Shown here: piece by piece, positions 1-64,000 of the stretch
Layout of the letters: each line of letters begins with the position of its first letter
How positions within the stretch are numbered: position 1 is the first letter of the stretch
From: a virus
Lineage: Duplodnaviria > Heunggongvirae > Uroviricota > Caudoviricetes
Length of the DNA stretch: 64,000 bases
Virus record (IMG/VR): IMGVR_UViG_3300026286_000004
Reading direction: 5' to 3' (one strand)
The notes under the pieces: model-generated
Told to the model about the DNA's origin: nothing
The model's input: the letters and a program-made list of their open reading frames with translations, nothing else
Databases searched by the model: none
Program-made: the position numbers and the translations under genes

Positions 1-18
1 ACCCGGGAGCAGGAGGTC

Positions 19-969
19 GTGGTCCCCAAAGATCGTCCGACCGTTTCGCAGCGGGTCAAGAAGCTGGTGTTGTGGACGATCCTGCTGATGTTCCCGTTGC
101 AGACGCTGGTGACGTTCGCCTCGATGCAGGCGACGCAGAAGGCGCAGCAGACCTCCCCGGAGGCCGGCGCGGCGAAGGTCAGCTCTCCGGGACGGTTCGT
201 GGCGACCCGCGCGATCGAGCAGTGGCTGGCAGCGACGCCGGCGCCCATCCCCGGCGGCCGGATCGTGTCCTGGGATGGCGCGACCACCCGGCAGGCCCCG
301 CTGGACGCGAACGGGAACCCGACGGCGGACTGGCTGTCCTCGACGGAGAACTTCACGATCGCCGACGCGTCCGGAAACCAGTTCACCACGGCGGTGCAGG
401 TGGCGCTGGATCCGCGCGGCGGCGCGAAGACGATCTCCGGGCCGTCGCTGCTCCCGGTGGCGACCGCCGCGTCCGATGAGTGGGTGTCGAACACCGACCC
501 GTGGCCCGGCCTTGACTCGTCCGTCGCGTCCGATCCGGTGAACGCCGCGATCGGGTCGTGGGCCGCGGCGTTCACCGGTGGTGATGCGGATGCACTTCGG
601 CTCGCCGTCGGCGACCCGAACCCGACGCACGGGTACGTCCCGCTGTCCGGCATGCAGCTCGACGGGGCAACGATCGACCGGGCCGCGAAGCTCGCGGATC
701 CGTCCCGGCTGTTGGTCCGGGCGGTGCTGACGTTCGCCGACCGGCAGGCCGACCCGACCTCCAGCATCAAGCCGGAAGTGTCGACCGTCATCTACGACGT
801 CCTGCTGGCGCGGGCCGACACCGCGGCCCCTGCCGTGGTCGCGTGGGGTCCGCCCGGTTCCGGGCCGTCCTTGGTTCCGTTCATGAACGCCGTGACCGCC
901 GTCGCGCGCGAGCCGCTGGTCACGCCGTCCCCGTCCTCCTCATCCCCGACCAGCGAAGGAAGCAAGTAG
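19..969 (+). CDS. hypothetical membrane protein with an N-terminal TM helix; possibly a VirB8/TcpC-like conjugation partner of the downstream ATPase
   Basis: GGAGG RBS at 11-15 followed by a GTG start. N-terminal hydrophobic helix LVLWTILLMFPLQTLVTFA. The stop overlaps the start of the 970 gene (TAGATG). No recognisable motif, so the function is inferred from context only. Confidence 0.5.
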   Translation: MVPKDRPTVSQRVKKLVLWTILLMFPLQTLVTFASMQATQKAQQTSPEAGAAKVSSPGRFVATRAIEQWLAATPAPIPGGRIVSWDGATTRQAPLDANGNPTADWLSSTENFTIADASGNQFTTAVQVALDPRGGAKTISGPSLLPVATAASDEWVSNTDPWPGLDSSVASDPVNAAIGSWAAAFTGGDADALRLAVGDPNPTHGYVPLSGMQLDGATIDRAAKLADPSRLLVRAVLTFADRQADPTSSIKPEVSTVIYDVLLARADTAAPAVVAWGPPGSGPSLVPFMNAVTAVAREPLVTPSPSSSSPTSEGSK

Positions 970-3900
970 ATGGCACGCGGCGGTATCAAGGACGTCCACT
1001 TCGACGTCACTCACCGGTGGGCGACGTCGATGGGGCGCGTCCACGACGGCGGGATCGTGCAGTCCTCTGACGGCGGTTCGACCTGGCTTTTTCGGTCCGT
1101 CCCGATGGGCCCGGTCGTTGATGCCCGGTCGCCGGCGGAATCCCTTCAGCCCGGCAGTCCGTTGATGCTCGCGTTCGACGAGCTGGCCGAACTCGCACCC
1201 CCGGCCCAGTTGAACCGGCGCCGGCTGGCGAAGTCCGGTTACCGCCGGATCCACTTGCTGCGGTTGCGGGTGCCGGCGAAGTATGTGCCGCCGGCGGAGT
1301 CGCAGCTGCGTGAGCACCTGTCGTCGACCTTCCACGACACGATGACGACCGCCTCCGTGCTGCTGATCGGGATCCAGTTGAAGGCGTCGGTGCGCCGGAC
1401 CGGCTGGCGCGACACGGCGGACGGGATCATTGCGTCCCTGACCGAGGGTGTCACTCCGGTCGGTGACTTCATGCGCGACGCCCGGCTGGTCGGCGACGCG
1501 ATGACGCGGTGCGGGCTGCAGGTGCCGACGGCGCAGCAGATGCAGCTGGCGAACTCGTGGTGGGCGGACTACGGCCAGCCGGACCCGCCGTACCTGATGC
1601 ACGCTGACCATCTGCACTCGTTCTCCTCGATGGAGGCGTTGCGGGCCGCCGCGAAGATCGGGCCGGACCGGTGCACCGACTGGGACAACATGCCCGGAAC
1701 GCACGCCCTCAGTTTCGCGACCGTTGCGGCGACGAACCTGTCGTACGTCCAAGCGGATAGCCCGTCCTCGCACTGGATGTCGGCGCTGCTGATGTCGGGT
1801 GCGCAGGCGATCTCGGTCCGCGGGCTGATCGAACCGCCGAAGGTGACCCGCGAGGAACTGCGGCGGATGCGCAAGGGCTACCAGGACGACATCCGGGAGC
1901 GCCTGAACGAGGGGAAGATGGAGCGCACCGAGCAGCTCGAGCTGGAACAGTCGCTGCAGGATGCGGAAGCCTTCTACGCCCAGGGCGGGACACCGACGCT
2001 GACGGACACCTCCGTCCTGGTCGCCTTTTCCGGCCGGCACCCGATCCACGGGTACGACCCGGTCCCGGTCGGGCAGCGTGCCGGGGTGACGCTCTACCCG
2101 ATGGTCAACCGGCAGCAAGAGGCATGGTCGGAGATGATGCCGTGCTCGAAGACGATGTCGAACCCGTATCTGCTGGACCTGCCGGCGCAGACGATCTCCT
2201 TCTCCGGCCTGCCGTCACTGTCGGTGGTCGGTGACAAGTCGGGAGCGCAGCCGGGATTCACCGAGACGGACAACCAGCCGGTCTTCATCGACCACATGGC
2301 GTCCGTCGACGAGGACACCCTCCCGATCGCGGTGATCGTGGGGCAGTCCGGGTCCGGTAAGGCGATGACGATTGACACGCGACTGCGGACGCCGTCCGGG
2401 TGGACGACGTTCGGCCTGGTCGATGTCGGCGACAAGGTCATCGGCTCGAACGGGCTGCCGTGCACGGTGCTGAACGTGACGACTCCGCAGGTCCGCGACG
2501 ACCTGCTCGAGGTCACCCTGAACGACGGCCAGTCGATGCGGGTCGACGGACAGCACCAGTTCGTCGCACGATTCCGCGGCTGGCCTGCCCGCGGGCTGCC
2601 GGAGCGGCTGGATGCGGCCAGCGGCCAGCTGGTCGAACTGGCCGAGTCGACCATCGACAAGGAGGTCGTGACCGCGCCGGCGCTGGCCCGGGAGTTGGCC
2701 GGCACGGGCGCAGGCGAGTTCTTCCCCTCCACGAACGCTGTCGCTGCGGCGCTGGCGATGATGGATGTCCGGCCGGGCACGCTCGGCCGGTACCGCAGAG
2801 CGGTCGCTCTGGCCGCCCTGGCAGCCCGGCTGAAGCAGCGTGCCAGCCATCCGGATGTCGCCGACGGCTGGATGGTCGTTTCGACGGCGGAGATGATCTC
2901 CACCGGTTCGGCGCAGCACTGGTCGCTGCCGTTGCCGGCCCCGGTCGCCGGCTCCGGGGAGAGCCTGGTTACCGATGCCCTTGCTGGGTGGCGCCCGTCG
3001 AAGGCGCTGCCGGAGCGGGTGATTTTCGCGCCAGTGGAGCAGCGCCGGGAACTGCTTCTGGACCTGATCCGCGGCCATGGGTCGATGCCGGGGGATTGCG
3101 AGTTCGCCGTGGCGGAGATGGCCGGCCTGTCCCCGGAAGGGGTCGAGTCGGTGCTGACGCTGGCCCGGTCGCTCGGGGTCTTCTCTGTCGAGGTCCCGTG
3201 GGGCGGTGGGGTCCGCCTCGCGATGACCGCGGACGGCTTCCCGGCCGTGTCATGCGTCGGGATCGAGACGATCGACGCGACCGGTGCGGACATCGTGTGC
3301 TGCATCGAGGTCGACTCGCCCGATTCGACGTTCCTGGTGGACGATCACGTGGTTACGCACAACACGCAGACGGCGCTCTTCTTGGCCGATCAGTACGCCC
3401 GGATGCGCACCAGCAGGGGCCAGCGCATCCCGATCGTGTTCGTCGACCCGAAGCTGGAGTCCAATCACTCCCGCACGGTCGCCCGGTCCGGCGGGACGGT
3501 CTTCTCGCTGGACCGGCTGATCACCTCCGACGGAGTGTTCGACCCGATCCGGTTCGCCAAGACGGCCGAGTCCGGGGCGTCCATGGCGGCCAGCATCATC
3601 CTCGAGGTCAACCCGTTCGGGTCGAAGATCGAGGACTACGAGACCGAGCTGATCCACTCGCTGAACTTCGGCGCCTCCAACGGGGCCCGGTGCACGATGG
3701 AAGCCCTGGCGATGGCTGAGACGGCCGGTCACGCATCCCGGGCGATGGTCGACCGGATCGAGAAGCTCGTTGCCGCGTCGACGTATTTCCGGGCGATGTG
3801 CGGCTCGGACCCGGAGGGTACCCCGCTGCAGGCGTCCGAGGGCATCACGTACATCATGCTCGGCTCGGCGCAGCTGAACTTGCCGGACCCGGACGCGAAG

Positions 3901-4491
3901 CACAAGGCCGACATCGGCCAGCGGACCGCGCTCGTGCTCGTCAAGGCGATGGTGTACGGCTCGATGATGGCGCTGGCCGGCCGGGAGGGCATCGTCATCC
4001 TGGACGAGGGCTGGATCTTCCTCGAGGCCGGCAAGTCCGAGGTCGTCCGTGCCGGGCGTCTGGCCCGGTCCTGGCAGGTGTGGCTGCTGCTGCTGACGCA
4101 GCGCGTCAAGGAGGTCGTGGACGCCGAGATCCAGCACTTCATCTCCCGCGGCGGGATCCTGCCGATGGAGGTGCAGTCGGAGGCGATCGCGGCGTGCCGG
4201 TTGTTCGGCCTGGAACCGACGGCGCAGCGACTGGAACGGATCACCGGGAAGGCGTCCCGCGCCGAGGGCGCATCGAACGCGCCGAACTGGAATTCGATGC
4301 GCGCGCTGCGTGACGACGACGGGAATGTGCTGCGTGGCTCGATCATGCTGTACTGCGACCAGAAGGGGCGCGCTGTCCCGGTCGAGGTGAAGATCCCACC
4401 GGCGTTCCTCGGGATCAGCTCGACGAGCCGGAAGGACATGCTCCGACGGGACAAGGCGTCCGCAGCAGTTCAGGATTCGTCCGCCGGTTAG
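970..4491 (+). CDS. VirB4/TrbE/TraC-family (conjugative T4SS-type) P-loop ATPase-like protein, interrupted by an intein
   Basis: 1173-aa ORF. Walker A GQSGSGK|T is split by an insertion at about residue 464. Walker B VILDEGW, then an LLLLTQ motif and an Arg-rich C-terminal domain. A ~460-aa N-terminal domain precedes the P-loop, as in VirB4-like ATPases. Confidence 0.6.
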   Translation: MARGGIKDVHFDVTHRWATSMGRVHDGGIVQSSDGGSTWLFRSVPMGPVVDARSPAESLQPGSPLMLAFDELAELAPPAQLNRRRLAKSGYRRIHLLRLRVPAKYVPPAESQLREHLSSTFHDTMTTASVLLIGIQLKASVRRTGWRDTADGIIASLTEGVTPVGDFMRDARLVGDAMTRCGLQVPTAQQMQLANSWWADYGQPDPPYLMHADHLHSFSSMEALRAAAKIGPDRCTDWDNMPGTHALSFATVAATNLSYVQADSPSSHWMSALLMSGAQAISVRGLIEPPKVTREELRRMRKGYQDDIRERLNEGKMERTEQLELEQSLQDAEAFYAQGGTPTLTDTSVLVAFSGRHPIHGYDPVPVGQRAGVTLYPMVNRQQEAWSEMMPCSKTMSNPYLLDLPAQTISFSGLPSLSVVGDKSGAQPGFTETDNQPVFIDHMASVDEDTLPIAVIVGQSGSGKAMTIDTRLRTPSGWTTFGLVDVGDKVIGSNGLPCTVLNVTTPQVRDDLLEVTLNDGQSMRVDGQHQFVARFRGWPARGLPERLDAASGQLVELAESTIDKEVVTAPALARELAGTGAGEFFPSTNAVAAALAMMDVRPGTLGRYRRAVALAALAARLKQRASHPDVADGWMVVSTAEMISTGSAQHWSLPLPAPVAGSGESLVTDALAGWRPSKALPERVIFAPVEQRRELLLDLIRGHGSMPGDCEFAVAEMAGLSPEGVESVLTLARSLGVFSVEVPWGGGVRLAMTADGFPAVSCVGIETIDATGADIVCCIEVDSPDSTFLVDDHVVTHNTQTALFLADQYARMRTSRGQRIPIVFVDPKLESNHSRTVARSGGTVFSLDRLITSDGVFDPIRFAKTAESGASMAASIILEVNPFGSKIEDYETELIHSLNFGASNGARCTMEALAMAETAGHASRAMVDRIEKLVAASTYFRAMCGSDPEGTPLQASEGITYIMLGSAQLNLPDPDAKHKADIGQRTALVLVKAMVYGSMMALAGREGIVILDEGWIFLEAGKSEVVRAGRLARSWQVWLLLLTQRVKEVVDAEIQHFISRGGILPMEVQSEAIAACRLFGLEPTAQRLERITGKASRAEGASNAPNWNSMRALRDDDGNVLRGSIMLYCDQKGRAVPVEVKIPPAFLGISSTSRKDMLRRDKASAAVQDSSAG
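2362..3363 (+). other. intein (334 aa) inserted between K and T of Walker A; class-3-like (Ala1, Cys in block F, Thr before the terminal HN); possible degenerate LAGLIDADG segment
   Basis: Block A is AMTIDTRLRTPSGW..VGDKV, block B is DGQHQF, block F is IVCCIEVD..STFLV and block G is DDHVVTHN followed by the +1 Thr. Excision restores GQSGSGKTQTALFL. The internal RRELLLDLIRGHGSM segment looks LAGLIDADG-like. Confidence 0.6.
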
Positions 4492-4526
4492 CGTGTTCAC
4501 CTCGTGCTCCCGCACTCATGTATGTC

Positions 4527-5657
4527 ATGAGTCTTGATCGCGTCATTCCCGCACGCCTTCCCGCAGCCCAGATCGACAACGAAGCCACCGCCATTGCCAG
4601 GGCGCACCAGAGCGGTGAGGTGGACTACGCCACGGCGATGACGTGGCTGAGCCGGCTCATCGTCCTGTCGACGATCCCGCACGAGGAGATGGTCACCCGC
4701 TTGCGCAGCGGGGCGTTGCGCAGGGAGGATGCCGTCACGGCTGAAGACCAGCTCCGGGACATGTTGTGCGACAAGCTCGATCCGACTCCGGGCGATACTC
4801 GGGTGAGGGCGGAGGTCGACTTCAAACTGCTGGCCGGCGGGTCGAGCTTTTCGGCGTGGATGCGCAGCTTCAGCGGCGCGCTGCTGGACCGCACGATCAT
4901 CCGTGGCGTGGGACGGTATCGCACCAAGAACATGCTGTCGCTGACAGGTTCGCTGGCGGATGCCGCCGGGTCGGACTATGTCACGGACGAGGACGCGGAG
5001 CGCGCCGACGACGAGTTGCATGTTCTCCACCGTCAACTGCGGGGCGCGAGCGAGGGGGCCAGCGTTATCGCGCGGTCGACGTCGTTGCTGCGGTACCGCC
5101 AGCTGCCGGAGCCGCGCCGCCCGGTTACGGAAGACGGCCGCCGGCAGGTGCGCGAGGCGATCAAGGCGGGCACGCTGGCGCAGTATCTGCGGTCCGGCCA
5201 CACCGGTCCGGTGCAGGATCTCTTTGCGGACTTCACGGCGGAGCAGGTTGGTGATCTGGACGCGTTGTCACTAGAACTGCTCGCAGAGTTGGCTATCACG
5301 CCGCTGCCGGCGATCTCTCGCACGGTCCAGCGGGAACTGGTCGCCTGGGCTGCTGCTCAGGTCCCGCGTGAGCACGCCGCGGCGGCTCGGGCCGTCACGG
5401 ATGCGTGGCTGACGCAGCGCACCGAGATCACGGGCGGCCGGGAAGGCCCGGTCGAGGTGAAGTCCGATCAGCAGCGGCTGCAGGAGCGCTCCGACTTCTG
5501 GACGGCGGCATCGGTGTTGCTGGATTCCTTCTGCTACGAGCTGGGGGAGACCATCGACGAGATCTCGACGGCCTTGCGGGAGCGGTACTTCACCATCGAG
5601 CGAGAGCGCTTCTTGAGCGCCCCGGAGGCGGCTCCGAGGAGTCAGACGACGGCCTGA
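4527..5657 (+). CDS. hypothetical protein
   Basis: Clean ORF with protein-like composition. A class-1 start motif (GCGTGTT-N18-TCATG-N6-ATG) precedes ATG 4527, and its first element overlaps the TAG stop of the upstream gene. Confidence 0.5.
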   Translation: MSLDRVIPARLPAAQIDNEATAIARAHQSGEVDYATAMTWLSRLIVLSTIPHEEMVTRLRSGALRREDAVTAEDQLRDMLCDKLDPTPGDTRVRAEVDFKLLAGGSSFSAWMRSFSGALLDRTIIRGVGRYRTKNMLSLTGSLADAAGSDYVTDEDAERADDELHVLHRQLRGASEGASVIARSTSLLRYRQLPEPRRPVTEDGRRQVREAIKAGTLAQYLRSGHTGPVQDLFADFTAEQVGDLDALSLELLAELAITPLPAISRTVQRELVAWAAAQVPREHAAAARAVTDAWLTQRTEITGGREGPVEVKSDQQRLQERSDFWTAASVLLDSFCYELGETIDEISTALRERYFTIERERFLSAPEAAPRSQTTA

Positions 5658-5778
5658 TCCACCCGGCCGCCGGGAACGCGCCTGTCTGCGGCAAAGAGGC
5701 GGTGGAGATGTCTCGATGAGCCCCGCGCATATCTACATCACCACTGTTCCCGCACTTCGATGTTAGGACCGACCTCTC

Positions 5779-8700
5779 ATGGCAGCATCCGCCTCCCCGG
5801 CGACCCCCGGATTGACGATCAAGCGCATCCACACCACCGCGGGTGTTCACCCGTACGACGAGGTCGACTGGGAGGGCCGGGACGTCATCCAGACGAACCG
5901 GCGCACCGGCGAGACGATCTTCGACCAGCGTGGCGTGGAGTTCCCGACGTTCTGGTCGGAGAACTCATCGACGATCGCGGTCACGAAGTATTTCCGCGGC
6001 AAGCACGGCACCCCCGAGCGGGAGCACAGCCTCCGGCAGCTGATCGACCGGGTTGTGCTCACGTACGGCAAGGCGGGCCGCGAGCACGGCTACTTCGCCA
6101 CCGAGGATGACGCTGTCATCTTCGAGCACGAGCTGACGTACGCACTGCTGCACCAGATGTTCTCGTTCAACAGTCCGGTCTGGTTCAACGTCGGCACGAA
6201 GGCGAAGCAGGCCGTCTCGGCTTGCTTCATCCTGTCGGTCGCCGACTCGATGGAGTCGATCCTGAACTGGTACACCGAAGAGGGCATGATCTTCAAGGGC
6301 GGCTCGGGCGCCGGGGTGAACCTGTCCGCCATTCGCTCCTCCAAGGAGTTGCTCTCCTCCGGTGGCACGGCGTCCGGCCCGGTCTCGTTCATGCGTGGTG
6401 CGGACGCCTCCGCTGGCGGAATCAAGTCCGGTGGCGCGACCCGTCGTGCCGCCAAGATGGTCGTCCTCGACGTCGACCACCCCGACATCGTCGAGTTTGT
6501 CGAGACCAAGGCCCGCGAAGAGGACAAGATCCGCGCCCTGCGTGACGCCGGCTTCGACATGGACCTCGGCGGCAAGGACATCAACTCCGTCCAGTTCCAG
6601 AACGCCAACAACTCGGTCCGGGTCACGGACGAGTTCATGCGAGCCGTCGAGGCCGGGTCCGGCTTCGACTTGATCGCCCGCACCACCGGCGAGGTCGTCA
6701 AGTCCGTCGACGCCCGCGACCTGTGGCACCGGATCGCGAAGGCCGCGTGGGAGTGCGCCGACCCGGGCGTCCAGTACGACGGCACGATCCAGGACTGGCA
6801 CACCAACCCGGTCACCGGCCGGATCACCGCGTCCAACCCGTGTTGCTTCGTCGGGGACACCCTGGTGATGACCGGCGACGGGGATTACCGCACGATCCGC
6901 GGGATCACCGAGGATGTGGCCGCCGGGATCGACGTCGACGTCATGTCGTGGGATGCCGCCGAACGCTGCTTCACGATCAACCAGGTCAAGAAGGGCTGGG
7001 TCGCCGGCCGGACGAACAAGCTGGTCCGGCTGCGCACCTCCGCCGGGGCGGCAACCGTTTCGACGCCGGAGCACAAGCACATGCTCGTTGACGGCACCTG
7101 GGTGGAGGCGCAGGACCTGCTCTCCGGGATGCAGCTGCGGGCGCATGCCGACGAGATCGTCACGGTTGTCTCGGCGACGCTGTCCACGGACGGGCCTGAG
7201 GTCGACGTGTACGACCTCGAGGTCGAAGACACCCACACCTTCCTCGTCGGTGAACTGGGCCGCGACCCGGTCGTCGTGAGCAACAGCGAGTACATGTCCA
7301 TCGACAACAGCTCGTGCAACCTCGCGTCGATCAACCTGCTGAAGTTCCTGCGCGACGACGACACGTTCGATGCGCAGCGGTTCGCCGACCTGTGCGAGCT
7401 GGTCATCACCGCGATGGACATCTCGATCTGTTTCGCGGAGTTCCCGACGAAGGCGATCACGAAGAACACCCGCGACTATCGTCAGCTCGGCATCGGGTAC
7501 GCGAACCTCGGCGCGCTGCTGATGGCGACCGGGCACCCGTACGACTCCGACTCGGGCCGTCAGGTTGCGGCCAGCATCACGTCGCTGATGTCGGCTGCCT
7601 CGTACCGCCGGTCCGCGGAGCTGGCCGGCGTGTTCGGACCGTACGCCGGGTATAAGAAGAACACCGGCGCGCACCTGCGGGTCATCGGCAAGCATCACGC
7701 GGCGAACATCGACCTTCGGGTGACGGACGCCTTCGCCGCCCCGATCCACGACCTCGCGGGAGCCGAATGGGAGGCTGCGGAGCGTCTCGGCGTCCGTCAG
7801 GGCTTCCGGAACGCGCAGATTTCACTACTCGCGCCCACTGGCACGATCAGCTTCTTGATGAACTGCGACACGACCGGTATCGAGCCGGACTTCTCCCTGG
7901 TGAAGTTCAAGAAGCTCGTCGGCGGCGGGTCGATGAAGTTCGCGAACCTGACGATCCCGCGGGCGCTGCGCAAGCTCGGCTACGACGATGACACCGTGTC
8001 CGCGATCGTCGCGCACATCACCGAGCACGGCCACGTCCTGGACGCCCCCGGCTTGAAGACCGAGCACTACGCGATCTTCGACACCGCGATCGGGGCCCGG
8101 TCGATCTCCCCGATGGGCCACGTCAACATGATGGTTGCCTGCCAGCCGTTCCTCAGTGGCGCCATAAGCAAGACGATCAACCTTCCGGAGAGTGCGACCG
8201 TTGAAGATATCGAGGCCGTCTACATGGCCGGCTGGAAGCTGGGCCTGAAGGCTCTGGCGGTGTACCGGGACAACTGCAAGGTTGGTCAGCCGCTGTCCGA
8301 CGGAGCGGTCAAGCCGGTCGCTGTCGCTGACCCTGCGGCGCCCGCTGCAGCCGTCCCGGCGACGATCACGGCACCGGTCCCGGTCCGTGTTCGGCTGCCG
8401 CGCAAGCGGGTCAGTGAGACGACGTCGTTCACGGTCGGTGGGGCTGCCGGGTACTTGACGGCGGGCACCTATCCGGACGGTCGTATCGGGGAGTTGTTCA
8501 TGAAGTTCGGCAAGCAGGGCTCGACCCTGGCCGGCGTCATGGACTCGTTCTCGATCGCGATCTCCATCGCGCTGCAGTACGGGGTGCCGTTGGAGACGTT
8601 GGTGGAGAAGTTCACGAACACCCGGTTCGAGCCGGCCGGCCTGACAGACGACGCGGATATCCGGATAGCGCAGTCGCCGATGGACTACGTCTTCCGCCGG

Positions 8701-9033
8701 CTTGCTCTCGACCACATGGACTTCGAGACCCGGGCGTCGTATGGCATCTACACGGCAGCGGAGCGGGCCCGTCACCTCGAGACCGGGTCGTACGAGCCCG
8801 AGCTGGTCGAGGAGGAGATGGACGGATTGTCCGACGGCATCGGTGAAGACATGGTCCCGGCTCCGAAGCCGGCCCCGGCCGCGCTCCCGGCGCCGGTCCG
8901 CCATGACGCGCTGAACGAGGGCTTGCGCAAGTCCGAGGATGCCCCGCTGTGCTTCACCTGCGGGGTACGCATGGTGAGAGCTGGAAGTTGTTTCTCGTGC
9001 GAATCGTGCGGGGCGACGTCCGGTTGTAGCTAG
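5779..9033 (+). CDS. nrdJ: class II (adenosylcobalamin-dependent) ribonucleotide reductase NrdJ, intein-containing
   Basis: The N-terminal region and the NPC catalytic-cysteine motif are recognised from memory as NrdJ-like. The ORF carries a C-terminal CxxC..CxxC Zn ribbon and is 1084 aa including the intein. Confidence 0.85.
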   Translation: MAASASPATPGLTIKRIHTTAGVHPYDEVDWEGRDVIQTNRRTGETIFDQRGVEFPTFWSENSSTIAVTKYFRGKHGTPEREHSLRQLIDRVVLTYGKAGREHGYFATEDDAVIFEHELTYALLHQMFSFNSPVWFNVGTKAKQAVSACFILSVADSMESILNWYTEEGMIFKGGSGAGVNLSAIRSSKELLSSGGTASGPVSFMRGADASAGGIKSGGATRRAAKMVVLDVDHPDIVEFVETKAREEDKIRALRDAGFDMDLGGKDINSVQFQNANNSVRVTDEFMRAVEAGSGFDLIARTTGEVVKSVDARDLWHRIAKAAWECADPGVQYDGTIQDWHTNPVTGRITASNPCCFVGDTLVMTGDGDYRTIRGITEDVAAGIDVDVMSWDAAERCFTINQVKKGWVAGRTNKLVRLRTSAGAATVSTPEHKHMLVDGTWVEAQDLLSGMQLRAHADEIVTVVSATLSTDGPEVDVYDLEVEDTHTFLVGELGRDPVVVSNSEYMSIDNSSCNLASINLLKFLRDDDTFDAQRFADLCELVITAMDISICFAEFPTKAITKNTRDYRQLGIGYANLGALLMATGHPYDSDSGRQVAASITSLMSAASYRRSAELAGVFGPYAGYKKNTGAHLRVIGKHHAANIDLRVTDAFAAPIHDLAGAEWEAAERLGVRQGFRNAQISLLAPTGTISFLMNCDTTGIEPDFSLVKFKKLVGGGSMKFANLTIPRALRKLGYDDDTVSAIVAHITEHGHVLDAPGLKTEHYAIFDTAIGARSISPMGHVNMMVACQPFLSGAISKTINLPESATVEDIEAVYMAGWKLGLKALAVYRDNCKVGQPLSDGAVKPVAVADPAAPAAAVPATITAPVPVRVRLPRKRVSETTSFTVGGAAGYLTAGTYPDGRIGELFMKFGKQGSTLAGVMDSFSIAISIALQYGVPLETLVEKFTNTRFEPAGLTDDADIRIAQSPMDYVFRRLALDHMDFETRASYGIYTAAERARHLETGSYEPELVEEEMDGLSDGIGEDMVPAPKPAPAALPAPVRHDALNEGLRKSEDAPLCFTCGVRMVRAGSCFSCESCGATSGCS
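6844..7284 (+). other. mini-intein (147 aa, no endonuclease domain) inserted immediately after the catalytic Cys of NPC
   Basis: Sequence context is ASNPC|CFVGDTLVMTGDG...VYDLEVEDTHTFLVGELGRDPVVVSN|SEY. It has Cys1, a C-terminal Asn and a +1 Ser. The penultimate residue is Ser rather than His. Confidence 0.75.
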
Positions 9034-9563
9034 ACAGTTTGACCAGCACGGCAGGTTCGGGATGAACGTTTTCCCGGGCCTGCGGTGCTGTTTCTTGGGT
9101 CGGCTGCCGCATCGCTCTTGGCATGAACCATCGAACGGCAGATGACCCGGTCGGGGCAGTACCCGCTGTGGCTGGTGCCGCCGGACGACCAGTGCCCGAC
9201 GTACCGTCCGTCGGTGAAGCTGACCCTCGCCCGGCGCGTGGACGAGATGGTGCTGGCGACGCGGAACTGCGGCGAGAGGACGGTGCTGATCCTGCCTCCG
9301 GGCGGCTGCCACGCTCTCGGGGCTGCGCTGAGCCGGCTGGTGCGGACACGGTCACCGCTGCCGGTCTCTGCCTCGCTGGGGCGGTGTCACGGTGAAAGGT
9401 TTTCCCGTACGCCCATCAGGCTGCGGTGCCGGCGGTTCTGATCGACGCCCGGATCGCCCGGCTGGGCGGCCTGTTGCGGCGCCGGGTGCAGTTCGGGCTG
9501 ATCGAACTGCGCGATGCCTCGAGCATCTCGAGGAAATTGCTGAGCGCAGCCGGCTGAATCAAA

Positions 9564-9603
9564 CGAACAGGGTGCCGAGGATCTCTCCCCGGCACCCTGT
9601 TCG
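9564..9603. terminator. perfect 14-bp inverted repeat hairpin (cgaacagggtgccg / cggcaccctgttcg) with an 11-nt loop
   Basis: Seen directly in the sequence. It lies downstream of the small minus-strand ORF and shows no U-tract, as is usual in high-GC genomes. Confidence 0.4.
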
Positions 9604-9619
9604 GCGTGTGCTGAATCAG

Positions 9620-9684
9620 CCGTTGCGCCACTCCCAGTGGTCACCCTTGGTCACGGTGTTGCCGTTGCGCCACTCCCAGTGGTC
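9620..9684. repeat. two copies of a 23-bp direct repeat ccgttgcgccactcccagtggtc with a 19-bp spacer
   Basis: Exact copies at 9620-9642 and 9662-9684. Confidence 0.8.
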
Positions 9685-9763
9685 GGCCGCGGACAGACGC
9701 AGATGTCGCGCCGACGAAGACCGCGGTGGCCGCGAGCGTCACTGCTGCAATGCGACGAATCAT
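9641..9763 (-). CDS. possible small signal-peptide ORF (40 aa) preceded by an AGGGAG RBS
   Basis: Translates as MIRRIAAVTLAATAVFVGATSASV.., with RBS agggag 7 nt upstream. A Trp-rich repeat DHWEWRNG is encoded twice in the adjacent -1 frame. Confidence 0.2.
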   Translation of the reverse strand: MIRRIAAVTLAATAVFVGATSASVRGRPLGVAQRQHRDQG

Positions 9764-9899
9764 GTCGGCTCCCTGCTCTCTCGATTCCATGGGGTCGGTG
9801 CGTCAACATCCGGATTGATCACGCTCACGCTCCCCTGCTGAGATGTATGCGGCAAGGCACCTTGCCCCCGATGCGTAACGACCCTCTCTTACCGGAGTC

Positions 9900-10754
9900 A
9901 TGGATGGCATGACTGATCTCGTTGCACCTGGCGACCCGCGGCACGGCACGTACACGGGCTACAAGCAGCTTCGCTGTCGCTGCGAAGACTGCCGGGCAGC
10001 TCAGGCCCGGCGGTACCGGGAGAGGGTGCGCAAGGGCCTTCCGAAGAACGACCCGAAGCACGGGACGCTGACGGGGTACAACAACTACGGGTGCCGGTGC
10101 GAGCCCTGCTGCGAGGCGTATGCCGCGTACCGCCGCAAGAAGTTGTCCAACGGTCTTCCCGAGGGTGACTCGCGGCATGGGACGCTAACGGGGTACAACC
10201 ACTATGGGTGCCGGTGCGAGCCCTGCTGCGAGGCGGATGCCGCGCACCGCCGCAAGAAGATGTCCGGCGGCCTTCCCGAGGGTGACTCGCGGCATGGGAC
10301 GCTGACGGGGTACAACAAATACGGGTGCCGGTGCGATAAGTGCGGCGAAGCCCGTTCCGTGTACCGCCGCAAGAAGATGTCCGGCGGCCTTCCCGAGGGT
10401 GACTCGCGGCATGGGACGCTGACGGGGTACAGACACTATGGGTGCCGGTGCGAGCCCTGCTGCGAGGCGGATGCCGCGCACCGCCGCAAGAAGTTGTCCG
10501 GCGGCCTTCCCGAGGGCGATCCGCGGCACGGGACGCTGACGGGGTACAACCATCACGTATGCCGGTGCAAGCCCTGCTGCGAGGCGCTTGCCGCGTACCG
10601 CCGCAAGAAGGCGTCCGGCGGCCTTCCGAAGAACGACCCGAAGCACGGGACGACGACGGGGTACGACAACTACGGGTGCCGGTGCGAGTCCTGTCGTCGA
10701 GGGTATGCCGCGTACCGGCGAGAACGCAGGCAACGGCCTGACCCCGCCGCCTGA
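9900..10754 (+). CDS. Cys-rich tandem-repeat protein: seven 40-aa repeats, each with an [28 protein letters not shown] motif (putative Zn-binding or DNA-binding module)
   Basis: Seven near-identical 120-bp DNA repeats. Each unit is P(E/K)(G/N)D(S/P)(R/K)[20 protein letters not shown](D/Y)AA(H/Y)RRKK(L/M)SGGL. Class-1 promoter motif upstream at 9873-9911. Confidence 0.7.
9945..10735 (+). repeat. seven ~120-bp near-identical tandem direct repeats (coding)
   Basis: Seen directly. Shadow ORFs on the opposite strand (9898..11013, 10185..10733) are artefacts of this repeat. Confidence 0.85.
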
Positions 10755-10767
10755 CCGGCTGTCTCCG

Positions 10768-10783
10768 GCAAAGAGGGAGTATG
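10768..10783 (+). promoter_or_regulatory. class-2 start element GGCAAAGAG-N5-ATG (thyA)
   Basis: One of 9 copies. The others lie before starts at 13033, 20746, 25599, 31913, 38212, 43021 and 60520(-), plus an orphan at 5690. Confidence 0.55.
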
Positions 10784-11572
10784 CGACAGTACCTCGACCT
10801 GATGCAACGAGTCCTCGACGAGGGTGTGGAGCGCCCGGACCGCACCGGCACGGGCACGCTCGGGGTCTTCGGCCACCAGATGCGCTTCGACCTCGCCGAC
10901 GGGTTCCCCGTCGTGACCACCAAGAAGCTGCACCTGCGCTCGATCATCGGTGAGCTGCTGTGGTTCCTGCGCGGCGACACGAACGTGGCGTGGCTGAACG
11001 AGCGCGGCATCACGATCTGGGACGAGTGGGCCGACGAGAACGGCGACCTCGGGCCGGTATACGGCTACCAGTGGAGATCGTGGCCGGCACCGGATGGCCG
11101 CAGCATCGACCAGATCGCGGACGTGATCGCCTCGATCCGGTCCAACCCGAACGGCCGCCGGCATGTCGTGTCCGCATGGAACCCGGCCGACGTCGACAAG
11201 CAGGCCCTGCCGCCGTGTCACGCACTGTTCCAATTCCACGTTGCGGACGGACGCCTGTCGTGCCAGCTGTACCAGCGGTCTGCGGACATCTTCCTCGGTG
11301 TCCCGTTCAATATCGCCTCGTATGCCCTGCTCACCCACCTCGTCGCCCAGCAGACCGGGCTTGAGGTCGGCGACTTCGTGCACACCCTCGGCGATGCCCA
11401 CCTCTATCTCAACCACCTCGATCAGGCCCGCGAGCAGCTGGCCCGCGAGCCCTTCCCGCTGCCGACCCTGCGATTGACGCCGCGGGAGTCCATCGACGCC
11501 TACGAGTTGGAGGACGTCGAGCTGGTCGGCTACCAGGCGCACCCGTCGATCAAGGCGCCGATCGCGGTATGA
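10781..11572 (+). CDS. thyA: thymidylate synthase ThyA
   Basis: [38 protein letters not shown]..., ending PIAV. Confidence 0.9.
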
Positions 11573-11630
11573 GCACGTGGTGGAGCCGGTGCCAAGACCG
11601 GACCGTGAAGTCAACCGTGGGGATGGCAGC

Positions 11631-12872
11631 ATGATCACCTTGATCGCGGCGGTCGCGCAGAACCGGGTGATCGGGAACGGGCCACAGATCCCGTGGCGGG
11701 TACCGGGGGAGCAGGAGCATTTCCGGGACACCACGATGGGCCACGCCGTCATCATGGGCCGGGCCACGTTCGACTCTATCGGCCGGGGGCTGCCGGGCCG
11801 GCGCGTCATCGTCGTCACGCGCGCACCGATCGTTTCCCATCCGGACGTCGAGACCGCGTCGAGCCTGGATGACGCGATCGCGTTGGCCGGGGCCGGCACG
11901 GAGATTTTCATCGCCGGCGGCGGGCAGCTCTACGAGGCGGCGATGCCGTACGCGGATCGGTTGATCCTGTCGGAGATTCCGCTGGCGCCGGACGGCGACG
12001 TGCTGTTCCCGGAGTTCACGCTGTTCGACGGCCGGGATCTGCTGACCCGTCCAAGCCTCGATGCGTGGGTGGAGACCAGCCGCGCCGACCACTGGTCCTT
12101 TCAGGTGGTCACGTACGCCCGCCCGGTGCCCGTGCACGACCCGGACGCCCCGGTCCTGGTCGCCGGCGACTGGCACGGCGAGGTTAGGCTGGCGGTGGCT
12201 GCGGTCCAGGCCGCGAAGGGGCGCGGGATCGACCTGATCCTGCACACGGGCGATTTCGGGATCTGGCGCGGCGACGAGTTCTTTCTCGACGCCCTGCAAC
12301 GCGAGCTGGAGGCTGCCGGCGTCCAGTTGTGGTTCGTCGATGGCAACCATGAGGACTTCGAGCGGTTGTACGCCTATGCGCCGGACCCGGATGGCCGCCG
12401 CCGGGTGCGCCGGTCGGTGTGGCATCTGCCGCGCGGGCACCGGTTCGCCGCGGCCGGCCGGTCGTGGCTGGCGTGCGGCGGGGCGGCGTCGATCGACCGA
12501 TCGTTCCGGACCCCGGTTCTCAACTGGTGGCCGCAGGAGACGATCACGCAGGCGGATCTACACCGGTGCGCCATCGGCGGCCGCGTTGATGCCCTGCTTG
12601 TCCACGAGGCCCCGGATGAGTCGCCGACGTTGCGGGCCGCGTATGCCAGCCCGTCGCAGTGGCCGGAGTCCGGACTGGCCGAGTCGGAGCAGTCGCGCCG
12701 GATGATCTCGGCGCTGGTCGCGGCGACCGGGCCGCGGTTCCTCTTCCACGGTCACCATCACCTGCGGTACGTCGACGTCCTCGACGAGTTGACGATCACA
12801 GGCCTCGGGACGCTCCCGAGCGACAACCTGGCCGTCTTCGACGGCGAGACGATCGAGCTGCTCGGACCGTGA
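11631..12872 (+). CDS. folA: dihydrofolate reductase (N-terminal ~165 aa) fused in frame to a calcineurin-like metallophosphoesterase domain
   Basis: DHFR N-terminus MITLIAAVAQNRVIGNGPQIPWRVPGEQEHF. Phosphoesterase motifs follow from about residue 175: GDWHGE, TGDFG, VDGNHE, FHGHHH. The ATG at 11631 has a GGGGATGG RBS-like upstream sequence and sits 59 nt after the thyA stop. Confidence 0.8.
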   Translation: MITLIAAVAQNRVIGNGPQIPWRVPGEQEHFRDTTMGHAVIMGRATFDSIGRGLPGRRVIVVTRAPIVSHPDVETASSLDDAIALAGAGTEIFIAGGGQLYEAAMPYADRLILSEIPLAPDGDVLFPEFTLFDGRDLLTRPSLDAWVETSRADHWSFQVVTYARPVPVHDPDAPVLVAGDWHGEVRLAVAAVQAAKGRGIDLILHTGDFGIWRGDEFFLDALQRELEAAGVQLWFVDGNHEDFERLYAYAPDPDGRRRVRRSVWHLPRGHRFAAAGRSWLACGGAASIDRSFRTPVLNWWPQETITQADLHRCAIGGRVDALLVHEAPDESPTLRAAYASPSQWPESGLAESEQSRRMISALVAATGPRFLFHGHHHLRYVDVLDELTITGLGTLPSDNLAVFDGETIELLGP

Positions 12873-12965
12873 CATCTCGCCGCGCGAAATGCTTCCGCCC
12901 GAAGTGTCCATATGGTAAGATGCGCACACTGCGATAGAGGCTATGTCCGCGGGAACGGGAAGCCT

Positions 12966-12998
12966 GAGAGGCGAGGTCAGAAATGGCCTCGCCTCTCG
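12966..12998. terminator. 11-bp perfect inverted repeat hairpin (gagaggcgagg / cctcgcctctc) between the folA fusion and dinG
   Basis: Seen in sequence. Confidence 0.4.
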
Positions 12999-13032
12999 CC
13001 GTCTCCGGGCCGGCCTGCGGCAAAGAGGAAGC

Positions 13033-15324
13033 GTGACGATCCCTGATGCCGACGCTCTGCACGCGACTCTCGATGATGTCCTGACCCGGACCGTCATCGA
13101 GATCACCGGCGACCCGGACGCGAAGCCGCGGCCTGGGCAGTCCGCTCTCGCGCACGACATCCTGACCGCGATGATCAACGCGACGTCACGCGATGCGCAG
13201 GCCGGCTCCGACCATGTGCTCGGGTGCGCCCCGACCGGCGTCGGCAAGGCGATCGCGTGCGCCGCCCCGGCCGCCGTCATGGCTGCGAAGCGCGGTCACC
13301 GGACGGTTGTGTCGACCGAGTCGCTGGCGTTGCAGGCCCAACTGCTGACCAAGGATCTGCCGGACATCGCGAACGCGATCTTGAACGCGACCGGGCACGA
13401 GCTGACGTTCTCGGTCCGCAAGGGATGGTCGAACTACGGCTGCGTCGTCCAGGCCGTCACGAAGCTGCGCTCCGACCTCGAGCTTGCCGGGATCAAGGAC
13501 ACCATCCCGGACCCGGCGGACACCGACCCGGAAGAGGTCGTCGACGCGGCGATGACCATCATCCAGGACCACCCGGAACTGGACACTGCCCTGGTGAACT
13601 GGGTTCTCCTGGAAGCCATCTCCGGTGGTGAGGGAGACCGGGCGACGTGCGATGAGGACGTGACCGAGTGGGACAAGGTGTCCATCGGCCCGACCGAATG
13701 CCTCGGCAACCAGGACAAGGGCTGCCCGTTCGCGAAGCAGTGCCCGGCCGTCCGGGGCCGTGAGGCGTCGCGGGAGTCCGACATCGTCGTCACCAACCAT
13801 TCGCTGCTCGCGGTGCAGGCATCCCAGTCGGCGCCCGTGCTGCTGTCGAACCCGTCCAACGGGTTGTTTCGGCACCTGATCATCGACGAGGCGCACGCCC
13901 TGCCCGGCCAGGTCCGCGGTGCCGGGGCGCGAGACCTGTCGGCTCGCCGGATCACGCGGGTCGCCCGGGAACTGGCCCGCAACTTCGGCACGATCAACGA
14001 CTTGAAGGCGCCCGCCGTGGACGCCGTCGTCGACGACGGCTACCTGGTCGCGACCGAGGTCGACCACCTGGTGACGGCGTGGGTGCGCGGCCAGGTCGGC
14101 GAGACCCCGGCCCTGCCGCCCGATCTCAGCACGACAAGCCTTTCACCGATCTACGACAAGCTGCTCACCTGGGGTGCCGCGGTGAAGCGGGCTCTGCCCG
14201 GTGGCGACGGCCTGCCGACGTCGGCCGAGCTGTCCCGGCATCGCGTCCTGGGGCAGCTCGGATCGTTGCTGCGAGACGTGTCCGACCTGTTCGACCCGGA
14301 CGTTGCCGCGGCCCGGTGGGTCGAGGTCGGTCATGTCACCGACTCCGAGCGCGCCCGTGGCTGGACCGGTCTCGTGATGCGTTTGTCCCCGATCGACGTG
14401 TCGGAGGCGATCTCCGGCAACCTGTTCTCCACGACCGACCGGAAGCCGGGGGAGAAGCGCCCGAAGGACGAGGTGGAGCCGCGGCTCCCTTTGTCGGTGT
14501 CGATGGTGTCGGCGACCTTGCCGGCGGGTTTCGCCCGCGAGTCCGGGATCCGTGCGAAGGCGCAGGAGTACGAGTCGCCGTTCGCGACCGCGTACGAGAA
14601 TTCGATGCTCTACGTCCCGCGCGTCGACGACCCGGCCGAGCTGGCACGGATCGCGACCCGCAACGAGCGTGGCCGGTGGCGGTTCGACGTCTACCGGCAC
14701 CCGCAGTGGGCGGCCGACTACGTGACCGAACTGGTCAGCGCCAACGACGGCTACGCGCTCGTGCTGGCGGCGACGGCGGCGACCGGGAAGATGTATGCCG
14801 ACGAGTTGCGCCGTCGCACCCGGCTGCACGTCCACTCCCAGTGGGACGGCGGTGACCCGGCCCGGATCGCGGCGTCCTGGAAGGACGACCCGTCATCGGT
14901 CATGGTGGGCACGAAGTCGTTCATGACGGGCTTGGACGCGGCCGGGGACACGTGCTCCCTGGTCATCATCGACCGGGTGCCGCGGGCCCCGCAGAACGTC
15001 GTCGACGACGCCCGGGCGCAACTGCTGATGGACGAACTCGACATCGACAAGTGGGCAGCGGACCGGATGGTCTACGGCGCGGACGCCTCGCTGACGTTCG
15101 AGCAGGCCCTCGGCCGGTTGATCCGCCGGGTGTCCGACCACGGGATGGCGGTCTGCCTGGATCCGCGGCTGATGAAGAACGCCCCGCTGTCGCAGCCGGA
15201 GACGACCCGGGCGGCGTACATGGCGGCGGCCCGCCACTTCACGCGCCGCACGTCCAGCAAGGCGGACGCTCTCGCGTTCCTGCGCGAGCAGGCGGCTGCC
15301 CGGGCCGTGGCCGGGGCAGCGTAA
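13033..15324 (+). CDS. dinG: DinG/XPD-family Fe-S DNA helicase-like protein
   Basis: CAPTGVGKA P-loop (K followed by A rather than T/S), a DEAH box LIIDEAHAL, and a 4-Cys cluster CLGNQDKGCPFAKQCPAV. The class-2 element GGCAAAGAG lies 5 nt before GTG 13033. The ORF is open from 12943. Confidence 0.8.
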   Translation: MTIPDADALHATLDDVLTRTVIEITGDPDAKPRPGQSALAHDILTAMINATSRDAQAGSDHVLGCAPTGVGKAIACAAPAAVMAAKRGHRTVVSTESLALQAQLLTKDLPDIANAILNATGHELTFSVRKGWSNYGCVVQAVTKLRSDLELAGIKDTIPDPADTDPEEVVDAAMTIIQDHPELDTALVNWVLLEAISGGEGDRATCDEDVTEWDKVSIGPTECLGNQDKGCPFAKQCPAVRGREASRESDIVVTNHSLLAVQASQSAPVLLSNPSNGLFRHLIIDEAHALPGQVRGAGARDLSARRITRVARELARNFGTINDLKAPAVDAVVDDGYLVATEVDHLVTAWVRGQVGETPALPPDLSTTSLSPIYDKLLTWGAAVKRALPGGDGLPTSAELSRHRVLGQLGSLLRDVSDLFDPDVAAARWVEVGHVTDSERARGWTGLVMRLSPIDVSEAISGNLFSTTDRKPGEKRPKDEVEPRLPLSVSMVSATLPAGFARESGIRAKAQEYESPFATAYENSMLYVPRVDDPAELARIATRNERGRWRFDVYRHPQWAADYVTELVSANDGYALVLAATAATGKMYADELRRRTRLHVHSQWDGGDPARIAASWKDDPSSVMVGTKSFMTGLDAAGDTCSLVIIDRVPRAPQNVVDDARAQLLMDELDIDKWAADRMVYGADASLTFEQALGRLIRRVSDHGMAVCLDPRLMKNAPLSQPETTRAAYMAAARHFTRRTSSKADALAFLREQAAARAVAGAA

Positions 15325-15350
15325 CGACGTCGGAGGACCGGACCGGCGTC

Positions 15351-15635
15351 ATGGACGGCATGAAGAAGAAGCTCCGGATCCGCGTCGTGGATTACGCCAC
15401 CACGTGCTACGCCTGCCCGACGATCTTCGACATGACGACGACCGGCCGGCCGGGGTACTTCCGGCTCCGGGACGGCTCCTTCCGGCTGGCGTACGACGAC
15501 GGCGACCGGGCCGTGATCGTCTCCGGTTCCGCGCCGGATGACTTGGACGGGGTGTGCACGTTCGAGGACGCCCTCGGCCTGGTTCGCGCCGCCGGCGTCG
15601 ACATCACGTATGAGCCTGCCCGGCAAGGAGGTTGA
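15351..15635 (+). CDS. hypothetical small protein (about 94 aa)
   Basis: Class-1 motif GCGTAAC..CCGGCGTCATGGACGGCATGAAG. Its GCGTAA contains the dinG stop codon. Alternative start at 15360. Confidence 0.5.
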   Translation: MDGMKKKLRIRVVDYATTCYACPTIFDMTTTGRPGYFRLRDGSFRLAYDDGDRAVIVSGSAPDDLDGVCTFEDALGLVRAAGVDITYEPARQGG

Positions 15636-15639
15636 CGTC

Positions 15640-16050
15640 ATGACCATCGCCACGGTTCTTGTCCCGGTCGTCGATGCCCCGTTCGTTGTCGACATGGTCC
15701 GCCCGATCGGGGCCGGCCGGATCGCAACGCTCAGCGCGATCCTGTACACGCCCGGCTCGACCCGCACGGTCGCGGCCGATGTCGTTCTCGACGAGAACGG
15801 TCGTGTCGGGGTTGGACAGTTCGGCGAGGACGCCCTCCGGGCGCTCGTGGCGACGGTGCGCGCCGGGCATGTGGCCGACATCTTCCTCGGGGTTTCCGCT
15901 TCCGCTGACGCACCCGAGCAGGCGGCGGCGTGGGTGGCCGCCGGCGGGCGGCTCAGGCCGCGGAGCGCGACGGAGATCGCGGCGTTCACCTGGTTCGGTG
16001 ACAAGGCCGATCCGATCCGTTTCGTCGACGCGTGGCCGGTGCAGCTGTGA
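15640..16050 (+). CDS. hypothetical protein; paralog of 38679..39095 (shared C-terminus ..D(P/Q)(I/L)R(F/Y)(V/L)DAWPV)
   Basis: AAGGAGG RBS at 15624-15630. Aligns with the 38679 product across the second half. Confidence 0.6.
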   Translation: MTIATVLVPVVDAPFVVDMVRPIGAGRIATLSAILYTPGSTRTVAADVVLDENGRVGVGQFGEDALRALVATVRAGHVADIFLGVSASADAPEQAAAWVAAGGRLRPRSATEIAAFTWFGDKADPIRFVDAWPVQL

Positions 16051-16144
16051 GCGCGCAGCGAGGCGCGGCAGTCGCTGTTCTTCGACGCCGAGTTCTCGGC
16101 CGCGAACCGGGCAGAAGCTCGCGCACATCGTCGGCGAACCGCGG

Positions 16145-16387
16145 ATGCGCGAGGAGGTCACCCGTGTCGGAGTTTCGAAGACCGACCTGCGGTACCGGCC
16201 GGAGTTCCCGGACTGGTCGAGCACGTTGTGGGTGACGTTCGTGACGTCGATGCTGACCGGTGACAGCGTGCTGTCCCTGATCGACGCCGGCGGGCTGAGC
16301 GTCGGTGTCGGGGAGTGGCGGCCGGAGCGCAGCGGGGACTTCGGAACGTTCCGTGTTGACACGACCAGAGACGTCGTCATCGCCTGA
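16145..16387 (+). CDS. hypothetical small protein
   Basis: Protein-like C-terminal 80 aa of the 15659 ORF frame. Start uncertain. Confidence 0.3.
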   Translation: MREEVTRVGVSKTDLRYRPEFPDWSSTLWVTFVTSMLTGDSVLSLIDAGGLSVGVGEWRPERSGDFGTFRVDTTRDVVIA

Positions 16388-16462
16388 AGATCATCTCGGC
16401 AGGGTAGGCACGGTTAGGCGCGTCGTGCTCTGGCAACGCAAGCTACGACACGGTACGGGCGC

Positions 16463-16495
16463 GGCCCCGGTCCGGATTCTCCGGACCTGGGCCGC
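16463..16495. terminator. bidirectional hairpin (ggtccgga-ttc-tccggacc with a GC-clamp extension) between convergent genes
   Basis: Seen in sequence between the stops at 16387 (+) and 16499 (-). Confidence 0.45.
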
Positions 16496-16498
16496 GTT

Positions 16499-16786
16499 TC
16501 ATACCCGGCGCAGCGCGTCCTGGACGTATTCGACGACCTCGGAGCGTTTCTTGGTCCAGCGGTAGTCCTTGACGACGATCGAGTCGGCGTTCTCGATCCA
16601 GACGTTCCACCCGACCCAGACATCCCGGTTCTTGCGCCACCATATGTCGTTGACGTGGATGATGTGCTTGCCGGAGCGGATCTGGATCTGGTGCGACATG
16701 CCGTTGATGCCGCTGCGCACGATCACTTTCGTCTCGATCCCGGCCTGTTGCAGGCTGGCTTGCAGTCGATTCCATCGCGCACTCAT
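16499..16786 (-). CDS. hypothetical protein (95 aa, Trp-rich), the only minus-strand gene in a long plus-strand block
   Basis: Clean protein-like ORF. A class-1-like motif on the minus strand (GCGTGTC..N18..TCAAC-N7-ATGAGT) precedes it. Local GC content appears lower. Confidence 0.55.
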   Translation of the reverse strand: MSARWNRLQASLQQAGIETKVIVRSGINGMSHQIQIRSGKHIIHVNDIWWRKNRDVWVGWNVWIENADSIVVKDYRWTKKRSEVVEYVQDALRRV

Positions 16787-16890
16787 GCCCGTGTTGATGC
16801 CGGTCAGGCCGGCTGGACACGATGTTGTCAGCATTTGCCAAGCACTGCCCTTTCTGTTAACAGATTCTGCTACCCGCACACATTCCGGGC

Positions 16891-18153
16891 GTGACGATTT
16901 CCGCGGCGAGCGTGTCCGCTCGTGAGCAAGCCCGCCAGGTCGACGGCAAGTTCGGCGCGCACCGGCACGCCGAGCAGGACGCCGACCTCGCGCCGGCCCA
17001 GGACCCTATCCCGCCGACGCCGCGGCACCTGGTGGTCTACGGCACGGACCAGCACGGTTTCGACGAGGCCATGACGTCCGATCTGTTCGCCCGGGCGTAC
17101 CGGGAGGCATCGGACGGACCCATCACCGGTCAAACCGAGAAGGCGTGGCGGAACTTCTGCTCCTGGCGCGCGAAGCACGCGCACTCCCCAGCGATCGCCG
17201 GTGGTTACCGGCGCCTGGCGGCCCAGCCGCCGGACGACCCGCGGACACTGCGAGCCGCCCTCGACATGAACCGGCGGGATGACAGAGCCTCGAAGGCCCT
17301 GAGCGCGCACGTCGCCTCGATCGCCGCCGTGCACGGCGTCGACCCGGACCGGGTGCGCTCGTACGTCCGGGCCGCCCGGATCCAGCATCAGGGCGCCGAA
17401 CCCGGGACGCTTCCGGCGCCGCCAGCCGAATGGGTGGCCGGCGTGACCGAGCGGGCCTACGACGTCCGTTCCGCCCCGCACGACCCGGCGACCCTGTACG
17501 CGCTCTACCGTGCCGAAGCGGATCCGGAGGCGTTCGGGCGGATTGCCGACCGGCCGCGCCAGTTCGCCTCCGTCGACCTCGAGACTGCCGGGCCGTTCGA
17601 CAAGTCCGGCTTCAAGCCGGAGAACGGCTGCATCATCGAGGTCGGGGTGTCGATCTGGAACGAGCGCGGCGAACGGGTCGGGGAGTTCGCGTCCCTGGTC
17701 CGGCCGGAGCCGCGGGCCGCGGGCACGTACCGGACCGGTGCCGTCGACGTGCACGGCATCCAGTGGGAGGACGTCGAGAACGCCCCGGAATGGCCGGCCG
17801 TCGCCACGCAGCTCGAGACGCACCTGCGCGGCTCGACGATGATCGCGCAGAACAGCCCGTTCGAGAGCACGTGGCTCGATCACCACATGCCGGCCGCCGG
17901 AGCGAGTTTCGACCGGTACATCCCCACCGCGGACACCTTCCGCGTGGCCCAACGGCACTTCGGGACGCTGGAGAACCACAAGCTCGAGACGATCGCCGGG
18001 CATGTCGGCGTCGAGTACGCCGACGGGCACCGGGCGTTGCATGATGCCGACGTCGCAGCTCGCACCCTGTTCGCGATGCAGGGGAGAATCGAGCAGACGT
18101 ACCAGTCCGACCCGGCCTGGGCGAACGCACCGAAGGTCGATGCCGAATGGTGA
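16891..18153 (+). CDS. two-domain protein: shared N-terminal family-X module plus a C-terminal DnaQ-like (DEDDh) 3'-5' exonuclease
   Basis: N-terminus MTISAASVSAREQARQVDGKFGAHRHAEQDADL. Exo I motif FASVDLETAG..ENGCIIEVGV and Exo III motif HRALHDADVAARTLF. GTG start preceded by CCGCACACATTCCGGGC. Confidence 0.7.
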   Translation: MTISAASVSAREQARQVDGKFGAHRHAEQDADLAPAQDPIPPTPRHLVVYGTDQHGFDEAMTSDLFARAYREASDGPITGQTEKAWRNFCSWRAKHAHSPAIAGGYRRLAAQPPDDPRTLRAALDMNRRDDRASKALSAHVASIAAVHGVDPDRVRSYVRAARIQHQGAEPGTLPAPPAEWVAGVTERAYDVRSAPHDPATLYALYRAEADPEAFGRIADRPRQFASVDLETAGPFDKSGFKPENGCIIEVGVSIWNERGERVGEFASLVRPEPRAAGTYRTGAVDVHGIQWEDVENAPEWPAVATQLETHLRGSTMIAQNSPFESTWLDHHMPAAGASFDRYIPTADTFRVAQRHFGTLENHKLETIAGHVGVEYADGHRALHDADVAARTLFAMQGRIEQTYQSDPAWANAPKVDAEW

Positions 18154-18404
18154 GCCCGGACATTCCCGTGATCGCCGCACTCATGGTGTTCGCGCTGTCC
18201 TGCCAGTTGGCGGCGCTGCGTCCGGACTACGGCGCGCCCGTCCTGAGCCTGGCGGCCCTCATCACGGGGATCGCCGGGTGGCTGTGGGTGCTGCAGCAGA
18301 CCGGGTGGCTGAACCGGGTCACGGCCGCGGCGATCATGCTCGGGGTCTGCCTCGCGTCGGCGCTGCTCGCCGCGGTCACCCGCGAATCTGCCGCATCGGT
18401 ATAG
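18147..18404 (+). CDS. small integral membrane protein
   Basis: Three predicted TM helices. ATG overlaps the upstream stop (ATGGTGA). Confidence 0.5.
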   Translation: MVSPDIPVIAALMVFALSCQLAALRPDYGAPVLSLAALITGIAGWLWVLQQTGWLNRVTAAAIMLGVCLASALLAAVTRESAASV

Positions 18405-18443
18405 GTGTCAGGGCTTTCCTCTCCACCTAAGCAGGTACCCGTC

Positions 18444-18602
18444 ATGCGCGACATCCACGAAGCGCTGAAGCATCTCGAGCAGCACCTCCCGCCCGACCTG
18501 GACCCAGGCCAGGTCGTCGACTACATCGCCGAGCACGCCGAGGAGCTGCGTCACCCGGCCTGCTGCGGCCAGCCGTTGCGGGCGCCCGAGGTCTTTCAGT
18601 GA
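18444..18602 (+). CDS. hypothetical small protein
   Basis: Product MRDIHEALKHLEQHLPPDLDPGQVVDYIAEHAEELRHPACCGQPLRAPEVFQ. Stop overlaps the next GTG start. Confidence 0.35.
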   Translation: MRDIHEALKHLEQHLPPDLDPGQVVDYIAEHAEELRHPACCGQPLRAPEVFQ

Positions 18603-18826
18603 AGTTCGCCTACCTCGCCGCGGCGGCATTGACGGTCCTGATGGCCGCCAACGTGCTGCTGTGGAAGCGGGCCGGCTCCCCGGTCGATCACGACCGCAAG
18701 CACGACCCGGTGCCGGTGACCGTCGCCGGCGCGATCGCCGCGTTCACCACGGGGATCACGTTGCTCATGCTGCTCTGGTGGGTGGTCGAGCAGGCGCTGT
18801 CGGCGTGGCGATCCCGCGGCGCGTAA
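18599..18826 (+). CDS. small membrane protein
   Basis: Two hydrophobic helices. The stop sits inside the GCGTAA of the next promoter motif. Confidence 0.45.
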   Translation: MKFAYLAAAALTVLMAANVLLWKRAGSPVDHDRKHDPVPVTVAGAIAAFTTGITLLMLLWWVVEQALSAWRSRGA

Positions 18827-18856
18827 CCACCCCTGGTCACCGGAGTCATCACGATC

Positions 18857-18961
18857 ATGGACATGGAAACGGCAGTCGAGATGGTCAAGCTGATCTTCCC
18901 CGGTTCGACCGTCATCGACGTCACCGTCGAGCCGATCCTCGCAGAGGCCGGCGATGAGTGA
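18857..18961 (+). CDS. tiny ORF (34 aa) behind a class-1 motif
   Basis: GCGTAAC-N18-TCATC-N7-ATG. Overlaps the start of the 18954 gene. Confidence 0.3.
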   Translation: MDMETAVEMVKLIFPGSTVIDVTVEPILAEAGDE

Positions 18962-19655
18962 CGGCCAGACCCGCATACTCGACCACGACGCGCAGCCATA
19001 CCTGGTTGCGGCGCTGGTGGCGACCCGGCAGGCGGACCTCCCCGGTTTCGAGGATGCCGTGCGAGAGTCCCGGACCTGGCTGCACCCCGGTCATGGTGCG
19101 CATCCGTATCTGGACCGCGCGATTCTGGCGGCGACATCCGGCTGGTGGGCGTGTGCTTACCTCGCGATCCGTGCGGCGATCGCCGTGCTGATGTTCACCG
19201 TCCCGGTGGACCTGCCGGCGTCGCCCATGGTGGCCGACTGCGAGTGCGGGGCGATGCCGCTGTCCGGTGCGCTGTTCTGCGCCGAGTGCGGGGCCGACCT
19301 CCAACTGCCGCTGACCGTCTCCCGGCTGCCGGTCGCGTCCGCCGACGACCCGGACCTGTGGACGGACCTGCCGATGACGCTGAGCAGTGTCGCCCTACAC
19401 GGCACCACGGTCGTGATCACCTATGGCTCCGACGCGGGGCTGCTGCACGATGAGCCCGTCGACGGCCTGGTCGGGCGGCTGGTGTTCGACCTTGGCCCGG
19501 ACCCGGCAGCGGCAGCAGCGATCGACCAGGCGCACGCCCGGCTGCGGGAATGGTCCGCATCCGTCACGACTGTGCGCCTCCTGGAAGGCCCTGGACGGCT
19601 TTCGCGGCTTGTCGCTCCGGACGGCGCGTCCGTGACCCTTCCGAGCGGGATGTGA
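18954..19655 (+). CDS. Zn-ribbon hypothetical protein, paralog 1 (CxCG..CxxCG)
   Basis: PASPMVADCECGAMPLSGALFCAECGADL. Shares roughly half its positions with the 20023 product over its full length. Confidence 0.6.
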   Translation: MSDGQTRILDHDAQPYLVAALVATRQADLPGFEDAVRESRTWLHPGHGAHPYLDRAILAATSGWWACAYLAIRAAIAVLMFTVPVDLPASPMVADCECGAMPLSGALFCAECGADLQLPLTVSRLPVASADDPDLWTDLPMTLSSVALHGTTVVITYGSDAGLLHDEPVDGLVGRLVFDLGPDPAAAAAIDQAHARLREWSASVTTVRLLEGPGRLSRLVAPDGASVTLPSGM

Positions 19656-20026
19656 TGGCGATGCGTCTGGCTCGGGCGGCTGCGATCGGGGCTGTCGCGC
19701 TCACTCTTGTCGGCGTGGCGAAGATCGGCGACGACGAGGTGCTCTACATCCACGTCCCTGCCGAGGTGACGCATTTCGTGGTGACGAACCCGCATTCCTC
19801 GCCGTGGGTGGTCGAGGTGGACACGGACGAAGGCCGCTTCTCCCGGTGTGACCTGTCCCGGTATGACGGGCCGGAGGACATCTTCGGCGACCAGTTCGAG
19901 CTGCCCGGTCGTGCGACGGTCCCGTGCGTGACGTGGGAGTCCGGGCAGGAGGAACCGAACCCGGTCCCGGTGTTCGTCGCGGGTGGGCGTGCCGACGCCG
20001 AGGCACCGGCATCATCGCAGGCATGA
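19655..20026 (+). CDS. secreted or membrane-anchored hypothetical protein
   Basis: Product begins MAMRLARAAAIGAVALTLVGVAKIG.. The start overlaps the upstream stop. Confidence 0.5.
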   Translation: MAMRLARAAAIGAVALTLVGVAKIGDDEVLYIHVPAEVTHFVVTNPHSSPWVVEVDTDEGRFSRCDLSRYDGPEDIFGDQFELPGRATVPCVTWESGQEEPNPVPVFVAGGRADAEAPASSQA

Positions 20027-20709
20027 ACGACGCATACGAGCCGCTCCGGGACGCCATGCTGGCGACCCGCGTCTACGACGTCGATGCGTTCGAGCGTGCG
20101 CTGGCGGACGCCGAGCAGTGGCTGCATTCCCAGCACGCCGCCCGGAACATGACCGCGAAGGCGCGCCAGTACGCCGTCAAGGGCCGCTGGTATGCCGCGT
20201 ACGTCGCGGTCTGGCATGCGATGTGTGACCTGGTGTTCACCTCCGCTCCGTCGCAGATCGTTCTGCCCGCCTCGCCGGCAATCGCTGACTGCGCGTGCGG
20301 GGCGATCCCGTTCTCGGGGGCGAAGTTCTGCACCGAATGCGGGCGCGCCGTTCTCGAGCGGGAGTCGGAACCGCTGGATGTCGCTCGCCCGGACGATGCG
20401 GACCTGACGACGAACATGGAGATCACGGTGCGCCGGGCCGCTGTGCACGGGACTGCGCTGATCGTCCTGTACGCGCAGGAAGGCACCGGGATCTCCGACG
20501 GGTGCCTTACCCGGAACCAGGTCGGGCAGTTCACGATCGACCTCGGCGATCAGCCCGCGGCCGTTCAAGCCCTCGACCAGGCGCAGGCCCGCCTGTCGGG
20601 ATGGTCGGCCGCCGGCACCGTCGTCACGTTCGTCGACGCGCCGGGGCGCCTGGCCCGGCTGATCGCTCCGGACGGGACCGCCGTCACGATCCCCTCCCTC
20701 GTCTGGTAG
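20023..20709 (+). CDS. Zn-ribbon hypothetical protein, paralog 2
   Basis: PASPAIADCACGAIPFSGAKFCTECGRAV and the C-terminal APGRLARLIAPDGTAVTIPS both match paralog 1. Class-1 motif at 19987-20025. Confidence 0.6.
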   Translation: MNDAYEPLRDAMLATRVYDVDAFERALADAEQWLHSQHAARNMTAKARQYAVKGRWYAAYVAVWHAMCDLVFTSAPSQIVLPASPAIADCACGAIPFSGAKFCTECGRAVLERESEPLDVARPDDADLTTNMEITVRRAAVHGTALIVLYAQEGTGISDGCLTRNQVGQFTIDLGDQPAAVQALDQAQARLSGWSAAGTVVTFVDAPGRLARLIAPDGTAVTIPSLVW

Positions 20710-20745
20710 CGCCGCGTCCGGCGCCCTGTCCGGCAAAGAGCAGAC

Positions 20746-21123
20746 ATGAAACGGATCCTGGTCACCGGCCCGCGCTGGCTCGACGACGTGTCTGTCATCG
20801 GGCCGGCGCTTGATGCCGCATATGCCGGGCTTCAGGCCGGCGACGACGACGTCGAGCTGGTGCACGGCAACTGCCGGGGCGTCGACCGGGTGTCTGCGGC
20901 GTATTGGTCCTCGAAGGGCTTGCCGGTCAAGCCGGTCGTGGTGACCTGGCAGCATGGACGGTACGCCCGGTTCGCGAGCAGTGAGCTGGCGACGTCCACC
21001 GGGGTCGACCTGTGTGTCGCGTTCGTTGCCGACCCGGTCTCCCGCGGCACCGCGTACTGCGTGGCCCGCGCCCAGGACCGGTCCATCCCGGTCACCATCG
21101 TCCCGATCGCCAGGAGCACGTCG
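20746..21123 (+). CDS. SLOG/DUF2493-like Rossmann-fold protein (tentative)
   Basis: ILVTGPR...VELVHGNCRGVDRVSAAYW pattern. Class-2 GGCAAAGAG 5 nt before the ATG. Confidence 0.45.
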
Positions 21124-21458
21124 TGATCACCGTGACCGTCACCCCCGTGCTGATGACGATCTTCTTGATCGTTTTCTCGCTGGCAACGGGCGTGTTCAGC
21201 ACCTTTCTGCTGTTCTGGGCGCACGGCGGCGGCTGGCATCCGCTGCGCATGGCACGCGACATCGTCGACGACCTGCGGGCCGTCCAGGCAGATCCGGTCA
21301 TGATCGGCTACGCACCAACACTGGCCGTCGTGTTCGTCCTGATCGTCGTGTGGTGCGTGGTGCTGGCGACGTTCAGCACCACCACGCCCACGAGCAAGCC
21401 TGCCGCCGGGTTCCACCCGGTCCACGACATCATCGACTTCTTCCGAGGTGCCCTGTGA
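21123..21458 (+). CDS. small membrane protein (3 TM helices)
   Basis: GTG overlaps the upstream stop (GTGA). Hydrophobic helices present. Confidence 0.45.
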   Translation: MITVTVTPVLMTIFLIVFSLATGVFSTFLLFWAHGGGWHPLRMARDIVDDLRAVQADPVMIGYAPTLAVVFVLIVVWCVVLATFSTTTPTSKPAAGFHPVHDIIDFFRGAL

Positions 21459-22078
21459 ACGTCAAGTACCGTCCGCTGTCGGACCGATCCTGGATACGGC
21501 CAGCCGGTCGTTCGTCGACCCGGTTCCGGGCCACGTGGACCGACACGCTGCGCTTGTTGAAGCAGGAGGCGAAGTATCTCGGCGCGACCGAGCTGGTCAT
21601 CGGGGTCGACGTGGCCGAGATGGACTTGACGCTTTCCGGACAGCCACGGGCGCGCGCGAACTTCCGTTCTCCCGCAGTCGAAGTCGCGTTCACCTCGAAG
21701 CACGGCCCGGTCCTGATGCGGTGCGATGAGTACACGACGGCGTACTACGACCAGGGTGCTGCGTGGAAGCACAACGTGCGCGCGATCGCGATGACGCTGG
21801 AGGCGTTGCGCGCGGTCGACCGGTACGGCGCGTCCCGGTCCGGGGAGCAGTACCGCGGCTATGTGCAGATCACGTCCGAACCGGAGGTCATGTCCCACAC
21901 GACGGCGGTCATCGTGGTCGTCGACATGGCCGGGGCGGCGATGGGCCCGCAGGTCGAGGACGAACTGCCGGTGCTGTGGAAGCTCGCTCGCCGTAACGCG
22001 CACCCGGATCTGCATCGCGGCGATCGCGCCAGGTGGGACCAGCTCGAGGCGGCCGGGAAGGTACTGAACCTGCTATGA
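21455..22078 (+). CDS. hypothetical protein
   Basis: GTGA-coupled start. Protein-like composition. Confidence 0.5.
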   Translation: MNVKYRPLSDRSWIRPAGRSSTRFRATWTDTLRLLKQEAKYLGATELVIGVDVAEMDLTLSGQPRARANFRSPAVEVAFTSKHGPVLMRCDEYTTAYYDQGAAWKHNVRAIAMTLEALRAVDRYGASRSGEQYRGYVQITSEPEVMSHTTAVIVVVDMAGAAMGPQVEDELPVLWKLARRNAHPDLHRGDRARWDQLEAAGKVLNLL

Positions 22079-22362
22079 GCACCGACCCGTCGATCACGTT
22101 GCGGGAGTACATGGCCCGCGACATCGCGAACCTGTCCGGCATCGACCACGAGATGTGGGCTGCGATGGACCAGACCGAGCGGCGCACGTTCCACGTCACC
22201 GCAGACCGGGCCCTGCTCGCCCTCACCGACTGGGCCGCAGGACTGGGCGGCCAGCGCCAGATCGTCGACGCGATCCGCCAGGCCGGCGAACCCGTGTGGA
22301 CCCACTACGACGACTTCGGCTACCCGAAGCCGGCAACCCGAGAAGGACGACCCGATGGCTGA
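22075..22362 (+). CDS. hypothetical protein
   Basis: ATGA-coupled start. Confidence 0.45.
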   Translation: MSTDPSITLREYMARDIANLSGIDHEMWAAMDQTERRTFHVTADRALLALTDWAAGLGGQRQIVDAIRQAGEPVWTHYDDFGYPKPATREGRPDG

Positions 22363-22495
22363 ACTTGCATTGACCATCACCGCTGACCGGCTCACCCCGG
22401 ACCGGATCGACGACATCGGCTTGGACGGCCTGATGCGTGCCCGGACCGAGGCCGGCAGCGACGACGTGCTGATCACCTACGGCGGCCCCGCGTAA
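22355..22495 (+). CDS. small hypothetical protein (46 aa)
   Basis: Overlapping start. The stop is the TAA inside the GCGTAAT of the next promoter motif. Confidence 0.35.
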   Translation: MAELALTITADRLTPDRIDDIGLDGLMRARTEAGSDDVLITYGGPA

Positions 22496-22525
22496 TCACG
22501 CGCGGGCACCGGCGTCATCTCGGAC

Positions 22526-22663
22526 ATGAACGCCACCAAGCGCACCGAAAACCCCGTGCTCCGATTCCAGCGCCAGGGTGCCTCCGGCGTGTACAAACAC
22601 CAGGCGCCGATGACCGAGTCGGTTGCCCGGCCGGACCTGGCTCACTATCTGCAACTGATCTGA
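22526..22663 (+). CDS. small hypothetical protein (45 aa)
   Basis: Class-1 motif at 22489-22528. Confidence 0.35.
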   Translation: MNATKRTENPVLRFQRQGASGVYKHQAPMTESVARPDLAHYLQLI

Positions 22664-22678
22664 TCGGTAGGGACGACG

Positions 22679-25339
22679 ATGAATGAGATCATTCCGACCG
22701 GCCAGGCCGCCCTGGATGCCCGGGCCGATGCTGCCGCGGCGAAGGCCGAGGCGACCCGCCGGAAACTAGAGCTGGAAGCGCTGGAACGCGCAGCGAAGGC
22801 CGACCTCGCGGCGCAGCGTGCCGAGCTGGACCGCCAGCACCGGGAGCAGATGGCTGCCCTGGCTGCGCGGATGGCTCCGGTGGAGGCAGAGCTGGCCGTG
22901 TTGAAGAAGAAGGCCGAGTTGATCGACCTCTACCTGGGTCGCGGCGAGAATGTCGAGATGCTGCGAGGCGGCAAGCCGGCACCGGCGGATACCCCGCTGG
23001 TGGTCCGCTCGACGGTCCTGTTCGCCGACGAGGAGTCGCTCATCCTTGTCGAACACGGCGGCCTCGACTTCCGCACGATGGGAGCTTTCCTCGACTGGAT
23101 CGTCGCCGCGCCGGAGAACCTGGACCGGGTCGTCCCGGACCAGCGTGGCATCGTCGTGGTCAAGCCGTCCCGGCAGGCCCGCGATTACGGCGACCCGTGG
23201 CTGAACAGCACGGTGATGACCGAGAACGAGCGTCCGCACTGGATCCTCCGCAACGGGGAACGGGTATATGTGCTGATCACCGGCGTCGACCTCCCGGTGG
23301 GCCGGCGGATCGTGCCGGCGGCCGATGAGTTCACGGCCATGTTCACCAAGAACGGAAAGCCGCTGGAACCCGGATCCAAGAAATGGATCGAAGCAGAAGA
23401 TCAGGCCGAGGCGAAGCAGAAGCACTTCATGCGGCTGATGCTCGTCATCCAAGGACTGGTCGACCGGTCGGTGGTCTTCCGGCCACTGCCCGACGGCGGA
23501 CTGAACGTCATGTCCCTGGCCGCACAGGATGCTGGACATGTTGTCCTGCTCGACGAAGAAGCCAAGGCGCTGACCGACGGCCGGCCGAGCTTCCGCGCCT
23601 GGCAGAAGTCGCTGAACTCCCGGCTCCGGCCTGGAATGCGGGTCATCCTGGCAACCGGATCGGACGCCTTCGACGACGACGACAAATCGCGCAGTAGCGA
23701 CGGCTGGGGCTACCGGCACCTGCGGATCACTCCGGAGAGGTGTGGGTCGCTGCCGGAGCAGGACGCTCCGCATCTGATCGAGCAGCACAAAGGCGGCCGG
23801 TTCATCATCCGGTTCGCCCGCACCGACGAGGTGTGGCGGCGCAATGTGCCCGTCCCGGACAAGCCGGGTTACATCTACCGCGGCGAGCGCCCGGTGGTCC
23901 CATCGAAGCGGGCGTCGTTGTGGTTCACCGGCGAAGAGTCGTGGGTGCTGCCGTTCGACGCGGCGACCCGAGACGAGCTGGCCTACTACCTGCACCGCCG
24001 CAGCGACCGCCAGGACTACCTGAACATGGTGCCCGTGCTACGCGCCGCCCTGGCCGCGAAAGACGCTGAGGCGGCGCAGGAGGCCGGTTTCCGAGGCTAT
24101 CTGGCTGCCCAGCTCGGCGACGACGGACACCTGCTGGATGAGCTGGTGGCCTGGTTCAAGACCGCTCACGGTTCGGCCCGCCCGCTGACCGGTGACGGCC
24201 CGCATGAAGCGAAGGCCGCGAAGGCGATCCTGACCGAATACGCCCGCCGGCAGAAGACGGTGGCGCTGGCCGGCACGGACGCTGCCGTGGTCGCCGGCGC
24301 CCGGGCTTCGATTGCGGATGTGCTCGCAATCGTCCGGCTCGCCTCCGGGGCCTACCGGGCGTTCACGCTTACCGATCCTGATCGGGGTCCATGGCTGACG
24401 ACGCATGCCCTGGATGCCACTGGCGAAGTCACCTCGACGATCCCGTGGAGCATCATCCCGGCGGCGGCCCTGCCGCGTATGGATGTGTTGTGGTCGGACC
24501 CGAAATGGGATGACGTCCCGCTCCGGCCGAAGCTGGCTGCGTTCCTGACCACTCCGGAGATCCAGAACATGATCGCCAACGGTCGGGCATGGCTGGACGA
24601 AAAGGGCGCGAGGCCGATCGCGGCAGTCCTGACGTGGGGCAAAGATTACTCATCGCAGCGGGACGCGGTCACCGTGTACGGCTGGAAGCAAGGCGTCGAC
24701 TTCACCGACACCAGCGATCCGGTCGATGACCACATGATGTCTGTCGTGGTTTACTGGCGCCGGGATGCCAAAGGTGGGCTGCGCACCGAATGTCATGACC
24801 GTAAGGCCCTGTGGTACCGCTACGAGCACGAGGGGCGTCGGCGTCCGTGGCGCGAACGTGGTAGCCATTGGTTCCGCGCCGGCCAGTCCGCCGAGCTGGT
24901 CTGGTGCGACCCGGATCAGGTCGCACTGGTCGACGGCTACGTTGAAACCCAGGAAGCACGGTCCAGGAAATCCATGGAGCAGTCAGACCGTCGCGCCAGC
25001 GCGACTCTTGTGCTGCGGAACCGCCTGGAACGGGCGTGGCTGGAAAGGGAGACCGCACGGGAGCGTGCCAGCTTCGTGATCGACTTCGGCTACGACGCCG
25101 GAGCCGACCTGTGGGAACACCACCTGCGTACCGTGAAACTGGCCCAGAGGTATCGGGAGCCCCGGTGGGCGTTCGCCGTGTTCAGTGCCTGCGTCGGCGC
25201 CGGAGTGGACCTGGCGGGTAAGACCGTCGGCCAGATCGTCGAGATGTACCTCGGCGAGCTGACCACCGGCGAGAAGACAATCGACGCCGGTGACTTCGCC
25301 GATCTCGTCATGCCCGGCGATCAGCCCGCGGACGTGTAG
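22679..25339 (+). CDS. large hypothetical protein (886 aa) with an N-terminal coiled coil
   Basis: Long clean ORF. The first ~80 aa are Ala/Glu/Leu-rich and heptad-like. No recognisable catalytic motif. Confidence 0.6.
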   Translation: MNEIIPTGQAALDARADAAAAKAEATRRKLELEALERAAKADLAAQRAELDRQHREQMAALAARMAPVEAELAVLKKKAELIDLYLGRGENVEMLRGGKPAPADTPLVVRSTVLFADEESLILVEHGGLDFRTMGAFLDWIVAAPENLDRVVPDQRGIVVVKPSRQARDYGDPWLNSTVMTENERPHWILRNGERVYVLITGVDLPVGRRIVPAADEFTAMFTKNGKPLEPGSKKWIEAEDQAEAKQKHFMRLMLVIQGLVDRSVVFRPLPDGGLNVMSLAAQDAGHVVLLDEEAKALTDGRPSFRAWQKSLNSRLRPGMRVILATGSDAFDDDDKSRSSDGWGYRHLRITPERCGSLPEQDAPHLIEQHKGGRFIIRFARTDEVWRRNVPVPDKPGYIYRGERPVVPSKRASLWFTGEESWVLPFDAATRDELAYYLHRRSDRQDYLNMVPVLRAALAAKDAEAAQEAGFRGYLAAQLGDDGHLLDELVAWFKTAHGSARPLTGDGPHEAKAAKAILTEYARRQKTVALAGTDAAVVAGARASIADVLAIVRLASGAYRAFTLTDPDRGPWLTTHALDATGEVTSTIPWSIIPAAALPRMDVLWSDPKWDDVPLRPKLAAFLTTPEIQNMIANGRAWLDEKGARPIAAVLTWGKDYSSQRDAVTVYGWKQGVDFTDTSDPVDDHMMSVVVYWRRDAKGGLRTECHDRKALWYRYEHEGRRRPWRERGSHWFRAGQSAELVWCDPDQVALVDGYVETQEARSRKSMEQSDRRASATLVLRNRLERAWLERETARERASFVIDFGYDAGADLWEHHLRTVKLAQRYREPRWAFAVFSACVGAGVDLAGKTVGQIVEMYLGELTTGEKTIDAGDFADLVMPGDQPADV

Positions 25340-25598
25340 CCCGGCGGGTAGTACGGCTGGCCCGCGTCGATCGTGTGAAGGTACGCGACCGCGGCGGGTG
25401 TTTCGCAGTAGCTGTACGTGCTGGTGTCCCCGTACGACATCAGCCCGCCCCAGCGTCGTCGCGACAGCGAGCGGAGCCGGCAGGCGGGGTGGCTTCATGC
25501 AGGGCTCCAAGAGGTCTGAAACGGTGGTCGTTTCCTCTATGAATGCGGCGGGCGGTCCAGCTCGCCGTGTTCATACTCGCCGGCGGCAAAGAGGAGCC

Positions 25599-26138
25599 GT
25601 GAAGTCAGCTCGAGCGGGAGAGAATGTCGGCGGTCCAGCCCAGCCGGCCGCGGTGCCGCGCACTGGCGTTCGCGCTGTGCGCCGGCTGTCTCCCCGGTTG
25701 CTGCTCGCCCTCGCCGTCGCGGTCCTGCTGGCGCAGTTGATGGTCACGAATGCCCGGGTCGTCCCAGACCCGGCATCGTTCCGGCCGGTGTCGACGGTTG
25801 CCGATGCACTGGCGCTCGTGCCGCAATACCGCGACGCTCCGCAGGGCGACGACCCGGACGAGAACGTCACCGTCATCGAAGGCGAGAACTGGTCGGTCAC
25901 CCTCCCGGTCATGGCCCGGATGACCGGCACCGGCCTGCCCGGCATCCCGTTGTGGACGAAGAAGAAGGACGGGATGTGCGCCCAGTTCATTGACGGGACG
26001 GTCGAGCTGTTCGACCAGACTGCGCCGTTCCTGGCGACGCCGTCCTGCCCCTCCGACGGGGCCGCCGAATGGGCGATGAACCCGGATGGTTCATGGCGGG
26101 AAGCGGTCGAGGACGTCGATTATCCGGAGGACTGGTGA
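25599..26138 (+). CDS. secreted hypothetical protein (signal/TM RRLSPRLLLALAVAVLLAQ)
   Basis: Class-2 GGCAAAGAG 5 nt before the GTG. Confidence 0.5.
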   Translation: MKSARAGENVGGPAQPAAVPRTGVRAVRRLSPRLLLALAVAVLLAQLMVTNARVVPDPASFRPVSTVADALALVPQYRDAPQGDDPDENVTVIEGENWSVTLPVMARMTGTGLPGIPLWTKKKDGMCAQFIDGTVELFDQTAPFLATPSCPSDGAAEWAMNPDGSWREAVEDVDYPEDW

Positions 26139-27082
26139 CCGGGAAGGTGCGTCCCGCGGACGTGCCACGGATCGCGCGGGAGATCATGACGCAGATCGCA
26201 GCGAATCAGCGCCGCATCCGTGAACAGGGCACTCCCGCAAGCGTTCTCGCCGACCCGTACGTGGCCGCGTTCCTCGAGACCGGGACGGTCCTGGCCGGCG
26301 CCGACCTGATCCTGGTCTCGCCGGACATGACGACCCTCGCGGTCGACGCGGCACGGGACATCCCGGACTTCTCGATCACCGGCCTGGCGCCGGCCCGCAA
26401 CGGGATGATCGTGTTCGGCCGCGCGCTGCCGCCGATCACCCCGACTGCCGCCGACGGCCCGAACGCGACGGACAGCTTCCGAACCGCGACCGGCTTCGTC
26501 CTCACCTGGGCGTGGATCCGCGACGACGCGGTCCACATCCTGCTCTGGGGCCACAGCGACGACATCGACTGGGTGCACTCGGACAGCGCGGACGACGACC
26601 AGTGGCGATGGGACACGATGTTCGCGGCGACGTTCGAGGCGAACCGCGTGTACAACCTGGCCGACGTGGAGCGGACCGCCCCAACCGGCGCGTCCGTGCT
26701 CGCTGTGATCGCGTCGACGTGGGCGCACATGTCCTCGCCCGGTGTCGCGCGGGAGCGGGTGGTGGTCTCGGCGAAGAAGGCGAAGGGACGCCGCGGCAGC
26801 GACCGGGTCCGGCCGGTGAAGGTTGTCGAGCTATGCCCGCCGAAGTCCGCGCCGGCGGCAGCCGAATCCGGGCGGGTCTACACGCACCGCTGGTGGGTCG
26901 ACCCGTACTGGCGGTCGCAGCCGTACGGCCCGGGAAGCACACTGCGCCGCCCGGTCCGGGTGCCCGGCCACATCAAGGGGCCGGAGAGCGCCCCGATGTT
27001 GCCGTCCCGGCAGCGGGTCTATCAGTGGCGGAACGCCCCGGAGCGTGCCGACGGCCAGCCACCGGCATCATCCGCGTCATGA
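26135..27082 (+). CDS. hypothetical protein, paralog A (C-terminal HRWWVDPYWRSQ..RPVRVPGHIKGPE)
   Basis: GTGA-coupled start. Homologous to the 27441 product. Confidence 0.55.
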   Translation: MTGKVRPADVPRIAREIMTQIAANQRRIREQGTPASVLADPYVAAFLETGTVLAGADLILVSPDMTTLAVDAARDIPDFSITGLAPARNGMIVFGRALPPITPTAADGPNATDSFRTATGFVLTWAWIRDDAVHILLWGHSDDIDWVHSDSADDDQWRWDTMFAATFEANRVYNLADVERTAPTGASVLAVIASTWAHMSSPGVARERVVVSAKKAKGRRGSDRVRPVKVVELCPPKSAPAAAESGRVYTHRWWVDPYWRSQPYGPGSTLRRPVRVPGHIKGPESAPMLPSRQRVYQWRNAPERADGQPPASSAS

Positions 27083-27444
27083 ACAAGCAAATCGCATCCG
27101 CACTGACCGCCGCCGCCCTCCTCTCGCTGGTACCCGTCCCCGCCGGCGCGAGCACCGATGACTCGCGGACGCTCATGCTTCGCACCAGTTCGGCCACCCC
27201 TATCCCGCAAGCATGGGCCGGCCAGTTCTGGTACTGGAGCGCCGTTGCTGAACAGGTCGCCGAGTGCGCCGAGACCGAGTGGCGCAACTACGTCGAGAAC
27301 ACGCGTCGCTGGAACCCTGATGTCACCACGGTTAGCTACACCGGTTGCTGGTTCGACGCGGCGAGCCACCAGGTGGTCTCAACCTTCACCGTCACTGCGC
27401 CTGCCGGGACCACGCTGAACGAAGCGCTGACCGACCGGCCATGA
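27079..27444 (+). CDS. small secreted protein (signal peptide MNKQIASALTAAALLSLVPVPAGA)
   Basis: Class-1 motif at 27043-27081. ATGA overlap with the upstream gene. Confidence 0.5.
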   Translation: MNKQIASALTAAALLSLVPVPAGASTDDSRTLMLRTSSATPIPQAWAGQFWYWSAVAEQVAECAETEWRNYVENTRRWNPDVTTVSYTGCWFDAASHQVVSTFTVTAPAGTTLNEALTDRP

Positions 27445-28448
27445 CGCTGCGCTTGCGGCCCATCCAGATCCTGGAAGCCGTCGAGGACTTGGGCCGCCGT
27501 GTCCGGCAGCCGAAGTTCATCCAGTACCTGACGTTCACGGCGTTCGGCGCCGACGATCCGGCCAAGAATCAGCAGCTGGTCTCGCGCATGTTCACGGCGC
27601 TGTCGACGATCGCGGAGCCGTTCCTGATCACCGACGACATGACGCATGTCGTCAAGGCCGCCGCGGACGCCCTCGACGATTCGGACATCCTCGACCCGAC
27701 GCTGGCGCCGTCCCCGTACGGGATCGCCCGGTTCAACACGCCGCTGCCGGTGCTGGACGCCCGCGGCCGGAAGATGCTCGCGCACTGGATGATGTGGCAG
27801 CCCGTAACCAAGAGCGGACCGGACGCGTTCGGGGTGGTCCGGGAACGAGCCGGGGTCGCTGTGTCGTCGTGGAACGACACGGACGACCCGGACGACATCT
27901 ACGGGATCTTGAAGGATCTGCTGCCGGAGAAGATCCCGCAGTTCGATGCCATCGTCGGGCGGTGGGGCCTGCTCGGGGTCGACTTCGTTCCGTCCGGGAG
28001 CCAGCTCGGACCGCCCGCGACCGGTTTACCGGCCGAAGCAGAGCGAAGGATCGTCGCCGACGGCGACACCCCGAACCGGCCGACCAACATGATCCGGTAT
28101 GCACACGCCCTCTGGCTGCTGCTCGGGCAGACGATCGTCGAAACCGAACGGCAGGACATCCGGCCGCGCCGGAAAGGTCCGCGCCGGATGAACCTGCCGA
28201 AACCGGTCACCGTGGTGAAGTTGCGGCATATCGCCAAGCCGCCGTCCGGCGAGCCCGCTGACGTGCACTGGCGGCACCGTTGGTACGTCCGTGGGCATTG
28301 GGCGTGGCGGCAGTGCGGGAAGGATCACCCGATGGCGCAGGAGTATGACCGCGGCCACCGGGTCCGGCTCTGGATCAGCCCGTACGTCAAGGGCCCGGAC
28401 GGTGCGCCGTTCGTGCAGTCGGAGAAGGTCAACGTCCTGGCCCGGTGA
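27441..28448 (+). CDS. hypothetical protein, paralog B (HRWYVRGHWAWRQ..RVRLWISPYVKGPD)
   Basis: Homologous to the 26135 product in both the N- and C-terminal blocks. Confidence 0.55.
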   Translation: MTLRLRPIQILEAVEDLGRRVRQPKFIQYLTFTAFGADDPAKNQQLVSRMFTALSTIAEPFLITDDMTHVVKAAADALDDSDILDPTLAPSPYGIARFNTPLPVLDARGRKMLAHWMMWQPVTKSGPDAFGVVRERAGVAVSSWNDTDDPDDIYGILKDLLPEKIPQFDAIVGRWGLLGVDFVPSGSQLGPPATGLPAEAERRIVADGDTPNRPTNMIRYAHALWLLLGQTIVETERQDIRPRRKGPRRMNLPKPVTVVKLRHIAKPPSGEPADVHWRHRWYVRGHWAWRQCGKDHPMAQEYDRGHRVRLWISPYVKGPDGAPFVQSEKVNVLAR

Positions 28449-28520
28449 CCCGCGTTAACTCGCCTGCCGCATTGATCTTCATGGAGGTCACTGCACAGCC
28501 TCCGATCCTCCCCAGGATGA

Positions 28521-28565
28521 GGCCGGCCCTGGAGTTCCACCCCAACCCCCACTTCAGGGCCGGCC
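28521..28565. terminator. 11-bp perfect inverted repeat (ggccggccctg / cagggccggcc) with a 23-nt loop
   Basis: Seen in sequence after the stop at 28448. Confidence 0.4.
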
Positions 28566-28642
28566 GCCGGGGAGGGAATTTCGCTCCGGGAAACACCCCG
28601 TCCCCGGCGTAACCACGACCGCCTACCGGCCTCATCAAGGGC

Positions 28643-30625
28643 ATGGATAAGACCACTTACGACGCAGTCGTCGCCCAGCTTCAAGCCGCCTCCGCTGCCT
28701 ACTACGGCGACGGCAATTCGGTGATGTCGGACGCCGAGTTCGACGACCTGCTCGCGCAGGTCCGCGACTTCGATGCCACGAACGGCATCACCGACGGGAT
28801 CGCCGGGAAGGTCGCCGTCGGCGCCGTCACCGGCGATGTCGCGCACAGCACCCCGATGCTGTCGCTGGACAACATCTTCGACACCAGTGTGTTGCGGACG
28901 TGGATGAAGCGGGCCGACGTGACCGAGTGGGCGATCGAGCCGAAACTCGACGGTCTCGCGGTCGCCATCCAGTACGAGAGCGGCAAGCCCGTCCAGATGG
29001 TCACACGCGGTGACGGCCAGCACGGCGAGGACGTCACGTTCGCGATCGGCCAGATCGCCAACCTGCCCACGCTCGCCGGAGCGTTCTTCGGCGAGGTCCG
29101 GGGCGAGATCATCTTCACCCGCGAGCAGTTCGATGCCGCGAACAGCGCCCGTGTCGCCCACGGCAAACCTGCGTTCGCGAACGCCCGCAATGGCGCCGCA
29201 GGTGCTCTGCGTGGCGCGAAGGACCGCGCCTACGACATGCCGATGTCGTTCTTCGCCTACGACCTGACCGGCTCGCATGTCTCGCACACCGAGTCCATGC
29301 ACCGGCTGCGCGTCCTCGGGTTCGAGGTCGCCGTGGACGTGACCGCCGGGATGTCGCTCATCCCGCTCGACCGTTCCCTGGACGCTGTCGAGGTGGCGGG
29401 CGTTGTGACCGCGACGGCGGACCCGCTGGTGCGCGGCCAGCTGCCGGTCGAAACCGACGGTCTGGTCATCAAGGCCAACCAGCCCGCCGACCGGGATCGT
29501 CTCGGCGCCGGGTCGCGTGCGCCCCGCTGGGCGGTTGCTTTCAAGTTCCCTGCCGAGCAGGGAACGACGAAGCTGATCGGCTGGGACATGGAGGTCGGAC
29601 GGACCGGCGTCCTGACGCCACGGGCGATCCTGAACCCGGTGTTCGTCGGCGGCACGACCGTCACGTATGCGACCCTGCACAACTTCGAGGATGTGGCGCG
29701 CAAGGACATCCGGGTCGGCGACACGGTCGTGATCGTTCGGGCCGGCGAGGTAATCCCGCGCGTCGAAGCCGCCGTCCTCGCCGGCCGTGACGGGTCGGAA
29801 ACCCCGATCGTCGCCCCGACCTCCTGCCCGCGCTGCGGTGGCCCGCTCGATGCGTCCCAGGCTCGCCTGCGGTGCGCTGCCGGGCGTGACTGCGGTGTCG
29901 CGGAAGCGATCTCGTATGCCGTGGGCCGCGATGCCCTCAACATCGAAGGTCTCGGCAAGACCCAGGTGAGCAACCTGGTGGCGTCCGAGACGTTCGTGGA
30001 CGTGGCCTCCATCTTCGAGACCGGCGCGGTCGAGAACCTGCTTGTGACCGGCGGCAAGGTCGCCCCGGCGAACGCCCCGAAGATCGTCGCCCAGGTCGAG
30101 AAGGCGAAGTCGGCCCCGCTGGCGCGAGTCATCACCGCGCTCGGGATCAAGGGCACCGGACGGTCGATGAGCCGCCGCCTGGCCGCGCACTTCGGCTCGA
30201 TGGCCGCGTTGCAGGCCGCGACGGTGACCGAGCTGGCTGCCGTGGACGGTGTCGGTGATGTCAAGGCCGAGTTGATCCGAACCGAACTGGACGTTCTGGC
30301 GAACGTCATCACACGTCTCGCTGCCGCTGGCGTGGTCGCCGCGCAGGACCAGCCTGCCGCCCCGGCCACCGACGCCCCGGCGTCCGCGCTTCCGCTGGCA
30401 GGCAAGTCGGTGTGCGTCACCGGGACGATGGTTTCCCGGTCCCGGAACGAGATGAACGAGTTCGTCGAGTCGCTCGGCGCCAAGGCGTCATCGTCGGTCA
30501 GCAAGAACACGGACATCCTTCTCGCCGGTCCTGGTGCCGGAAGTAAGCTCGCCAAGGCCGAATCGCTCGGCGTCACGGTCATGTCCGAGGATGAGTTCCT
30601 CGCCGAGTTCGGCGGTGGGTCGTGA
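28643..30625 (+). CDS. ligA: NAD-dependent DNA ligase LigA
   Basis: Adenylation motif EPKLDGLAV, Zn finger CPRCG..C..C, and a C-terminal BRCT-like region. Class-1 motif at 28607-28645. Confidence 0.9.
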   Translation: MDKTTYDAVVAQLQAASAAYYGDGNSVMSDAEFDDLLAQVRDFDATNGITDGIAGKVAVGAVTGDVAHSTPMLSLDNIFDTSVLRTWMKRADVTEWAIEPKLDGLAVAIQYESGKPVQMVTRGDGQHGEDVTFAIGQIANLPTLAGAFFGEVRGEIIFTREQFDAANSARVAHGKPAFANARNGAAGALRGAKDRAYDMPMSFFAYDLTGSHVSHTESMHRLRVLGFEVAVDVTAGMSLIPLDRSLDAVEVAGVVTATADPLVRGQLPVETDGLVIKANQPADRDRLGAGSRAPRWAVAFKFPAEQGTTKLIGWDMEVGRTGVLTPRAILNPVFVGGTTVTYATLHNFEDVARKDIRVGDTVVIVRAGEVIPRVEAAVLAGRDGSETPIVAPTSCPRCGGPLDASQARLRCAAGRDCGVAEAISYAVGRDALNIEGLGKTQVSNLVASETFVDVASIFETGAVENLLVTGGKVAPANAPKIVAQVEKAKSAPLARVITALGIKGTGRSMSRRLAAHFGSMAALQAATVTELAAVDGVGDVKAELIRTELDVLANVITRLAAAGVVAAQDQPAAPATDAPASALPLAGKSVCVTGTMVSRSRNEMNEFVESLGAKASSSVSKNTDILLAGPGAGSKLAKAESLGVTVMSEDEFLAEFGGGS

Positions 30626-31054
30626 TGCGGGCCGCGCTGCGGGAGCTGGCCGCCACGGTCGCCGACCGGATCGCCTACGCCCCGGAGGTCGCGAAGGCCC
30701 GGACCGAATGGCGCCGCGCCGGCAACTTCCGCTCGCGCGCTGGCCGCAGCTGTGGCGGGCCTGCAACGGCGACTTCCGCTACCCGGTCCCCGGCCCGGAG
30801 ACGCTCGAGCAGCACGCGGCGGACATGCTCGACGATGTTCGGCTCGGCCCGGACACACCCTGAACCACCTGCTCCCGTCCGGGCTCACCGTCACCGTGGA
30901 GACCGAACGGCCAGCACGCACGGTCGCGGAACGGCACCAGCGCCTGACCGGACCTCGCGTCCGCCTGTTCGACCCTGACCTCCTGCGGGTGGCCTTCTGG
31001 CTGGTCCTGGCGGGCGGTGTCGCGTACCAGGCCGCCGAACTTTTCTTGCCGTGA
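30622..31054 (+). pseudogene. hypothetical gene whose protein-like segments lie in three successive frames, consistent with two 1-nt deletions
   Basis: Frame A reads MMRAALRELAATVADRIAYAPEVAKARTEW. Frame A-1 reads ..WPQLWRACNGDFRYPVPGPETLEQHAADMLDDVRLGPDTP. A further -1 frame reads TLNHLLPSGLTVTVETERPARTVAERHQRL..AAELFLP. The segments abut near 30720 and 30855. Confidence 0.4.
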
Positions 31055-31082
31055 TGCGTGCCGACGCCGGGGTGCCGCACTC

Positions 31083-31370
31083 ATGAAGATCATGAGCAGC
31101 ACGACGACCAACGACATGATCACAGTCAAGGGTCACAAGCAGATCATGACCGGCGACCCAGCCATCTTCGTTCTGGAGACTGGCGGGCACGGCGACCTCT
31201 ACCTGCGTCACGAGCGCGGCCAGTTGCACCTGTACTACGCCTTCTGCGGCGGGGTCCTGGCGCACACCACGGCACCCCGCGATTTCGACGGCACGGTCGA
31301 GTCGGCCGTGGCGGCATTCGCCGCCGTGAAGGTTCCGATTCGGATCGGCGTGCCTGCGGGCCGCTTCTGA
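31083..31370 (+). CDS. hypothetical protein
   Basis: Class-1 motif GCGTGCCGACGCC..CCGCACTCATGAAGATCATGAGC. The alternative start is 31092. Confidence 0.45.
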   Translation: MKIMSSTTTNDMITVKGHKQIMTGDPAIFVLETGGHGDLYLRHERGQLHLYYAFCGGVLAHTTAPRDFDGTVESAVAAFAAVKVPIRIGVPAGRF

Positions 31371-31391
31371 CCCGCAGGCCGACCGGGCCCG

Positions 31392-31835
31392 CTAGGACAT
31401 GTCCGCCCGGGTCCAGTGCAGCAGCTGCTGAATGGCCGCGACGACCGGACTGCCGTCCGCCCGCGGGTGTTCGATCCGGTCGTCGAACCAGCGGACCCCG
31501 CTCGAGGTCCTGACGAACGGACGCACCTTCACGTCCGTGTGTATGGGGGAGACCGTCACGGTGATGGCCGCCTCGGCAAGATGCTCGTCGTCGCCGTCCG
31601 AGGCGACCGAGCGCACCCATGCCTCGAAGCACAGGCGCGCTTCGTCGCATCGCATTCCTTGGCGGACCAGCTGTGCGATGACGGCCTTCGGGTCCTGGTC
31701 GCCGGATATCAGGAGCACCTTCGGCTGGTCGCCGGTCCGCATGCACAAAACTGGCTTCGCCAGGTCGTACTTTTCGACCACCTCGTAGAAGGTCTCTTCC
31801 AGTCTCTCGATGAGGGGTGTGTTCCGATCAGTCAT
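31392..31835 (-). CDS. hypothetical protein (147 aa)
   Basis: Clean ORF. Minus-strand class-1 motif GCGCGCC-N18-TCATT-N6-ATGACT at 31833-31871. Confidence 0.55.
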   Translation of the reverse strand: MTDRNTPLIERLEETFYEVVEKYDLAKPVLCMRTGDQPKVLLISGDQDPKAVIAQLVRQGMRCDEARLCFEAWVRSVASDGDDEHLAEAAITVTVSPIHTDVKVRPFVRTSSGVRWFDDRIEHPRADGSPVVAAIQQLLHWTRADMS

Positions 31836-31912
31836 GCCTTGAATGACGCCGCTGATGCCTGGTAGGCGCGCTTCGCCGCCGCCGTATCGGGGTGTTTTGG
31901 CAAAGAGCAGGC

Positions 31913-32572
31913 ATGCCCCTCGTTCCCGGCCTGTCGTTCGTCGCCCTCGACTTCGAATGCGCCAACAGCAGCCACGGCTCGGTGTGCAGCGTCGGGGTGA
32001 CCCGTGTCGTCGATGGTGTGGTGCACGAGCCCCGGCACTGGTTCATCCGTCCCGTGCCGCCGTTCGACTTCATCGCGCCGTACAACGCGCACCTGACCGG
32101 CATCACCGTCGCCGACCTCGCGGACGCCCCTGGGTTCGACTACTTCGGACCGCACCTGGTCCGCAACATCGGTGCGGGGATCGTCGTCGGCCACTGCGTG
32201 CGGTCCGCTGACCTGTCGATGTTCGAGCAGGCGTGGCATGCGAACCGGCTCGGCACCTCGCCGACGTTCCGCGCCCTGTGCACGCACGAGCTGGCGCGGG
32301 CGGTCCGTCCCGGACTGTCGTCGTACCGGCTCAACGACCTGGTCCGCTCCGTCCTCGGCGAGGACATGAAGGACCACCATAACGCCGGCGCGGACGCGCA
32401 TGCGACGGCCCGGCTCGCCGTTGCCCTGCTCGCTCAGAATCCGGCCCTGTTGGAGCGGTACTCCCGGCTGCGTCCCGGCCGTCCGCACCGGGAACCGAAG
32501 CCGCCGAAGCATCCGGGCATGGGAAACCCGCTCCCGCCGCGTAATGACCTCGTGCTACCGCACTCATGTTGA
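31913..32572 (+). CDS. DnaQ-like (DEDDh) 3'-5' exonuclease
   Basis: Exo I motif FVALDFECAN and Exo III motif HNAGADAHATARL. Class-2 GGCAAAGAG 5 nt before the ATG. Confidence 0.7.
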   Translation: MPLVPGLSFVALDFECANSSHGSVCSVGVTRVVDGVVHEPRHWFIRPVPPFDFIAPYNAHLTGITVADLADAPGFDYFGPHLVRNIGAGIVVGHCVRSADLSMFEQAWHANRLGTSPTFRALCTHELARAVRPGLSSYRLNDLVRSVLGEDMKDHHNAGADAHATARLAVALLAQNPALLERYSRLRPGRPHREPKPPKHPGMGNPLPPRNDLVLPHSC

Positions 32573-32574
32573 GC

Positions 32575-33372
32575 ATGACGACGATTCCGACCGTTTACGT
32601 GCCAGGCACCACGCCGCCGCGCGTCACGCCCGGCTGCGAGTGGGTGGTCGCCGGCGAGGGACGGGCGACGAAGAAGTATCGCGGCGTCCGGTTCCGTTTC
32701 GACGGCACCGCCTGGTTAGCGCGCCGCCTCGCGTGGGAGTTCCTGGACAACGCCTGGCAGCTGATCGAGATCGGCCCGGCGCTGGACCGGGATGATCTGT
32801 GGGAGCCGGCCGAGAACAGCAAGGCGTTCTTCTTCTTCGCATCCGCCCGCAACTTGCAGCGCGAGTGGACTCCCGGCCAGTACGACCTGATCGGGCCGCT
32901 CATCGAGCGCAACCTCGACCACGCGGAGGAGTACCTGCTCGCCGGGTCCGGGAACGCGGAGGAGTTCCTTCCCGCCCGGGGCCGGGACCCGCTGGACGCA
33001 ATGATCCTTGCCGCGCGCTACGGCTACGCGGGGCTGGTGTGGCGGCACCCGGACGGCCGGGAGGCACAGATGTTCGCGTCCGATGTCCCGCAGCCCACCC
33101 GGATCACCAGCGAGGCCGTACGTGCCGCCGCCTTCCACGACGTCACCGGCCGTGACGACCGGATTATCGCCGAGAAGCGGACCGGACGCACGTGGGCGGC
33201 GGAGCTTCCCGTCGTCCTGCCGTGCGAGTTGCACAACCCGTGCCGGCCGCTCGACGTGGACGAAGCCTTCGCCGTCGCAGAGGTTCTCGGCGAGCAGATC
33301 CCGCACCTGTCCGCGTGCAAAGCCAGGGCCCTGCTCAAACGCTGGGCGATCAACCACTTACAGAAAGGCTGA
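32575..33372 (+). CDS. hypothetical protein (begins MTTIPTVYV)
   Basis: Variant class-1 motif CCGCACTCATGTTGAGCATGACGACG. The ORF is open from 32566. Confidence 0.5.
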   Translation: MTTIPTVYVPGTTPPRVTPGCEWVVAGEGRATKKYRGVRFRFDGTAWLARRLAWEFLDNAWQLIEIGPALDRDDLWEPAENSKAFFFFASARNLQREWTPGQYDLIGPLIERNLDHAEEYLLAGSGNAEEFLPARGRDPLDAMILAARYGYAGLVWRHPDGREAQMFASDVPQPTRITSEAVRAAAFHDVTGRDDRIIAEKRTGRTWAAELPVVLPCELHNPCRPLDVDEAFAVAEVLGEQIPHLSACKARALLKRWAINHLQKG

Positions 33373-33378
33373 AACCCG

Positions 33379-33600
33379 ATGAGCACCAGGAAGATCCGCG
33401 TCACGATGAGACAGACGACTGTCACTGACGTCGAATTCGAATTCACCGCCACCGATCTCGCCCGCCATGGGATTCCGTTCGATATGGACGTCCTGGAAGA
33501 GGGGGGCTACGACGAGGCGCTGTTCACCATGATCGACAAGGTCAAGGAGCCGGTCGGGTACAGCGTCACGGACCGCATCTTCGAGTTCGAGTCCGCTTGA
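33379..33600 (+). CDS. hypothetical small acidic protein
   Basis: RBS AAAGG 8 nt upstream. Confidence 0.45.
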   Translation: MSTRKIRVTMRQTTVTDVEFEFTATDLARHGIPFDMDVLEEGGYDEALFTMIDKVKEPVGYSVTDRIFEFESA

Positions 33601-33644
33601 GGGTCGGTGCGTACCAACGGCATTCGACCGGCGTCATCCTCGGT

Positions 33645-33860
33645 ATGAAGCTGATCGAGAACCGGACCGATTACCGGGACGCCATCACGGTCGCCTGGTC
33701 GCTGATCGGCGCGGGAGTGCTGATGATCGCCTGGGCGGCCCTGGCACCCGTATCGCCGCTCGTGCCGTCCTGGCTGCCGCCGCTGCTGGCCGGCGGTACC
33801 ACGGCAGCCGGCTGCTGCCTGCTGGTTCTCGCGCACGTCCTTTGGGACCGGTTCCAGTGA
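33645..33860 (+). CDS. small membrane protein
   Basis: Class-1 motif at 33609-33647. Two TM helices. Confidence 0.4.
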   Translation: MKLIENRTDYRDAITVAWSLIGAGVLMIAWAALAPVSPLVPSWLPPLLAGGTTAAGCCLLVLAHVLWDRFQ

Positions 33861-34276
33861 GCGCGCGCACGTTCGATCCGTCGCTGCGCGGAACATGCAA
33901 GCAGGCGGCGGAGGCAGCGGTCGCCGCAGACCCGGCGTTGCGGCTGGTGCGCGGCTGGTACTTCGACCCGGTTTGGGGGCAGCAGGAGCATTGGTGGGCG
34001 GCAGCCGACGACGGCACCATCGTCGACCCGACAGCGGCGCAGTTCCCGCACGGTGGGGTCGCCGCGTTCTACGCCGAGTTCGACGGCTGGGGCGTGTGCG
34101 AGGAATGTGGGCACGATGTGCACGAGGACGACATGTACCGCTGCGAGGCACCCATGATGATCTGTTCCGCGTACTGCTACGGCTTGATGATCGGGCTGCC
34201 CGGGAACGTCGACCGGTCCGACCTGGAAGCCGCATGGGCCACGGCGAACGCCCGACAGGAAAGCGAAAGACTATGA
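33857..34276 (+). CDS. Cys/His-rich hypothetical protein (CEECGHDVHEDDMYRCE..CSAYCYG)
   Basis: GTGA-coupled start. Confidence 0.45.
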   Translation: MSARTFDPSLRGTCKQAAEAAVAADPALRLVRGWYFDPVWGQQEHWWAAADDGTIVDPTAAQFPHGGVAAFYAEFDGWGVCEECGHDVHEDDMYRCEAPMMICSAYCYGLMIGLPGNVDRSDLEAAWATANARQESERL

Positions 34277-34530
34277 CCGGCAACCATTTCGGCACTCGCG
34301 TTGAGCTTCCGGACGGCGTCGACTTCAAGGGTGCCGGGCACGGGCCGGAGCACCTGTGCTGGTTCTGCGCGACCCGCCAGCAGCGGGAGGACTTCTTTCC
34401 GGAAATGCCGTACGGGCACACCTTGTGCGCCCGTTGCGGTGCATTCATGAAGACCGGGATCGACGACCCGTCGAACCAACAGATGCGCGTGTGCAGCGAA
34501 TGCGGGAAGACCCTGGCCGGCGATCTGTGA
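34273..34530 (+). CDS. Zn-ribbon protein (CWFC..CARCG..CSECG)
   Basis: ATGA-coupled start. Confidence 0.45.
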   Translation: MTGNHFGTRVELPDGVDFKGAGHGPEHLCWFCATRQQREDFFPEMPYGHTLCARCGAFMKTGIDDPSNQQMRVCSECGKTLAGDL

Positions 34531-34546
34531 CGTCTCGCGAAAACCG

Positions 34547-35098
34547 TTGCCGGAGCGTACGATCACGGCATCCGGCCGCCAGCTCCCCGTGGCCCGAACC
34601 GAAAGGTCGCCGCCGATGCCGGTGGACGTTTCCGAAGTTCATGTCCGCACCGTGGCGCAATGCCTTACGTTGACGCACGCCTTCCACGACGAGAATGGCC
34701 GGGCGGACCTGCGGCTGCTCGTGCAGCGGCTGAACGGGACGGTCGTGGCCGGCCGGCCACAACTGACCGTCGGCGATGACGGCACTTTCACGATCGCGAC
34801 GCTGCACGGATCCCGGTACGAGACTGCTCACTTCCTCGGGCATTACGTGCTCGGCTTCCTCGACGCCGGACGTAGTGGTCCGGCGTTGGTCTGGTGCCCG
34901 ACAACGATTTCCGGGGAGCGGGCGGCGAACCTGTTCGCGGACGAGATCCTCATGCCGCCGCAGTTCTTCCACGACTCGGTCGCGGCGCACCGCAACGACA
35001 TGCGCTCGATCGCGGAACAGTTCGGGGTCACCCCGCTGACCGCGAGGATGCGGTCGCACCGGTTGCGCACCGGCGCCGGGATTGCGTCCGTGCGCTGA
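34547..35098 (+). CDS. ImmA/IrrE-family metallopeptidase-like domain protein with a degenerate HExxH (HFLGH)
   Basis: ETAHFLGHYVLGFLD followed by NLFADEILMPP, the family's C-terminal motif. The catalytic Glu is replaced by Phe. Confidence 0.5.
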   Translation: MPERTITASGRQLPVARTERSPPMPVDVSEVHVRTVAQCLTLTHAFHDENGRADLRLLVQRLNGTVVAGRPQLTVGDDGTFTIATLHGSRYETAHFLGHYVLGFLDAGRSGPALVWCPTTISGERAANLFADEILMPPQFFHDSVAAHRNDMRSIAEQFGVTPLTARMRSHRLRTGAGIASVR

Positions 35099-35106
35099 CG
35101 GACGCC

Positions 35107-35145
35107 GCGTAACGACCGTCGCTGACCGGCGTCATCTGCGGCATG
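35107..35145 (+). promoter_or_regulatory. class-1 start-associated motif (representative): GCGTAACGACCGTCGCTGACCGGCGTCATCTGCGGCATG
   Basis: GCGTAAC-N18-TCATC-N7-ATG. One of about 25-30 copies. Confidence 0.6.
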
Positions 35146-35832
35146 AAGACCGATCACGTCTCCCGGCTGCTGACCGCGCCGCGCCTGTTCACCGCCGTTG
35201 TCGGTTCTCGCGCGTACGGTCTGGCGAACACGGGTAGCGATACGGACAAGTTCGGTGTCGCCCTACTGCCTGCGACCGTCTTCCTCGGCCTGAACCCGCC
35301 GGCGAAGGAAGCACTGACGTACCACTCGACAGGGACCGCCGACGACATCACGGTCCACGAGGCCGGTAAGTACCTGTCGCTGGCGCTGCGCGGCAACCCG
35401 TCCGTCCTCGAGACGTTCTGGCTGACCGACTACCTCGATGTCTCGCCGCTTGGTCGGTCCCTGCTGGAGCTACGCGACGCGGTCCTTTCCCGGCGCGAGG
35501 TCGCGTCCTCCTACCTCGGGTACTGCTCCGCGCAAGCCCACGGGATCGCCGTGAAGCAGGCCACGAAGCACGAGAAGTTCGGCCGGCACCTGTACCGGCT
35601 CGCCGAGCAGGCGACCGGCCTGTGGACCACCGGTCGGATCGACCCGGTCGTCGCCGACCCGGAGGCATGCCGGGCGTTCGGACGGTCCTGCGCGAACGGT
35701 GAGACCGCTCCGGCCGAGGCCCTGATCGCCCGGTTGAAGGACACGTTCGAGCAGCCGACACCGCTGCCGGTGCGCGCCGAACAGGACCGGATCAACGACT
35801 GGCTGGTCGCCACCCGCAAAGCGACCCTCTGA
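35143..35832 (+). CDS. Pol-beta-superfamily nucleotidyltransferase-fold protein
   Basis: GSRAYGLANTGSDTDKFGV matches the GS..DxD NTase motif, followed by a helical C-terminal domain. Class-1 motif at 35107-35145. Confidence 0.55.
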   Translation: MKTDHVSRLLTAPRLFTAVVGSRAYGLANTGSDTDKFGVALLPATVFLGLNPPAKEALTYHSTGTADDITVHEAGKYLSLALRGNPSVLETFWLTDYLDVSPLGRSLLELRDAVLSRREVASSYLGYCSAQAHGIAVKQATKHEKFGRHLYRLAEQATGLWTTGRIDPVVADPEACRAFGRSCANGETAPAEALIARLKDTFEQPTPLPVRAEQDRINDWLVATRKATL

Positions 35833-35890
35833 GCGCGGAACCCCCTCTCTCGCAACATCATCAAAGTAGCAACCCGACACAGAAAGACAC

Positions 35891-36877
35891 ATGATGGTCA
35901 ACAAGATCAAGGGCTACGCCCTGCTCGCCGCGGTAGCGGTCGTCATCCTCAGCGTCCTCGGATTCCTCATCTCCGGGACCGTGTCCGCGCAAGCCGACGA
36001 GGTCGCCGTGCACAAGGGCGGCGGCATCATCGAGTCGCCCAACTCGAAGGGCTGCGTGAAAGCGAACTCGCGCGAGATCCAGAAGCCCGGCGACAAATAC
36101 TTCTGGTACCCCGCGTCCCAGCGCACGTACAACTTCACCGGAGTCGAAGGCTCCGACCACGGCTCGTTCACTGTCGTGTCCAAGGACTACCAGCCGCTGT
36201 CCGTGCCGGGCTCGGTCGAGTTCACCCTGAACACCGACTGCGAGGTGCTGACCCGCTTCCACGACTCGATCGGCAACCGGTACTCCGCCTTTCACTCTGG
36301 CTCCGGAGACTGGTCGGAGACCCCGGACGGCTGGCGGATTATCCTTGACCTGTACTTCGCGCCCGCGCTCGACGCGACCCTGGACCGGGTGGCGAAGAAG
36401 TACACGTGGAAGGAGCTATACGCCGACCCCACGATCAAGGACGAGATGAACAAGACGGTCAACGAGCAGCTGGCCGCCCTGATCCAGCAGAAGATGCCCG
36501 GCGAGGACGAGTTCTTCCAGGGCTTCTCCGCGCTCATCCAGCAGCCGCAACCGGCGGAGACCCTCGTGACCGCCCTCGGCAATGAGGAGTCGGCGAAGGC
36601 TCAGGCGAATGCCGCCAAGGCGAAGGCTGTCGCGGACGCCGAGACGCAGCGTGCGAAAGCCGTCGCGGATGCCGAAGCGGCGAAGGCTGCCGCCGAGGCG
36701 CAGGTGGCGACGAAGGAGGCCGAGGCCCGGATCGCCAAGCTCGATGCCGAGATCCTCGAGCAGAAGATCAAGCCGTTCGGTTCCGTTGAGGAGTACAACA
36801 GCCACCTCGCGATCGAGCAGGGTCTCAACCCCTACCAGCCGACGTACGGCGGCAACGTCCTGACCCCGGCCAAGTAG
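35891..36877 (+). CDS. SPFH/band-7-like membrane protein (N-terminal TM, Ala/Glu-rich coiled-coil tail)
   Basis: TM helix LLAAVAVVILSVLGFLI. C-terminal AKAQANAAKAKAVADAETQRAKAVADAEAAKAAAEAQ. Confidence 0.5.
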   Translation: MMVNKIKGYALLAAVAVVILSVLGFLISGTVSAQADEVAVHKGGGIIESPNSKGCVKANSREIQKPGDKYFWYPASQRTYNFTGVEGSDHGSFTVVSKDYQPLSVPGSVEFTLNTDCEVLTRFHDSIGNRYSAFHSGSGDWSETPDGWRIILDLYFAPALDATLDRVAKKYTWKELYADPTIKDEMNKTVNEQLAALIQQKMPGEDEFFQGFSALIQQPQPAETLVTALGNEESAKAQANAAKAKAVADAETQRAKAVADAEAAKAAAEAQVATKEAEARIAKLDAEILEQKIKPFGSVEEYNSHLAIEQGLNPYQPTYGGNVLTPAK

Positions 36878-36983
36878 CCAAGACCCCAGTCCTGGTCCGC
36901 CATGCGGGCCGGCCCGGACGCACAGTACGAGCGCTGCGCCGGCCCGCAGGCGGCATCCGGATTCAACCACGAAAGACCCGCTG

Positions 36984-37208
36984 ATGCGCATCTTCCTGAT
37001 CCTCGCGATCATCCTCGGTTTCGTCGCCGGCTACATCGCCTCGGTCGCCGTCGGAACACGCTCTCGCACACCGCAAGACCAGCGTGTCGTGCAGCCGTGG
37101 GAGCGGGCCCTGCTGTTGGCCGGCACCGCGGCGATCATCCTGACCGGCGCAGCCGTGCTCGTGCTCGTCATCGTGATCCTCTTCCGATCCGTCCTCGATA
37201 TCGCGTAA
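36984..37208 (+). CDS. small membrane protein (2 TM helices)
   Basis: The stop TAA lies inside the GCGTAA of the next motif. Confidence 0.4.
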   Translation: MRIFLILAIILGFVAGYIASVAVGTRSRTPQDQRVVQPWERALLLAGTAAIILTGAAVLVLVIVILFRSVLDIA

Positions 37209-37241
37209 CGACGTCCGATCACCGGGCTCATCTTGGTCATG
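37203..37241 (+). promoter_or_regulatory. class-1 motif: GCGTAACGACGTCCGATCACCGGGCTCATCTTGGTCATG
   Basis: Same architecture. Its first element contains the TAA stop of the 36984 gene. Confidence 0.6.
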
Positions 37242-37514
37242 AAACGCGCTCTCACTGTCCTGGCTGCGGCGCTGTTGCTCGGTGGCTGCGGCAGCTCTGT
37301 CTCGCCCAAAGACCCCAACGTCAACGGCGCCCCGTCGCCGGTCACGTCCAAAAAGGTGAAGGTCATCCCGATCACCGGGGATCAGCTGGTCCCGCGGGAC
37401 GTGTCCGTCCTCTGCGTGGACGGGTTCGCCTTCCTGTCCGTTTTCTACGAAGTCATGTACGCCGGGAACCCGCCGCTCGCGCGGTTCCCCGAGATGGACG
37501 AGACGTGCCGGTAG
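37239..37514 (+). CDS. lipoprotein (MKRALTVLAAALLLGGCGSS)
   Basis: Lipobox LGGC. Class-1 motif at 37203-37241. Confidence 0.5.
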   Translation: MKRALTVLAAALLLGGCGSSVSPKDPNVNGAPSPVTSKKVKVIPITGDQLVPRDVSVLCVDGFAFLSVFYEVMYAGNPPLARFPEMDETCR

Positions 37515-37590
37515 TAGCGGTCGACCTCGCCCGCCTGGTGGCCGAAGCCATCCAAGGCCATCGAGAATCCGCCCCGCCTCCGCGGGGGAT

Positions 37591-37620
37591 ACCGATCGGT
37601 ATGCCAGATCCGGCATACCG
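37591..37620. promoter_or_regulatory. 12-bp perfect palindrome gatcggtatgcc-N6-ggcataccgatc immediately upstream of a class-1 motif
   Basis: Seen in sequence. Candidate operator or terminator. Confidence 0.35.
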
Positions 37621-37651
37621 ATCCGCGTGCTTACCTTGACGGACCGGCTTC

Positions 37652-38170
37652 ATGACCAGCATGACCTTCGACCGTCAGACCCCGCCCGTCAAGGGCCACC
37701 GTCTCGTTGTCACGCGCGACCAGGTGGACGAGTTCGCTCAAGCCCAGTCGTCGTCGCGTGTCTCCACGCGGCTGGCCCGTGGGTTCACCGCCCACGATGT
37801 CGCCAAGCATGGCCTCGGTTTCGACCCAAGTATCGGCAAGCCCGGCGCGGACTTCGGCGGGAAGAGCCGGGACGGCTGGGTCCGCGAGTACGTCGACCTG
37901 GCGAAGCTGAACCGTCTACTGGCCCAGATGGTTGCCGACGGCGACCTCACCCCGGTGTCCGCGAGCGATGCGCACGTCGTGCTCCCGCCCAGGGCCCGAA
38001 GCGGTTTCGTCTGGACCGCGGACCTGGATGTCGCCCGGCAGGCCGCCGAACAGGCGCGGGCAGCTAAGCTCGACACGCAGCTGCGTGACCGCGCCCTGCG
38101 GATCGTCGCAGAACGGCACGCCGACGAGGTCGAAGCGGTCCTGGCCGAACTGCGGGCGGCGCAGAGCTGA
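37652..38170 (+). CDS. hypothetical protein; paralog of 40470..40907 (shared LN(R/E)LL(A/R)QMVADG(D/T)L)
   Basis: Class-1 motif at 37625-37663. The alternative start is 37661. Confidence 0.55.
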   Translation: MTSMTFDRQTPPVKGHRLVVTRDQVDEFAQAQSSSRVSTRLARGFTAHDVAKHGLGFDPSIGKPGADFGGKSRDGWVREYVDLAKLNRLLAQMVADGDLTPVSASDAHVVLPPRARSGFVWTADLDVARQAAEQARAAKLDTQLRDRALRIVAERHADEVEAVLAELRAAQS

Positions 38171-38211
38171 TGACCCGCCGCGAAACCGCGGCTCGGCGGC
38201 AAAGAGCCGAT

Positions 38212-38682
38212 GTGCACAACTCACCGTTGATCCGCATCACCGACCCGTCGACGCTAACCGCAGGCGACAGCGTCTTCGTAGTCCGCTTCGGGCACGAGAG
38301 CGTCGGCGAAGTGAACACGTGGATGACCGTGAAGGTGCCCAACGAGCAGTTCCGGCTGCGCGTGCGCGCCGCGAAGGACGCCGACCTCGTCATCGGGTTG
38401 CGCCCGATCGGCGACCTGGCCGGCGGGGAGGCGTACCTCGCCACCGACACCGACCTGATCACGCCCGCCCTCGACCTTGTCGCAAAGCAGGGCGGCGGCG
38501 TGTCGACCTGGCTGGCCGGCCAGCTCGCATCCGATGCGCACACCGCACTCCCGCAAGGCACCTGCGCAACGTGCGTCACGGCCTTCCCGTGCGATCCGCG
38601 CCGGGACCAACTCGAACTTGCGGCGCTCCTGCTGATCGACGCCGGATCCGTCAAACACCGACAGAGTAAGGAAATCCCATGA
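38212..38682 (+). CDS. hypothetical protein
   Basis: Class-2 GGCAAAGAG 5 nt before GTG 38212. An in-frame ATG at 38170, coupled to the upstream stop, is an alternative start. Confidence 0.45.
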   Translation: MHNSPLIRITDPSTLTAGDSVFVVRFGHESVGEVNTWMTVKVPNEQFRLRVRAAKDADLVIGLRPIGDLAGGEAYLATDTDLITPALDLVAKQGGGVSTWLAGQLASDAHTALPQGTCATCVTAFPCDPRRDQLELAALLLIDAGSVKHRQSKEIP

Positions 38683-39095
38683 CCGCCAACGACACTCAGA
38701 TCAAGGTTTCCGGGCAGGACGCCAAGTTCGTCCTCGACATCACGAGGCCGCTCGGTCCGCGCCAGACCGCGAAGATCACCGGCCTGCTGACCGGCCAGGG
38801 CGCGGTGCGCCGCATCGACATCGACGTCGCCAAGAACGACCAGGGCCAGGCCGGGTTCGAGAAGGCCGACATGGACGCGTTGCACACCCTCGTGGGGACG
38901 ATCCGTCTCGGAATGAGGGTGGATGTGTTCCTAATCGTGCCGCGCACCGACACCGCGCCGCCGCAGCTGGCTGCCTGGTCCTCCGCCGGCGGGAACCTCG
39001 TCGGTCGGACCGCGATCGAGTGCCGGGCTTTGCCGCTCAATGGTGAGGACGTCGACCAGCTGCGCTACCTCGACGCCTGGCCCGTCCGGGTCTGA
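38679..39095 (+). CDS. hypothetical protein; paralog of 15640..16050
   Basis: AAGGAAA RBS. C-terminus LRYLDAWPVRV. Confidence 0.55.
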   Translation: MTANDTQIKVSGQDAKFVLDITRPLGPRQTAKITGLLTGQGAVRRIDIDVAKNDQGQAGFEKADMDALHTLVGTIRLGMRVDVFLIVPRTDTAPPQLAAWSSAGGNLVGRTAIECRALPLNGEDVDQLRYLDAWPVRV

Positions 39096-39100
39096 CCTCC

Positions 39101-39140
39101 GCGTGCCGACGCCGCCCGACCGGCCTCATGGGTGACCATG
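39101..39140 (+). promoter_or_regulatory. class-1 motif, GCGTGCCGACGCC subfamily
   Basis: GCGTGCCGACGCCGCCCGACCGGCCTCATGGGTGACCATG. The same subfamily occurs at 19987, 27043, 31056, 54426(-) and 55068(-). Confidence 0.55.
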
Positions 39141-39401
39141 ATGAACATCGCGCATGAGCTGGACCGGATCGAAGAGGCCGCGCGGCAACTCCGTGCGGGC
39201 GCGGACGGGCTCCCGGAGCGCTACCTGATCGAGATCAGCCACGACACGCCGCCGCACGAGCAGATGCTTGGGCACCCGTTGTTCGTCAACGGGGTCGCGG
39301 ACATCCTCGAGAATCACGCCGCGCTGTGCCGCGCGACCGGCTGTTCGCCGTCGGCGTCTGCGCGGTCCGTCGCTGACGTCATTCTCGGGGCGAACCTCTG
39401 A
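39138..39401 (+). CDS. hypothetical small protein
   Basis: Class-1 motif at 39101-39140. The ORF is open from 39132. Confidence 0.4.
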   Translation: MMNIAHELDRIEEAARQLRAGADGLPERYLIEISHDTPPHEQMLGHPLFVNGVADILENHAALCRATGCSPSASARSVADVILGANL

Positions 39402-39907
39402 TGGACAGTCAGGTGGCCGACCGCATCGAGGCCGAACACCCGGAGTACCGGTTCCGGCGCCGCGATGATGGCACGGTGCACGACTGGGGCACCCAGCCGC
39501 TGCACGCCGTCGGCGAGTTCGCCAGGCGGATACCGTTCGCGTTCCGGGTCTTTCACGGCCGAGCGCACCTGTGGCTGGGCCGGTCGGTCGACCCGGTCGC
39601 CTCGGCGCACCTGGAAAGCCTGACCGCCGCCGCGATGGACGACATCGCCGGAATCTTCGCCACCCTCGCTGCGAAGGTCGCCGTCGACGTCGTGCACGGT
39701 TTCACCACGGGAGACACGGTCGTGGTCGTTTCCGCGGTGCCCGGTTCTTCCTGGCACATCACGACGATCGGGACAATCATCGGCTGCGACGATGTGTGGC
39801 TGTTCGTCGACACCGGCGATGCGCTGCCGTTCGGGACTGCGGTCCGGCGGGCACGGATCGTCTCGGTGCGTGCCCACGACCTGGTACCGGCATCAACATC
39901 GGCATGA
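39401..39907 (+). CDS. hypothetical protein
   Basis: TGATGG-coupled start. Confidence 0.45.
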   Translation: MDSQVADRIEAEHPEYRFRRRDDGTVHDWGTQPLHAVGEFARRIPFAFRVFHGRAHLWLGRSVDPVASAHLESLTAAAMDDIAGIFATLAAKVAVDVVHGFTTGDTVVVVSAVPGSSWHITTIGTIIGCDDVWLFVDTGDALPFGTAVRRARIVSVRAHDLVPASTSA

Positions 39908-40473
39908 GTGAGATCTGGCTGACGTCCGACTTGCATTTCGGGCACCCGCACGTCGCGCGGTTGCGCGGCTTTGACGACGTTGACGACCACGACAAGCACG
40001 TCGTGGGGAACCTGTCCCGGATGGTGCGCCACCGCGACGAGCTGTTCGTCCTCGGCGACCTGAGCGTCGGCCGGCTCGACCAGGCCCTCGCGTTGATGGC
40101 GTCCGTCCCGGGGACGAAACACCTGATCCTCGGCAACCACGACGCGGCATTCCCGGGGGCGCGCGGGCACCGGTCCGCGTTCCGCCGCTACCTCGACGTG
40201 TTCGCCACCGTGGCCCTGCACGGCGCGCTGCGAACCGACCACGGACAGATCCTGCTGTCGCACTTCCCGTACGAGGGCGACCACGGCCCGGACCGGTTCA
40301 CGCAGTGGCGGTTGCGGGACAACGGGTTCCCTGTCGTGCACGGGCACACGCACGGCCCGGAACGGTTGACCACATCCGGCGCCGGTAGCGCCCAGGTCCA
40401 TGTCGGCCTGGACGCCTGGGACATGGGACCGGCCAGCGTGCACGACGTCACCGCCTTGATCGGGAGCCGATGA
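39904..40473 (+). CDS. calcineurin-like metallophosphoesterase (second copy in this window)
   Basis: Motifs SDLHFGH, GDL, GNHD and GHTHG. ATGA-coupled start. Confidence 0.65.
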   Translation: MSEIWLTSDLHFGHPHVARLRGFDDVDDHDKHVVGNLSRMVRHRDELFVLGDLSVGRLDQALALMASVPGTKHLILGNHDAAFPGARGHRSAFRRYLDVFATVALHGALRTDHGQILLSHFPYEGDHGPDRFTQWRLRDNGFPVVHGHTHGPERLTTSGAGSAQVHVGLDAWDMGPASVHDVTALIGSR

Positions 40474-40907
40474 TGACGACGAAGCTCCGTGTCATCACGA
40501 CCGGCGATGTCCTGCGCCGCCGCCGGGTCCCGTCCGCCCCGCACGCCCAGGTAGCGTACGGCTTCACCCCGTTCATGCTGGCCGACGACGTTCTCGGGTT
40601 CACCCCGACCGACGGCTACGACCGGCACATCGACGTGGTCGCGCTGAATGAGCTGCTGCGCCAGATGGTTGCCGACGGGACCCTGGCGACCGTCACCCGC
40701 AGGACGCCGTTCGTCTCTCTGCCGTGGTGGGCGCAGAGCGGGTACGTGTTCGCCGACGAGTACGCGCGTGTCACGCTGAACCGGGCCAAGAAGGACAACG
40801 AGGACGTGCTCCGCCGGGCCTATCAGATGGTCGCCGAAGCGCACCCGGAGGAACTGCTGAGCACCCTGCTCCGGCTGCACACAGACCAATGGAAGGGCAC
40901 GTCGTGA
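40470..40907 (+). CDS. hypothetical protein; paralog of 37652..38170
   Basis: Aligned blocks ALNELLRQMVADGTLATV and SGYVFADEYARV. Confidence 0.55.
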   Translation: MMTTKLRVITTGDVLRRRRVPSAPHAQVAYGFTPFMLADDVLGFTPTDGYDRHIDVVALNELLRQMVADGTLATVTRRTPFVSLPWWAQSGYVFADEYARVTLNRAKKDNEDVLRRAYQMVAEAHPEELLSTLLRLHTDQWKGTS

Positions 40908-41066
40908 CCACTCACGACGACGAGGTTGCCGCGCTGCGCGCGACCGTCGAGGCGGAGAAGCTGGCCGCAGCGATGCCGCGCTGCTACAGCGAGCCAGGAA
41001 CGTTGTCGCGCAGCGGTATCCCGACCAGGTGCAGGCCGAGCTCGGCCGGCTGAAAGGCGAAAGTCA
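40903..41066 (+). pseudogene. small coiled-coil ORF apparently frameshifted (VTTHDDEVAALRATVEAEKLAAA then -1 frame ..LLQRARNVVAQRYPDQVQAELGRLKGESHA)
   Basis: Protein-like reading continues only after a -1 shift near 40975. Confidence 0.25.
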
Positions 41067-41191
41067 TGCCTAGCTTCCTGTCCGTCCCGATGGTGTGCGT
41101 GCCTTGCCGCCGGGTGTGGCGGGCCGCGCTGTCCGGTCCGAACCGGCCGTCGTCGGGATCGTGCTCGTCATGCGGCCGCGCGGGACGGCGG

Positions 41192-41626
41192 ATGCCGACG
41201 ACGTGGCGGGCACCGCGACGCGACAACGATCGCGCGTGGGCGTTGATCGAGGCCGGCCGGTGGCTGTGGGATCGTCGCGCCGTGACCGGCAAGGCGGTGC
41301 GCGAGCGTCGCCGGCGGGAGCCGGTGAAGGTGCTCTCGCACCGGACGACCGATGCGATCCGGGACTCCCTGGCGCCGATGCGCGTGGTCGTGCACGGCCG
41401 GAACGGCAGACTGGTCATCGTCTGGTCCGGACAGGATGTTTCGGCCGCCGGGGACCGGAGCCGTTTGGAGCGGGCATTGATCCGGGCGGGGTTCCGCACC
41501 CCGGGCGTGCACCTGGTCCACGTCGTTGACGGGCCCGCGTGGGTTGAGACGCTGCTGCTGTCCACGGCACGCGACTACCCGCAGCACCAGGTGCAGGTCT
41601 CGACCCGGCACCGGTCGCGCGTCTAG
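41192..41626 (+). CDS. hypothetical protein
   Basis: The protein-like part of the 41066 ORF begins at M43. The upstream region is ambiguous. Confidence 0.35.
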   Translation: MPTTWRAPRRDNDRAWALIEAGRWLWDRRAVTGKAVRERRRREPVKVLSHRTTDAIRDSLAPMRVVVHGRNGRLVIVWSGQDVSAAGDRSRLERALIRAGFRTPGVHLVHVVDGPAWVETLLLSTARDYPQHQVQVSTRHRSRV

Positions 41627-41692
41627 ATCTCGATCACCGGCACGTCGAGGTCACGGCGGCTTGCGCCTGCTCTGCGTTCAAGGACCCCGGGT

Positions 41693-42357
41693 TTAGCCGG
41701 ACCGACCTGAGCGCAGTCGTGAGCGGCTCTTTGCATCCGCGCAGATTCGCGGCAGCTCGACTTGATCCTCCGACCGGTCGACGATCAGGTACCGGAGGGC
41801 GGCGGGCAGCTGCTGCAGGACCGGCACCACCATGTCGACGGCGCGCTGTCCGCTGTTACGCACTCCGAGCATGACGTTCGGGAGCGGCCAGGCGACATAT
41901 TCGGTGGCCGGCAGGTTGACGTCCGGGTGGAGCGACATCATCAGGTTCCGGCCGTTGTGGTAGGTGTTGCGAACCATATGTTCGAGCGTCAGGCCGCCGG
42001 CGTCGGGAACCTCGCCGGTGTTCAGGCGGAGCAGGCCGTCGGGGTCGGCGACCACCACCCGGAATGTCAGGGTCGGGTGCAGGCCCATCTCGGCGAACGA
42101 GGCCGCGACGGCGCTGGCTTGCCCGGATCCGTTAACGACGGCCGGAATGGCCGGCGGTAGGTGGCTTCGATCTGGTTCACGGCGGCGTCTTTCGGTGTTG
42201 GTCCGGTTGCTTTCTCTTTGCCACCGGACGCCGGCGCAGTCAGGTCGACGTCCTGCTCGGGATGCGGCTTGGTGGCGAACTTCCCGCCCGATCCGCGTGG
42301 GTGGTCGGCTTCGGTGAATTGCGTCGTCGTGCCCTGGATGTGTGCGGGGACATGCAC
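41693..42357 (-). pseudogene. decayed family-X gene: the N-terminal module is intact but the canonical ATG reads ACG, and it is followed by a frame break into the 41693..42088 ORF
   Basis: The reverse strand reads CCGCACACATCCAGGGCACGACGACGCAATTC, compared with CCGCACACATCCAGTGCATGACGACG at 44260. It encodes TTQFTEADHPRGSGGKFATKPHPEQDVDLT. Protein-like reading switches frame near 42140-42160. Confidence 0.4.
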
Positions 42358-42437
42358 ACAGTGCAGGTAGCGCGTCTGGGACGTCAGCCAATCCGGCCGC
42401 CGCGTACCGATCCTCTCGTCCCGGCCTCATCATCGGC

Positions 42438-42983
42438 ATGGACAACACCTTGCTGATGTGGACCGACGTCGAAACGAGCGGCCTGGACGCCGAGCGTGAC
42501 CACTTGCTCGAAATCGCCGCCGTCATCACCGACCCGACCGGCCGATACGAGATGGGCTGCTTCGAGCGCACGATCGCCTACAGCCCGGACGAAGCGTCCG
42601 CGATCCGCGCGAACAGCGGCCCCGTCGTGCAGAACATGCACGACCAGACCGGCTTGTGGGGCCGGCTGCCGGGAGGCACGCCGCTGGCCGAGGTCGACGC
42701 GCAGCTGCTCGACTTCATGGGCCAGTTTTCCGGCCGCCCCCGCCAGCTTCGGGTCGCCGGCAACTCCGTCCGGCTCGACCTCAACTTCCTCGAGCGGCGC
42801 CTGCCCGGTACGTACGGGATGCTGCACTACCGTTCCGTCGACGTCACCGCGCTGGCGTACGTGATGTTCGCCAACGGTTTCGTCACCGAGGGGTTCCCGA
42901 AGGAGAAGCAACACTCGGCGATGTCCGACATCCGCGAGTCGATCGCCGAATACCGGTGGATCATGGAGCGATTGCGGGGCTGA
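42438..42983 (+). CDS. orn: oligoribonuclease (DEDDh 3'-5' exoribonuclease)
   Basis: LLMWTDVETSGLD, HLLEIAAVITD and a DxxxH C-terminal motif. Class-1 motif at 42402-42440. Confidence 0.75.
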   Translation: MDNTLLMWTDVETSGLDAERDHLLEIAAVITDPTGRYEMGCFERTIAYSPDEASAIRANSGPVVQNMHDQTGLWGRLPGGTPLAEVDAQLLDFMGQFSGRPRQLRVAGNSVRLDLNFLERRLPGTYGMLHYRSVDVTALAYVMFANGFVTEGFPKEKQHSAMSDIRESIAEYRWIMERLRG

Positions 42984-43020
42984 TCGCCGCCGCAGTCGGG
43001 GTCCGCGGCAAAGAAGAGAC

Positions 43021-43827
43021 GTGGACCCCTCCATGAAGCGTCTCGACCCGGTGCCCGGCCTGCCGCCGGTCGGCACCGCGGTCTCGCTTGCTCTCGGGGT
43101 GCTCAAGCATGCGAAAGTGCGCCGCTGGTCCGACCTGCCGCACTTTCCGGAGGACCTCGCACTGACGACCGGCCAGCCGGAGCTGCTGACCCGGTTCGCC
43201 CCGGCAATCACCCACGTCGCTGCCGCCGCCGACGGACGCCCGCTCGTCACCGTTGTCGTGTGCACCGCCTGCCGCCGCTGGCTGTTGTTCGCGCGCGGCA
43301 CCGCACCGAAGTCGTGCCCGATGTCGCTGGACTGTCCGGGCGAGCTGATCAAGGTGGCCCCGGCCCAGCTCGTTCCGCTGGTGCCGCGAATCTCCGGGCG
43401 GATCGAGCGCCCCGACGGGACGGTCGAGTTCCGTCTCGATGACGTGCTGCACAACCCGGACGGACCGGCCGTGATATTGCCGGACGGGGAGACCCAGTTC
43501 TGGGTGAAGGGCAAGCTGCACAACGCCGACGGTCCGGCGATCTCCCGCCCGGACGGCACGTTCGAGCACTGGGTTCGCGGACGCCGGCACAACCCGGACG
43601 GTCCCGCGGCGAAGTACCCGGACGGGACGGTCGAGTTTTGGGTGAACGGGAAGCTGCGCAGCAAGGACGGGCCGGGTCGTATCCGCCCGGACGGGACCCG
43701 CGAGTTCTTCGACACGCAGGGCCGCTGGCACCGCGCCGGCGCTCCCGCTGTTGAACGACCAGACGGGACCGGCGAATGGTTCGCCCATGGCAGACAGAAA
43801 TCCACTCCATTGAAGGGAACATCATGA
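43021..43827 (+). CDS. MORN-variant repeat protein (~8 repeats of RPDGTxEFWVxGKLHNxDGPA) with an N-terminal Cys cluster
   Basis: Tandem repeats of 11-12 aa. Class-2 element GGCAAAGAA before the GTG start. Confidence 0.55.
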   Translation: MDPSMKRLDPVPGLPPVGTAVSLALGVLKHAKVRRWSDLPHFPEDLALTTGQPELLTRFAPAITHVAAAADGRPLVTVVVCTACRRWLLFARGTAPKSCPMSLDCPGELIKVAPAQLVPLVPRISGRIERPDGTVEFRLDDVLHNPDGPAVILPDGETQFWVKGKLHNADGPAISRPDGTFEHWVRGRRHNPDGPAAKYPDGTVEFWVNGKLRSKDGPGRIRPDGTREFFDTQGRWHRAGAPAVERPDGTGEWFAHGRQKSTPLKGTS

Positions 43828-44228
43828 ACGCGCGTAACGCCTTGCTCCGCGGGGTCGGAGCTGCGTTCGACAACGGCGAAGCGATCGAGACTCTCGCGGA
43901 CGACATCAACCTGATGCTGGACGTGCTCATCCCCAACCCGGAAGACCGGGTTCGGGCGGTGACCAGGTTGCAACGGATCGAGGCGCTGGCGGGTCACGGC
44001 AGGGCAACCGGAGAGGCCCGCAAGGTGGCGTCGCTGATCGCGGTGCGCACCCTCAGCGCGGACCTGACCGTCCAGCTCGGCGAGGCGGGCGGAGTCCGGC
44101 TGTTCAACAACGCGAACGATCAGGTCGCCGACGTTCGAGCGGACGGCTCGGTCTTCATCTCCGGCCTGTCGATGACGGTCGACGAGGTGGCCCGTCGCTG
44201 GGACTGTTCGGCACAGCCCGCGTCCTGA
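43824..44228 (+). CDS. hypothetical protein
   Basis: GAAGGGA RBS 7 nt upstream. Confidence 0.45.
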   Translation: MNARNALLRGVGAAFDNGEAIETLADDINLMLDVLIPNPEDRVRAVTRLQRIEALAGHGRATGEARKVASLIAVRTLSADLTVQLGEAGGVRLFNNANDQVADVRADGSVFISGLSMTVDEVARRWDCSAQPAS

Positions 44229-44259
44229 CCGGTCTGTTCGCCCCGCACACATCCAGTGC

Positions 44260-45489
44260 ATGACGACGATCTCGACGCATGCGGAGTCGGCCCGCGAGTC
44301 CGCCCGGCAGAGCAACGGCCAGTTCGGAACGCAAGCTCACGGTGAGCAGGACGTTGACCTCTCCGAGCTGATGTCGACGCCGGATGTGCGCGAATACCTG
44401 GTCTCGCTCGGGCATGACGCGCACGTCGTTGACGGGATGCTGGAGGGGATCGACGAGGACGCCGTGTTCACGCCGCAGGCTGTTCAGGATCTGGCGGCCG
44501 GGTCGGAGGCGATGCAGCCGACCGGGAACGACGTGCGGATGACAACCGTCTTCTCGAACGTCGACATCAAGGAGCGGGCCGCACGGATCGAGCAGGAGCT
44601 GCTCGCCTCCGTCGAGCAGATCGTCGCCGAGGGGAAGCTGCGGGACTTCCTTGACCTGTGTGCCGCGAACCGGATGTCGAGCTGGTCGTTCGGTAACCAG
44701 ATGCTCGCCCACCTGCAGGGTGCGGAGCGCCGGGCCAACGCAACCGAGGAAGAGCTGGAGGGCTGCCCGCCGGACCTGATGCTCATGTCGGCGGCGGCGT
44801 GGAAGCGGACGTACAAGCGGCACCCGCGCGCCGGCGCGAAGGCGATCTGGATCCTGCGCCCGAACAAGATCACGATCACCGAGAAGGACCCTGGCACCGG
44901 TGAAGAGAAGAAGCGGTCCTTCATCAAGGGCTGGTCGGGGCAGGCCGAGTTCGACGCGTGCCAGACGACCGGCGGGCCGATCCCGCAGCAGGAGCTGGTC
45001 TCGTTCAGTTCGGCGGCTCCGCCGGAGGGCGCATACGAGGCGCTCAAGGATGCCGTCGGCAAGGCGGGCTACCAGTACGAGGAGAAGGAGATCCCGCGCT
45101 ACCGTCCGGGTGACCCGACGTCGAACGTGGGCTACACCGATCCGAAGACGAAGACCGTTGTCGTCGACTCGCGGCTGCCGGAGGCGCAGAAGGTCTCGAC
45201 TCTCGCGCACGAGCTGGGCCACATCCACTGCGGCCACGTCGACGAAATGGACGACTACCACACCCGCTCCGGGCGGTCTCGCGCAGAAACCGAGGCCGAG
45301 GCGACGGCGTACATGACGATGCGGCACTGGGGGATGCCCCCGTCCGAGGCGTCCAGTTTCTCGCCGGGCTACATCGCGTCCTGGTCGCGCGGGGACCCCG
45401 AGACGATCAGCAAGGCAATGGCGAAGGCGACGAAGGCGTTCCAGGCGATCACCGGGCTCCGCCCGCAGGCTCAGGAATCGTCGTCCTGA
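44260..45489 (+). CDS. family-X N-terminal module plus an ArdC-N-like ssDNA-binding domain and an HExxH Zn-metallopeptidase (ArdC-like anti-restriction or polyvalent-type protein)
   Basis: N-terminus MTTISTHAESARESARQSNGQFGTQAHGEQDVDL. Middle block SWSFGNQMLAHLQG..MSAAAWKRTYKRHPRAGAKAIWILRP. Metallopeptidase motif STLAHELGHIHCGH. Confidence 0.65.
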   Translation: MTTISTHAESARESARQSNGQFGTQAHGEQDVDLSELMSTPDVREYLVSLGHDAHVVDGMLEGIDEDAVFTPQAVQDLAAGSEAMQPTGNDVRMTTVFSNVDIKERAARIEQELLASVEQIVAEGKLRDFLDLCAANRMSSWSFGNQMLAHLQGAERRANATEEELEGCPPDLMLMSAAAWKRTYKRHPRAGAKAIWILRPNKITITEKDPGTGEEKKRSFIKGWSGQAEFDACQTTGGPIPQQELVSFSSAAPPEGAYEALKDAVGKAGYQYEEKEIPRYRPGDPTSNVGYTDPKTKTVVVDSRLPEAQKVSTLAHELGHIHCGHVDEMDDYHTRSGRSRAETEAEATAYMTMRHWGMPPSEASSFSPGYIASWSRGDPETISKAMAKATKAFQAITGLRPQAQESSS

Positions 45490-45596
45490 GTCCGCAGGCT
45501 GCCAATGACCGACCGGAGCGGGTAGGTGTCCCGTCCGCGAAGGAGTACCGCAACGTCGGCCGTGGTGATGACCTGCATTTCGTAGGGGTTATCCAT
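45471..45596 (-). CDS. tiny ORF (41 aa) behind a minus-strand class-1 motif
   Basis: ACGTAAT-N18-TCATC-N7-ATGGAT. Overlaps the 3' end of the 44260 gene. Confidence 0.3.
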   Translation of the reverse strand: MDNPYEMQVITTADVAVLLRGRDTYPLRSVIGSLRTQDDDS

Positions 45597-45679
45597 GCCC
45601 ATGATGACGCCGGTCCGTTCCAGTGATTACGTTGCCCAGCAACGGTTTTCGGCATTTTGTGTGACGGATTTCCGCCACG

Positions 45680-48600
45680 TCAGAAGCTCCATTCGTCCGC
45701 AGTTTTTGCCGGCACCGGCACCGGGTCCGGGACGTCGCCGAAGTTCCAGTCGTCGGCGTTGGCCGGCTTCGGTGCGGGCCGCTCGACCGGTTCGGAAACG
45801 AAGTCCCAGCCCTCGTCGTCTGCGTCGGCGAGGTCGACGTCGTTGACCACGTCCTTGACCACCTGCTCGACCGGATCTTCGCCGAAGTCCCAGCCGTCGT
45901 CGGCCGGTTCCGATTTGTTGTCCGGCCGCGCGTCCGGGGCGTCGATGGACCACAGGTCGTCGTCGTCGTCGGTCTCTGTCTCGACTGGCTCCGACGCGCC
46001 GAAGACATCCCACGCATCGTCCGTTTCCGGCTCGCTGACCGGGCTGGCGGGCTCGCTGGCAGCCTCCTGCTCCAGACCGGGCTGATCGGTCACGGGCTGC
46101 CCGTCCAGTGCTTCTGCGGCCTCGGAAGCCTCGTCGGCAAAGTCGTCCAGGTCCAGCTCTATCTCTACGGCGTTCTCCAGATCGCCAAGGTCCAGCTCGA
46201 TCTCGTCTTCCAGGTCCCATGCCTCGTCCAGGTCGATGTCCTCGACGGCCGGGCCGCGGTCCTTGCGGACCTGGATGAACGGGGACAGGTCTACGGGCAC
46301 GACCGGTTCGCGCTCCTGCGCGATCTTCGCACCCATCACGGCAGTATCGGTGAAGGCGACCTGCACCGTGTGCGGCATACCGGTCGACGGTTCGTAGATG
46401 CCACGGCCCGGCGGGATCGCGCCCGGGAAGATCGGGGCTTCTTCGGCACGCCGCAGCGCCGACATCCGGTCGCCGGAGGTGGTCGCGCCGACGAGCAGCC
46501 GGGCCAGGTTCGTCTTCAGGCTGCCGAGGCCGCCGATCTTCGCCAGGTCGTCCTGGCGCAACTTCTGGCCGCCGAGCACCAGCGAGACACCCGCGGACCG
46601 GGCCTCCCGGGTGATCTTCCCGGCCAGCGACCCGATCGTGTCCTTGAAGCTGTTCTCCAGCAGCAGCAGTTGCCGCTCTTCCTCGAGGTCCGGGTCGTCC
46701 ATCGGGGTCTTCGGCACGGATGACTTCTCGATCAACGACGTGAACTCGTCGATGAACACGACCAGCCTGCGCGGACGAACCTCATCCGGCAGCTTGTCGA
46801 TGGACTCGGTCCCGTGCTGCTTGTTCAGATCCTTGCGGCGCAGTACCTCCTGGTAGGCCCACCGCATCGCCGCTGCACCGTTCTGCCACGTGTCGGCCGT
46901 CGCGAGAGCGAACGACGTCGCGTACTTGAAGTCGGCGGCCCCCTTGACCGGGTCGACGACGATCGCGTCATGCCCGGCCAGCAGCACGCCGGTCAGCAGG
47001 TTCGTCATCGCGACCGACTTACCTGACCCGGACCCACCGATCACGCCCAGGTGCGGCGACTCCTTCATGTTCCAGTTGTCCGGGACTCCGGCCACGTTCA
47101 CGGCCAGCGGGATCGACAGCGACCCGTCCGGGATGCCGTCCATGATCAGTTCGACGCGCGAGGGCATCGGGTCCCGCTCGGAGACCTGCAGCACCAGCCG
47201 GGCGGCCGTGGTCCGCTCCCGGTCAAGCTCGATGAAGTCGTTCCCGGTCGAGGTCCGCAACGTCGGCAGGATCTTCACGATCCCCGGAATCGACGCACCC
47301 TGCGGCAGGTCGAACGTCAACACGGTCACCTGCGGGTTCGTCTCGACCGGCTCCACCTTCGCCAGCACCGGGGTGAGCGCGCCCGGGATGTCGAGTTTCG
47401 ACTTCAGCCACGCCTGGTCCCAGTCGAGGGCCACAACCTTGTCGCGGTCCTTGACGGAGACGATCTCGACGGACGACGGTCTCGCGCCGGCGTAGATGAT
47501 GCACCCGTCCGCGGCAGCATCCACGCGCAGCCACGGCGTCGCCAGTGCCTGCCGCATCCGGTCCGCCGCGCCGCGCACGTCCGCGAGGGTCACCCCGCCA
47601 TACAGCCGCAGCGTGATCTCCCAGACGGACGGCTCGGCGAACCGCCTGTTCCCGGACGGCTCCGGGGTCAGCGCGCGAACCGCGACGACCTCGGGGCGCG
47701 CGAGACGAGCCGCATCGAAGGCATGGTTGACGTGCGAGGCGAGCAACCACTGGTACGCCGGCGTCGGCCGGGATGCGGACACGACCTTCTCCGGTGCCGT
47801 CGGCAGGCCCGGTTCGGAGGACCACGTGACGCAGAACGCGGTTGCGTGGCGGGTCGCCTTCCGGCCCACGCTCGGCGGGGTCCACCCGGTCACAGACACG
47901 AACGGGGCCGCGTTCAACGTGGACGCCAGTTTCGTCTCCGCCTTCGGGTTGCCGTGCTCCATCGGGTCCATGCCCTTGCGTACCTGGAAGACGGTGTGCT
48001 TGATCCGCTTCCCCTGGTAGGTGTCCTCGCTCGAGACCCGGGGCGCGATCGTAGGCGGGTTCACCCCCTGCTTGAGCACCTCCGTCCAGACGCCGTTCCA
48101 CCAGTCCTCTTCGAAGATCTCGCCCAGCGCGTCCGGGAATTTCGGGTCGATCGTCTTCAGATCGTCCGTCGCGGCGCCGAGGAACAGGTGCCCGCCGTCG
48201 GGTGACCGGTGGTCGATCGCAGCGTCCAGTCGCGTCCCGCCGCCGAGCATCGGAGCGAACCCGAGGGCGCGTGCCGTGGTCCAGCCCGGGCCTTCCGGCC
48301 ACGCCCCGTTCACCTGCCACATCGCGACCGGTGAGTCGTCGGTGTGCATCGCCGTGACCGCGGTGACCATGACGGGCGCGACCTTGAGCGCGTCGCAGAC
48401 CTGCTGAACCCAGGTGCGGACTGCGGTGTCCAGGACCTCCGGGGATGTTGCCGGATCGCCGATGTCGGGGATGTCGCCGGACGGGGAGATGACGATCGCG
48501 AACTTGCGTGGGTGGATCGTCCCGGTGACCTCGACCCCGTCCACGTCGTTCGGTCTCGGGATGAGTGTCATGTCCACGCCGGCGCCGACGGTCGGCGCGA

Positions 48601-50131
48601 TCTTCGGCGCCTTCAACCGCATCGTCTCGGACGACTCGGCACCGAGCGTCTCGAACTCGTAGACCGTCCACGTCCCGACGGACCGGACCTCGTACAGGTC
48701 CGGCGCCGGGTCGACCTTCAGGATCTCCCACCGGGCGCGCCACTGGTCTTCGGCGGCGAGCATCAGCACGATCGGGCGGACGCTCTCGTCCTTCAACGGC
48801 ATGTCGTCATCGACCGCACCGACGAACATCGACCCGCCGTCGCGGCGGTGGTCGACCACGGCCGGCATACCGGAGACCGCCATGAACCGGTCGCCGAACT
48901 TGTTCGACCCGCCGTCGGTGACCCGCTTGGCGACCTTTCCCGACCGGGCCGCCTCCCATCCGGGGCCGTCCGGCCAGTCCGCGGTGACTCGCCACAGCGC
49001 CTTCGTCGCACCGTCGGCGTGCATGCCTTCGACGCCGGTGACGACGGCCGGGGGCAGGCCGAGCGCGATGCATGTGCGCCGCATCAGGACGTCGATGACG
49101 ACCTGGACGATGTCCGCCGGGGTGCCCGGGTCGGTCAGATCCGGGGCGTTCCCGGACGGCGCGGTCACGATGGCGAACTTCTGCGGGTGGATCGTGCCGG
49201 GCAGCGGTTGCCCGCCGGCCTCGTTCGGTCGGGTCAGGACGGTCACCTCGACGCCGCCGCCGACGGTGGTCGCGACCTTGTCGGCCTTGTCGCGGACCTC
49301 CGCCGCGCCACCGACGCTGGTTGCGATGAAGTCGTCGATCTGCCAGTCGCCGACCATGACCGAGTCGATCAGCTGTGGCAACGGATCGAACTTCAGCGAC
49401 TCCCACCGCGGGCGCCACTCCCGCCGGGCCCGGACGACCGCGCGCCACCGGGCCAGCGCCTTGTTCGACCAGGCCGGGTACAGCCCGGCGAGGAAGCCGA
49501 GGAACGCAAGCCCGGAGACGATGACCATCGGCGGGCCGAACTCGAGGCCGGGGACGGCCTCTTCGATCTTCGGCGGCCCGTACTTCCCGGCCGCAGCGCC
49601 CGCCCCGGCGCCGGCCAGGCCGGACAGCAGTGCCAGCGGGCGGAACGGGAAGGTGTTCAGTCGCAGGCCGGGGGATCCGGACTTGCGGCGCATCGCGGCC
49701 GTCATCACGGCGACCACGATGAACATTGCTGGCGGGTTCGCCAGCGCGTACACCGGCTCCTTCACCGGCAACGCGATCGAGGTCCACGCAGCCGCGACCG
49801 CAGCGAACCACGACGCGCGCGGCGGCCACCCGGGCAGCCAGTCGAGCGTCGGGACGAGCAGGCGCCACCGCAGGCTGCGCCACATCTGGTACGACGCCTG
49901 CAGGTCTTCCTCCTTCTCGCCCGCGGGTTGCGCGCCGCGGCCCGGGACCTTCCGCCCGGTCATCAGCGGCGGCTTCTCCAGGATTGCCGAGATCACGAGC
50001 GCAGCGAGCAGGACCGGGACGCCCGGGTAGCCCTTCCACGCGGCCACGCCGATACCGATGATGCCGACGAAGAACGCGAACGGCGCCAGCGACGCCGACC
50101 CGGCCTGCTGCTGGCTGCGAGTGGCAGGCAT
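45680..50131 (-). CDS. FtsK/SpoIIIE-family DNA translocase-like giant membrane protein (TraB/TcpA-like), with a duplicated internal domain and an acidic Trp-rich C-terminal tail
   Basis: N-terminal TM helices. Two repeats of about 250 aa carry the TIHP(Q/R)KFAI(V/I)..PSG..PD motif. Walker A GSGKSVAMTNLL and Walker B LVVFIDEF. The tail holds six (D/E)(D/E)xW(D/N)F motifs and ends DEWSF. Start ATG 50131 overlaps the upstream TAA. Confidence 0.75.
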   Translation of the reverse strand: MPATRSQQQAGSASLAPFAFFVGIIGIGVAAWKGYPGVPVLLAALVISAILEKPPLMTGRKVPGRGAQPAGEKEEDLQASYQMWRSLRWRLLVPTLDWLPGWPPRASWFAAVAAAWTSIALPVKEPVYALANPPAMFIVVAVMTAAMRRKSGSPGLRLNTFPFRPLALLSGLAGAGAGAAAGKYGPPKIEEAVPGLEFGPPMVIVSGLAFLGFLAGLYPAWSNKALARWRAVVRARREWRPRWESLKFDPLPQLIDSVMVGDWQIDDFIATSVGGAAEVRDKADKVATTVGGGVEVTVLTRPNEAGGQPLPGTIHPQKFAIVTAPSGNAPDLTDPGTPADIVQVVIDVLMRRTCIALGLPPAVVTGVEGMHADGATKALWRVTADWPDGPGWEAARSGKVAKRVTDGGSNKFGDRFMAVSGMPAVVDHRRDGGSMFVGAVDDDMPLKDESVRPIVLMLAAEDQWRARWEILKVDPAPDLYEVRSVGTWTVYEFETLGAESSETMRLKAPKIAPTVGAGVDMTLIPRPNDVDGVEVTGTIHPRKFAIVISPSGDIPDIGDPATSPEVLDTAVRTWVQQVCDALKVAPVMVTAVTAMHTDDSPVAMWQVNGAWPEGPGWTTARALGFAPMLGGGTRLDAAIDHRSPDGGHLFLGAATDDLKTIDPKFPDALGEIFEEDWWNGVWTEVLKQGVNPPTIAPRVSSEDTYQGKRIKHTVFQVRKGMDPMEHGNPKAETKLASTLNAAPFVSVTGWTPPSVGRKATRHATAFCVTWSSEPGLPTAPEKVVSASRPTPAYQWLLASHVNHAFDAARLARPEVVAVRALTPEPSGNRRFAEPSVWEITLRLYGGVTLADVRGAADRMRQALATPWLRVDAAADGCIIYAGARPSSVEIVSVKDRDKVVALDWDQAWLKSKLDIPGALTPVLAKVEPVETNPQVTVLTFDLPQGASIPGIVKILPTLRTSTGNDFIELDRERTTAARLVLQVSERDPMPSRVELIMDGIPDGSLSIPLAVNVAGVPDNWNMKESPHLGVIGGSGSGKSVAMTNLLTGVLLAGHDAIVVDPVKGAADFKYATSFALATADTWQNGAAAMRWAYQEVLRRKDLNKQHGTESIDKLPDEVRPRRLVVFIDEFTSLIEKSSVPKTPMDDPDLEEERQLLLLENSFKDTIGSLAGKITREARSAGVSLVLGGQKLRQDDLAKIGGLGSLKTNLARLLVGATTSGDRMSALRRAEEAPIFPGAIPPGRGIYEPSTGMPHTVQVAFTDTAVMGAKIAQEREPVVPVDLSPFIQVRKDRGPAVEDIDLDEAWDLEDEIELDLGDLENAVEIELDLDDFADEASEAAEALDGQPVTDQPGLEQEAASEPASPVSEPETDDAWDVFGASEPVETETDDDDDLWSIDAPDARPDNKSEPADDGWDFGEDPVEQVVKDVVNDVDLADADDEGWDFVSEPVERPAPKPANADDWNFGDVPDPVPVPAKTADEWSF

Positions 50132-50703
50132 TACGCCACCAGTGACCGGATGCGTTGCACGATGCGCGGGTCGGCCTGCTTCGTGACAGGGACTGCCCGC
50201 CGCACGACACGCTCGAGCGCTGCGCCGTGGACCAGCCTCGCGGACGGGAACGTCGCCGCCCACAGCGACACCTTCCCCTCCCGCCGGGACGGCCACACGA
50301 CGACGACCGGGACGGTCAGGTGCACGTCATACATGGACAGGTACGCCGTGAACGCCTCCTGCGCCATCTGCACGGACTTCTTGTCGCACGCCGCGAACGG
50401 CTGGAAACCGCGGCGGGTCTTCCCGCCGAACGTCCACAGGAAACCCGGCTTCCACGACTTGCTGTCGATGAGCATGACGCGGTTGCTGGCGATGACCACG
50501 TGGTCGATGTTGATCGACATGCCGGGGATCGGGACACTCACGTCATGCATGACCGTGATCTCGGTACTGCCGGCCATCTGGTTGAGTACGTACGCGGTCG
50601 CCGCCTCGCCGCGGGTGCCGGCGCTGACCGTGCCCGCGTTCGTGGCCCACCTGGTGTCACCGGAGAGCGAGGTCGCGGCCCGTCCGATGATCTGCCCGCT
50701 CAC
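50131..50703 (-). CDS. NERD-like (nuclease-related domain) protein
   Basis: NIDHVVIASNRVMLIDSKSWKPG matches the NERD core. GTG start. Confidence 0.5.
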   Translation of the reverse strand: MSGQIIGRAATSLSGDTRWATNAGTVSAGTRGEAATAYVLNQMAGSTEITVMHDVSVPIPGMSINIDHVVIASNRVMLIDSKSWKPGFLWTFGGKTRRGFQPFAACDKKSVQMAQEAFTAYLSMYDVHLTVPVVVVWPSRREGKVSLWAATFPSARLVHGAALERVVRRAVPVTKQADPRIVQRIRSLVA

Positions 50704-50873
50704 AGGAGCCCCTGGATGATCCGGACGATGAACATCACGGCGAGGGCCGCGAGGATCACCATGACCACGGTCGATCCCGGTCCGTTCAGCCAGTTCGTGA
50801 CGTCATCGTTCGACCGGCCGGTGCCACCTGCCGGCGCCCGGTTGCCGATGTCGGTGCTGTTGTCGTCCGCCAT
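50700..50873 (-). CDS. small membrane protein (57 aa)
   Basis: AAAAGGG RBS. C-terminal TM helix VVMVILAALAVMFIVRIIQGLL. Confidence 0.4.
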   Translation of the reverse strand: MADDNSTDIGNRAPAGGTGRSNDDVTNWLNGPGSTVVMVILAALAVMFIVRIIQGLL

Positions 50874-50899
50874 ACCCTTTTCAATGCGGCAGATCGGGC

Positions 50900-51250
50900 G
50901 TTACGGCGGCGAACTCCCGGGCGGCGGGAGGGCACCTTCGCTCGCGCGACCACGGGAGGGAGCCCGTGCCGCCCGGCGTTGACAGCCGGTCAGACCGGCG
51001 CAGGTGCCCCGTCGTCCGGTGGGTAGGATCAGCCGTCTTACCCGCCGCCCGGGGTCCTACCCGGCATGAGTGCGGGGGCAGACAATCCAGCCCTCCGGGG
51101 AGAGGCAGCCTTCGGTTCGGGACCGAGGCCACACCACCACAGAGAGCCTTCGACGTCGCCGATGCCGTTAACAGCCGGACAGGCCGGTGCAGGCTGCCCT
51201 TCGGGGCGAAAGGGGAAATCTCCTACTCCCCGGAGGGCCGGTCTTGTCTT
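50900..51250 (-). ncRNA. candidate structured non-coding RNA or long 5' leader, transcribed from a class-1 promoter with no ORF
   Basis: On the minus strand, GCGTAAC-N18-TCATT (51259-51288) is followed by about 350 nt of GC-rich self-complementary sequence with no start codon. A long-range helix gccctccgggga...tccccggagggc is visible. Confidence 0.25.
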
Positions 51251-51302
51251 GCACCCGTAATGACGCCGGTGGCCGGAGGTCGTTACGCGCTTTGGGAAAA
51301 GA

Positions 51303-51347
51303 AATCCCCGGCCCGCAATGAGTGAGTGAGGGTGCGGGCCGGGGATT
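51303..51347 (-). terminator. rho-independent terminator (14-bp perfect stem, 16-nt loop, T-run on the minus strand)
   Basis: aatccccggcccgc-aatgagtgagtgaggg-gcgggccggggatt, followed by TTTT on the minus strand. Directly downstream of the 51354 stop. Confidence 0.55.
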
Positions 51348-51353
51348 CCCGGT

Positions 51354-51908
51354 TCAGGACGGGATGTCGATCCCGTGGTCGGCCAAGAGGTTCTCGAGCA
51401 CCGTGACCCGTGCTTCGGCGTCGCGGTGCAATTCGCCCGGGGTCTGCCCTTCGGACCAGCACGCCGCGACGGCGATCCGGTCGCGCACGGTACCGTCCGG
51501 GCCGGTGACCGGGTGGAGCAGGACGGTGGCCTGTTCGACGTAGTTCGGCGCGTCCGGGAACGCTTCCAGTACGGTCAATGCCCACGCCGCGAGGTTCGTC
51601 AAAGCGTCTTCCGGGGTGATGACGGTCGTCTGCCCGTCCTGGAGGCCCGTGACGAACGACCCGGCCGTCGTGTCGCCGTCGGCGGTTAGATCCTGGTATT
51701 CGTCGCGGACCTCGACGAGCGCCCATTCCGCGTCGGAGCGCCCGTTCGGGTTCGGGACGCGCAGCACCAGGTGGTCCCGGGCGGCCGGGTCAGCCTGGTC
51801 GATGACCGCCTCGGGCCATACCGTCCCGATGGCCCGGATCAGTGTCGCGGACAGGACCAGCGGAAGCGGGTAGGCGACCTTGATCGTCAGCCAGCCAGTG
51901 GTGTCCAT
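51354..51908 (-). CDS. hypothetical protein (184 aa)
   Basis: GGGAAGG RBS before the M21 start of the ORF. Confidence 0.5.
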   Translation of the reverse strand: MDTTGWLTIKVAYPLPLVLSATLIRAIGTVWPEAVIDQADPAARDHLVLRVPNPNGRSDAEWALVEVRDEYQDLTADGDTTAGSFVTGLQDGQTTVITPEDALTNLAAWALTVLEAFPDAPNYVEQATVLLHPVTGPDGTVRDRIAVAACWSEGQTPGELHRDAEARVTVLENLLADHGIDIPS

Positions 51909-51939
51909 GGGCAGTACCTTCCCTTCTGGATACTGGCGG

Positions 51940-53103
51940 TCACGCGACCGCAAGGATGACCTTTCCAAGTTCGTCGCGCATCCGCTGCGGGATGGCCGCG
52001 TCCTGCGGCTTCATCGCGAGCAGCGAACGGACGGCGGGGACGACAACATCCTTGCGGCCAGCGGCGATAGCGGAGTCGCACACGTCGATGGCGGCGTTCC
52101 AGCGGTTCAGCGTTGGGTTGTGGCCCATCAGGGCGACGATGGCCTGGGTGAGGGCGAACAGGACGTCCGGTGTGTCGGTCGTCCACTTCACGAGCGACGG
52201 GTCCGCGAGGACCGCTTCGGGGTCGTACAGGCCGCGGGCCTTGAACCACTGGAAGAACATCTTGCCCTCGCCTTCTCCGACGCACCCGTTGATCACGAGC
52301 ATCAGGGTGGGGGCGTCGCCACGGCGGACGTAGCGCAGCATCTTCTGCAGGTTGTCCCATGACCGGGGCGACGGCCAGGCACCGGAGGACTTGTCCGCGT
52401 CGGCCGGGCAGCCGGGGTCGATTTTGGACGGGTTGTGTTGGAGATAGCCGACAACGGCTGACGCATTGGCGAGCTGCTCCGCCTCGGTCGGGTTGCCGGT
52501 CAACTGCTCCAATGACGGGACGATCTCGTTGGCGAACCCGGACAGGACACCGTTCAGCCACGCCTCGCGGTCGAACTGCCACTTGCAGTGCCAGAAGCGG
52601 TTCGCTGTCGCGGGAGCCAGTTCCTGGCCGTTCACGGCGGACTCGGGCGGGTTCATCGCCGCGACCATCGAGACCGTCTTGGGGAGCTGGAAGTCGCCCG
52701 CGCACCGTTCCTGGATCACGCGGAGCATCCCGGCCTGCGTGGACGGCGGGACGGTGGTCAACTCGTCGAAGAAGATGGTCGCCTTCGGGGCGGCCGCGGC
52801 CCGGATCGCGAACGCCGGGACGGTGTTGACCGTGGTCGGCTGCGCGACCACGTCGCCGTTCGGCATTGTCGTGACATCGGAGATCACGGGCAGGCCGGAA
52901 AAGTCGACCGCCTCCCGGATCGAGCCGATCATCGTTTCCAGGTGACGGCCCCACGCGGCCGACCACTTGGTCAGCTGGGCGGTCTTGCCGATGCCCGGGT
53001 CGCCGATGAAGGCGGCGGGCACGTCCGCGAGGACGGCTGCGGCATACGCGCGCAGCATTGGTGTTCCGGGCAGGTTTTTCAGGTTCTCACTCATGCCCCA
53101 CAT
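51940..53103 (-). CDS. MoxR-like AAA+ ATPase
   Basis: Walker A GDPGIGKT and Walker B IFFDELT. Minus-strand class-1 motif GCGTAACGACGTGCGATCACCGGCGTCATGTGGGGCATG. The alternative start is 53094. Confidence 0.7.
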   Translation of the reverse strand: MWGMSENLKNLPGTPMLRAYAAAVLADVPAAFIGDPGIGKTAQLTKWSAAWGRHLETMIGSIREAVDFSGLPVISDVTTMPNGDVVAQPTTVNTVPAFAIRAAAAPKATIFFDELTTVPPSTQAGMLRVIQERCAGDFQLPKTVSMVAAMNPPESAVNGQELAPATANRFWHCKWQFDREAWLNGVLSGFANEIVPSLEQLTGNPTEAEQLANASAVVGYLQHNPSKIDPGCPADADKSSGAWPSPRSWDNLQKMLRYVRRGDAPTLMLVINGCVGEGEGKMFFQWFKARGLYDPEAVLADPSLVKWTTDTPDVLFALTQAIVALMGHNPTLNRWNAAIDVCDSAIAAGRKDVVVPAVRSLLAMKPQDAAIPQRMRDELGKVILAVA

Positions 53104-53130
53104 GACGCCGGTGATCGCACGTCGTTACGC
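53092..53130 (-). promoter_or_regulatory. class-1 motif on the minus strand: GCGTAACGACGTGCGATCACCGGCGTCATGTGGGGCATG
   Basis: 26 of 30 positions identical to the 37203 copy. Contains the helicase TAA stop. Confidence 0.6.
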
Positions 53131-54390
53131 AATCGGCTGGGAAAGAATCCGCTGCCGCACGGCGACAGCGGCCCGTTCCGCGCCGATCTTCACGAGCTGG
53201 GCCACGGACGTACTGTCGTGAACCCACACCAGTCGGGCCTTGTGCCGGGAGAGCATCACGCAAGTACGGCCCAGCGAGATTTGGTGCGACCCGAGGTCGG
53301 GTGCGCCAGTGATCGGGTCGAGCGCGACCACGACCGCCCACTGCCCGCCCTGCAACTTGTCCGCCGTGCCGATCGAGATCCGGGAGCGGCCCCTGGCGCG
53401 CAGCATCGCGGTGATCTTCGTGACCTGGGTGGACCGTGAAACGACGATGGCGATATCGGATTCGACGACCGTCCGCTGCTGGCCGTCCTCGACCAGGGTG
53501 TCCCCGAGGTGGGAGACGGCGAGATCGACAACGGCGCGCATCATCGCGGAGTCGTCCACCCCGTCCGGTTCCGGGACGGTGAAGTGGGCAACTTCGGGCA
53601 GCCGCGCACCGCCACGGGCGACGTACTTGTCCGGGCGCGCCGAACCGAACGGGAAGTCGTACAGCGGAGCGATCACCTTCGCTGAAATCTCGCCGAGCCG
53701 CCACGTAGCGTCCATCGTGTGCACCTTGGGTGTCACCCCGTACAGGTGCTCGAACGCTTCCGGGGAGCGGCGGTGCGGAGCGATCCGCATCGCCTCCCAT
53801 GCGGACGTGTCGGCGGTGATCACCGGACCGATCTGGCCGGGATCGCCAACCAGGACGAGCTGCGGGGTGTTCGCGGCAGCGGTCGCGACCTCATCGAACG
53901 GCAGCTGGTACGCCTCGTCGATGAGCAGCACGTCGAACTGCGGTGCCGACCTATGTGCCGTCAGTGACGCGCACGTCATTACTGACACCTTCGTGCCCGG
54001 CACGCCTGGCATGGGCTTGGTCAGGTGCTTCAAACCATCCGGGACGTTGCTTCTGCCTTCGAGGCGGACCATGCCGTCGGGCAGGTCCAGCGCGAGCCGT
54101 TCGGCGACCGCGTTGCGCTGTTCCGTCGTGAATGTTGCGACGCCGACGCGCAGGTCTCCGAACCCGGCGAGCCACGCCGTGAGGATGCCGAGCAGGTGCG
54201 TCTTGCCGCCACCGGGCGGCGACTTCACGATCGTTACAGCCGCGCCGCCGTACACGTCGGCGACAACCGCCGCGGCAACCGAACCGGGCACCAGGGTCGG
54301 CGGAGCCCAACCGGCTTCCGGCTCATCCTGAACCGCTTCCGGCTTGACGTTCTGCTCGCCAATCAGCCCGGCCAGGTCATCGAGATTCAT
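53125..54390 (-). CDS. SF1 (RecD/AAA_30-like) helicase
   Basis: Walker A SPPGGGKT, Walker B LLIDEAYQL and LVGDPGQIGPV. Minus-strand class-1 motif at 54388-54426. Confidence 0.65.
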   Translation of the reverse strand: MNLDDLAGLIGEQNVKPEAVQDEPEAGWAPPTLVPGSVAAAVVADVYGGAAVTIVKSPPGGGKTHLLGILTAWLAGFGDLRVGVATFTTEQRNAVAERLALDLPDGMVRLEGRSNVPDGLKHLTKPMPGVPGTKVSVMTCASLTAHRSAPQFDVLLIDEAYQLPFDEVATAAANTPQLVLVGDPGQIGPVITADTSAWEAMRIAPHRRSPEAFEHLYGVTPKVHTMDATWRLGEISAKVIAPLYDFPFGSARPDKYVARGGARLPEVAHFTVPEPDGVDDSAMMRAVVDLAVSHLGDTLVEDGQQRTVVESDIAIVVSRSTQVTKITAMLRARGRSRISIGTADKLQGGQWAVVVALDPITGAPDLGSHQISLGRTCVMLSRHKARLVWVHDSTSVAQLVKIGAERAAVAVRQRILSQPIA

Positions 54391-54444
54391 GCCCTACATG
54401 AGTGCGGTCAGGCGGCGTCGGCACGCATTTCGCGGGACCGATTT

Positions 54445-55041
54445 CTATCGGCCGGCGACCTTCTCGGCCCGGTCCAGGTCGGCGGACTCCTGTGCCGTCC
54501 CGCCACCGTTGACGAGCAGGTAGATTTCCGCTTCGGCGGCAACCGTCGACACCCGGCTCGTGACGACCGGCACCAACGCCCGGTTGCCGAGCAGCCGCCG
54601 GCCACGCTCGCTCAGGCCGGACCGGGTCGCGTACGGGCCGTCGCCGGTGTCGATGGTCTTCTCGACCCACTCGGGTTCCAGCCAGGACGCCGGGATCGCA
54701 ATCTCATTGTCCTCGAACGCCATCCACGCGGTCAGCCGCTGCTTGCCGTCGATGACGGCGTACATGTCGATGCCGTCGTTGAGCGGGTTTGGGCCGTCGG
54801 ACCACTCGTGCGTGCGGTCGTTGATGACGATCGCCGGGATCGGGACGCCGCGCAGGACCGACTCGATCAGCCGGACCTGCTGCATCGTCGTCCAGACCTG
54901 GCCGCGCTGGTACGGCGCGTCCAGAGTCATGCCGTCCCCCCGCACCAGCCGGGACAGCTCCGACAGCATCCGGGAGGAGGCCGGCAAGGACTGGTGCCGG
55001 ATCGGCTCGGTCGTCTGCAGCGTGATCGTCATGTCGTCCAT
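54445..55041 (-). CDS. DUF262/ParB-sulfiredoxin-like domain protein (DGQQR-like IDGKQRL)
   Basis: YAVIDGKQRLTAW. Minus-strand class-1 motif GCGTGCCGACGCC..CCGGCCTCATGGACGACATGACG. Confidence 0.55.
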   Translation of the reverse strand: MDDMTITLQTTEPIRHQSLPASSRMLSELSRLVRGDGMTLDAPYQRGQVWTTMQQVRLIESVLRGVPIPAIVINDRTHEWSDGPNPLNDGIDMYAVIDGKQRLTAWMAFEDNEIAIPASWLEPEWVEKTIDTGDGPYATRSGLSERGRRLLGNRALVPVVTSRVSTVAAEAEIYLLVNGGGTAQESADLDRAEKVAGR

Positions 55042-55072
55042 GAGGCCGGTCCGCCGGCGTCGGCACGCGGCG

Positions 55073-55504
55073 TCAGAGAATCCACGCCTCCCAGTAGAAC
55101 TTGACGGTCTCCGTCGAGGCGAGGGCGTCGGCGACGTCGGCCCAGGACAGCCCGCCGATGCCGCACCCGATCTGCGGGATCGCGACCCGGGCAATGCCGT
55201 TCGCGCCGGCCCATTCCGCGGTCGCTCGGGCCGCGTCGAGCACGAGACCGATCCGGGCGTCCCGGCCGGGCCAGACCTGGGTTGCCATGTTGATGATCGC
55301 CGGGCCAGTCTCCGGCTGCCAGACGTATATGCCGCCGGGGTGCAGGGCGCGGGAGTGGCATGCGTCCCGGTAGGCGGTCACCATGTCGGGGTGGCGGGCG
55401 GCGAACTGCTTCGCGATCCCGGCACCCATGACGCCGGCAAGGTTGACTCCATGTCCGAGGGCGGGCGCGTCCGAGTCGAACAGGTTGCCGCGCTTGACGA
55501 TCAT
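55073..55504 (-). CDS. macro-domain protein (ADP-ribose binding or hydrolase)
   Basis: GNLFDSDA..GHGVNLAGVMGAGIAKQF. Confidence 0.7.
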   Translation of the reverse strand: MIVKRGNLFDSDAPALGHGVNLAGVMGAGIAKQFAARHPDMVTAYRDACHSRALHPGGIYVWQPETGPAIINMATQVWPGRDARIGLVLDAARATAEWAGANGIARVAIPQIGCGIGGLSWADVADALASTETVKFYWEAWIL

Positions 55505-56028
55505 GCGGGAAGCCTTTCCAGGAACGCGCGGGCCTTAGCGATGTGCTCGTCGGTCAGTCCGGTGAACTGGTCGACCTGGATGACCAGGTGCGCGCTGCCG
55601 TGCTCGGCGAACATCTCCCGGTCGTCCGTGGTCGGCTCGTCGTCGAACCAGACGAACGGGCGGTCGCCGGCGACCTCGAGGATCCCGCGGCCTTTCGTGT
55701 ACTCGCTCATCTTCCGGTACGCGACCGGCAGCCCGCCGGGCAGCCCGATCCGGTTCCCGATCAGGTCGGCCAGGTCGGTCCACGTCGTCGCCCACGCCAG
55801 GTCGGCCAGGTCGGTCAGCGACAGCAGCCGCTGACCGTCGGCCGGGTCCAGACGCATCGTCCACGTCCTGCCGATCCAGTCTTCCTGGTCGTAGACGATC
55901 AGGCCCTTCTGGCTGGCTTCCGTGACCGGGATCCGGTAGCGGTTCAGGACACCGTCGATGTCGATGAACACGAGTGGACGCCGCTCGTAGGCAGAGTCGT
56001 CCAGCGTCTGTGCGCGTGAGTCCTTCAT
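55501..56028 (-). CDS. HAD-superfamily phosphatase-like protein
   Basis: Motif I VFIDIDGVLN. Confidence 0.55.
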   Translation of the reverse strand: MKDSRAQTLDDSAYERRPLVFIDIDGVLNRYRIPVTEASQKGLIVYDQEDWIGRTWTMRLDPADGQRLLSLTDLADLAWATTWTDLADLIGNRIGLPGGLPVAYRKMSEYTKGRGILEVAGDRPFVWFDDEPTTDDREMFAEHGSAHLVIQVDQFTGLTDEHIAKARAFLERLPA

Positions 56029-56038
56029 TACCGTTCTC

Positions 56039-56761
56039 TCACAATCCGGTCGGGAGGTGGTCGCCGGGGTGGCCTTCGACGCGGGTACAGCGCGGGGAGT
56101 ACCGGTCGCCGCCGAACCCACACTTCTGCGGCCTGTTCCAGAGCAGGCTGAACCGTTTCGCCACCGCCACAGCGACGTGCGCGCCGACAACGTCAGCGGG
56201 CTGGGTGGCGTCGACGATGATGAACCGCGTCGGGTCGTCGGCGGCTTGGGCGAGGAAGCCTTCTCGGACCTTCCTGTGAAAGTCGATGATCTTCGACTCC
56301 ATCCGGTCCTTCTGGCCGCGCTGACCGACTCGTTCCAGGCCGACCGCCGGGTCCAGGTCGAGCAGGATCGTCAGGTCCGGGACCAGGCCGCCGGTCGCGG
56401 TCATCGACATGTTCCACACCACGTCCCGGGTCAGGTGCCCGTCGGCGGTCTGGTACGCGACCGAGCTGTCGATGTACCGGTCGCAGATCACGTCCACGCC
56501 GCTGCGCAGCGCCGGCCACAACACCTGGTCGGCGTGGTGTCCGCGGTCCGCGGCGAACAGCAGCGTTTCGACGACCGGGGACAGGTGCTCGCCGTGCAGG
56601 ACCATCTGCCGGATCTCGCGGCCCAGGCCGGTGCCGCCCGGTTCCCGGGTCACCAGCGGTGTCCGGCCGGCGAGCCGGAGAGATTCCTCGATGCTTTTGA
56701 TGGCGGTCGTCTTGCCGGCACCTTCGATGCCTTCGACGGTGATGAACTTTCCGGTCGTCAC
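56039..56761 (-). CDS. tmk: thymidylate kinase
   Basis: FITVEGIEGAGKTT and a LID region REPGGT. GTG start coupled by GTGA. The N-terminal extension of the 397-aa ORF is rejected. Confidence 0.75.
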   Translation of the reverse strand: MTTGKFITVEGIEGAGKTTAIKSIEESLRLAGRTPLVTREPGGTGLGREIRQMVLHGEHLSPVVETLLFAADRGHHADQVLWPALRSGVDVICDRYIDSSVAYQTADGHLTRDVVWNMSMTATGGLVPDLTILLDLDPAVGLERVGQRGQKDRMESKIIDFHRKVREGFLAQAADDPTRFIIVDATQPADVVGAHVAVAVAKRFSLLWNRPQKCGFGGDRYSPRCTRVEGHPGDHLPTGL

Positions 56762-57195
56762 AAGATCACCCCACGGTCGATCAGGAGCGCGATGGAGAAC
56801 TTCTCGATCAGGTACCGGACGGTGCACGGCGCCATCTGGTCGCATTCGTTGCAGATCCCGGACACCGGGTGGTCGCCATCCTCGCCGAGCAGTTCGTCCA
56901 GAGCCCGCGACACGGCCCGGCCCGAGAACACCAGCGAACGAGCTTGCGTGACAAGGTCTTTCCGGTCGCTGATCCGGTACGCGATCCCATCCGCCATGTC
57001 GTCGAGGGAGTACGTGAACGCCGCCATCTCCCGGCCTTGAAGCGCCGGGTTGATCGCGACCAGCGCGTCGGTCACCTTCTGCACGACGCGGATGTCCGGG
57101 TCGCTCGTCGGCGCCCCGTCGGCGGTGTGCGTGACGATCACCAGGTCGCCCTCGCGGACCGCCCCGGCTTTCACGATGCGGGTCAAGGTCTTCAT
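56758..57195 (-). CDS. hypothetical protein with a C-terminal Cys cluster (CNECDQMAPC); tandem paralog of 57192..57605
   Basis: Begins MKTLTRIVKAGAVREGDLV, compared with MKTIFEQLTLDSTLAEGDLV in the neighbour. Confidence 0.45.
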   Translation of the reverse strand: MKTLTRIVKAGAVREGDLVIVTHTADGAPTSDPDIRVVQKVTDALVAINPALQGREMAAFTYSLDDMADGIAYRISDRKDLVTQARSLVFSGRAVSRALDELLGEDGDHPVSGICNECDQMAPCTVRYLIEKFSIALLIDRGVIL

Positions 57196-57605
57196 GGCAG
57201 ACGGCCAGCGTCGCGCAGTGCTGCCACGGCAAGCTCCGCGATCTCTTCGTGCCGTTCGCACGGTCCGACGGCGTTGCAGGTCCGGCAGCAATCAGTGCGG
57301 CGGTGCGAGGGCCACTCGTTCAGGATGTCGCGGACGAAGTTGTCCACGCGCGATCCGGTCAGGCACGTCTTCGCCTCGTCGACAAAGGCGGCCATGTCGT
57401 GGATGCGGACCGCGCCGTCGTCGACGAGAGCGCACAAATCCAGGACTCCGACCGTCACGCCGACGCCGTCGAGGTGCGGGTAGATCGCCTTCCACCCGTC
57501 CGACGGCAGACCGGCCGAACCCGGCTGCGCCCACGATGACGGCAGCACCAGGTCGCCCTCGGCCAGCGTGCTGTCCAGGGTCAGCTGTTCGAAGATCGTT
57601 TTCAT
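57192..57605 (-). CDS. hypothetical protein with a C-terminal Cys cluster (CCRTCNAVGPCERH); tandem paralog
   Basis: Minus-strand class-1 motif GCGTGTC-N18-TCATGGTGGTCATGAAA. Confidence 0.45.
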   Translation of the reverse strand: MKTIFEQLTLDSTLAEGDLVLPSSWAQPGSAGLPSDGWKAIYPHLDGVGVTVGVLDLCALVDDGAVRIHDMAAFVDEAKTCLTGSRVDNFVRDILNEWPSHRRTDCCRTCNAVGPCERHEEIAELAVAALRDAGRLP

Positions 57606-57775
57606 GACCACCATGAAGCCGGTCGTGAAGGATCGACACGCGCGGCCGGCCGTGCCGGGTCGCGAAGCGCCTGCCGGAACGACGCAGGCTTCCGGGCGCG
57701 CAGCCGCTGGGCGTCGGCCCGAGCCTGCAGCGCCCTCGCGGTCTTCTCCTTCCAGTCGGGTACCAAGTCAGTCAT
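57602..57775 (-). CDS. small coiled-coil ORF (57 aa)
   Basis: ATGA-coupled to the downstream gene. Protein-like composition. Confidence 0.3.
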   Translation of the reverse strand: MTDLVPDWKEKTARALQARADAQRLRARKPASFRQALRDPARPAARVDPSRPASWWS

Positions 57776-57887
57776 CGTCGCGCTTCCCGGGGAGACGGAT
57801 GATCACGATCAGCAGGACGAGCGCGGTCACCACTGTCGCGGCGCACGAGAGCGCGATGACACCGATCGCATACAGGACGGTCGCCAT
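57768..57887 (-). CDS. small membrane peptide (39 aa)
   Basis: MATVLYAIGVIALSCAATVVTALVLLIVIIRLPGKRDDD. The start overlaps the recG stop (TGATG). Confidence 0.3.
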   Translation of the reverse strand: MATVLYAIGVIALSCAATVVTALVLLIVIIRLPGKRDDD

Positions 57888-60520
57888 CACGCGCTCATCA
57901 GCCACGCCGCGGCTTCCTCTCCGACCGCCGCGGCGACCTCGGAGCGCAGGCCGGGCCGGCGCACCAGGTGCGGGTCGTCGCGTGTCAACGCTGCCGCGTC
58001 CTCGTTCGCCCACGCCAGCAGCTTCGTATCGTTCGTCACTGACGCGACCCGCAGGTCCCGGCCCGTTCCGGACTGGGTCGTTCCGAGCACCTGACCGGCG
58101 CCGCGGATCTCCAGGTCGAGTTCGGCCAGGGCGAATCCGTCGGTCGTCGACACGATCGCCTCCATGCGCTGCTTCGCGACGGCGGTCTTCGGGTCGCCGA
58201 CGAGGATGCACCGCCCGGACGCATGGCCGCGCCCGACCCGGCCCCGTAGCTGATGCAGTTGTGCGAGACCGAACTTCTCCGCCCCGAGCACCACCATGAC
58301 GGTCGCGTTCGGGATGTTCACGCCCACCTCAATCACGGTGGTCGCGACGAGCACGTCGAGCTTCTTCGCCGCGAAATCGGCCATCGTCGCGTGCCGGTCC
58401 GCTGGGGTGTCCTTGCCGGTGATGACACCGATCCGCATTCCGGCCAGCGCGCCGATGACGAGCTGCTCCGCGGTCGCGTGCGCGGCGGCGGCCTCTCGGG
58501 TCGCAGAAGACGTCACCAGCGGGACGACGACGAATGCCTGATGGCCGGCGTCCACTGCGGTGCGGACCGCGGCCCACGCCATCGACGCCGGGTCCATCAG
58601 GTCGGCCTGGTCGCCGCTGATGTGGTGGGTCAAGATCGGGGTCCGGCCGGGCGGCATCTCGTCCAGGACGGACAGGTCCAGGTCGCCGAACGTCGTCAGC
58701 ACGGCGGTTCGCGGAACCGGCGTCGCCGAGGCGTACAGGACATCCGGGACCCGGACCCCCTTCGCGCGCAACGCGGCCCGCTGCTCGACGCCGAACCGGT
58801 GCTGCTCGTCGATCACGGCCACCGTCAGGTCGTGGAAGACCACCTTCTCGTCCAGCAGGGCGTGCGTGCCGATCACGATGTCGATCGAACCGTCAGCCAT
58901 CCCGGCAAGGGTCTCCTTGCGCTTCTTCCCGGTGACCTTCCCGGTCAGCAGGCGCACCTGGACCGGTTCGCCGTCGGCCTTCGTCAGCCCGGACAGCGAA
59001 TCCTCGACGTCCTCGAAGTGCTGGAGCGCGAGGATCTCGTTCGGCGCGATCATCGCGGCCTGGGTGCCGTTCTCGACCGCTCCGAGCATCGCGATCAGGG
59101 CCACCAGCGTCTTGCCGGACCCGACGTCTCCCTGCAGCAGGCGGTGCATCGGCGCCGGGACGGCCATGTCGTTCAGGATCGCCGTCACGGCGCGCTGCTG
59201 TGCCCCGGTCGGGGTGTACGGCAGCGACGCGAGGAAGTCGCGCATCAGGTCACCGGTCAGGACGTGCGCGGTCGCCTCCTGGCCGCTGTTCGCTGCCTTG
59301 GCGGCCGAGATCACCAGTTGCAGCCGCAGCAGTTCGTCGTACGCGAGCCGGTCGCGGCCGGACTGCGCCTCATCGGCATTGGCCGGGTCGTGCACCATCC
59401 GGTACGCGGACGCCCGGTCCGGCAGCCCGTGCTCGCCGAGCAGTTCCGGTGGCACCGGGTCGATCATCGACCCCAGGCGGCGGGCCGCTTCCCGGGCGGC
59501 AGCGAAAATCTGCCACGTCGCCAGCTCATTCACCCCGGATGCCGGGTAGACGCCGATCATCTTCGCGGACGATTCGACGATCGGTTCCGCGAGTGGGTTC
59601 GTCATCCCGAACCCGTTGCCGCCGTCGCTGTAAGGGAACGTCTCGAGCTTGCCGTGCATGATGACGCGCGTGCCGACGGGGATGCGCCGGCCCAGGCCGC
59701 GGGCATGGAACCAGCGCACATGCAGGTACGTGCCGGCGTCGTCCCGGATGGTTGCCTTGCTCATCGCGCCCCGCTCCTTCGGGACCTCGAGCTTCGTCAC
59801 CGTCCCGAACACGGTCGCGGTCGTGCCGGGCACGAACTGTCGCACCTGGCCCGGCGAGGTCAGGTCGATGTACCGGCGCGGCAGGGTGTGCAGCAGGTCG
59901 TGCACGTTGCTGATCCCGGTGGCGTGCATCGCGTCGGCGATCACCGGCGAGACGGCGGCCAGCTCGTCCAGGCCGACCCCGCGCAGGCCGTCGATGTTGC
60001 CGTCGAACGGCAACGGCGGCAACGCCTCGGTCGCGACGACCGGGTTCTTCTCGCACCACTGCACGATCGTCTCGGGCACCTCGCACCAGCCGACGGGGGA
60101 GCCGGCCTTGACGAGCGCGTGCGACGGCAGCAGCCAGCAACTGTCGGCCTTGCGCCACATCGCGGTCGCCCCCATGTGGGAGCGCACCAGGTCCGGGCCG
60201 TCCAGTCGTGGGTGCACCTCGACCAGTGACGGGTCGCCGGGACGTGCACGTGCGGCCGCCTTCGCAAGCCCGTTCAAGGCGGCCGGCCGGCCGTCCGGCC
60301 CGATCACGGTGATGCCCGCTTCGGTGAAGGTCCGGTCCGGGTTCTTACCGGTCGCGGTGATCGTCCACGACTTGTCGGCGTCGTTGAACTGCCGCCCCGG
60401 GAAGCGCTTCACCCATTCACGCAAGGATTCTCCCGTGATTGCGTGGATGTCGTGGTAGCCGAAGTACAGCACGACGGCAGGGGTGTACCAGCTGCCGGTG
60501 ATCTCCGCTTGTGCCGTCAT
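57887..60520 (-). CDS. recG: ATP-dependent DNA helicase RecG
   Basis: GDVGSGKTLVA, DEQHRFG and the wedge and helicase domains. Class-2 GGCAAAGAG 5 nt before ATG 60520. Confidence 0.85.
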   Translation of the reverse strand: MTAQAEITGSWYTPAVVLYFGYHDIHAITGESLREWVKRFPGRQFNDADKSWTITATGKNPDRTFTEAGITVIGPDGRPAALNGLAKAAARARPGDPSLVEVHPRLDGPDLVRSHMGATAMWRKADSCWLLPSHALVKAGSPVGWCEVPETIVQWCEKNPVVATEALPPLPFDGNIDGLRGVGLDELAAVSPVIADAMHATGISNVHDLLHTLPRRYIDLTSPGQVRQFVPGTTATVFGTVTKLEVPKERGAMSKATIRDDAGTYLHVRWFHARGLGRRIPVGTRVIMHGKLETFPYSDGGNGFGMTNPLAEPIVESSAKMIGVYPASGVNELATWQIFAAAREAARRLGSMIDPVPPELLGEHGLPDRASAYRMVHDPANADEAQSGRDRLAYDELLRLQLVISAAKAANSGQEATAHVLTGDLMRDFLASLPYTPTGAQQRAVTAILNDMAVPAPMHRLLQGDVGSGKTLVALIAMLGAVENGTQAAMIAPNEILALQHFEDVEDSLSGLTKADGEPVQVRLLTGKVTGKKRKETLAGMADGSIDIVIGTHALLDEKVVFHDLTVAVIDEQHRFGVEQRAALRAKGVRVPDVLYASATPVPRTAVLTTFGDLDLSVLDEMPPGRTPILTHHISGDQADLMDPASMAWAAVRTAVDAGHQAFVVVPLVTSSATREAAAAHATAEQLVIGALAGMRIGVITGKDTPADRHATMADFAAKKLDVLVATTVIEVGVNIPNATVMVVLGAEKFGLAQLHQLRGRVGRGHASGRCILVGDPKTAVAKQRMEAIVSTTDGFALAELDLEIRGAGQVLGTTQSGTGRDLRVASVTNDTKLLAWANEDAAALTRDDPHLVRRPGLRSEVAAAVGEEAAAWLMSA

Positions 60521-60573
60521 ATTTGCTCTTTGCCGCTGCACGTCGTTCCGGCGGCACCGCACACATACTGGGC

Positions 60574-61212
60574 ATGACGACCCCGTTCAACGAGAGCGAT
60601 CATCCGCGCGGAGCAGGTGGGCAGTTCGCGCCGAAGGCTCGCTCGGAGCAGGCCCGGCTGGACGCTCCATACGGCGACGGGCACCCGTGGAACCAGGATG
60701 CGGAGCAACGGGAACGGTTGGAGGTCGAGCTGGCTGGGCAGATCGCCGCGTTCCCGCATTTCGTGGCCGACCCGCGAGCGTGCGCCGCGCGCATCTTCCA
60801 GATCGTCGCCGTGTACCGCGGTGTCCCATCCGAGGTCGCCGAAGCCGCGACACCGGATGCCGTGGCGGCAGCCAGCCGCGGCGGGCCGTCCGGCGAGGGG
60901 ATGTACCGGGCGATGCTTCCGGTGATCGACGCCGCCCAGGCCCGCGAGTACGCCCCGAAACCGCAGCCGGACCGGATCCCCGACGTCCCGACGCTGAGAG
61001 AAGTCGAAGCCGCGAAGGCGTACCTGGATGCGCTGGAGCCGGTCCGGCAGATGTACCGGCCCGACTGGGAGCGGAGGAACGGCGGGTACGGGCCGACCGT
61101 CGCGCAAGTTCGCACACATGCCCATGAACGCTCCTTACAGGATGACCGGATCCGTGCCGCGAAAGTCGAGTACGACCGGCTGAAGGCGGCCTACGACGCC
61201 GCGAACGGCTAG
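60574..61212 (+). CDS. family-X N-terminal module protein (213 aa)
   Basis: N-terminus MTTPFNESDHPRGAGGQFAPKARSEQARLD. Promoter variant CCGCACACATACTGGGCATGACGACC. Confidence 0.55.
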   Translation: MTTPFNESDHPRGAGGQFAPKARSEQARLDAPYGDGHPWNQDAEQRERLEVELAGQIAAFPHFVADPRACAARIFQIVAVYRGVPSEVAEAATPDAVAAASRGGPSGEGMYRAMLPVIDAAQAREYAPKPQPDRIPDVPTLREVEAAKAYLDALEPVRQMYRPDWERRNGGYGPTVAQVRTHAHERSLQDDRIRAAKVEYDRLKAAYDAANG

Positions 61213-62489
61213 CTGTCGAACACGACCAGGTACCGCAGCGCAACCTGGTCGATCGGGGTGATGACTTCCTGGTTGAGGACGTTGCACGTTCCCGCCCGGA
61301 CGTGGATCGAGTCGAACCGGCGGCCCTTGGTGTCGCTGACCTTGCCGCGCAGGATGTCGTCCCACACGTACTGGCCTTTGCGGTCCGGGAGGCACTCGTT
61401 GCCCATGATCACGTCGGCGCTGAACATGAACCACTGCCGGTCGACCCCGGACGACCAAACCCCGCCCGCGGCATACCCAGCCGCCTTCGTCGACGTTTCG
61501 GACGTGTACACGCAGTTGTAGCCGCCGAACATGTTGCCGGCCAGGCCGACGGTCGAGATCGACCCGCGCGGCACGAACCCGGTCGTCAGGATCGACAGCA
61601 CGTTGTGGTTTCGGGTGCCGTGCCAGTTGCGCTGGACGTTCCCTAGCTTCGCGGCGAGGGCGTCGAACTGGTCGGCCTTACGGGTGTCGGTGATCTCGTA
61701 CGCGCCGACGAGCTTCGCGCCTGTGACGCGCGCCGAATGCTGGGCTTTCACGGTCGAGGTGAACCGTCGGCCCAGGTCATCCATGACCTTCCCGTCGCTG
61801 ACGGGTGCCAGGCGGTACCGGAACAGCGCCAGCGGGTCGATGTCAGCGCCGGCTTCCTCCTTGACCAGCCCGACCTGCACGGAGGCACGCAACCGGTCGA
61901 GGAAATCAGCTTGTGCCGCAACCTGATCGGGCGTGACCAGGAAGTCCTCATGCCAGCCGCGGCGCGCACCGACCTGCTGCGGGATCAGCCGCAGGTACCG
62001 TTCCAGGTTCTCGATGCGGGCGCTGCCGGTCAGCTTCGGCAGTTCGTTCAGCAGCACCGCAGCCTCATCGATCGTGCGGGTCGTGACCAGCCCGAGCGGA
62101 GTGGTGACCTGCCCGTCCCGGACAGTCATCCGTCCGCCGGAGATGTTCGCGATCTGGTGGGCGTTCGAGGCGACCAGCCGGTCGATCAGGGCGACCACGG
62201 ACGGGTCGGACACGGACGCAAGACCCTCGCGCGCCAACGATTTCAGGGGTGTGTCGTCGCTGGTTTTCGCCGCGTGCGCGGTGACCGTCTTGACTTCGCT
62301 GTACCCTTCGCGCGTCTTGGACCGCACGAGCCGGTCGAACGTGTGCTGCCCGCCGGGATACGGCTTGGTCCGGCCAGTGTTCCCGACTCGCCCCCAACGG
62401 GCGTGCACCGTATCGCCGTCGAGGCGCAGGTGGTAGAACTTGTTGTTGTTCTCCTGCGTGTTGACCTTCACGAGCATGATCTCGCTCAT
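61209..62489 (-). CDS. PARP-like ADP-ribosyltransferase (WGR domain, helical domain, ART domain with an H-Y-E triad)
   Basis: WGR motif NKFYHLRLDGDTVHARWGRVGNTG. Catalytic motifs NWHGTRNHNVLSILTTGF, GNMFGG..STKAAGYA and LNQEVIT. GGGAGAGAAG RBS before M17. Confidence 0.7.
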   Translation of the reverse strand: MSEIMLVKVNTQENNNKFYHLRLDGDTVHARWGRVGNTGRTKPYPGGQHTFDRLVRSKTREGYSEVKTVTAHAAKTSDDTPLKSLAREGLASVSDPSVVALIDRLVASNAHQIANISGGRMTVRDGQVTTPLGLVTTRTIDEAAVLLNELPKLTGSARIENLERYLRLIPQQVGARRGWHEDFLVTPDQVAAQADFLDRLRASVQVGLVKEEAGADIDPLALFRYRLAPVSDGKVMDDLGRRFTSTVKAQHSARVTGAKLVGAYEITDTRKADQFDALAAKLGNVQRNWHGTRNHNVLSILTTGFVPRGSISTVGLAGNMFGGYNCVYTSETSTKAAGYAAGGVWSSGVDRQWFMFSADVIMGNECLPDRKGQYVWDDILRGKVSDTKGRRFDSIHVRAGTCNVLNQEVITPIDQVALRYLVVFDS

Positions 62490-62583
62490 CGCTTCTTCTC
62501 TCCCGAAAGCACTTGTGCTGCAAGGTTTCGCAGCCACCGGGCGGTGTCACTCAGGCCGTCGCGGAAAGCCTGCGCGGCAGCCC

Positions 62584-62955
62584 TCAGATGACCTTCGCGA
62601 CCGCGGCGTCCACGATGTCGGAGATCATCTTCGACAGGTCGTCGACGGTGACCGTGAACAGGTCTGTCGTCTCCGCGACCCGCTCGGCGGTCTTGACCAT
62701 CGCCAAGTGCCGGACGCCGTGCTCGTCGATGTAGTCGTGGCCCTCGTCGCGGTGGTCGGTCCAGGTGGACTTGACCGTCACGAGGCGGCCCTTCTCGGTC
62801 AGCCAGTGCTTCTTGCTGACACGCCATCCGAGGCGCGGATCGGTGCCGGACGCGACGCGCTGCGTCGGGACGCCGAGGTTGTGCAGCAGCTCTCGCATGG
62901 TGTTGATGAGGCCGACCTTGGCGGTCGCAAGGATCTGGTCGGAAACGCTGTTCAT
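62584..62955 (-). CDS. hypothetical protein (123 aa)
   Basis: AGGAGC RBS. An upstream class-1 motif (GCGTAAG-N18-TCATA) sits about 40 nt before the start, with a short hairpin in the leader. Confidence 0.5.
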   Translation of the reverse strand: MNSVSDQILATAKVGLINTMRELLHNLGVPTQRVASGTDPRLGWRVSKKHWLTEKGRLVTVKSTWTDHRDEGHDYIDEHGVRHLAMVKTAERVAETTDLFTVTVDDLSKMISDIVDAAVAKVI

Positions 62956-63060
62956 GGGTTCTGCTCCTAATGGTTCGGGGTGCTTCTACCCCTTATGACG
63001 CCGGTCGCCGATGATGCTTACGCTACCGGGGAGGTCTGACAGTCCTCGGGCCAGAAAACG

Positions 63061-64000
63061 TTACGCAGCAGTCGATTTCGTCAATTCCTCGCGATCCACG
63101 ACGACCGTTTTGATCCACTCCGGCAGCGGGCAGCACCACGGGCTCTCAACGTTGTCGGTGACGACGACGGCGACCACCGGAATGTCGTTGATCATCTTGT
63201 TGGGCCAGCCCGTCCCGCCGTCCGTCGCGCAGATCACGACATGCGGTCGCGGCTTGAGGTTGCACGCCTGCTCGATGGCGCGGGCCATGTCAGTGCCACC
63301 GCGCCCGGTGACCTGCTCCATCGTCTTGCGGCCCTGGTACTTCTTCACGTCGTAGATGTGCGTGTCGGCGTCCACGACCCGGAAGTCATCGCCCCTGATG
63401 CCCATCCGCTTCGCAATCGCCTCGCACTCACGGGACACGGCGGCGAGGTCTGCCTGCCCCATCGACCCGGAGGTGTCCCGGATCAGGATGATCTGTGGGA
63501 CGGGGCGGACCAGGCCACGGTTCGGTGACTTCCGGTCGCCGAGCATCGTGTACTGGCGGCGACGGTTGGGACGCTGGAACGTCGTGTCGTCATACCCGGA
63601 GCGCCACGCCTTCGCGCGACGGATCGTCTTGCCGAGCACCGTCTGCCACGGCACCTTCGACGGACTCATGTGCTCCTTCGCGGTCCCCAGCAGACCGGCC
63701 GGGACGTTGCCGATGCCCTTGCCCTGATGGTCGAGGATGTTCACCGCGGTGTCGAGAATCGTCGCTTCGATCTCGACCGGAGACACGCCCTGGACCGGAT
63801 TCTCGCCGTCATCGCTGCCGGGAACCGGCATGCCTCCTGCCCCCTGCCCGCAGCCGCTGAACGTGACTTCCTGGCCGCAGTCCGGGCAGCACTGGCCCTG
63901 CTGACCGCCCTGGCCCTGCTGACCACCCTGACCGCCCTGGCCCTGCTGACCACCCTGACCGCCCTGACCGCCCTGGCCCTGCTGACCGCCCTGACCGCCC
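63061..64000 (-). CDS. von Willebrand factor A (vWA/MIDAS) domain protein; frame open to the window edge through a Gly/Gln-rich repeat and CPDCG
   Basis: MIDAS motif LIRDTSGSMG, plus GGTD and ATDGG. M at 63831 is the only internal start. Upstream in frame lies (GGQ/GQQ)n..QCCPDCGQEVTFSGCG. Confidence 0.6.
   Translation of the reverse strand, partial: GGQGGQQGQGGQGGQGGQQGQGGQGGQQGQGGQQGQCCPDCGQEVTFSGCGQGAGGMPVPGSDDGENPVQGVSPVEIEATILDTAVNILDHQGKGIGNVPAGLLGTAKEHMSPSKVPWQTVLGKTIRRAKAWRSGYDDTTFQRPNRRRQYTMLGDRKSPNRGLVRPVPQIILIRDTSGSMGQADLAAVSRECEAIAKRMGIRGDDFRVVDADTHIYDVKKYQGRKTMEQVTGRGGTDMARAIEQACNLKPRPHVVICATDGGTGWPNKMINDIPVVAVVVTDNVESPWCCPLPEWIKTVVVDREELTKSTAA

Follow-up and report, generated by a model that had tools for sequence, protein, structure and literature searches.

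How can a class II RNR work when the loop that carries its radical Cys is interrupted by 147 residues, and when the insert that would have to remove itself ends in Ser-Asn in place of the typical His-Asn? The question is raised by an nrdJ gene in the window, by which we mean the whole stretch of 64,000 nucleotides that was analysed. We propose, with considerable confidence, that the insert is a class 1 mini-intein lying in the active-site finger loop of NrdJ (NPC/SEY, the slash marking an insertion or splice point here and below), that it is self-splicing, and that the gene is carried by a plasmid-like element.

The ORF of the NrdJ precursor lies on the plus strand, as do all features below unless stated otherwise, at 5779..9033 (stop codon at 9031..9033) and encodes 1084 residues with the intein included. 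In the profile scan it matches NF005122 (1453 bits) and TIGR02504 and contains the domains Ribonuc_red_2_N (PF08471), Ribonuc_red_lgC (PF02867) and TSCPD, with both the NrdJ-specific N-terminal domain and the RNR barrel of a class II RNR present. The N-extein (5779..6843, 355 residues) ends in …GRITASNPC, and intein-free orthologs align with it colinearly as far as NPC; the C-extein (7285..9030, 582 residues) runs through the TSCPD domain and a Cys-rich tail. The catalytic Cys at position -1 (TGT, 6841..6843) aligns with C322 of Thermotoga maritima NrdJ (1xje, NPCGE), the thiyl-radical Cys of that enzyme. Overlapping antisense ORFs on the minus strand (e.g., 5965..7749 and 6090..6860) were dismissed as high-GC artefacts, as the coding GC1/GC2/GC3 pattern and the homologs are found in the plus frame only. 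A regulatory RNA upstream of nrdJ was considered and set aside: an Rfam scan of the whole window had no match, no inverted repeats were found in 5600..5800, and inspection by eye of 5640..5778 gave no convincing NrdR box.

Translation of the insert at 6844..7284 gives exactly 147 codons, CFVGDTLVMTGDG…GRDPVVVSN (in short CFVGDTLV…VVVSN), and we number its intein blocks after PMC4031507. The block A nucleophile Cys1 (TGC, 6844..6846) and, in block B (T74-P-E-H77, 7063..7074), Thr B:7 and His B:10 are invariant in a 26-sequence alignment of the family. In block F (VYDLEVEDTHTF, 7207..7242), D124 and H131 (VYD124LEVEDTH131TF) were equated by motif, and not by block-position count, with Asp F:4 and His F:13, assisting residues that are less well conserved. 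Block G (V-V-V-S-N, 7270..7284) has Ser (AGC, 7279..7281) in place of His at the penultimate position G:6 and the terminal Asn147 (AAC, 7282..7284) at G:7, and is followed by the C-extein nucleophile Ser+1 (AGC, 7285..7287). The class 1 residues Cys1, T74, H77, D124, H131, N147 and Ser+1 are in place. Two other classes were considered and rejected. The class 2 (KlbA type) inteins, which are orthologs of Mja KlbA with Ala1, Ser G:6 and Cys+1, have Ser G:6 alone in common with this one, where Cys1, Ser+1 and an NrdJ host are found. The class 3 (WCT) inteins have Trp B:12, Cys F:4 and Thr G:5 and no nucleophile at position 1; the insert has Cys1, His B:12, Asp F:4 and Val G:5.

Both ends of the insert are recognised by intein HMMs, and the resemblance to inteins is much stronger than chance would give. 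Against a cut-off of 24.5 bits, TIGR01445 (intein_Nterm) reaches 31.5 bits over precursor residues 356-433, which are intein residues 1-78, and TIGR01443 (intein_Cterm), with a cut-off of 15.6 bits, reaches 24.0 bits over intein residues 121-147, or 23.0 bits over precursor residues 476-503 when the whole ORF is scanned. PT-HINT (32.2 bits, cut-off 27.7) and Intein_splicing match as well, and the Mtu RecA mini-intein is recovered by sequence (E = 4e-4). A 5.8-billion-protein index queried with the intein alone returned no match at E <= 0.001, the query being beyond the reach of that tool on account of its small size and divergence; a profile search, with 21,833 hits, was used instead. In an AlphaFold (AF2) model (pLDDT 95.8, pTM 0.89) the intein is predicted to have the HINT fold, and Foldseek matches this model to solved inteins with E ~ 1e-8 and with TM values of 0.78-0.84 against the Mtu RecA, Ssp DnaB, Npu DnaE and NrdJ-1 (8ubs) inteins. 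With 147 residues, in the range of ~130-170 expected of a splicing domain alone, a single HINT domain in the model, no LAGLIDADG or HNH insert between blocks B and F and endonuclease families unmatched in the profile scans, it is a mini-intein that consists of the HINT splicing domain only and has no endonuclease domain. The match with the best Foldseek E-value is to a bacterial intein-like (BIL) domain (2lwy) and, like the match to the Pfam PT-HINT family, it could be read as a sign that the insert is a BIL domain that is retained or that only cleaves, or else a native, lineage-specific insertion in NrdJ. We regard this as exceedingly improbable, given that the insert breaks the most conserved active-site loop, has the full intein signature of Cys1, terminal Asn and a Ser+1 nucleophile, exceeds the cut-offs of both TIGR intein-end models, and is missing from otherwise colinear orthologs. 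BIL domains are HINT domains without a +1 nucleophile that occur in variable regions of non-conserved proteins, outside the conserved sites of housekeeping enzymes (PMC4031507).

The orthologs in question, ~75 proteins of 950-1000 residues, read SNPC/SEYMS(L or I)DNSSC without interruption. The 937-residue NrdJ obtained by splicing in silico aligns with them in one HSP (residues ~2-937, 70-72% identity) and aligns without a gap over the junction with the solved NrdJ 7b9q, which reads NPCSEYM; the finger-loop motif N-x-C-x-E is thereby regained as SNPCSEY, aligned with 7b9q and 1xje. A sequence-only reading of this DNA had proposed a 147-residue class 1 mini-intein at 6844..7284, directly after the NrdJ catalytic Cys, and had named an intein HMM search and extein colinearity across the junction as checks and the occurrence of the segment as native sequence in orthologs as a refutation. 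Colinearity, HMM matches and fold all support the proposal, its refuting condition does not hold since orthologs lack the segment, and the 147-residue insert is confirmed as a class 1 mini-intein in NrdJ between the catalytic Cys and Ser. The same reading took Ser+1 to stand where Gly would be normal, which has to be corrected: Gly after NPC (NPCGE) is the short T. maritima type and, judged from the alignments, Ser+1 is native to the NrdJ clade of the host and not a substitute for Gly.

The position had also been called a known RNR hotspot, and this is right insofar as it is a known insertion point much used in actinobacterial NrdJ, although the literature puts the most frequent RNR site one position upstream, directly before the thiyl-radical Cys (Dassa et al., 2009, PMC2677866). 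The insertion point here, first described for the NrdJ-1 split intein, is where both NrdJ-1 and NrdJ-2, split inteins of ocean metagenomes, are placed, one residue further towards the C terminus than the pre-Cys site (Dassa et al., 2009, PMC2677866); our intein shares with these two a class II RNR host, the NPC/C…N/SE… site, Cys1 and Ser+1. NrdJ-1 (8ubs) also has the same HINT fold and the top TM value in Foldseek (TMq 0.84), but it is only ~18% identical in the structural alignment and is naturally encoded in two pieces, by genes on either side of an endonuclease gene, whereas the intein described here is contiguous. The pre-Cys RNR inteins (NP/C…(H or A)N/CSEY) interrupt the same active-site loop in the same NrdJ clade, one residue off, but their +1 nucleophile, unlike that of our intein, is the catalytic Cys itself. 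These pre-Cys inteins form a separate lineage (CFPADQRVV… or CFTADTLVAV…, 162-394 residues), some members with the precomputed Pfam family PF14528, and one protein (P0143) carries a pre-Cys and an NPC/S intein together. The nearest NrdJ homologs contain 29 same-site mini-inteins of 142-147 residues that are 36-43% identical to ours. Such contiguous actinobacterial NPC/S mini-inteins (e.g., P0002-P0032, including some from metagenome-assembled Nocardioidaceae, Dermatophilaceae and Mycobacteriales) share its blocks A, B and F and differ in having Tyr or Phe where it has His at B:12; the NrdJ extein is itself ~30% divergent from its nearest orthologs. In all, at least 60 distinct inteins occupy the NPC/S site, and the NrdJ intein belongs to a well-populated and already described kind.

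What sets it apart from its closest relatives is the penultimate Ser, which the sequence-only reading had identified correctly. Mutation of the penultimate His stops Asn cyclisation in many inteins. All 29 of the nearest allelic inteins keep this His (VVVHN-type ends), and in a rough neighbour-joining tree our intein is a long branch. These two points, together with its low identity to relatives, are consistent with a decaying, splicing-impaired intein, in which loss of His cripples Asn cyclisation and dead precursor, branched intermediate or cleavage products pile up and are tolerated by virtue of a chromosomal RNR. It also fits this reading that nrdJ is accessory cargo, missing from the syntenic region of pACHL01, and that the intein has no His six residues before Asn, unlike most other non-His alleles. 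Nevertheless, we consider decay unlikely. All the other catalytic residues are kept, and the ORF runs without interruption through 3.25 kb at a host-like GC3 (0.90 for the ORF; 0.91 for the intein versus 0.92 and 0.88 for the exteins). Fifteen contigs in JGI and ENA samples encode an identical protein, so the sequence is preserved across many independent samples, and an NCBI assembly has a one-residue variant of the precursor that retains the same intein. On the other hand, the databases searched offered no close relative (>66% identity) by which purifying selection on the intein might be gauged. The same penultimate Ser occurs in seven other lineages at the NPC/S site (8 of the 60 distinct allelic inteins in all), dispersed among His-bearing ones in the rough neighbour-joining tree, and on this distribution it is a recurrent natural variant rather than a one-off defect.

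Natural non-His inteins do splice, and some are faster than their own His mutants (PMC5050341). Splicing-competent mycobacteriophage inteins have Gly, Lys or Ser at the penultimate position, and there the block F His can substitute (Kelley et al., 2016, PMC5050341). With natural class 1 inteins that have Gly, Lys, Ser or Phe at G:6 on record (PMC5050341, PMC4031507), His at this position is typical and not obligatory, and archaeal class 1 inteins also include some without the penultimate His (Chen, Benner and Perler, 2000, cited in PMC4031507). Our intein, of class 1 and on an actinobacterial mobile element, with Ser where relatives in other actinobacterial NrdJ genes keep His, follows the pattern described for the mycobacteriophage inteins (Kelley et al., 2016, PMC5050341), although the hosts of the latter are phage proteins (RDF, terminase and others) and ours is NrdJ on a plasmid-like element.

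Two compensating changes were considered and set aside. A His six residues before Asn is present in 7 of the 9 other non-His allelic inteins versus 18 of 51, counts that are non-independent in that this His follows one subfamily, and our intein has Asp there. A "His swap," in which His B:12 (TPEHKH) would replace the lost G:6 His, has as its rationale that B:12 adjoins block G in space in class 3 inteins. It is unsupported: in a set of 129 full-length relatives, B:12 is Phe, Tyr, Trp or Ile in each of the 12 further inteins with Ser at G:6, and the His B:12 of our intein is a singleton.

We now put forward a pathway by which the mini-intein would splice itself out, the four steps of which we infer from residue conservation. 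Translation would give the 1084-residue precursor, which is predicted to be catalytically inactive because its radical Cys lies in a loop disrupted by the 147 residues. In the first step, an N-S acyl shift at Cys1, aided by Thr74 and His77 of block B, would replace the peptide bond between Cys355 and Cys356 by a thioester, which in the second step the side-chain oxygen of Ser+1 would attack to give a branched ester. Asn147 would then cyclise to a succinimide, freeing the intein, and an O-N shift would finally restore a normal Cys-Ser peptide bond in a 937-residue NrdJ reading SNPCSEYMS. We propose that the penultimate Ser is tolerated or tunes the rate and does not inactivate the intein, the third step being carried by the block F Asp and His and other residues. 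As the intein has no endonuclease, it would be inherited vertically along with the gene, and its codon composition is fully like that of the host gene. It should be noted, as a consideration against efficient splicing, that nrdJ is plasmid cargo and that the host probably has an RNR of its own, which would relax selection.

A further possibility is that splicing is conditional and serves as a post-translational switch, gated by redox through Cys355/Cys356 or C42 or slowed by Ser146, so that an active RNR is formed under particular conditions only. Two cysteines are indeed adjacent at the junction, there are known cases of intein precursors trapped by redox state (PDB 3nzm, one of the Foldseek matches), and variation of the penultimate residue is said to tune splicing rate in inteins of mobile elements (Kelley et al., PMC5050341). 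However, the Cys-Cys junction is common to all 60 allelic inteins as a simple consequence of the insertion site, C42 is not conserved in the family, and the same junction is occupied by the fast-splicing NrdJ-1 intein (PMC2677866), termed ultra-fast in PMC13123727. We therefore hold such a switch to be very unlikely. Quite unlikely, too, is the more specific idea that the change from His to Ser is adaptive tuning, by which Asn cyclisation would become rate-limiting or conditional and act as a timer or switch for a plasmid dNTP-supply module, nrdJ-thyA-folA, with the family toggling between His and Ser at G:6 and most lineages having a His in an upstream loop as a back-up. If it were true, this repeated toggling would be a natural series for dissecting the third step without the canonical His.

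The element that carries the NrdJ intein looks like a ~161-kb conjugative megaplasmid of a high-GC actinobacterium and not a phage. It encodes an FtsK/TrwB-like coupling protein, and its ATPase and gene order match megaplasmids of Arthrobacter, Pseudarthrobacter and Curtobacterium; phage structural genes were not found among the ORFs scanned, and the nrdJ gene had no megablast match among phages and plasmids. The sequence-only reading had regarded two inteins within 9 kb as consistent with intein-rich actinophage-type elements, which these data do not support, and had placed one of the two in a conjugative ATPase, which proved to be correct for the neighbouring ATPase gene. This second, unrelated intein of 334 residues (2362..3363) lies in a VirB4/AAA_10-like ATPase (ORF 970..4491), where it splits the Walker A motif GSGK/T: the window reads GSGK/AMTIDT…VVTHN/TQT and the intein-free pACHL01 homolog GSGK/TQ. 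Its N-terminal part resembles inteins of phage terminases and helicases. A phage origin was rejected, as the ATPase matches phages in tblastn over the intein part only and the extein matches actinobacterial megaplasmids. A six-frame scan of the window with the family HMM found no second intein of the NrdJ intein lineage.

The current understanding of inteins and RNRs is unchanged by the NrdJ intein. For annotation, the gene is best described as an NrdJ that contains an intein and would need splicing for its activity, with a mature product predicted to have 937 and not 1084 residues. The intein adds one more case, on a plasmid-like element rather than a phage, to the published pattern in which inteins of actinobacterial mobile elements lose the penultimate His. 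The allelic set is a possible source of compact inteins suited to a Cys(-1)/Ser(+1) junction, and its Ser- and His-bearing members at one and the same site may offer a natural panel for the study of Asn cyclisation.

The open reading frame that carries the insertion (5779..9033, + strand, 1084 aa) encodes NrdJ, a class II, adenosylcobalamin-dependent ribonucleotide reductase (RNR), scoring 1453 bits against the NCBIfam model NF005122 and containing the Pfam domains Ribonuc_red_2_N, Ribonuc_red_lgC barrel and TSCPD. Translation of 6844..7284 gives 147 residues, CFVGDTLVMTGDG…ELGRDPVVVSN, and the junctions proposed by the sequence-only reading, NPC↓C and VVVSN↓S (arrows mark intein borders), match the translated sequence exactly. 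The DNA reads …AAC CCG TGT↓TGC TTC GTC at the upstream border and GTC GTC GTG AGC AAC↓AGC GAG TAC ATG… at the downstream border, with codon 7279..7281 (AGC) specifying the penultimate Ser. About 75 of the best 120 whole-protein homologs are 950-1000 aa long and have an uninterrupted motif ending in (L/I)DNSSC. When the 147 residues are removed in silico, the resulting 937-aa protein aligns with the uninterrupted orthologs as a single HSP (residues about 2 to 937, 70-72% identity), and the junction is crossed without a gap in the alignment with the solved NrdJ 7b9q. The exteins are thus colinear across the junction and the orthologs lack the segment, which makes it an insert; its presence as native sequence in orthologs, which would have refuted the earlier reading, was not observed. 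The counterpart of the -1 Cys in Thermotoga maritima NrdJ is C322 (TNPCGE), the finger-loop Cys that carries the thiyl radical; the unspliced precursor therefore presumably cannot be an active reductase.

The earlier assignment of the product of 6844..7284 as a class 1 mini-intein is right in its essentials, since the profiles, fold, class 1 residues and colinear exteins all agree. Both curated intein-end models match the 147-aa segment above their cut-offs (TIGR01445, 31.5 bits, cut-off 24.5; TIGR01443, 24.0 bits, cut-off 15.6), as does PT-HINT of Pfam, with Intein_splicing falling slightly under. A sequence search of the PDB retrieved the M. tuberculosis RecA mini-intein. The AlphaFold model, for which 25 allelic inteins were used, is all-beta (pLDDT 95.8, pTM 0.89) and matches solved inteins in Foldseek at E values of about 1e-8 and TM scores of 0.78-0.84, the highest TM being that of the NrdJ-1 intein fusion structure 8ubs. 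The catalytic residues by which Mills et al. (2014; PMC4031507) define class 1 are present as Cys1, Thr74 and His77 in block B, Asp124 and His131 in block F, the terminal Asn147 and Ser+1, and it is from these conserved residues and the predicted fold that we infer the splicing mechanism. As all 147 residues are predicted to make up a single HINT domain, there is no endonuclease domain and the element is a mini-intein. Class 2 inteins have Ser at G:6, the penultimate position, in common with it, but that class is ruled out by Cys1 (not Ala1) and Ser+1 (not Cys+1); class 3 is ruled out as the WCT triplet is missing, and a BIL domain by the +1 nucleophile and the insertion at a conserved point of the active site.

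With 211 inteins, RNR ranks second among bacterial proteins in intein content (Novikova et al., 2016), and the commonest insertion site lies directly N-terminal of the thiyl-radical Cys (Dassa et al., 2009; PMC2677866). The NrdJ-1 and NrdJ-2 split inteins, whose site was then new, lie one residue C-terminal of it (Dassa et al., 2009), and this is the same site as that of the intein described here. A mini-intein of 142-147 aa occupies the NPC↓S site in 29 of the 120 nearest NrdJ homologs, at 36-43% identity to the window intein. A profile search with the intein family gave 21,833 matches at E <= 0.001, and together with the nearest homologs it yielded 60 distinct inteins at NPC↓C…N↓SE(Y/F), so that the site is heavily used in the data compared here. 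The adjoining site, NP↓C…[H/A]N↓CSEY, is occupied in the same NrdJ clade by another intein lineage. Both sites are filled together in an 1830-aa NrdJ from the representative library (P0143, residues 348-880), which reads SSNP↓CLRRGS…GLIVHN↓C↓CFVGDTLVET…SVIVSN↓SEYMF; here the thiyl-radical Cys is a one-residue extein, serving as the +1 nucleophile of the first intein and the -1 residue of the second.

The claim of two inteins within 9 kb also holds. An ATPase of 1173 aa (970..4491, + strand), which belongs to AAA_10 and weakly matches a model of VirB4-type conjugal-transfer ATPases, is split at its Walker A motif (GSGK↓T) by a 334-aa intein (2362..3363, + strand), reading GQSGSGK↓AMTIDTRLRTPSG…DDHVVTHN↓TQTALFLA, where the homolog on the actinobacterial plasmid pACHL01 has GTGSGK↓TQALLWLA and no insert. 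This second intein has Ala1, a Cys in block F (VCCIEV) and a terminal Thr-His-Asn before Thr+1; it resembles class 3 inteins, but its B:12 (block B) residue is Phe, not Trp. Its N-terminal part is similar to inteins of phage terminases and helicases, its middle of roughly 190 aa contains no recognizable homing-endonuclease family, and the two inteins are not related to each other.

The element carrying both inteins, previously described as actinophage-type, is better regarded as an actinobacterial conjugative megaplasmid-like element, given its ATPase homologs, gene order, FtsK/TrwB-like protein and the lack of any phage structural protein among the scanned window ORFs. Intein-free homologs of the ATPase (27-45% identity by tblastn; 40-51% by BLASTP against pACHL01) were found only on megaplasmids of Arthrobacter, Pseudarthrobacter and Curtobacterium and, more distantly, on Bifidobacterium plasmids. 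The window shares with pACHL01 the order PD-(D/E)XK nuclease, three hypothetical genes, ATPase, hypothetical gene and helicase, and differs in the extra cargo lying between, namely nrdJ, thyA and, directly after thyA, a 431-aa fusion of DHFR and a calcineurin-like metallophosphoesterase (11577..12872, + strand). Together these three genes make up a dNTP/thymidylate supply block, which the syntenic region of pACHL01 does not have. Other window genes encode a 1537-aa FtsK/TrwB-like protein (45680..50296, - strand), which probably serves the element as its coupling protein or conjugative DNA translocase, a 441-aa protein with WGR and PARP-catalytic domains (61209..62537, - strand), an anti-restriction-like metalloprotease, an NAD-dependent ligase and a RecG-like helicase. 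Two JGI contigs, of 78 kb and 161 kb, match the window at 100% identity, and three independent assemblies stop at 160,903, 160,953 and 161,078 bp, which suggests that the whole element measures about 161 kb. Between nrdJ and thyA lies a 284-aa ORF (9900..10754, + strand) of about seven tandem Cys-rich repeats of 39 aa (117 nt), about 85% identical; its Pfam matches are weak (E 3e-6 and 6e-4), and no stretch is significant alone. Another JGI contig (L002; 3300026283, Ga0209368_1000257) is 99.97% identical to window positions 1..11572, up to the thyA stop codon (11572), and continues with chromosome-type rather than plasmid genes (folA, enoyl-CoA hydratase, azlCD, SIR2, dapB, P450); the junction is either an assembly chimera via a shared thyA or a genuine site of recombination or integration.

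All 29 of the nearest allelic inteins end in …HN, so the Ser at G:6 is derived in the window intein, AGC differing from CAC by two base changes. Of the 60 distinct allelic inteins, 51 have His at G:6, eight have Ser and one has Arg, and the Ser forms are dispersed among the His forms in a rough neighbour-joining tree with long branches and low reliability. In actinobacterial inteins the penultimate His is conserved, and in mycobacteriophage class 1 inteins it is often replaced by Gly, Lys or Ser (Kelley et al., 2016; PMC5050341). That study found that a natural Gly variant spliced better than its own His mutant and that the block F His can assume the role of the penultimate His; this block F His is retained here. 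Seven of nine non-His inteins, versus 18 of 51 His-bearing ones, have a His at the sixth residue ahead of the terminal Asn (H-x-[VI]-[VI]-V-S-N); this His may be a back-up, although subfamily structure confounds the counts. It is absent from the window intein, and a His at B:12 was rejected as compensation as it is a singleton specific to this intein; thus no compensating residue can be named. Such a derived Ser146 could mean impaired splicing, which we consider improbable, or splicing only under certain conditions, which seems less probable still. The GC3 of the intein (0.91) is close to that of its exteins (0.92 and 0.88), and 15 contigs from several samples of JGI and ENA encode the identical NrdJ protein. 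The intein is also unchanged in a 1084-aa variant from an NCBI assembly (P0121), in which the sole amino acid difference noticed by eye is at residue 214 (about 6418..6420), outside the intein, where the window and the JGI/ENA copies have SAGGIKSGG versus SAGTIKSGG; beyond such near-identical copies, the indexed collection contained no relative above 66% identity. Our preferred reading, which we consider likely, is that Ser146 leaves splicing efficient. Penultimate-residue variation of this type is already known, and the NrdJ intein is a further example of it, on a plasmid-like element.

Follow-up and report, generated by a model that had tools for sequence, protein, structure and literature searches.

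Bifunctional dihydrofolate reductase (DHFR)-thymidylate synthase is present in protozoa and plants, and dihydrofolate is passed between its two sites. DHFR is also included in the dNTP-synthetase complex of T4. In the case of metallophosphoesterases (MPEs), the Dbr1 family is marked by Cys in place of Asp in motif I, a lariat-recognition loop and a C-terminal domain. Another MPE type, represented by A10ZJ24 gp48 and Bxb1 gp47, possesses phosphodiesterase and DNase activities, which aid phage replication (PMC12287305). Here we describe a gene in which a DHFR and a calcineurin-like MPE are encoded as one protein. A full-text literature search for DHFR fusions did not find a paper describing this combination, and it appears to be undescribed.

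The fusion gene was found in a 64-kb stretch of DNA, the whole of which is called the window hereafter. The original prediction described a DHFR fused in frame to an MPE after thyA, and stated that DHFR runs without a stop into a complete phosphoesterase domain with the motifs GDWHGE, TGDFG, GNHE and GHHH. The open reading frame (ORF) is uninterrupted, both domains were detected by Pfam, and all of these motifs were located; thus, the metal ligands, whose absence would have spoken against the fusion, are present. The features are as follows.

4518-5657: backbone gene p379, which flanks the accessory cassette on one side
5779..12872, + strand: accessory nucleotide-synthesis cassette (class II ribonucleotide reductase (RNR) with intein, small ORFs, 39-aa-repeat protein, thyA and DHFR-MPE)
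5779-9033, + strand: class II RNR with intein, first part of the cassette
9900-10754, + strand: 39-aa-repeat protein, after the small ORFs of the cassette
10781..11572, + strand: thyA, thymidylate synthase, 263 aa, with its own stop at 11570-11572
11573..11630, + strand: 58-nt spacer between thyA and the fusion gene, with a GGGGA Shine-Dalgarno-like run 8 nt before ATG 11631
11631..12872, + strand: fusion gene, DHFR-linker-MPE, 413 aa
11631..12122, + strand: DHFR domain, residues 1-164, FolA-type, complete to the last beta-strand (ending VVTYAR164)
11709-11711, + strand: DHFR catalytic acid E27, by alignment with E. coli FolA
11916-11924, + strand: DHFR GGG 96-98, by alignment with E. coli FolA
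12123..12152, + strand: junction, stop-free 10-residue linker PVPVHDPDAP, residues 165-174
12153..12872, + strand: MPE domain, residues 175-413 and stop, calcineurin-like, with five metal-ligand motifs
12165-12179, + strand: MPE motif I, GDWHG
12249-12260, + strand: MPE motif II, GDFG
12342-12353, + strand: MPE motif III, GNHE
12603-12605, + strand: MPE motif IV, metal-ligand residue H325
12750-12761, + strand: MPE motif V, GHHH
13033-15324: DinG-like helicase, which flanks the cassette on the other side
39904..40473, + strand: small free-standing MPE, 189 aa

The fusion gene is carried by a large plasmid-like mobile element of a high-GC actinobacterium. The large backbone ATPase shows 40-45% identity to proteins on 375-610-kb Micrococcales plasmids, and its phage matches are short and weak. 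A phage origin of the window is unlikely because structural genes were not found and Micrococcales megaplasmids share the gene order of the backbone. Judged by these sequence similarities, the backbone is megaplasmid-like. The gene order p316, large ATPase, p379 and helicase is kept in related elements (L095-L098) and in megaplasmid pACHL01. At the cassette site, these elements are empty or possess a 135-aa TSCPD remnant or a 147-aa ORF, and thyA and DHFR-MPE are missing. Because the related elements keep the backbone without thyA and DHFR-MPE at the same spot, the cassette is accessory. When the adjacent DinG-like helicase was used as a query against IMG/VR, relatives were not found. Neither an Rfam scan nor a tRNA scan gave a match in the window. 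Between positions 9000 and 13500, a promoter scan found no promoter-like site, and a terminator scan found a single terminator-like hairpin, which is outside the operon.

The thyA product matches Pfam PF00303 with an E-value of 2e-124 and the NCBIfam equivalog NF002497 with 469 bits (cut-off, 327), and it shows 73-77% identity to chromosomal actinobacterial ThyA. The longest ORF (11577..12872, + strand) encodes 431 aa from GTG 11577, which is located inside the spacer between thyA and the fusion gene, and there is no stop between the domains. The true start is most likely ATG 11631 (413 aa) and not GTG 11577, because the GGGGA run is placed 8 nt upstream of this ATG, the GC3 of the 11577-11630 extension is low (0.67 vs 0.90 in the gene) and all database gene calls of the fusion protein are 413 aa from the ATG. 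The gene looks like an expressed one. An internal start at GTG 12126 or GTG 12132 could produce a separate phosphoesterase, but the only Shine-Dalgarno-like run near these codons is AGGTGG at 12103-12108, 17-23 nt upstream.

The fusion gene is a real, single gene and not an indel artefact. One protein matches both phrog_316 (DHFR, E 1.9e-36) and phrog_1649 (MPE, E 4.3e-38). The exact 413-aa protein is indexed in 35 collection blocks and was read on at least 24 contigs from JGI, ENA, NCBI and Logan assemblies. For example, the NCBI MAG GCA_036736985.1 carries the identical protein on a 161-kb contig. In six other full-length variants (96-100% identity), the frame is intact and none of the metal ligands is lost. 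Comparison with the 97.7%-identical gene in another element (L001) gave zero indels, an unchanged linker and dN/dS values of about 0.35 for the DHFR half and about 0.40 for the MPE half, an estimate of purifying selection based on just 29 nucleotide differences because the fusion is known from one tight cluster only (at least 96% identity). GC3 stays near 0.90 continuously through the domain junction. The linker is the counterpart of the short N-terminal tail that precedes the first beta-strand in free-standing MPE relatives, the family consensus of which is MxxxxxxPxRIxVAGDWHG at the N-terminus.

The DHFR half is detected by Pfam DHFR_1 (PF00186) on residues 19-148 with an E-value of 2e-43 and 148.3 bits (cut-off, 25). 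A phmmer search of the PDB matches it to Bacillus anthracis DHFR (E 5e-32). In an alignment with E. coli FolA and five homologues, R44, R52, R57, Y101 and S114 are conserved in addition to E27 and the GGG. Thus, the carboxylate at position 27, the substrate and cofactor residues and the full eight-stranded sheet including the C-terminal strands are all found in the alignment. A 12-residue loop insertion at around residues 134-145 is missing from the homologues. The score for the NCBIfam type 3 DHFR equivalog NF008037 is 109.7 bits, under the cut-off of 168, and the best Dfr family match is DfrA3 (125.6 vs a cut-off of 350). Therefore, this DHFR is not assignable to any named trimethoprim-resistance Dfr. 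The DHFR half shows 54-62% identity to 155-aa DHFRs in chromosomal dapA, RNase J, thyA and folA contexts, and its nearest kin are chromosomal actinobacterial thyA-folA pairs.

The calcineurin-like superfamily is defined by DxH, GD, GNH(D/E), H and GHxH, and all five are found in the fused MPE domain. Across 90-117 family members, these metal-ligand residues do not vary or hardly vary. Pfam Metallophos (PF00149) matches residues 192-395 with an E-value of 1.3e-11 and 45.8 bits (cut-off, 21.5), and Metallophos_2 matches with 36.4 bits (cut-off, 27). The structure predicted for the MPE half is confident (pLDDT 95.7) and contains the beta-alpha-beta-alpha-beta sandwich. The nearest folds to this model are Dbr1, aq_1956, TT1561, CWF19L1, Lmo2642 and Mre11, and the viral fold neighbours agree with this result. 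PPP-type Ser/Thr protein phosphatases are remote: the motif II GDxVDRG, the phosphate-binding Arg and a close fold, by which they are recognized, are lacking in this MPE. A PDB sequence search with the MPE half alone gave nothing at an E-value of 1 or less, and the family profile gave weak matches only. The MPE half shows 34-53% identity over approximately 210-245 residues to free-standing MPEs of actinophages and actinobacterial megaplasmids, and the identity is 38-53% in a comparison with free-standing proteins from actinophages, actinobacterial plasmids and Streptosporangiaceae MAGs. Thus, sequence similarity points to an origin in a functionally uncharacterized family of actinophages and actinobacterial megaplasmids. 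In a full-length AlphaFold2 model made with an alignment of MPE homologues only (mean pLDDT 75.6), the MPE half is confident and most of the DHFR half is below 50 because alignment depth is absent there, and this model is uninformative on domain packing.

A second, free-standing phosphoesterase had been predicted at 39904..40473, and this protein matches phrog_547 (E 2e-43) and possesses the motifs DLHFGH, GD, GNHD and GHTH. Its family is present in 308 phage records, mostly actinophages. Comparison of the two families by hhalign gave a probability of 0.8%; the fused and free-standing MPEs belong to different families. NCBIfam holds no named family for either phosphoesterase, and neither of them nor the fusion matches the defence-related models of PADLOC.

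The DHFR-MPE architecture is confined to one lineage. Among the best 150 matches in 1.84 billion cluster representatives, this lineage is the sole two-domain match, and the architecture is absent from phage records, plasmid records, IMG/VR and GTDB representative genomes. Scans of IMG/VR and the GTDB representatives with the fusion protein found single-domain relatives only. Thus, the original prediction was right that this is not a standard architecture. One candidate for a second fusion (L069), whose match seemed to reach into the DHFR region, was rejected because this protein is an MPE that has an unrelated tail at the N-terminus and is apparently frameshifted. When the neighbours of 72 unfused MPE genes were clustered, recurrent neighbours were found in at most 19 loci, all of which are from related Streptosporangiaceae-type chromosomes. 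These neighbours, an SDR-type oxidoreductase and a large P-loop protein, are most simply explained by shared ancestry and not by functional linkage.

We consider that the fusion is probably a lineage-specific joining of adjacent genes, which would give a bifunctional protein with independent activities. A chromosome-derived thyA-folA pair may have been captured into the accessory nucleotide-supply cassette of class II RNR, ThyA and DHFR. Loss of the stop codon of folA, together with the start of the gene behind it, would have followed; this downstream gene would have been a free-standing MPE of the type common on actinophages and actinobacterial megaplasmids. The last beta-strand of DHFR would thereby have become joined through the 10-residue linker to the first beta-strand of the phosphoesterase. 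Judging from the conserved residues, the DHFR half may reduce the dihydrofolate produced by the ThyA of the element, and this would sustain dTMP synthesis during replication of the element. The conserved residues of the other half suggest an independent two-metal phosphodiesterase or phosphomonoesterase, and its fold may point to a phosphoester substrate of the nucleic-acid or nucleotide type and not to a phosphoprotein. The benefit of the fusion is most probably obligatory co-expression and co-localization rather than substrate channelling.

In another reading, which we regard as unlikely, the two halves are coupled in deoxynucleotide supply: the MPE makes or salvages substrates of the thymidylate cycle and is tethered to DHFR and ThyA in a dNTP-synthesis complex of the mobile element. 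Possible reactions of the MPE would be hydrolysis of dUTP- or dCTP-type nucleotides, or breakdown of host DNA or RNA into mononucleotides. The position of the fusion gene in a cassette with class II RNR and thyA is consistent with this idea, as is the proximity of the MPE fold to the nucleic-acid phosphodiesterases Dbr1 and Mre11, and the T4 complex is a precedent. Mycobacteriophage A10ZJ24 gp48, an MPE of another family, has been shown to degrade DNA in vitro, and in vivo it degrades the DNA of the host (PMC12287305). A related DHFR is fused to a Nudix phosphohydrolase (P0270); therefore, fusions of DHFR with a phosphohydrolase arose more than once. Furthermore, the fusion persists in many samples, so the linkage could be useful, which would favour coupling. 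However, ThyA, DHFR or RNR was found within approximately 10 kb of 0 of 75 unfused MPE-family loci, and this phosphoesterase was found at 0 of 14 loci of DHFR relatives. In addition, the phage relatives of the MPE are located among unrelated early or accessory genes, gp48 and Bxb1 gp47 are homologous to the fused MPE at the superfamily level only, and the fusion is limited to one lineage. The original prediction had proposed that dTMP synthesis is coupled to nucleotide or phosphoprotein dephosphorylation, and the neighbourhood counts give this proposal no support. Coupling to nucleotide or nucleic-acid metabolism is possible, and metabolic coupling of the two halves is unproven. An extension of the same idea takes the fusion as a Rosetta-stone clue to a role of the whole widespread mobile-element MPE family in deoxynucleotide supply. 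In the lineage of the window, the MPE would then be physically joined to DHFR, and via DHFR to ThyA and RNR, as a member of a plasmid-encoded dNTP-synthesis complex in which precursors for replication of the element are made from host nucleic acid or non-canonical nucleotides; we regard this as very unlikely.

It is also rather doubtful, somewhat more so than coupling itself, that the MPE is an anti-defence or host-takeover enzyme, directed against host molecules such as signalling nucleotides, ADP-ribose derivatives or nucleic acid, with DHFR as a neutral passenger. The MPE family is found almost only on actinophages, megaplasmids and integrated elements. For example, cluster L phages have it among their early genes, directly downstream from the immunity switch, and in phages Atuin and Grayson it adjoins a pair of PRPP-synthetase-like and nicotinate-phosphoribosyltransferase-like genes. 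A phage MPE that counters defence is a precedent (PMC12287305). In contrast, the neighbours of the MPE differ between phage clusters, and the PADLOC search described above gave zero matches. Finally, the two genes could really be separate, through an assembly or sequencing artefact, or one half could be dead in a decaying pseudogene. One contig with 1.45x coverage (L100) has an 83-nt deletion at 12046-12128, flanked by CCCGT microhomology, which frameshifts the junction; therefore, loss of the fusion may be tolerated, or this contig is an assembly error. However, the identical intact ORF came from different assemblers and projects on contigs of up to 161 kb, in the further variants neither the frame nor any catalytic residue is lost, both halves have a dN/dS of less than 1 and the GC3 coding signal is unbroken. 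Thus, this reading is already largely refuted and is extremely improbable.

Both halves of the fusion protein come from well-known enzyme superfamilies, and this is not a new kind of system. If the halves act independently, it is an ordinary lineage-specific gene fusion. The cassette also indicates that megaplasmid-like elements of Actinomycetota are able to carry their own dTMP-synthesis module. The fusion is mainly valuable as a way into a large family of phosphoesterases, carried by actinophages and actinobacterial megaplasmids, to which a function has yet to be assigned: because the MPE is naturally joined to a folate-cycle enzyme within a cassette of RNR and thyA, a nucleotide or nucleic-acid substrate becomes a concrete hypothesis.

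Like bifunctional DHFR-thymidylate synthase, the fusion protein has a DHFR covalently joined to another enzyme in a context of dTMP synthesis. However, ThyA in the window is a separate protein with its own stop codon and a 58-nt spacer, and the partner of DHFR is a phosphoesterase with no known role in the folate cycle. Dbr1 and Mre11/SbcD show approximately 15% identity to the window MPE. This MPE possesses Asp180 in motif I and lacks the Dbr1 C-terminal domain, and Dbr1 is a structural neighbour only; compared with Mre11/SbcD, the window MPE lacks the capping domain and is only 248 aa. The A10ZJ24 gp48 and Bxb1 gp47 proteins are two-metal phosphoesterases of mobile elements like the fused MPE and can be regarded as functional analogues, but they are not fused to DHFR. 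The hhalign probability between their family and the fused MPE is 3.7%, and the best BLASTP match (E 0.11 over 43 residues) is not significant; transfer of their function by homology was rejected because the families differ.

Chromosomal actinobacterial FolA (type 3 DHFR) of thyA-folA operons aligns end-to-end with the DHFR half and shares the catalytic and cofactor residues and the order with thyA upstream. In contrast, FolA is 155 aa and ends one residue past the position of R164, whereas the window protein adds the 12-residue loop and a second enzyme. The DHFR-Nudix protein P0270 (44% identity) and a DHFR-enoyl-CoA hydratase protein, P0027 (59%), are related actinobacterial-type DHFRs with a second enzyme at the C-terminus; their partner domains differ from the MPE, and each is from a few short contigs only. 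Thus, DHFRs of this clade have repeatedly gained a C-terminal partner, but these cases do not indicate a common function. The free-standing MPEs of phrog_1649 (Mycobacterium phage Gaia gp143, LeBron gp46 and Arthrobacter phage Atuin gp65) and that of plasmid pMYCSM02 (WP_051074000) possess the same set of metal ligands and live in the same mobile-element habitat as the fused MPE. In contrast to the window protein, they are single-domain proteins of approximately 244-300 aa, and none is fused to DHFR or located beside folate or thymidylate genes.

The region 10781-12872, in which the original prediction placed thyA followed by an in-frame fusion of dihydrofolate reductase (DHFR) to a calcineurin-like metallophosphoesterase (MPE), consists of two plus-strand genes:

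10781-11572, plus strand: thyA, thymidylate synthase, 263 aa (Pfam PF00303, E 2e-124; NCBIfam NF002497)
11577-12872, plus strand: fusion ORF as called mechanically, 431 aa from a GTG

thyA ends at its own stop codon (11570-11572). Its product scores 469 bits against the equivalog NF002497 (cut-off 327), and its predicted identity as thymidylate synthase is unambiguous. In the 431-aa ORF, DHFR_1 (residues 19-148, E 2e-43), Metallophos (residues 192-395, E 1.3e-11) and Metallophos_2 (E 6.4e-9) all matched above the curated Pfam cut-offs. The same polypeptide matched phrog_316 (DHFR, E 1.9e-36) and phrog_1649 (metallophosphoesterase, E 4.3e-38). The start codon is most likely ATG 11631, giving 413 aa, because a GGGGA run lies 8 nt upstream of it, the GC3 of the 54-nt GTG extension is low (0.67 vs 0.90 in the fusion gene and its neighbours) and all calls of this gene in databases are 413 aa. 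Residues are numbered from this ATG.

The DHFR-MPE fusion is real: a single ORF encodes two complete domains. In the index of a public collection, the identical 413-aa protein appears in 35 blocks, 16 of which have contigs of 50-200 kb; 24 contigs that carry it were read, from JGI metagenomes, ENA and Logan assemblies and an NCBI MAG (GCA_036736985.1; contig of 161 kb). Six more full-length variants, 96-100% identical, retain the reading frame and every catalytic residue. When the window was compared with the 97.7%-identical gene of another contig (L001), no indel was found in the coding region and the linker was unchanged. The dN/dS values of this pair (0.35 in the DHFR half, 0.40 in the phosphoesterase half) are modest evidence because only 29 differences underlie them. 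In the one frame that crosses the junction, all 90-nt windows have GC3 values of 0.80-0.97. The sole discordant contig, L100 (ENA ERZ22160093 NODE_27519; 1.6 kb, low coverage of 1.45x), carries a 96%-type variant with an 83-nt deletion (window 12046-12128) bounded by CCCGT microhomology. This deletion takes out the DHFR end and frameshifts the junction, so that the gene caller begins a phosphoesterase of 246 aa at GTG codon 168. Either the deletion marks a minority genotype or the contig was misassembled. With L100 on one side and the intact assemblies on the other, the idea that the fusion is an artefact or a pseudogene is extremely improbable. Thus, one ORF, the domain matches and many assemblies bear out the predicted arrangement, with the start corrected to ATG 11631.

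The DHFR domain extends from M1 to R164 and aligns over its whole length with E. coli FolA and the closest free-standing DHFRs; the latter have 155 aa and end one residue past the R164 position. It retains the catalytic carboxylate E27, R44, R52, R57, GGG96-98, Y101 and S114. Ahead of the penultimate strand, the fusion protein has 12 inserted residues (about 134-145) that the aligned homologues lack, and four of the substitutions by which the fusion variants differ fall in this loop. The DHFR half is 54-62% identical to free-standing DHFRs. The contigs of these relatives show the classical actinobacterial chromosomal order dapA, (RNase J), thyA, folA, and the window ThyA is 73-77% identical to ThyA of dapA-thyA-folA loci. 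From the alignment, the linker is as follows:

12123-12152, plus strand: linker PVPVHDPDAP, residues 165-174

Because this linker does not exceed in length the N-terminal tail found before the first strand in free-standing phosphoesterase relatives (consensus MxxxxxxPxRIxVAGDWHG), we infer that the fusion would have arisen most simply from two abutting genes, folA losing its stop codon and the phosphoesterase gene its start.

The MPE domain (residues 175-413) possesses the five superfamily motifs: GDWHG, GDFG, GNHE and GHHH, the predicted metal-ligand motifs, were all found, together with H325. Two alignments, of 117 and of 90 family members, show D180, H182, N239, H240, H325, H373, H375 and H377 to be invariant and D208 nearly so. 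The fold neighbours were Dbr1 (18.7), aq_1956 (18.5), TT1561 (18.2), CWF19L1 (17.3), Lmo2642 (16.6), Mre11 (15-16) and Rv0805 (14.3), and the PPP protein phosphatases PP5 and calcineurin gave about 8. Dbr1 was also the top match, a weak one (E 5e-5), of the family profile among PDB sequences. In a viral structure library, the best matches were a cluster L mycobacteriophage 'esterase' and phage proteins automatically annotated as Dbr1-like. The domain is not Dbr1 itself: Dbr1 has Cys in motif I and a C-terminal domain, whereas the window domain has Asp and lacks a C-terminal domain. A PPP phosphatase was also ruled out, motif II being GDFGIW and not GDxVDRG. The domain is a generic two-metal phosphoesterase, and the proteins closest to it in fold act on phosphodiesters of nucleic acids or nucleotides. 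Of the originally proposed couplings to dTMP synthesis, that with nucleotide dephosphorylation may exist, and that with phosphoprotein dephosphorylation is unlikely. Its relatives (38-53% identity) are single-domain proteins of 244-300 aa encoded by actinophages (Gaia gp143, LeBron gp46, Atuin gp65, Grayson gp166), large Mycobacterium, Rhodococcus, Arthrobacter and Tsukamurella plasmids, viral contigs and many Streptosporangiaceae-type genomes. Searches of NCBIfam and PADLOC gave no model naming this family.

A second phosphoesterase had also been predicted, and it is present with all motifs:

39904-40473, plus strand: free-standing metallophosphoesterase, 189 aa (phrog_547)

Its homologues occur in 308 phage records, mostly of actinophages, and it is unrelated to the fused MPE beyond the superfamily level. 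It should be mentioned that in the RefSeq record of Bxb1 the label 'recombination directionality factor' is on the 46-aa gp46, and gp47 (L099 8021-8788) is labelled metallo-phosphoesterase. Because gp47 is the published Bxb1 RDF, the product names seem to have slipped by one gene.

The surroundings of the fusion gene contain the following features:

19-5657 and 13033-15324: conserved backbone (316-aa protein, AAA_10 ATPase of ~1170 aa, ~380-aa protein, DinG-like helicase); the AAA_10-type ATPase in 19-5657 has 1173 aa
5779-12872, plus strand: accessory cassette (class II RNR with intein, small ORFs, repeat protein, thyA, DHFR-MPE)
5779-9033, plus strand: class II (B12-dependent) RNR, 1084 aa, C-terminal TSCPD domain
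9900-10754, plus strand: repeat protein, 284 aa, directly upstream of thyA (tandem repeat 10058-10717)
28643-30625, 32566-33372, 35143-35832, 35891-36877, 51940-53103 (minus), 63061-63831 (minus): repair/maintenance-type gene set
44260-45489, plus strand: IrrE/ArdC-like metalloprotease (PHROG anti-restriction match)
45680-50296, minus strand: FtsK/SpoIIIE and TrwB coupling-protein-like ATPase, 1538 aa
61209-62537, minus strand: WGR and poly(ADP-ribose) polymerase catalytic domains, 442 aa (Pfam E 3.5e-11 and 1.4e-11)

The backbone is common to metagenomic relatives (L095, L097, L098, L105), whose helicases are 48-59% identical to that of the window, and to the megaplasmid pACHL01 of Pseudarthrobacter chlorophenolicus, where the local order is ~350-aa protein, ATPase, ~387-aa protein, small ORF and DinG-like helicase. 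This shared backbone indicates that the source of the window is a megaplasmid-like element and not a phage. Plasmids of 375-610 kb in Curtobacterium, Arthrobacter, Pseudarthrobacter and Paenarthrobacter encode proteins with 40-45% identity to the large ATPase, which matches phages in short segments only. No virion gene was found among the window ORFs screened, tRNA and Rfam scans of the window were empty, and G+C is 66-71% throughout. The 1538-aa protein and the adjoining metalloprotease suggest DNA-transfer functions. RecG-like helicase and DnaQ-like exonucleases are encoded in addition to the DinG-like helicase. The repair/maintenance-type set comprises an NAD-dependent DNA ligase with BRCT, an RNA-ligase-like protein, an RlaP RNA-repair nucleotidyltransferase, a Band-7/SPFH protein and a MoxR-type AAA_5 ATPase with a VWA/DUF2201 partner; in related elements and cluster L phages, Ro60/TROVE genes lie near homologues of this set. 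The PARP-like enzyme, here on a bacterial mobile element, is labelled 'polymerase' in PHROGs.

Between the homologue of the ~380-aa protein and the helicase, L097 and L098 have nothing, and L095 and L096 have a 135-aa TSCPD ORF with 58% identity to the window RNR at its C-terminus. Because the site is empty or TSCPD-only in these relatives, 5779-12872 is an accessory cassette that occupies a variable site of the megaplasmid-like element. Its RNR contains an intein-like insertion (PT-HINT and Intein_splicing matches, residues about 372-500). In the repeat protein, a Cys-rich unit of 117 nt or 39 aa (HGTLTGYxxYGCRCExCCEA...RRKK) occurs 5.6 times in tandem; the phage families that this protein matches are 'HTH DNA binding', HNH and integrase N-terminal repeat (phrog_14857, E 1e-40). 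In the gap between these two genes, a hairpin (9564-9603; perfect 18-bp stem, 12 G-C pairs, 4-nt loop) is terminator-like on the minus strand only, and no minus-strand gene ends nearby.

Genes for ThyA, DHFR or RNR were found near unfused MPE genes at none of 75 loci (flanks up to 10 kb on each side), and an MPE gene at none of the 14 DHFR-relative loci. Across annotated phages, the MPE neighbours are heterogeneous. In Atuin (genes 62-65) and Grayson (genes 166-169), two unrelated large actinophages, the homologue lies beside a phosphoribosyl (pyrophosphate) transferase and nicotinate phosphoribosyltransferase pair (PRPP-synthetase-like and nicotinate-phosphoribosyltransferase-like), which resembles phage NAD+-salvage or reconstitution modules. 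This pair was not seen beside the homologues in Gaia, cluster J and cluster L phages. In Gaia and ThreeRngTarjay, the homologue is surrounded by tRNAs and small hypothetical genes. In cluster L phages, it belongs to the early region that follows the immunity switch, with Band-7 and Ro-like genes close by. Because of these counts and mixed neighbours, a general functional tie of the MPE family to the folate cycle has no comparative support.

In the cassette, RNR would make dNDPs or dNTPs, ThyA would make dTMP and free dihydrofolate, and the DHFR half would regenerate tetrahydrofolate. The MPE half would hydrolyse a phosphoester, more likely of a nucleotide or nucleic acid than of a protein. A genuine role of the MPE in deoxynucleotide supply would suit these neighbours; set against the 75 loci, it is rather unlikely. 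A role in anti-defence or host takeover that has nothing to do with DHFR, for a family carried by phages and plasmids, is slightly less likely still. Because the MPE family has no other link to folate genes, we favour, with some confidence, an opportunistic fusion of neighbouring genes, which would give co-expression without channelling.

The architecture had been predicted to be non-standard, and the searches agree. In a HMMER scan of 1.84 billion cluster representatives, the best 150 matches (at least 136 bits, a depth at which DHFR joined to another phosphoesterase family could escape) included one two-domain match, the fusion's own cluster. The others covered one half only, except P0131 and P0270; P0131 is an engineered fluorescent-protein-DHFR-DHFR construct. 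No record in the phage and plasmid collections held at least 80% of the fusion query, and no DHFR-MPE fusion was found in IMG/VR and GTDB representative genomes. What is new is the domain combination, which is restricted to one lineage; both enzyme kinds are already known. The fusion is chiefly useful as a pointer to the substrate of this uncharacterised phosphoesterase family of mobile elements. Experimental precedent is limited to a metallophosphoesterase of a mycobacteriophage that has DNase activity (PMC12287305), which is an analogy and not evidence because it belongs to a different family from the fused MPE. As for the DHFR half, P0270 (L104 271-1221; 316 aa, with a Nudix box) and P0027 (423 aa, from a separate search), both on short contigs only, are likewise C-terminal fusions on related actinobacterial-type DHFRs, but their partners are a Nudix hydrolase and an enoyl-CoA hydratase, respectively, instead of an MPE.

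Follow-up and report, generated by a model that had tools for sequence, protein, structure and literature searches.

A short N-terminal peptide on unrelated proteins of actinobacterial megaplasmids and its relation to a junction motif of phage polyvalent proteins

Proteins that travel with DNA and how the tag compares

In phage T4 (head reviewed in PMC3012670), the unrelated internal proteins IPI-III and Alt share a short N-terminal peptide, the capsid-targeting sequence (CTS), which destines them for delivery along with the DNA and is cleaved off by a protease. Conserved N-terminal markers with polymorphic C-terminal activities are also typical of MIX motifs, which mark T6SS effectors, and of LXG domains, which mark T7SS toxins. 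The signals of T4SS substrates are C-terminal Arg-rich or E-block sequences, the TSA/TSB signals of relaxases and BID domains; they are often basic and from Gram-negative bacteria, and primases, relaxases and VirE2 are proteins whose T4SS signals let them pass with DNA.

Invasive DNA elements encode polyvalent proteins (Iyer, Burroughs, Anand, de Souza and Aravind 2017, PMC5512222) and MuF-type phage toxins (PMC5576092). ArdC of the plasmid pSa passes with DNA (cited in PMC5512222), ArdC of R388 was reported to work via expression in the recipient and not in the donor (PMC7213743), and plasmids have leading-region or establishment genes (e.g. PMC6294495).

The stretch of DNA analysed here (64,000 nucleotides, hereafter the window) encodes proteins that start with a common peptide of about 35 residues, the tag. 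With polyvalent proteins, the tagged proteins have a common domain vocabulary (ArdC-like, with ArdC-N-like domain and zincin MPTase, and LPD1); like polyvalent proteins and MuF-type toxins they are found on invasive DNA elements, and by profile comparison the phage motif F.E.xHPRx3GKF is homologous to the tag core. In contrast to polyvalent proteins, tagged effectors are separate small genes with their own promoter and a single N-terminal tag, and there is no multidomain chain: the tagged proteins of the window have one functional unit each and are thus not polyvalent themselves, the ArdC-like protein having its usual two domains. The plasmid tag also differs from the phage motif by an added acidic half (HxExDxDL) and by an ARQ variant that has no His-Pro.

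The likeness to the T4 CTS is that of a short N-terminal peptide common to unrelated proteins. However, the two are not similar in sequence, searches of phage collections (IMG/VR, GenBank phages) did not turn up the tag, and no capsid, portal or prohead protease genes were seen in the window or its relatives; for the window, this refers to portal, capsid and protease families among the scanned ORFs of 64 kb of a larger replicon. MIX and LXG resemble the tag as N-terminal markers on unrelated C-termini that are frequently encoded in gene arrays and offer a handle for new effectors, but they are folded domains or other motifs of T6SS and T7SS with no sequence relation to the tag, whose context is DNA-transfer machinery. 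Unlike the known T4SS signals, the tag is N-terminal, has an acidic second half (E.D.DL) and occurs in Actinomycetota. Leading-region genes are alike in comprising an anti-defence set that includes ardC-like genes, and in a promoter type distinct from that of the backbone; the box of the window is, in contrast to the leading-region ssDNA promoters, a short -10-like element at a fixed distance of 7 nt from the start (apparently leaderless) and not folded ssDNA.

Tagged proteins of the window and anatomy of the tag

The first-pass annotation of the window had listed four intact proteins with a common N-terminal module. The module is common to all four, of which three are intact (16891+, 44260+ and 60574+) and one is decayed (42330-); regex and HMM searches of all six frames found exactly these four copies and no more (Table 1). 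The C-terminal parts of the tagged proteins in the window have no mutual similarity. A DEDDh/RNase_T domain bears out the proposed fusion to a DnaQ-like exonuclease at 16891, and the start codon of this gene is GTG. The 60574 protein has no family match in Pfam, PHROGs or NCBIfam, and its sole database relative in homology searches is a copy at 99% identity.

Table 1 Tag modules, promoter boxes and genes in the window; bit scores (37.7-68) are against an HMM from alignment A4, which includes these four sequences themselves
Feature	Position	Strand	Remarks
Class-2 box CCGCACACAT	16874..16883	+	7 nt 5' of GTG start of exonuclease gene; TGTTAAC at class-1 -35 position
Module, type A, (V)TISAASVSAREQARQVDGKFGAHRHAEQDADLAPA	16891..17001	+	regex and HMM, 55.7 bits
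420-aa protein: module, then ~170 aa unassigned, then DEDDh (RNase_T/DnaQ-like) exonuclease at aa 229-391	16891..18153	+	
Hybrid box CCGCACTCAT with class-1 -35 element GCGTAAT	32558..32567	+	before RNA-ligase-like gene 32575-33372
Pseudogene body	41693..42330	-	module frame stop at 42067-42069; frame shift ~42150-42180
Decayed module, type B, (T)TTQFTEADHPRGSGGKFATKPHPEQDVDL; ACG in place of ATG	42229..42330	-	59.3 bits
Class-2 box CCGCACACAT of decayed copy	42338..42347	-	
Class-2 box CCGCACACAT	44243..44252	+	7 nt 5' of ATG; without class-1 -35 element
Module, type A, MTTISTHAESARESARQSNGQFGTQAHGEQDVDLS	44260..44364	+	68 bits; pLDDT 25-29, without secondary structure
409-aa ArdC-like protein: module, ArdC-N-like domain and HExxH (M78/IrrE-like) metallopeptidase	44260..45489	+	
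FtsK/SpoIIIE-like ATPase	45680-50296		
Class-2 box CCGCACACAT	60557..60566	+	7 nt 5' of ATG
Module, type B, MTTPFNESDHPRGAGGQFAPKARSEQARLDAP	60574..60669	+	37.7 bits
212-aa module-bearing protein, no family assigned	60574..61212	+	antiparallel between recG and WGR-PARP genes

The 44260 protein had been described as the module fused to an ArdC-N-like domain and an HExxH peptidase, and this description holds: residues 288-353 match Peptidase_M78 with the HExxH motif (8e-10), the protein matches the PHROG family 'anti-restriction protein' (5.6e-10) and its structure model (mean pLDDT 57.8) has R388 ArdC (6I89) as best PDB match in Foldseek (E 2.3e-5, 233 aligned columns of 274). Pfam ArdC_N gave no score on this protein, and nothing was found when IMG/VR was searched with it. 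As modelled, the protein has the two-domain ArdC architecture, an ArdC-N domain followed by a C-terminal HExxH metalloprotease, with a putative role in anti-restriction and putative ssDNA binding by the ArdC-N domain. It resembles the ArdC proteins of R388 and pSa in being plasmid-borne, in its two domains and in the HExxH peptidase; unlike R388 ArdC, it has the N-terminal tag and 60-100 additional residues after the tag.

In the decayed copy, ACG indeed replaces the canonical ATG, which is present at this position in the close relative P0003. The reading frame is broken as well, about 150-180 nt after the start and not at ~200 nt as first estimated: the GC3 coding signal switches frame at ~42150-42180 and runs on to the stop at 41693. 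The C-terminal domain of about 155 aa has a weak match to phrog_2045.

A profile made from the four window N-termini alone, the check that the first-pass annotation had proposed, identified dozens more proteins with unrelated C-termini: 83 at E<=1e-3 among 1.84 billion (1.84e9) proteins. The tag starts at residue 1 in about 69 of the 83, the core G-[KQRE]-[FW] lies within the first 70 residues in 75, and the upstream 'extensions' of some matches are the translated promoter box (..AHI..M). There are almost no Pfam domains on the C-termini. P0014 and P0065 look like translated repeats and were rejected. Homology searches with short tag alignments returned nothing (A1) or only the known P0059 (A7), the word index being sparse for queries of 40 aa.

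The tag core exists in two interchangeable forms, SAREsARQxDGKFGtQ (type A) and FxExDHPRGxGGKFAxK (type B), both followed by the acidic tail HxExD(V/I)DL; R and G are invariant and F is near-invariant. The two types are swapped on homologous C-termini (P0043/P0064, P0046/P0078, P0011/P0016 and pS16_9670/10851). Structure prediction, the second check that had been proposed, has residues 1-35 disordered (pLDDT 25-29) and apart from the folded domains. The tag is most likely a short linear motif, an intrinsically disordered leader or docking peptide and not a folded domain. It has no match in Pfam, NCBIfam, PHROG, PDB or the literature: residues 1-45 have no curated family in any of the four window proteins (Pfam, NCBIfam, PHROGs), nor has the N-terminal tag in 63 other tagged proteins scanned, and the best PDB match of the tag profile has E=0.39. 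The module is hence not a domain of a known family, which the first-pass annotation had considered as the alternative. A Tat, Sec or T7SS signal was rejected on reading the sequence, which has no hydrophobic stretch, no twin-arginine and no WxG or YxxxD/E motif.

Promoter boxes and genomic context

The usual promoter of the window described in the first-pass annotation, the class-1 element, is real and is present in about 17 copies (GCGT(A/G)(A/C)C-N12-CCGG(C/A)NTCAT-N7-ATG). The promoter variant that was claimed for the module genes precedes all four window copies and is kept with the tag in other elements: the dedicated box CCGC(A/G)CACA(T/G), at a fixed distance of 7 nt before the start, is also found in L006, L007, L010, L012, L014 and L017. 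The full pattern CCGCACACAT-N7-RTGACGA, of which the RTGACGA portion is merely the codons Met/Val-Thr-Thr/Ile, is matched exactly at 16874, 44243 and 60557 (+) and with one mismatch at 42347 (-) and 32558 (+). At up to three mismatches the window has seven box sites (0.60 expected), a number reached in none of 100 shuffles. The gene at 32575, thought to have a related promoter, does have one, of the hybrid type: CCGCACTCAT is combined with a class-1 -35 element and the encoded protein has no module by HMM scan. The same hybrid promoter is found at three further genes (4510, 31075 and 54407-).

The box is not universal for tagged genes: it is absent in L002, L008, L011, L021 and L024, and L002, L021, L024 and L018:17936 have tagged genes with a Shine-Dalgarno leader and no box. 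Where the box is present, the spacing is fixed at N7, with no space for a Shine-Dalgarno sequence; the box is not a TANNNT hexamer. Judged from these sequences, tagged genes are apparently independent units, leaderless behind CCGC(A/G)CACA(T/G)-N7-ATG. With each tagged gene as its own unit behind a dedicated box, the tagged proteins would therefore be a separately regulated set. The replicon is a clean case of two promoter classes, backbone and tag-specific, that are one to two bases apart in a -10-like box.

The window is part of an actinobacterial conjugative-type megaplasmid. The nearest relatives of its FtsK-like protein are encoded on Micrococcales and Bifidobacterium megaplasmids, of which pMP7017 is conjugative (PMC10832533), and AAA_10 genes are present, including one for a VirB4-like AAA_10 ATPase (970-4491). 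The tag occurs in Micrococcales megaplasmids and related metagenomic elements. Plasmid pS16 of the culturable Curtobacterium sp. MCSS17_016 has ten tagged genes in a row within 11 kb, all ten behind CCGCRCACAN-N7-ATG, and the genes neighbouring this array use CCGCGCATAG instead; five further contigs or contig pairs (L010, L012/L017, L014, L018 and L022) have two to four tagged genes each. When type-B tags were searched against phages with tblastn, only insignificant matches were obtained, and a near-identity DNA search of 40-62 kb of the window against plasmids and phages gave essentially nothing. Among 185,579 species genomes, a narrow tag pattern gave just two confirmed loci, of which L009 of Mesorhizobium is probably spurious, with no tag by regex or HMM.

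The phage junction motif and possible functions of the tag

Aligned with hhalign, the tag profile matches the phage motif F.E.EHPRD.DGKF with 95.9% probability (E 5.6e-9). On this profile comparison, the tag core HPR..GKF is homologous to the motif at the junctions of polyvalent and portal-fused phage proteins, and the resemblance to polyvalent proteins noted in the first-pass annotation goes beyond analogy. In viral contigs, the motif is located at portal|TopoIB and portal|LPD3 junctions. It also opens ART, GNAT, NUDIX, PBECR and LPD3 proteins that are encoded beside portal, MuF, protease or terminase genes, and F.E.xHPRx3GKF precedes RelA/SpoT domains in portal-fused or portal-adjacent phage proteins. 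In polyvalent proteins the motif lies at the boundaries between domains, with Gly/Ser-rich linkers after it; in P0020, three motifs follow an N-terminal S78 prohead protease domain. Literature searches, including the papers on polyvalent (PMC5512222) and MuF (PMC5576092) proteins, gave no description of the HPR..GKF motif. As the core precedes effector domains in phage head proteins, the tag is probably a mark of proteins that are carried along with DNA. The phage motif lacks the acidic tail HxExDxDL, and the phage and plasmid versions may therefore not work alike.

Our preferred interpretation, which we put forward tentatively, is that the tag serves as a disordered leader or docking peptide for co-regulated effectors that are delivered with DNA. 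The peptide would have been grafted onto many unrelated accessory proteins of Actinomycetota conjugative-type megaplasmids and integrated elements, and a shared partner in the DNA translocation machinery would recognise it; candidates for this partner in the window are the FtsK/SpoIIIE-like ATPase and the VirB4-like AAA_10 ATPase. Loading of the effector domains attached to the peptide (anti-restriction, nuclease and others) would lead to their delivery into the recipient along with the DNA, and the peptide could be clipped off afterwards. Tagged proteins would then correspond to phage polyvalent proteins in an unbundled, plasmid-borne form. In L010 and L008, an FtsK-like gene adjoins the tagged genes; in pS16, however, a long distance separates the tagged array (55-66 kb) from the FtsK-like gene (231-234 kb). 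Several further points argue against delivery: the tag is N-terminal, unlike the C-terminal or internal signals known for conjugative T4SS, one peptide would have to suit receptors as different as a phage portal and a conjugative ATPase, and the phage motif has no acidic tail. R388 ArdC is needed in the recipient and not in the donor (PMC7213743), and thus the ArdC-like protein need not travel as a protein.

A wider version of this interpretation, which we regard as doubtful, sees HPR/ARQ-x3-GKF as a universal 'travels-with-the-DNA' leader of tailed phages and actinobacterial megaplasmids that licenses export at a DNA-conducting ring, either the portal or an FtsK-like/T4SS ATPase. Phages would carry the peptide in portal-fused and head-packaged polyvalent effectors, and plasmids on stand-alone effectors under a dedicated early promoter. 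A leader of this kind would imply a large injected repertoire for anti-defence and takeover, with more than 55 families here, and a portable signal that directs protein delivery in Gram-positive conjugation. If tagged proteins are effectors that are delivered or act early, the 35-residue profile is a search handle for dozens of uncharacterised protein families, which the tag connects, through its homology, with the motif found at junctions in polyvalent and portal-fused proteins of phages; effectors deployed at megaplasmid entry would likely have anti-restriction, nuclease and host-takeover functions.

A portal-fused effector is already anchored to the capsid, and the motif at its junction resembles a release or processing site; because targeting is not needed in such proteins, a role in processing stays live. 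HPR/ARQ..GKF would then chiefly be a site for protease recognition or cleavage, with delivery, if any, specified elsewhere: in phages, cleavage would separate effector domains from the portal or from the polyvalent chain to which they are fused, and on plasmid proteins the peptide would be a propeptide whose removal activates or matures the protein. We consider this reading rather unlikely, but several observations on phage proteins are consistent with it, namely the position of the motif exactly at domain boundaries with Gly/Ser-rich linkers after it, the portal|TopoIB and portal|LPD3 junctions, and the S78 domain of P0020. The T4 capsid-targeting sequence is likewise cleaved. Processing of polyvalent proteins by a metallopeptidase was proposed by Iyer et al. 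(PMC5512222), and peptidase genes are found directly 5' of tagged genes in pS16 (S1C) and in pPA-B-2242 (S8). However, a bipartite N-terminal sequence conserved over 35 aa exceeds a typical cleavage site in length, no protease family is common to the window, pS16, the other loci and the phages, and a mere processing site leaves the separate promoter class unexplained.

That promoter class suggests a regulon, which would also fit an intracellular partner-binding motif that acts without any transfer. The tag would recruit tagged proteins to one partner in the producing cell, for which a chaperone of the host (refolding), an unfoldase or degron receptor (short life), the DNA-protein complex as it enters and a regulator encoded by the plasmid are candidates. 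Through the special promoter, tagged genes would be expressed early (zygotically) in the recipient. The tag is disordered and SLiM-like, with its invariant Arg and Gly and near-invariant Phe, and a DnaJ-domain gene is found near the tagged gene of L002. The use of the peptide in both phages and plasmids would be accounted for by a host partner that is universal, and R388 ArdC is functional when expressed in the recipient (PMC7213743). Nevertheless, we judge partner binding without transfer unlikely, as portal fusions and head-morphogenesis neighbours in phages suggest virion-borne proteins and not ordinary cytoplasmic ones, no candidate partner was found and, to our knowledge, the tag does not resemble the clamp, SSB or ClpX motifs that have been described.

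The tag is conserved as protein: nucleotide identity in pairwise comparison is 0.59, 0.63 and 0.43 at codon positions 1, 2 and 3, respectively, and the invariant residues have several codons, with five used for the Arg. These codon-position statistics largely refute an explanation at the RNA or DNA level, namely that promoter and 5' coding region are kept together for leaderless mRNA translation control, as target of a regulator or sRNA, or as recombination junction for cassette shuffling, with the peptide as a by-product. Box and first codons are near-identical between window copies (e.g. CCCCGCACACATCCAG(T/G)GCA(T/C)GACGACG), tagged genes form cassette-like arrays and all seem leaderless; yet the tag is kept in the box-less Shine-Dalgarno genes, types A and B are strongly different in DNA and can still be aligned as protein, and the homologous phage motif is internal in long ORFs, all of which makes a nucleic-acid element very improbable.

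Whole-gene duplication of one ancestral family with only the N-terminus still recognisable is hardly credible, in agreement with the first-pass annotation: a few weak C-terminal similarities exist in the pS16 array (10238~10851~9670 and 19015~19995), but the C-termini belong to different folds and families (DEDDh exonuclease, ArdC-N with MPTase, LPD1, MORN-like repeats, zinc ribbons) and 69 of them fall into 55 BLAST clusters.

A short N-terminal peptide on dissimilar proteins

Six-frame regex and profile HMM scans of the window (G+C 68%) found exactly four copies of the shared N-terminal module (the tag), at the loci named by the first-pass annotation. That annotation took all four as intact; three are, but the copy at 42330 (-) is a pseudogene because its start codon reads ACG in place of ATG and its frame is broken: the module frame ends at 42067-42069, and the GC3 coding signal switches frame at ~42150-42180 and runs on to 41693. 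That this copy is decaying had been noticed before, and ATG stands at that position in P0003, a near-identical relative found in another sample. The partners are, as claimed, otherwise unrelated: a DEDDh/RNase_T exonuclease (16891), an ArdC-like protein with an M78/HExxH peptidase (44260), whose predicted model best matches R388 ArdC (6I89, E 2.3e-5), and a 212-aa protein (60574) with no family match in Pfam, PHROG or NCBIfam; C-terminal comparison found no similarity between them.

Flanked by recG and the WGR-PARP gene, the tagged 212-aa gene runs antiparallel to both. Its stop overlaps the convergent end of the WGR-PARP gene by 4 nt, and it looks like a moron-like insertion. The small oligoribonuclease/RNase_T-like gene diverges from the decayed tagged gene, partly overlapping its upstream region, and has a class-1 promoter, the usual unit of window genes (GCGTACC…CCGGCCTCAT-N7-ATG at 42438).

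Positions of features in the window and in comparison loci
Feature	Source	Position	Strand	Detail
Module copy	window	16891	+	start GTG, TISAASVSAREQARQVDGKFGAHRHAEQDADL
Module copy	window	44260	+	MTTISTHAESARESARQSNGQFGTQAHGEQDVDL
Module copy	window	60574	+	MTTPFNESDHPRGAGGQFAPKARSEQARLDAP; gene 60574-61212
Module copy	window	42330	-	(ACG)TTQFTEADHPRGSGGKFATKPHPEQDVDL
WGR-PARP gene	window	61209-62537	-	
Oligoribonuclease/RNase_T-like gene	window	42421-42983	+	
VirB4-like AAA_10 ATPase	window	970-4491		
FtsK/SpoIIIE-like protein	window			1538 aa
Class II ribonucleotide reductase	window	5767-9033		with intein
ThyA, DHFR, DinG-like and RecG helicases	window			examples, with the reductase, the ligase and WGR-PARP, of the many genes for replication, repair and nucleotide metabolism
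NAD-dependent ligase	window			
117-bp tandem repeat	window	10058-10717		inside ORF starting 9909
MORN-like repeat protein	window	43021-43827		
MORN-like repeats	L008	6346-6876, 8500-8889		
MORN-like repeats	L010	8193-9074, 9254-9895		
Genes flanking P0029	L020	4198-5535, 11588-13882		
Serine peptidase	L023	6772-8028		S1C
Serine peptidase	L024	3774-5531		S8
Class-1 units (examples)	window	9873-9918, 18821-18866, 22490-22535, 35107-35152		
Class-1 unit (example)	window	53130-53085	-	
Edge tandem repeats	window	63901-64000		9, 27 and 36 bp

A profile built from the four window N-termini only and scored against 1.84 billion representative proteins retrieved 83 at E<=1e-3, with the core inside the first 70 residues in 75 of them. 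There are two types, A with the consensus M(T/S)xISxxAxSAREaARQxDGKFGtQxHxExD(V/I)DL and B with MTTxFxExDHPRGxGGKFAxKxHxExDVDL; R16 and G20 never vary, and F22 hardly ever does. Homologous C-termini can carry either type (P0043/P0064, P0046/P0078, P0011/P0016, pS16_9670/10851), which makes the two variants of one module. A Pfam scan of 63 matched proteins identified domains in a handful (M78 in three, RNase_T, DUF7226, DSBA). No coverage of the tag itself was found in the Pfam, NCBIfam and PHROG models, PDB chains or literature searched; these resources appear to contain no report of the tag, of its two-part structure, of the promoter class dedicated to it or of its homology to a phage motif. 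In the AlphaFold2 model of the ArdC-like protein, residues 1-35 have a pLDDT of 25-29 and no secondary structure ahead of the folded domains, the pattern expected of a short linear motif that is disordered.

Megaplasmids and related elements

Reference collections rarely contain the tag: none was found in IMG/VR or GenBank phages, and a scan of 185,579 species genomes gave two confirmed loci. The only plasmids found to have it are three megaplasmids of Curtobacterium (545-607 kb) and one of Pseudarthrobacter. Metagenomic contigs carry two to four tagged genes each, and pS16 of Curtobacterium sp. MCSS17_016 (L023, NZ_CP126255.1 35287-75394) has ten in 11 kb, all annotated as hypothetical and none (0/10) with a Pfam domain.

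The nearest relatives of the window's FtsK-like protein (33-38% identity) are encoded by 149-608 kb plasmids of Paenarthrobacter, Pseudarthrobacter, Arthrobacter, Curtobacterium and Glaciihabitans. Bifidobacterium megaplasmids encode more distant ones, among them pMP7017, a plasmid that is experimentally conjugative (PMC10832533). Among the scanned window ORFs no capsid or portal gene was found. The best reading of the window is thus a segment of a conjugative-type megaplasmid from an actinobacterium. FtsK-like and MORN-like repeat genes adjoin tagged genes in L008, L010 and the window, and in L002 an AAA_10 gene and a tagged gene share one 19-kb locus.

The MORN-like repeats (…DGPA..xPDGTxEFW…) are fused directly to the tag in P0079. 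L008, a genome island of Nostocoides vanveenii (NZ_BAAAPN010000101.1) flanked by fatty-acid synthesis genes, is syntenic with the metagenomic contig L010 (Ga0102832_1000452): both have, in this order, DUF3145-like, FtsK-like and MORN-like genes, tagged zinc-ribbon gene(s) and a YdjM-like membrane hydrolase, and look like a small integrated FtsK-dependent element carrying the tag.

Further features of the window are an intein (PT-HINT/Intein_splicing, aa 376-504) interrupting the B12-dependent reductase, an AAA_10 stretch (aa 405-545) that matches 'terminase' PHROGs and may be another intein-like insert, 5.6 copies (84% matches) of a 117-bp repeat that codes for 39-aa units bearing a cysteine motif of GYxxxGCRCxxC type, and, at the window edge, tandem repeats (CTGACCGCC…) at the 5' end of a minus-strand DUF2201/VWA gene.

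Two promoter classes

The class-1 unit, GCGT(A/G)(A/C)C-N12-CCGG(C/A)NTCAT-N7-ATG, has ~17 copies in the window, always on the coding strand. The fixed 7 nt to the start codon are too few to hold a Shine-Dalgarno sequence, so the mRNAs may be leaderless, and the regular unit, with a GTAAC-N16-CGTC layout that resembles ECF-type promoters, suggests an element-specific sigma factor. Tagged window genes have the box CCGCACACAT, and three of the four lack the class-1 -35 element. The promoter variant attributed to them earlier holds up: CCGCACACAT-N7-RTGACGA matches exactly at 16874, 44243 and 60557 (+) and with one mismatch at 42347 (-) and 32558 (+), and with up to three mismatches there are 7 sites versus 0.6 expected, a number reached in 0/100 shuffles. 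The related promoter reported at 32575 proved to be a hybrid, CCGCACTCAT with a class-1 -35 element, which also precedes 4510, 31075 and 54407(-); the profile HMM scan found no tag in the four products.

In pS16, CCGC(A/G)CACA(T/G/C/A)-N7-ATG precedes 10/10 tagged genes and neighbouring untagged genes have CCGCGCATAG-N7-ATG instead, essentially one base apart. The tag-specific box also precedes tagged genes of six unrelated metagenomic contigs (L006, L007, L010, L012, L014, L017), and several profile matches with mis-called starts read '..AHI..M', the box in translation. More distant tag copies in L002, L021 and L024 have a Shine-Dalgarno leader instead, so the peptide is independent of the box. 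From plasmid to plasmid the backbone box varies and the tag-specific box is conserved.

Phage polyvalent proteins and the role of the tag

About 12 profile matches (leaving out P0014 and P0065, rejected as repeat artefacts) are long proteins of 690-1930 aa in which [FW]xExxHPRx3G[KQE]F occurs two to four times, followed by Gly/Ser-rich linkers. The copies separate domains such as ADP-ribosyltransferase, RelA/SpoT, nucleotidyltransferase and GNAT and also lie after an S78 prohead protease domain; one such protein is encoded close downstream of a portal gene, with two short ORFs between. The strict pattern [ED]HPRDxDG[KQ] occurred in 232 IMG/VR stretches, reduced to 44 confirmed loci. Portal proteins account for 12 of the 32 scanned motif-bearing ORFs; in these the motif closely follows the portal domain and is succeeded by an appended domain (TopoIB, LPD3 or unknown). 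The others have ART (ADPrib_exo_Tox, ART-PolyVal), NUDIX, GNAT, PBECR1/3, LPD3 or lethal-factor-like peptidase domains. For 17 ORFs beginning with the motif, the first ORF upstream on the same strand that reached 150 aa matched a portal family in four cases, MuF in three and an S78 protease in one, and three terminase families were also matched. This junction motif itself appears undescribed in the resources searched.

The likeness to polyvalent proteins suspected earlier is borne out by profile-profile comparison of tag and phage motif (95.9% probability, E 5.6e-9, 27 columns). Two tagged plasmid proteins have polyvalent-type domains, P0022 (LPD1) and the ArdC-like window protein. Judged by sequence, the tag core is thus identical in kind to the element found ahead of effector domains in virion-associated polyvalent proteins, and the plasmid proteins look like a polyvalent system unbundled into single tag-domain genes. 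In L020, both genes flanking the 1848-aa polyvalent P0029 also have an HPR..GKF motif, one beginning with MSFVEDEHPRDGDGQF, so that a single phage-like element contains fused chains alongside stand-alone tag-domain genes.

The observation is solid, and the function, still hypothetical, is directly testable. N-terminal markers on polymorphic delivered proteins are known (T4 CTS, MIX, LXG), and the plasmid tag would follow a similar logic. We tentatively favour a leader through which the attached domain would dock to a shared partner at the DNA-translocating apparatus for delivery together with DNA, possibly being clipped afterwards; the observed basis is a disordered, protein-conserved peptide, a dedicated box, clustering, the conjugative-type context and the phage-motif homology. 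A less likely but live rival is a peptide that serves mainly for recognition by, or release through, a protease. This would fit the portal fusions, where targeting is superfluous, and the serine peptidase genes that immediately precede tagged genes in two megaplasmids, pS16 and pPA-B-2242; these may be relevant to tag processing or a coincidence. In a second live rival, slightly less likely again, the tagged proteins would be early-expressed establishment proteins whose peptide binds a common intracellular partner (such as a chaperone, an unfoldase or the DNA-protein complex), which agrees with the reported requirement for R388 ArdC in the recipient (PMC7213743).

Whole-gene paralogy, already doubted in the first-pass annotation, is largely excluded, as the 69 usable C-terminal parts fall into 55 BLAST clusters and the window partners are dissimilar. 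An element acting at the nucleic-acid level is largely excluded too: among 16 distinct DNA copies of the tag, codon positions 1, 2 and 3 have pairwise identities of 0.59, 0.63 and 0.43, and the invariant arginine is written with five codons; conservation of the tag acts at the protein level.
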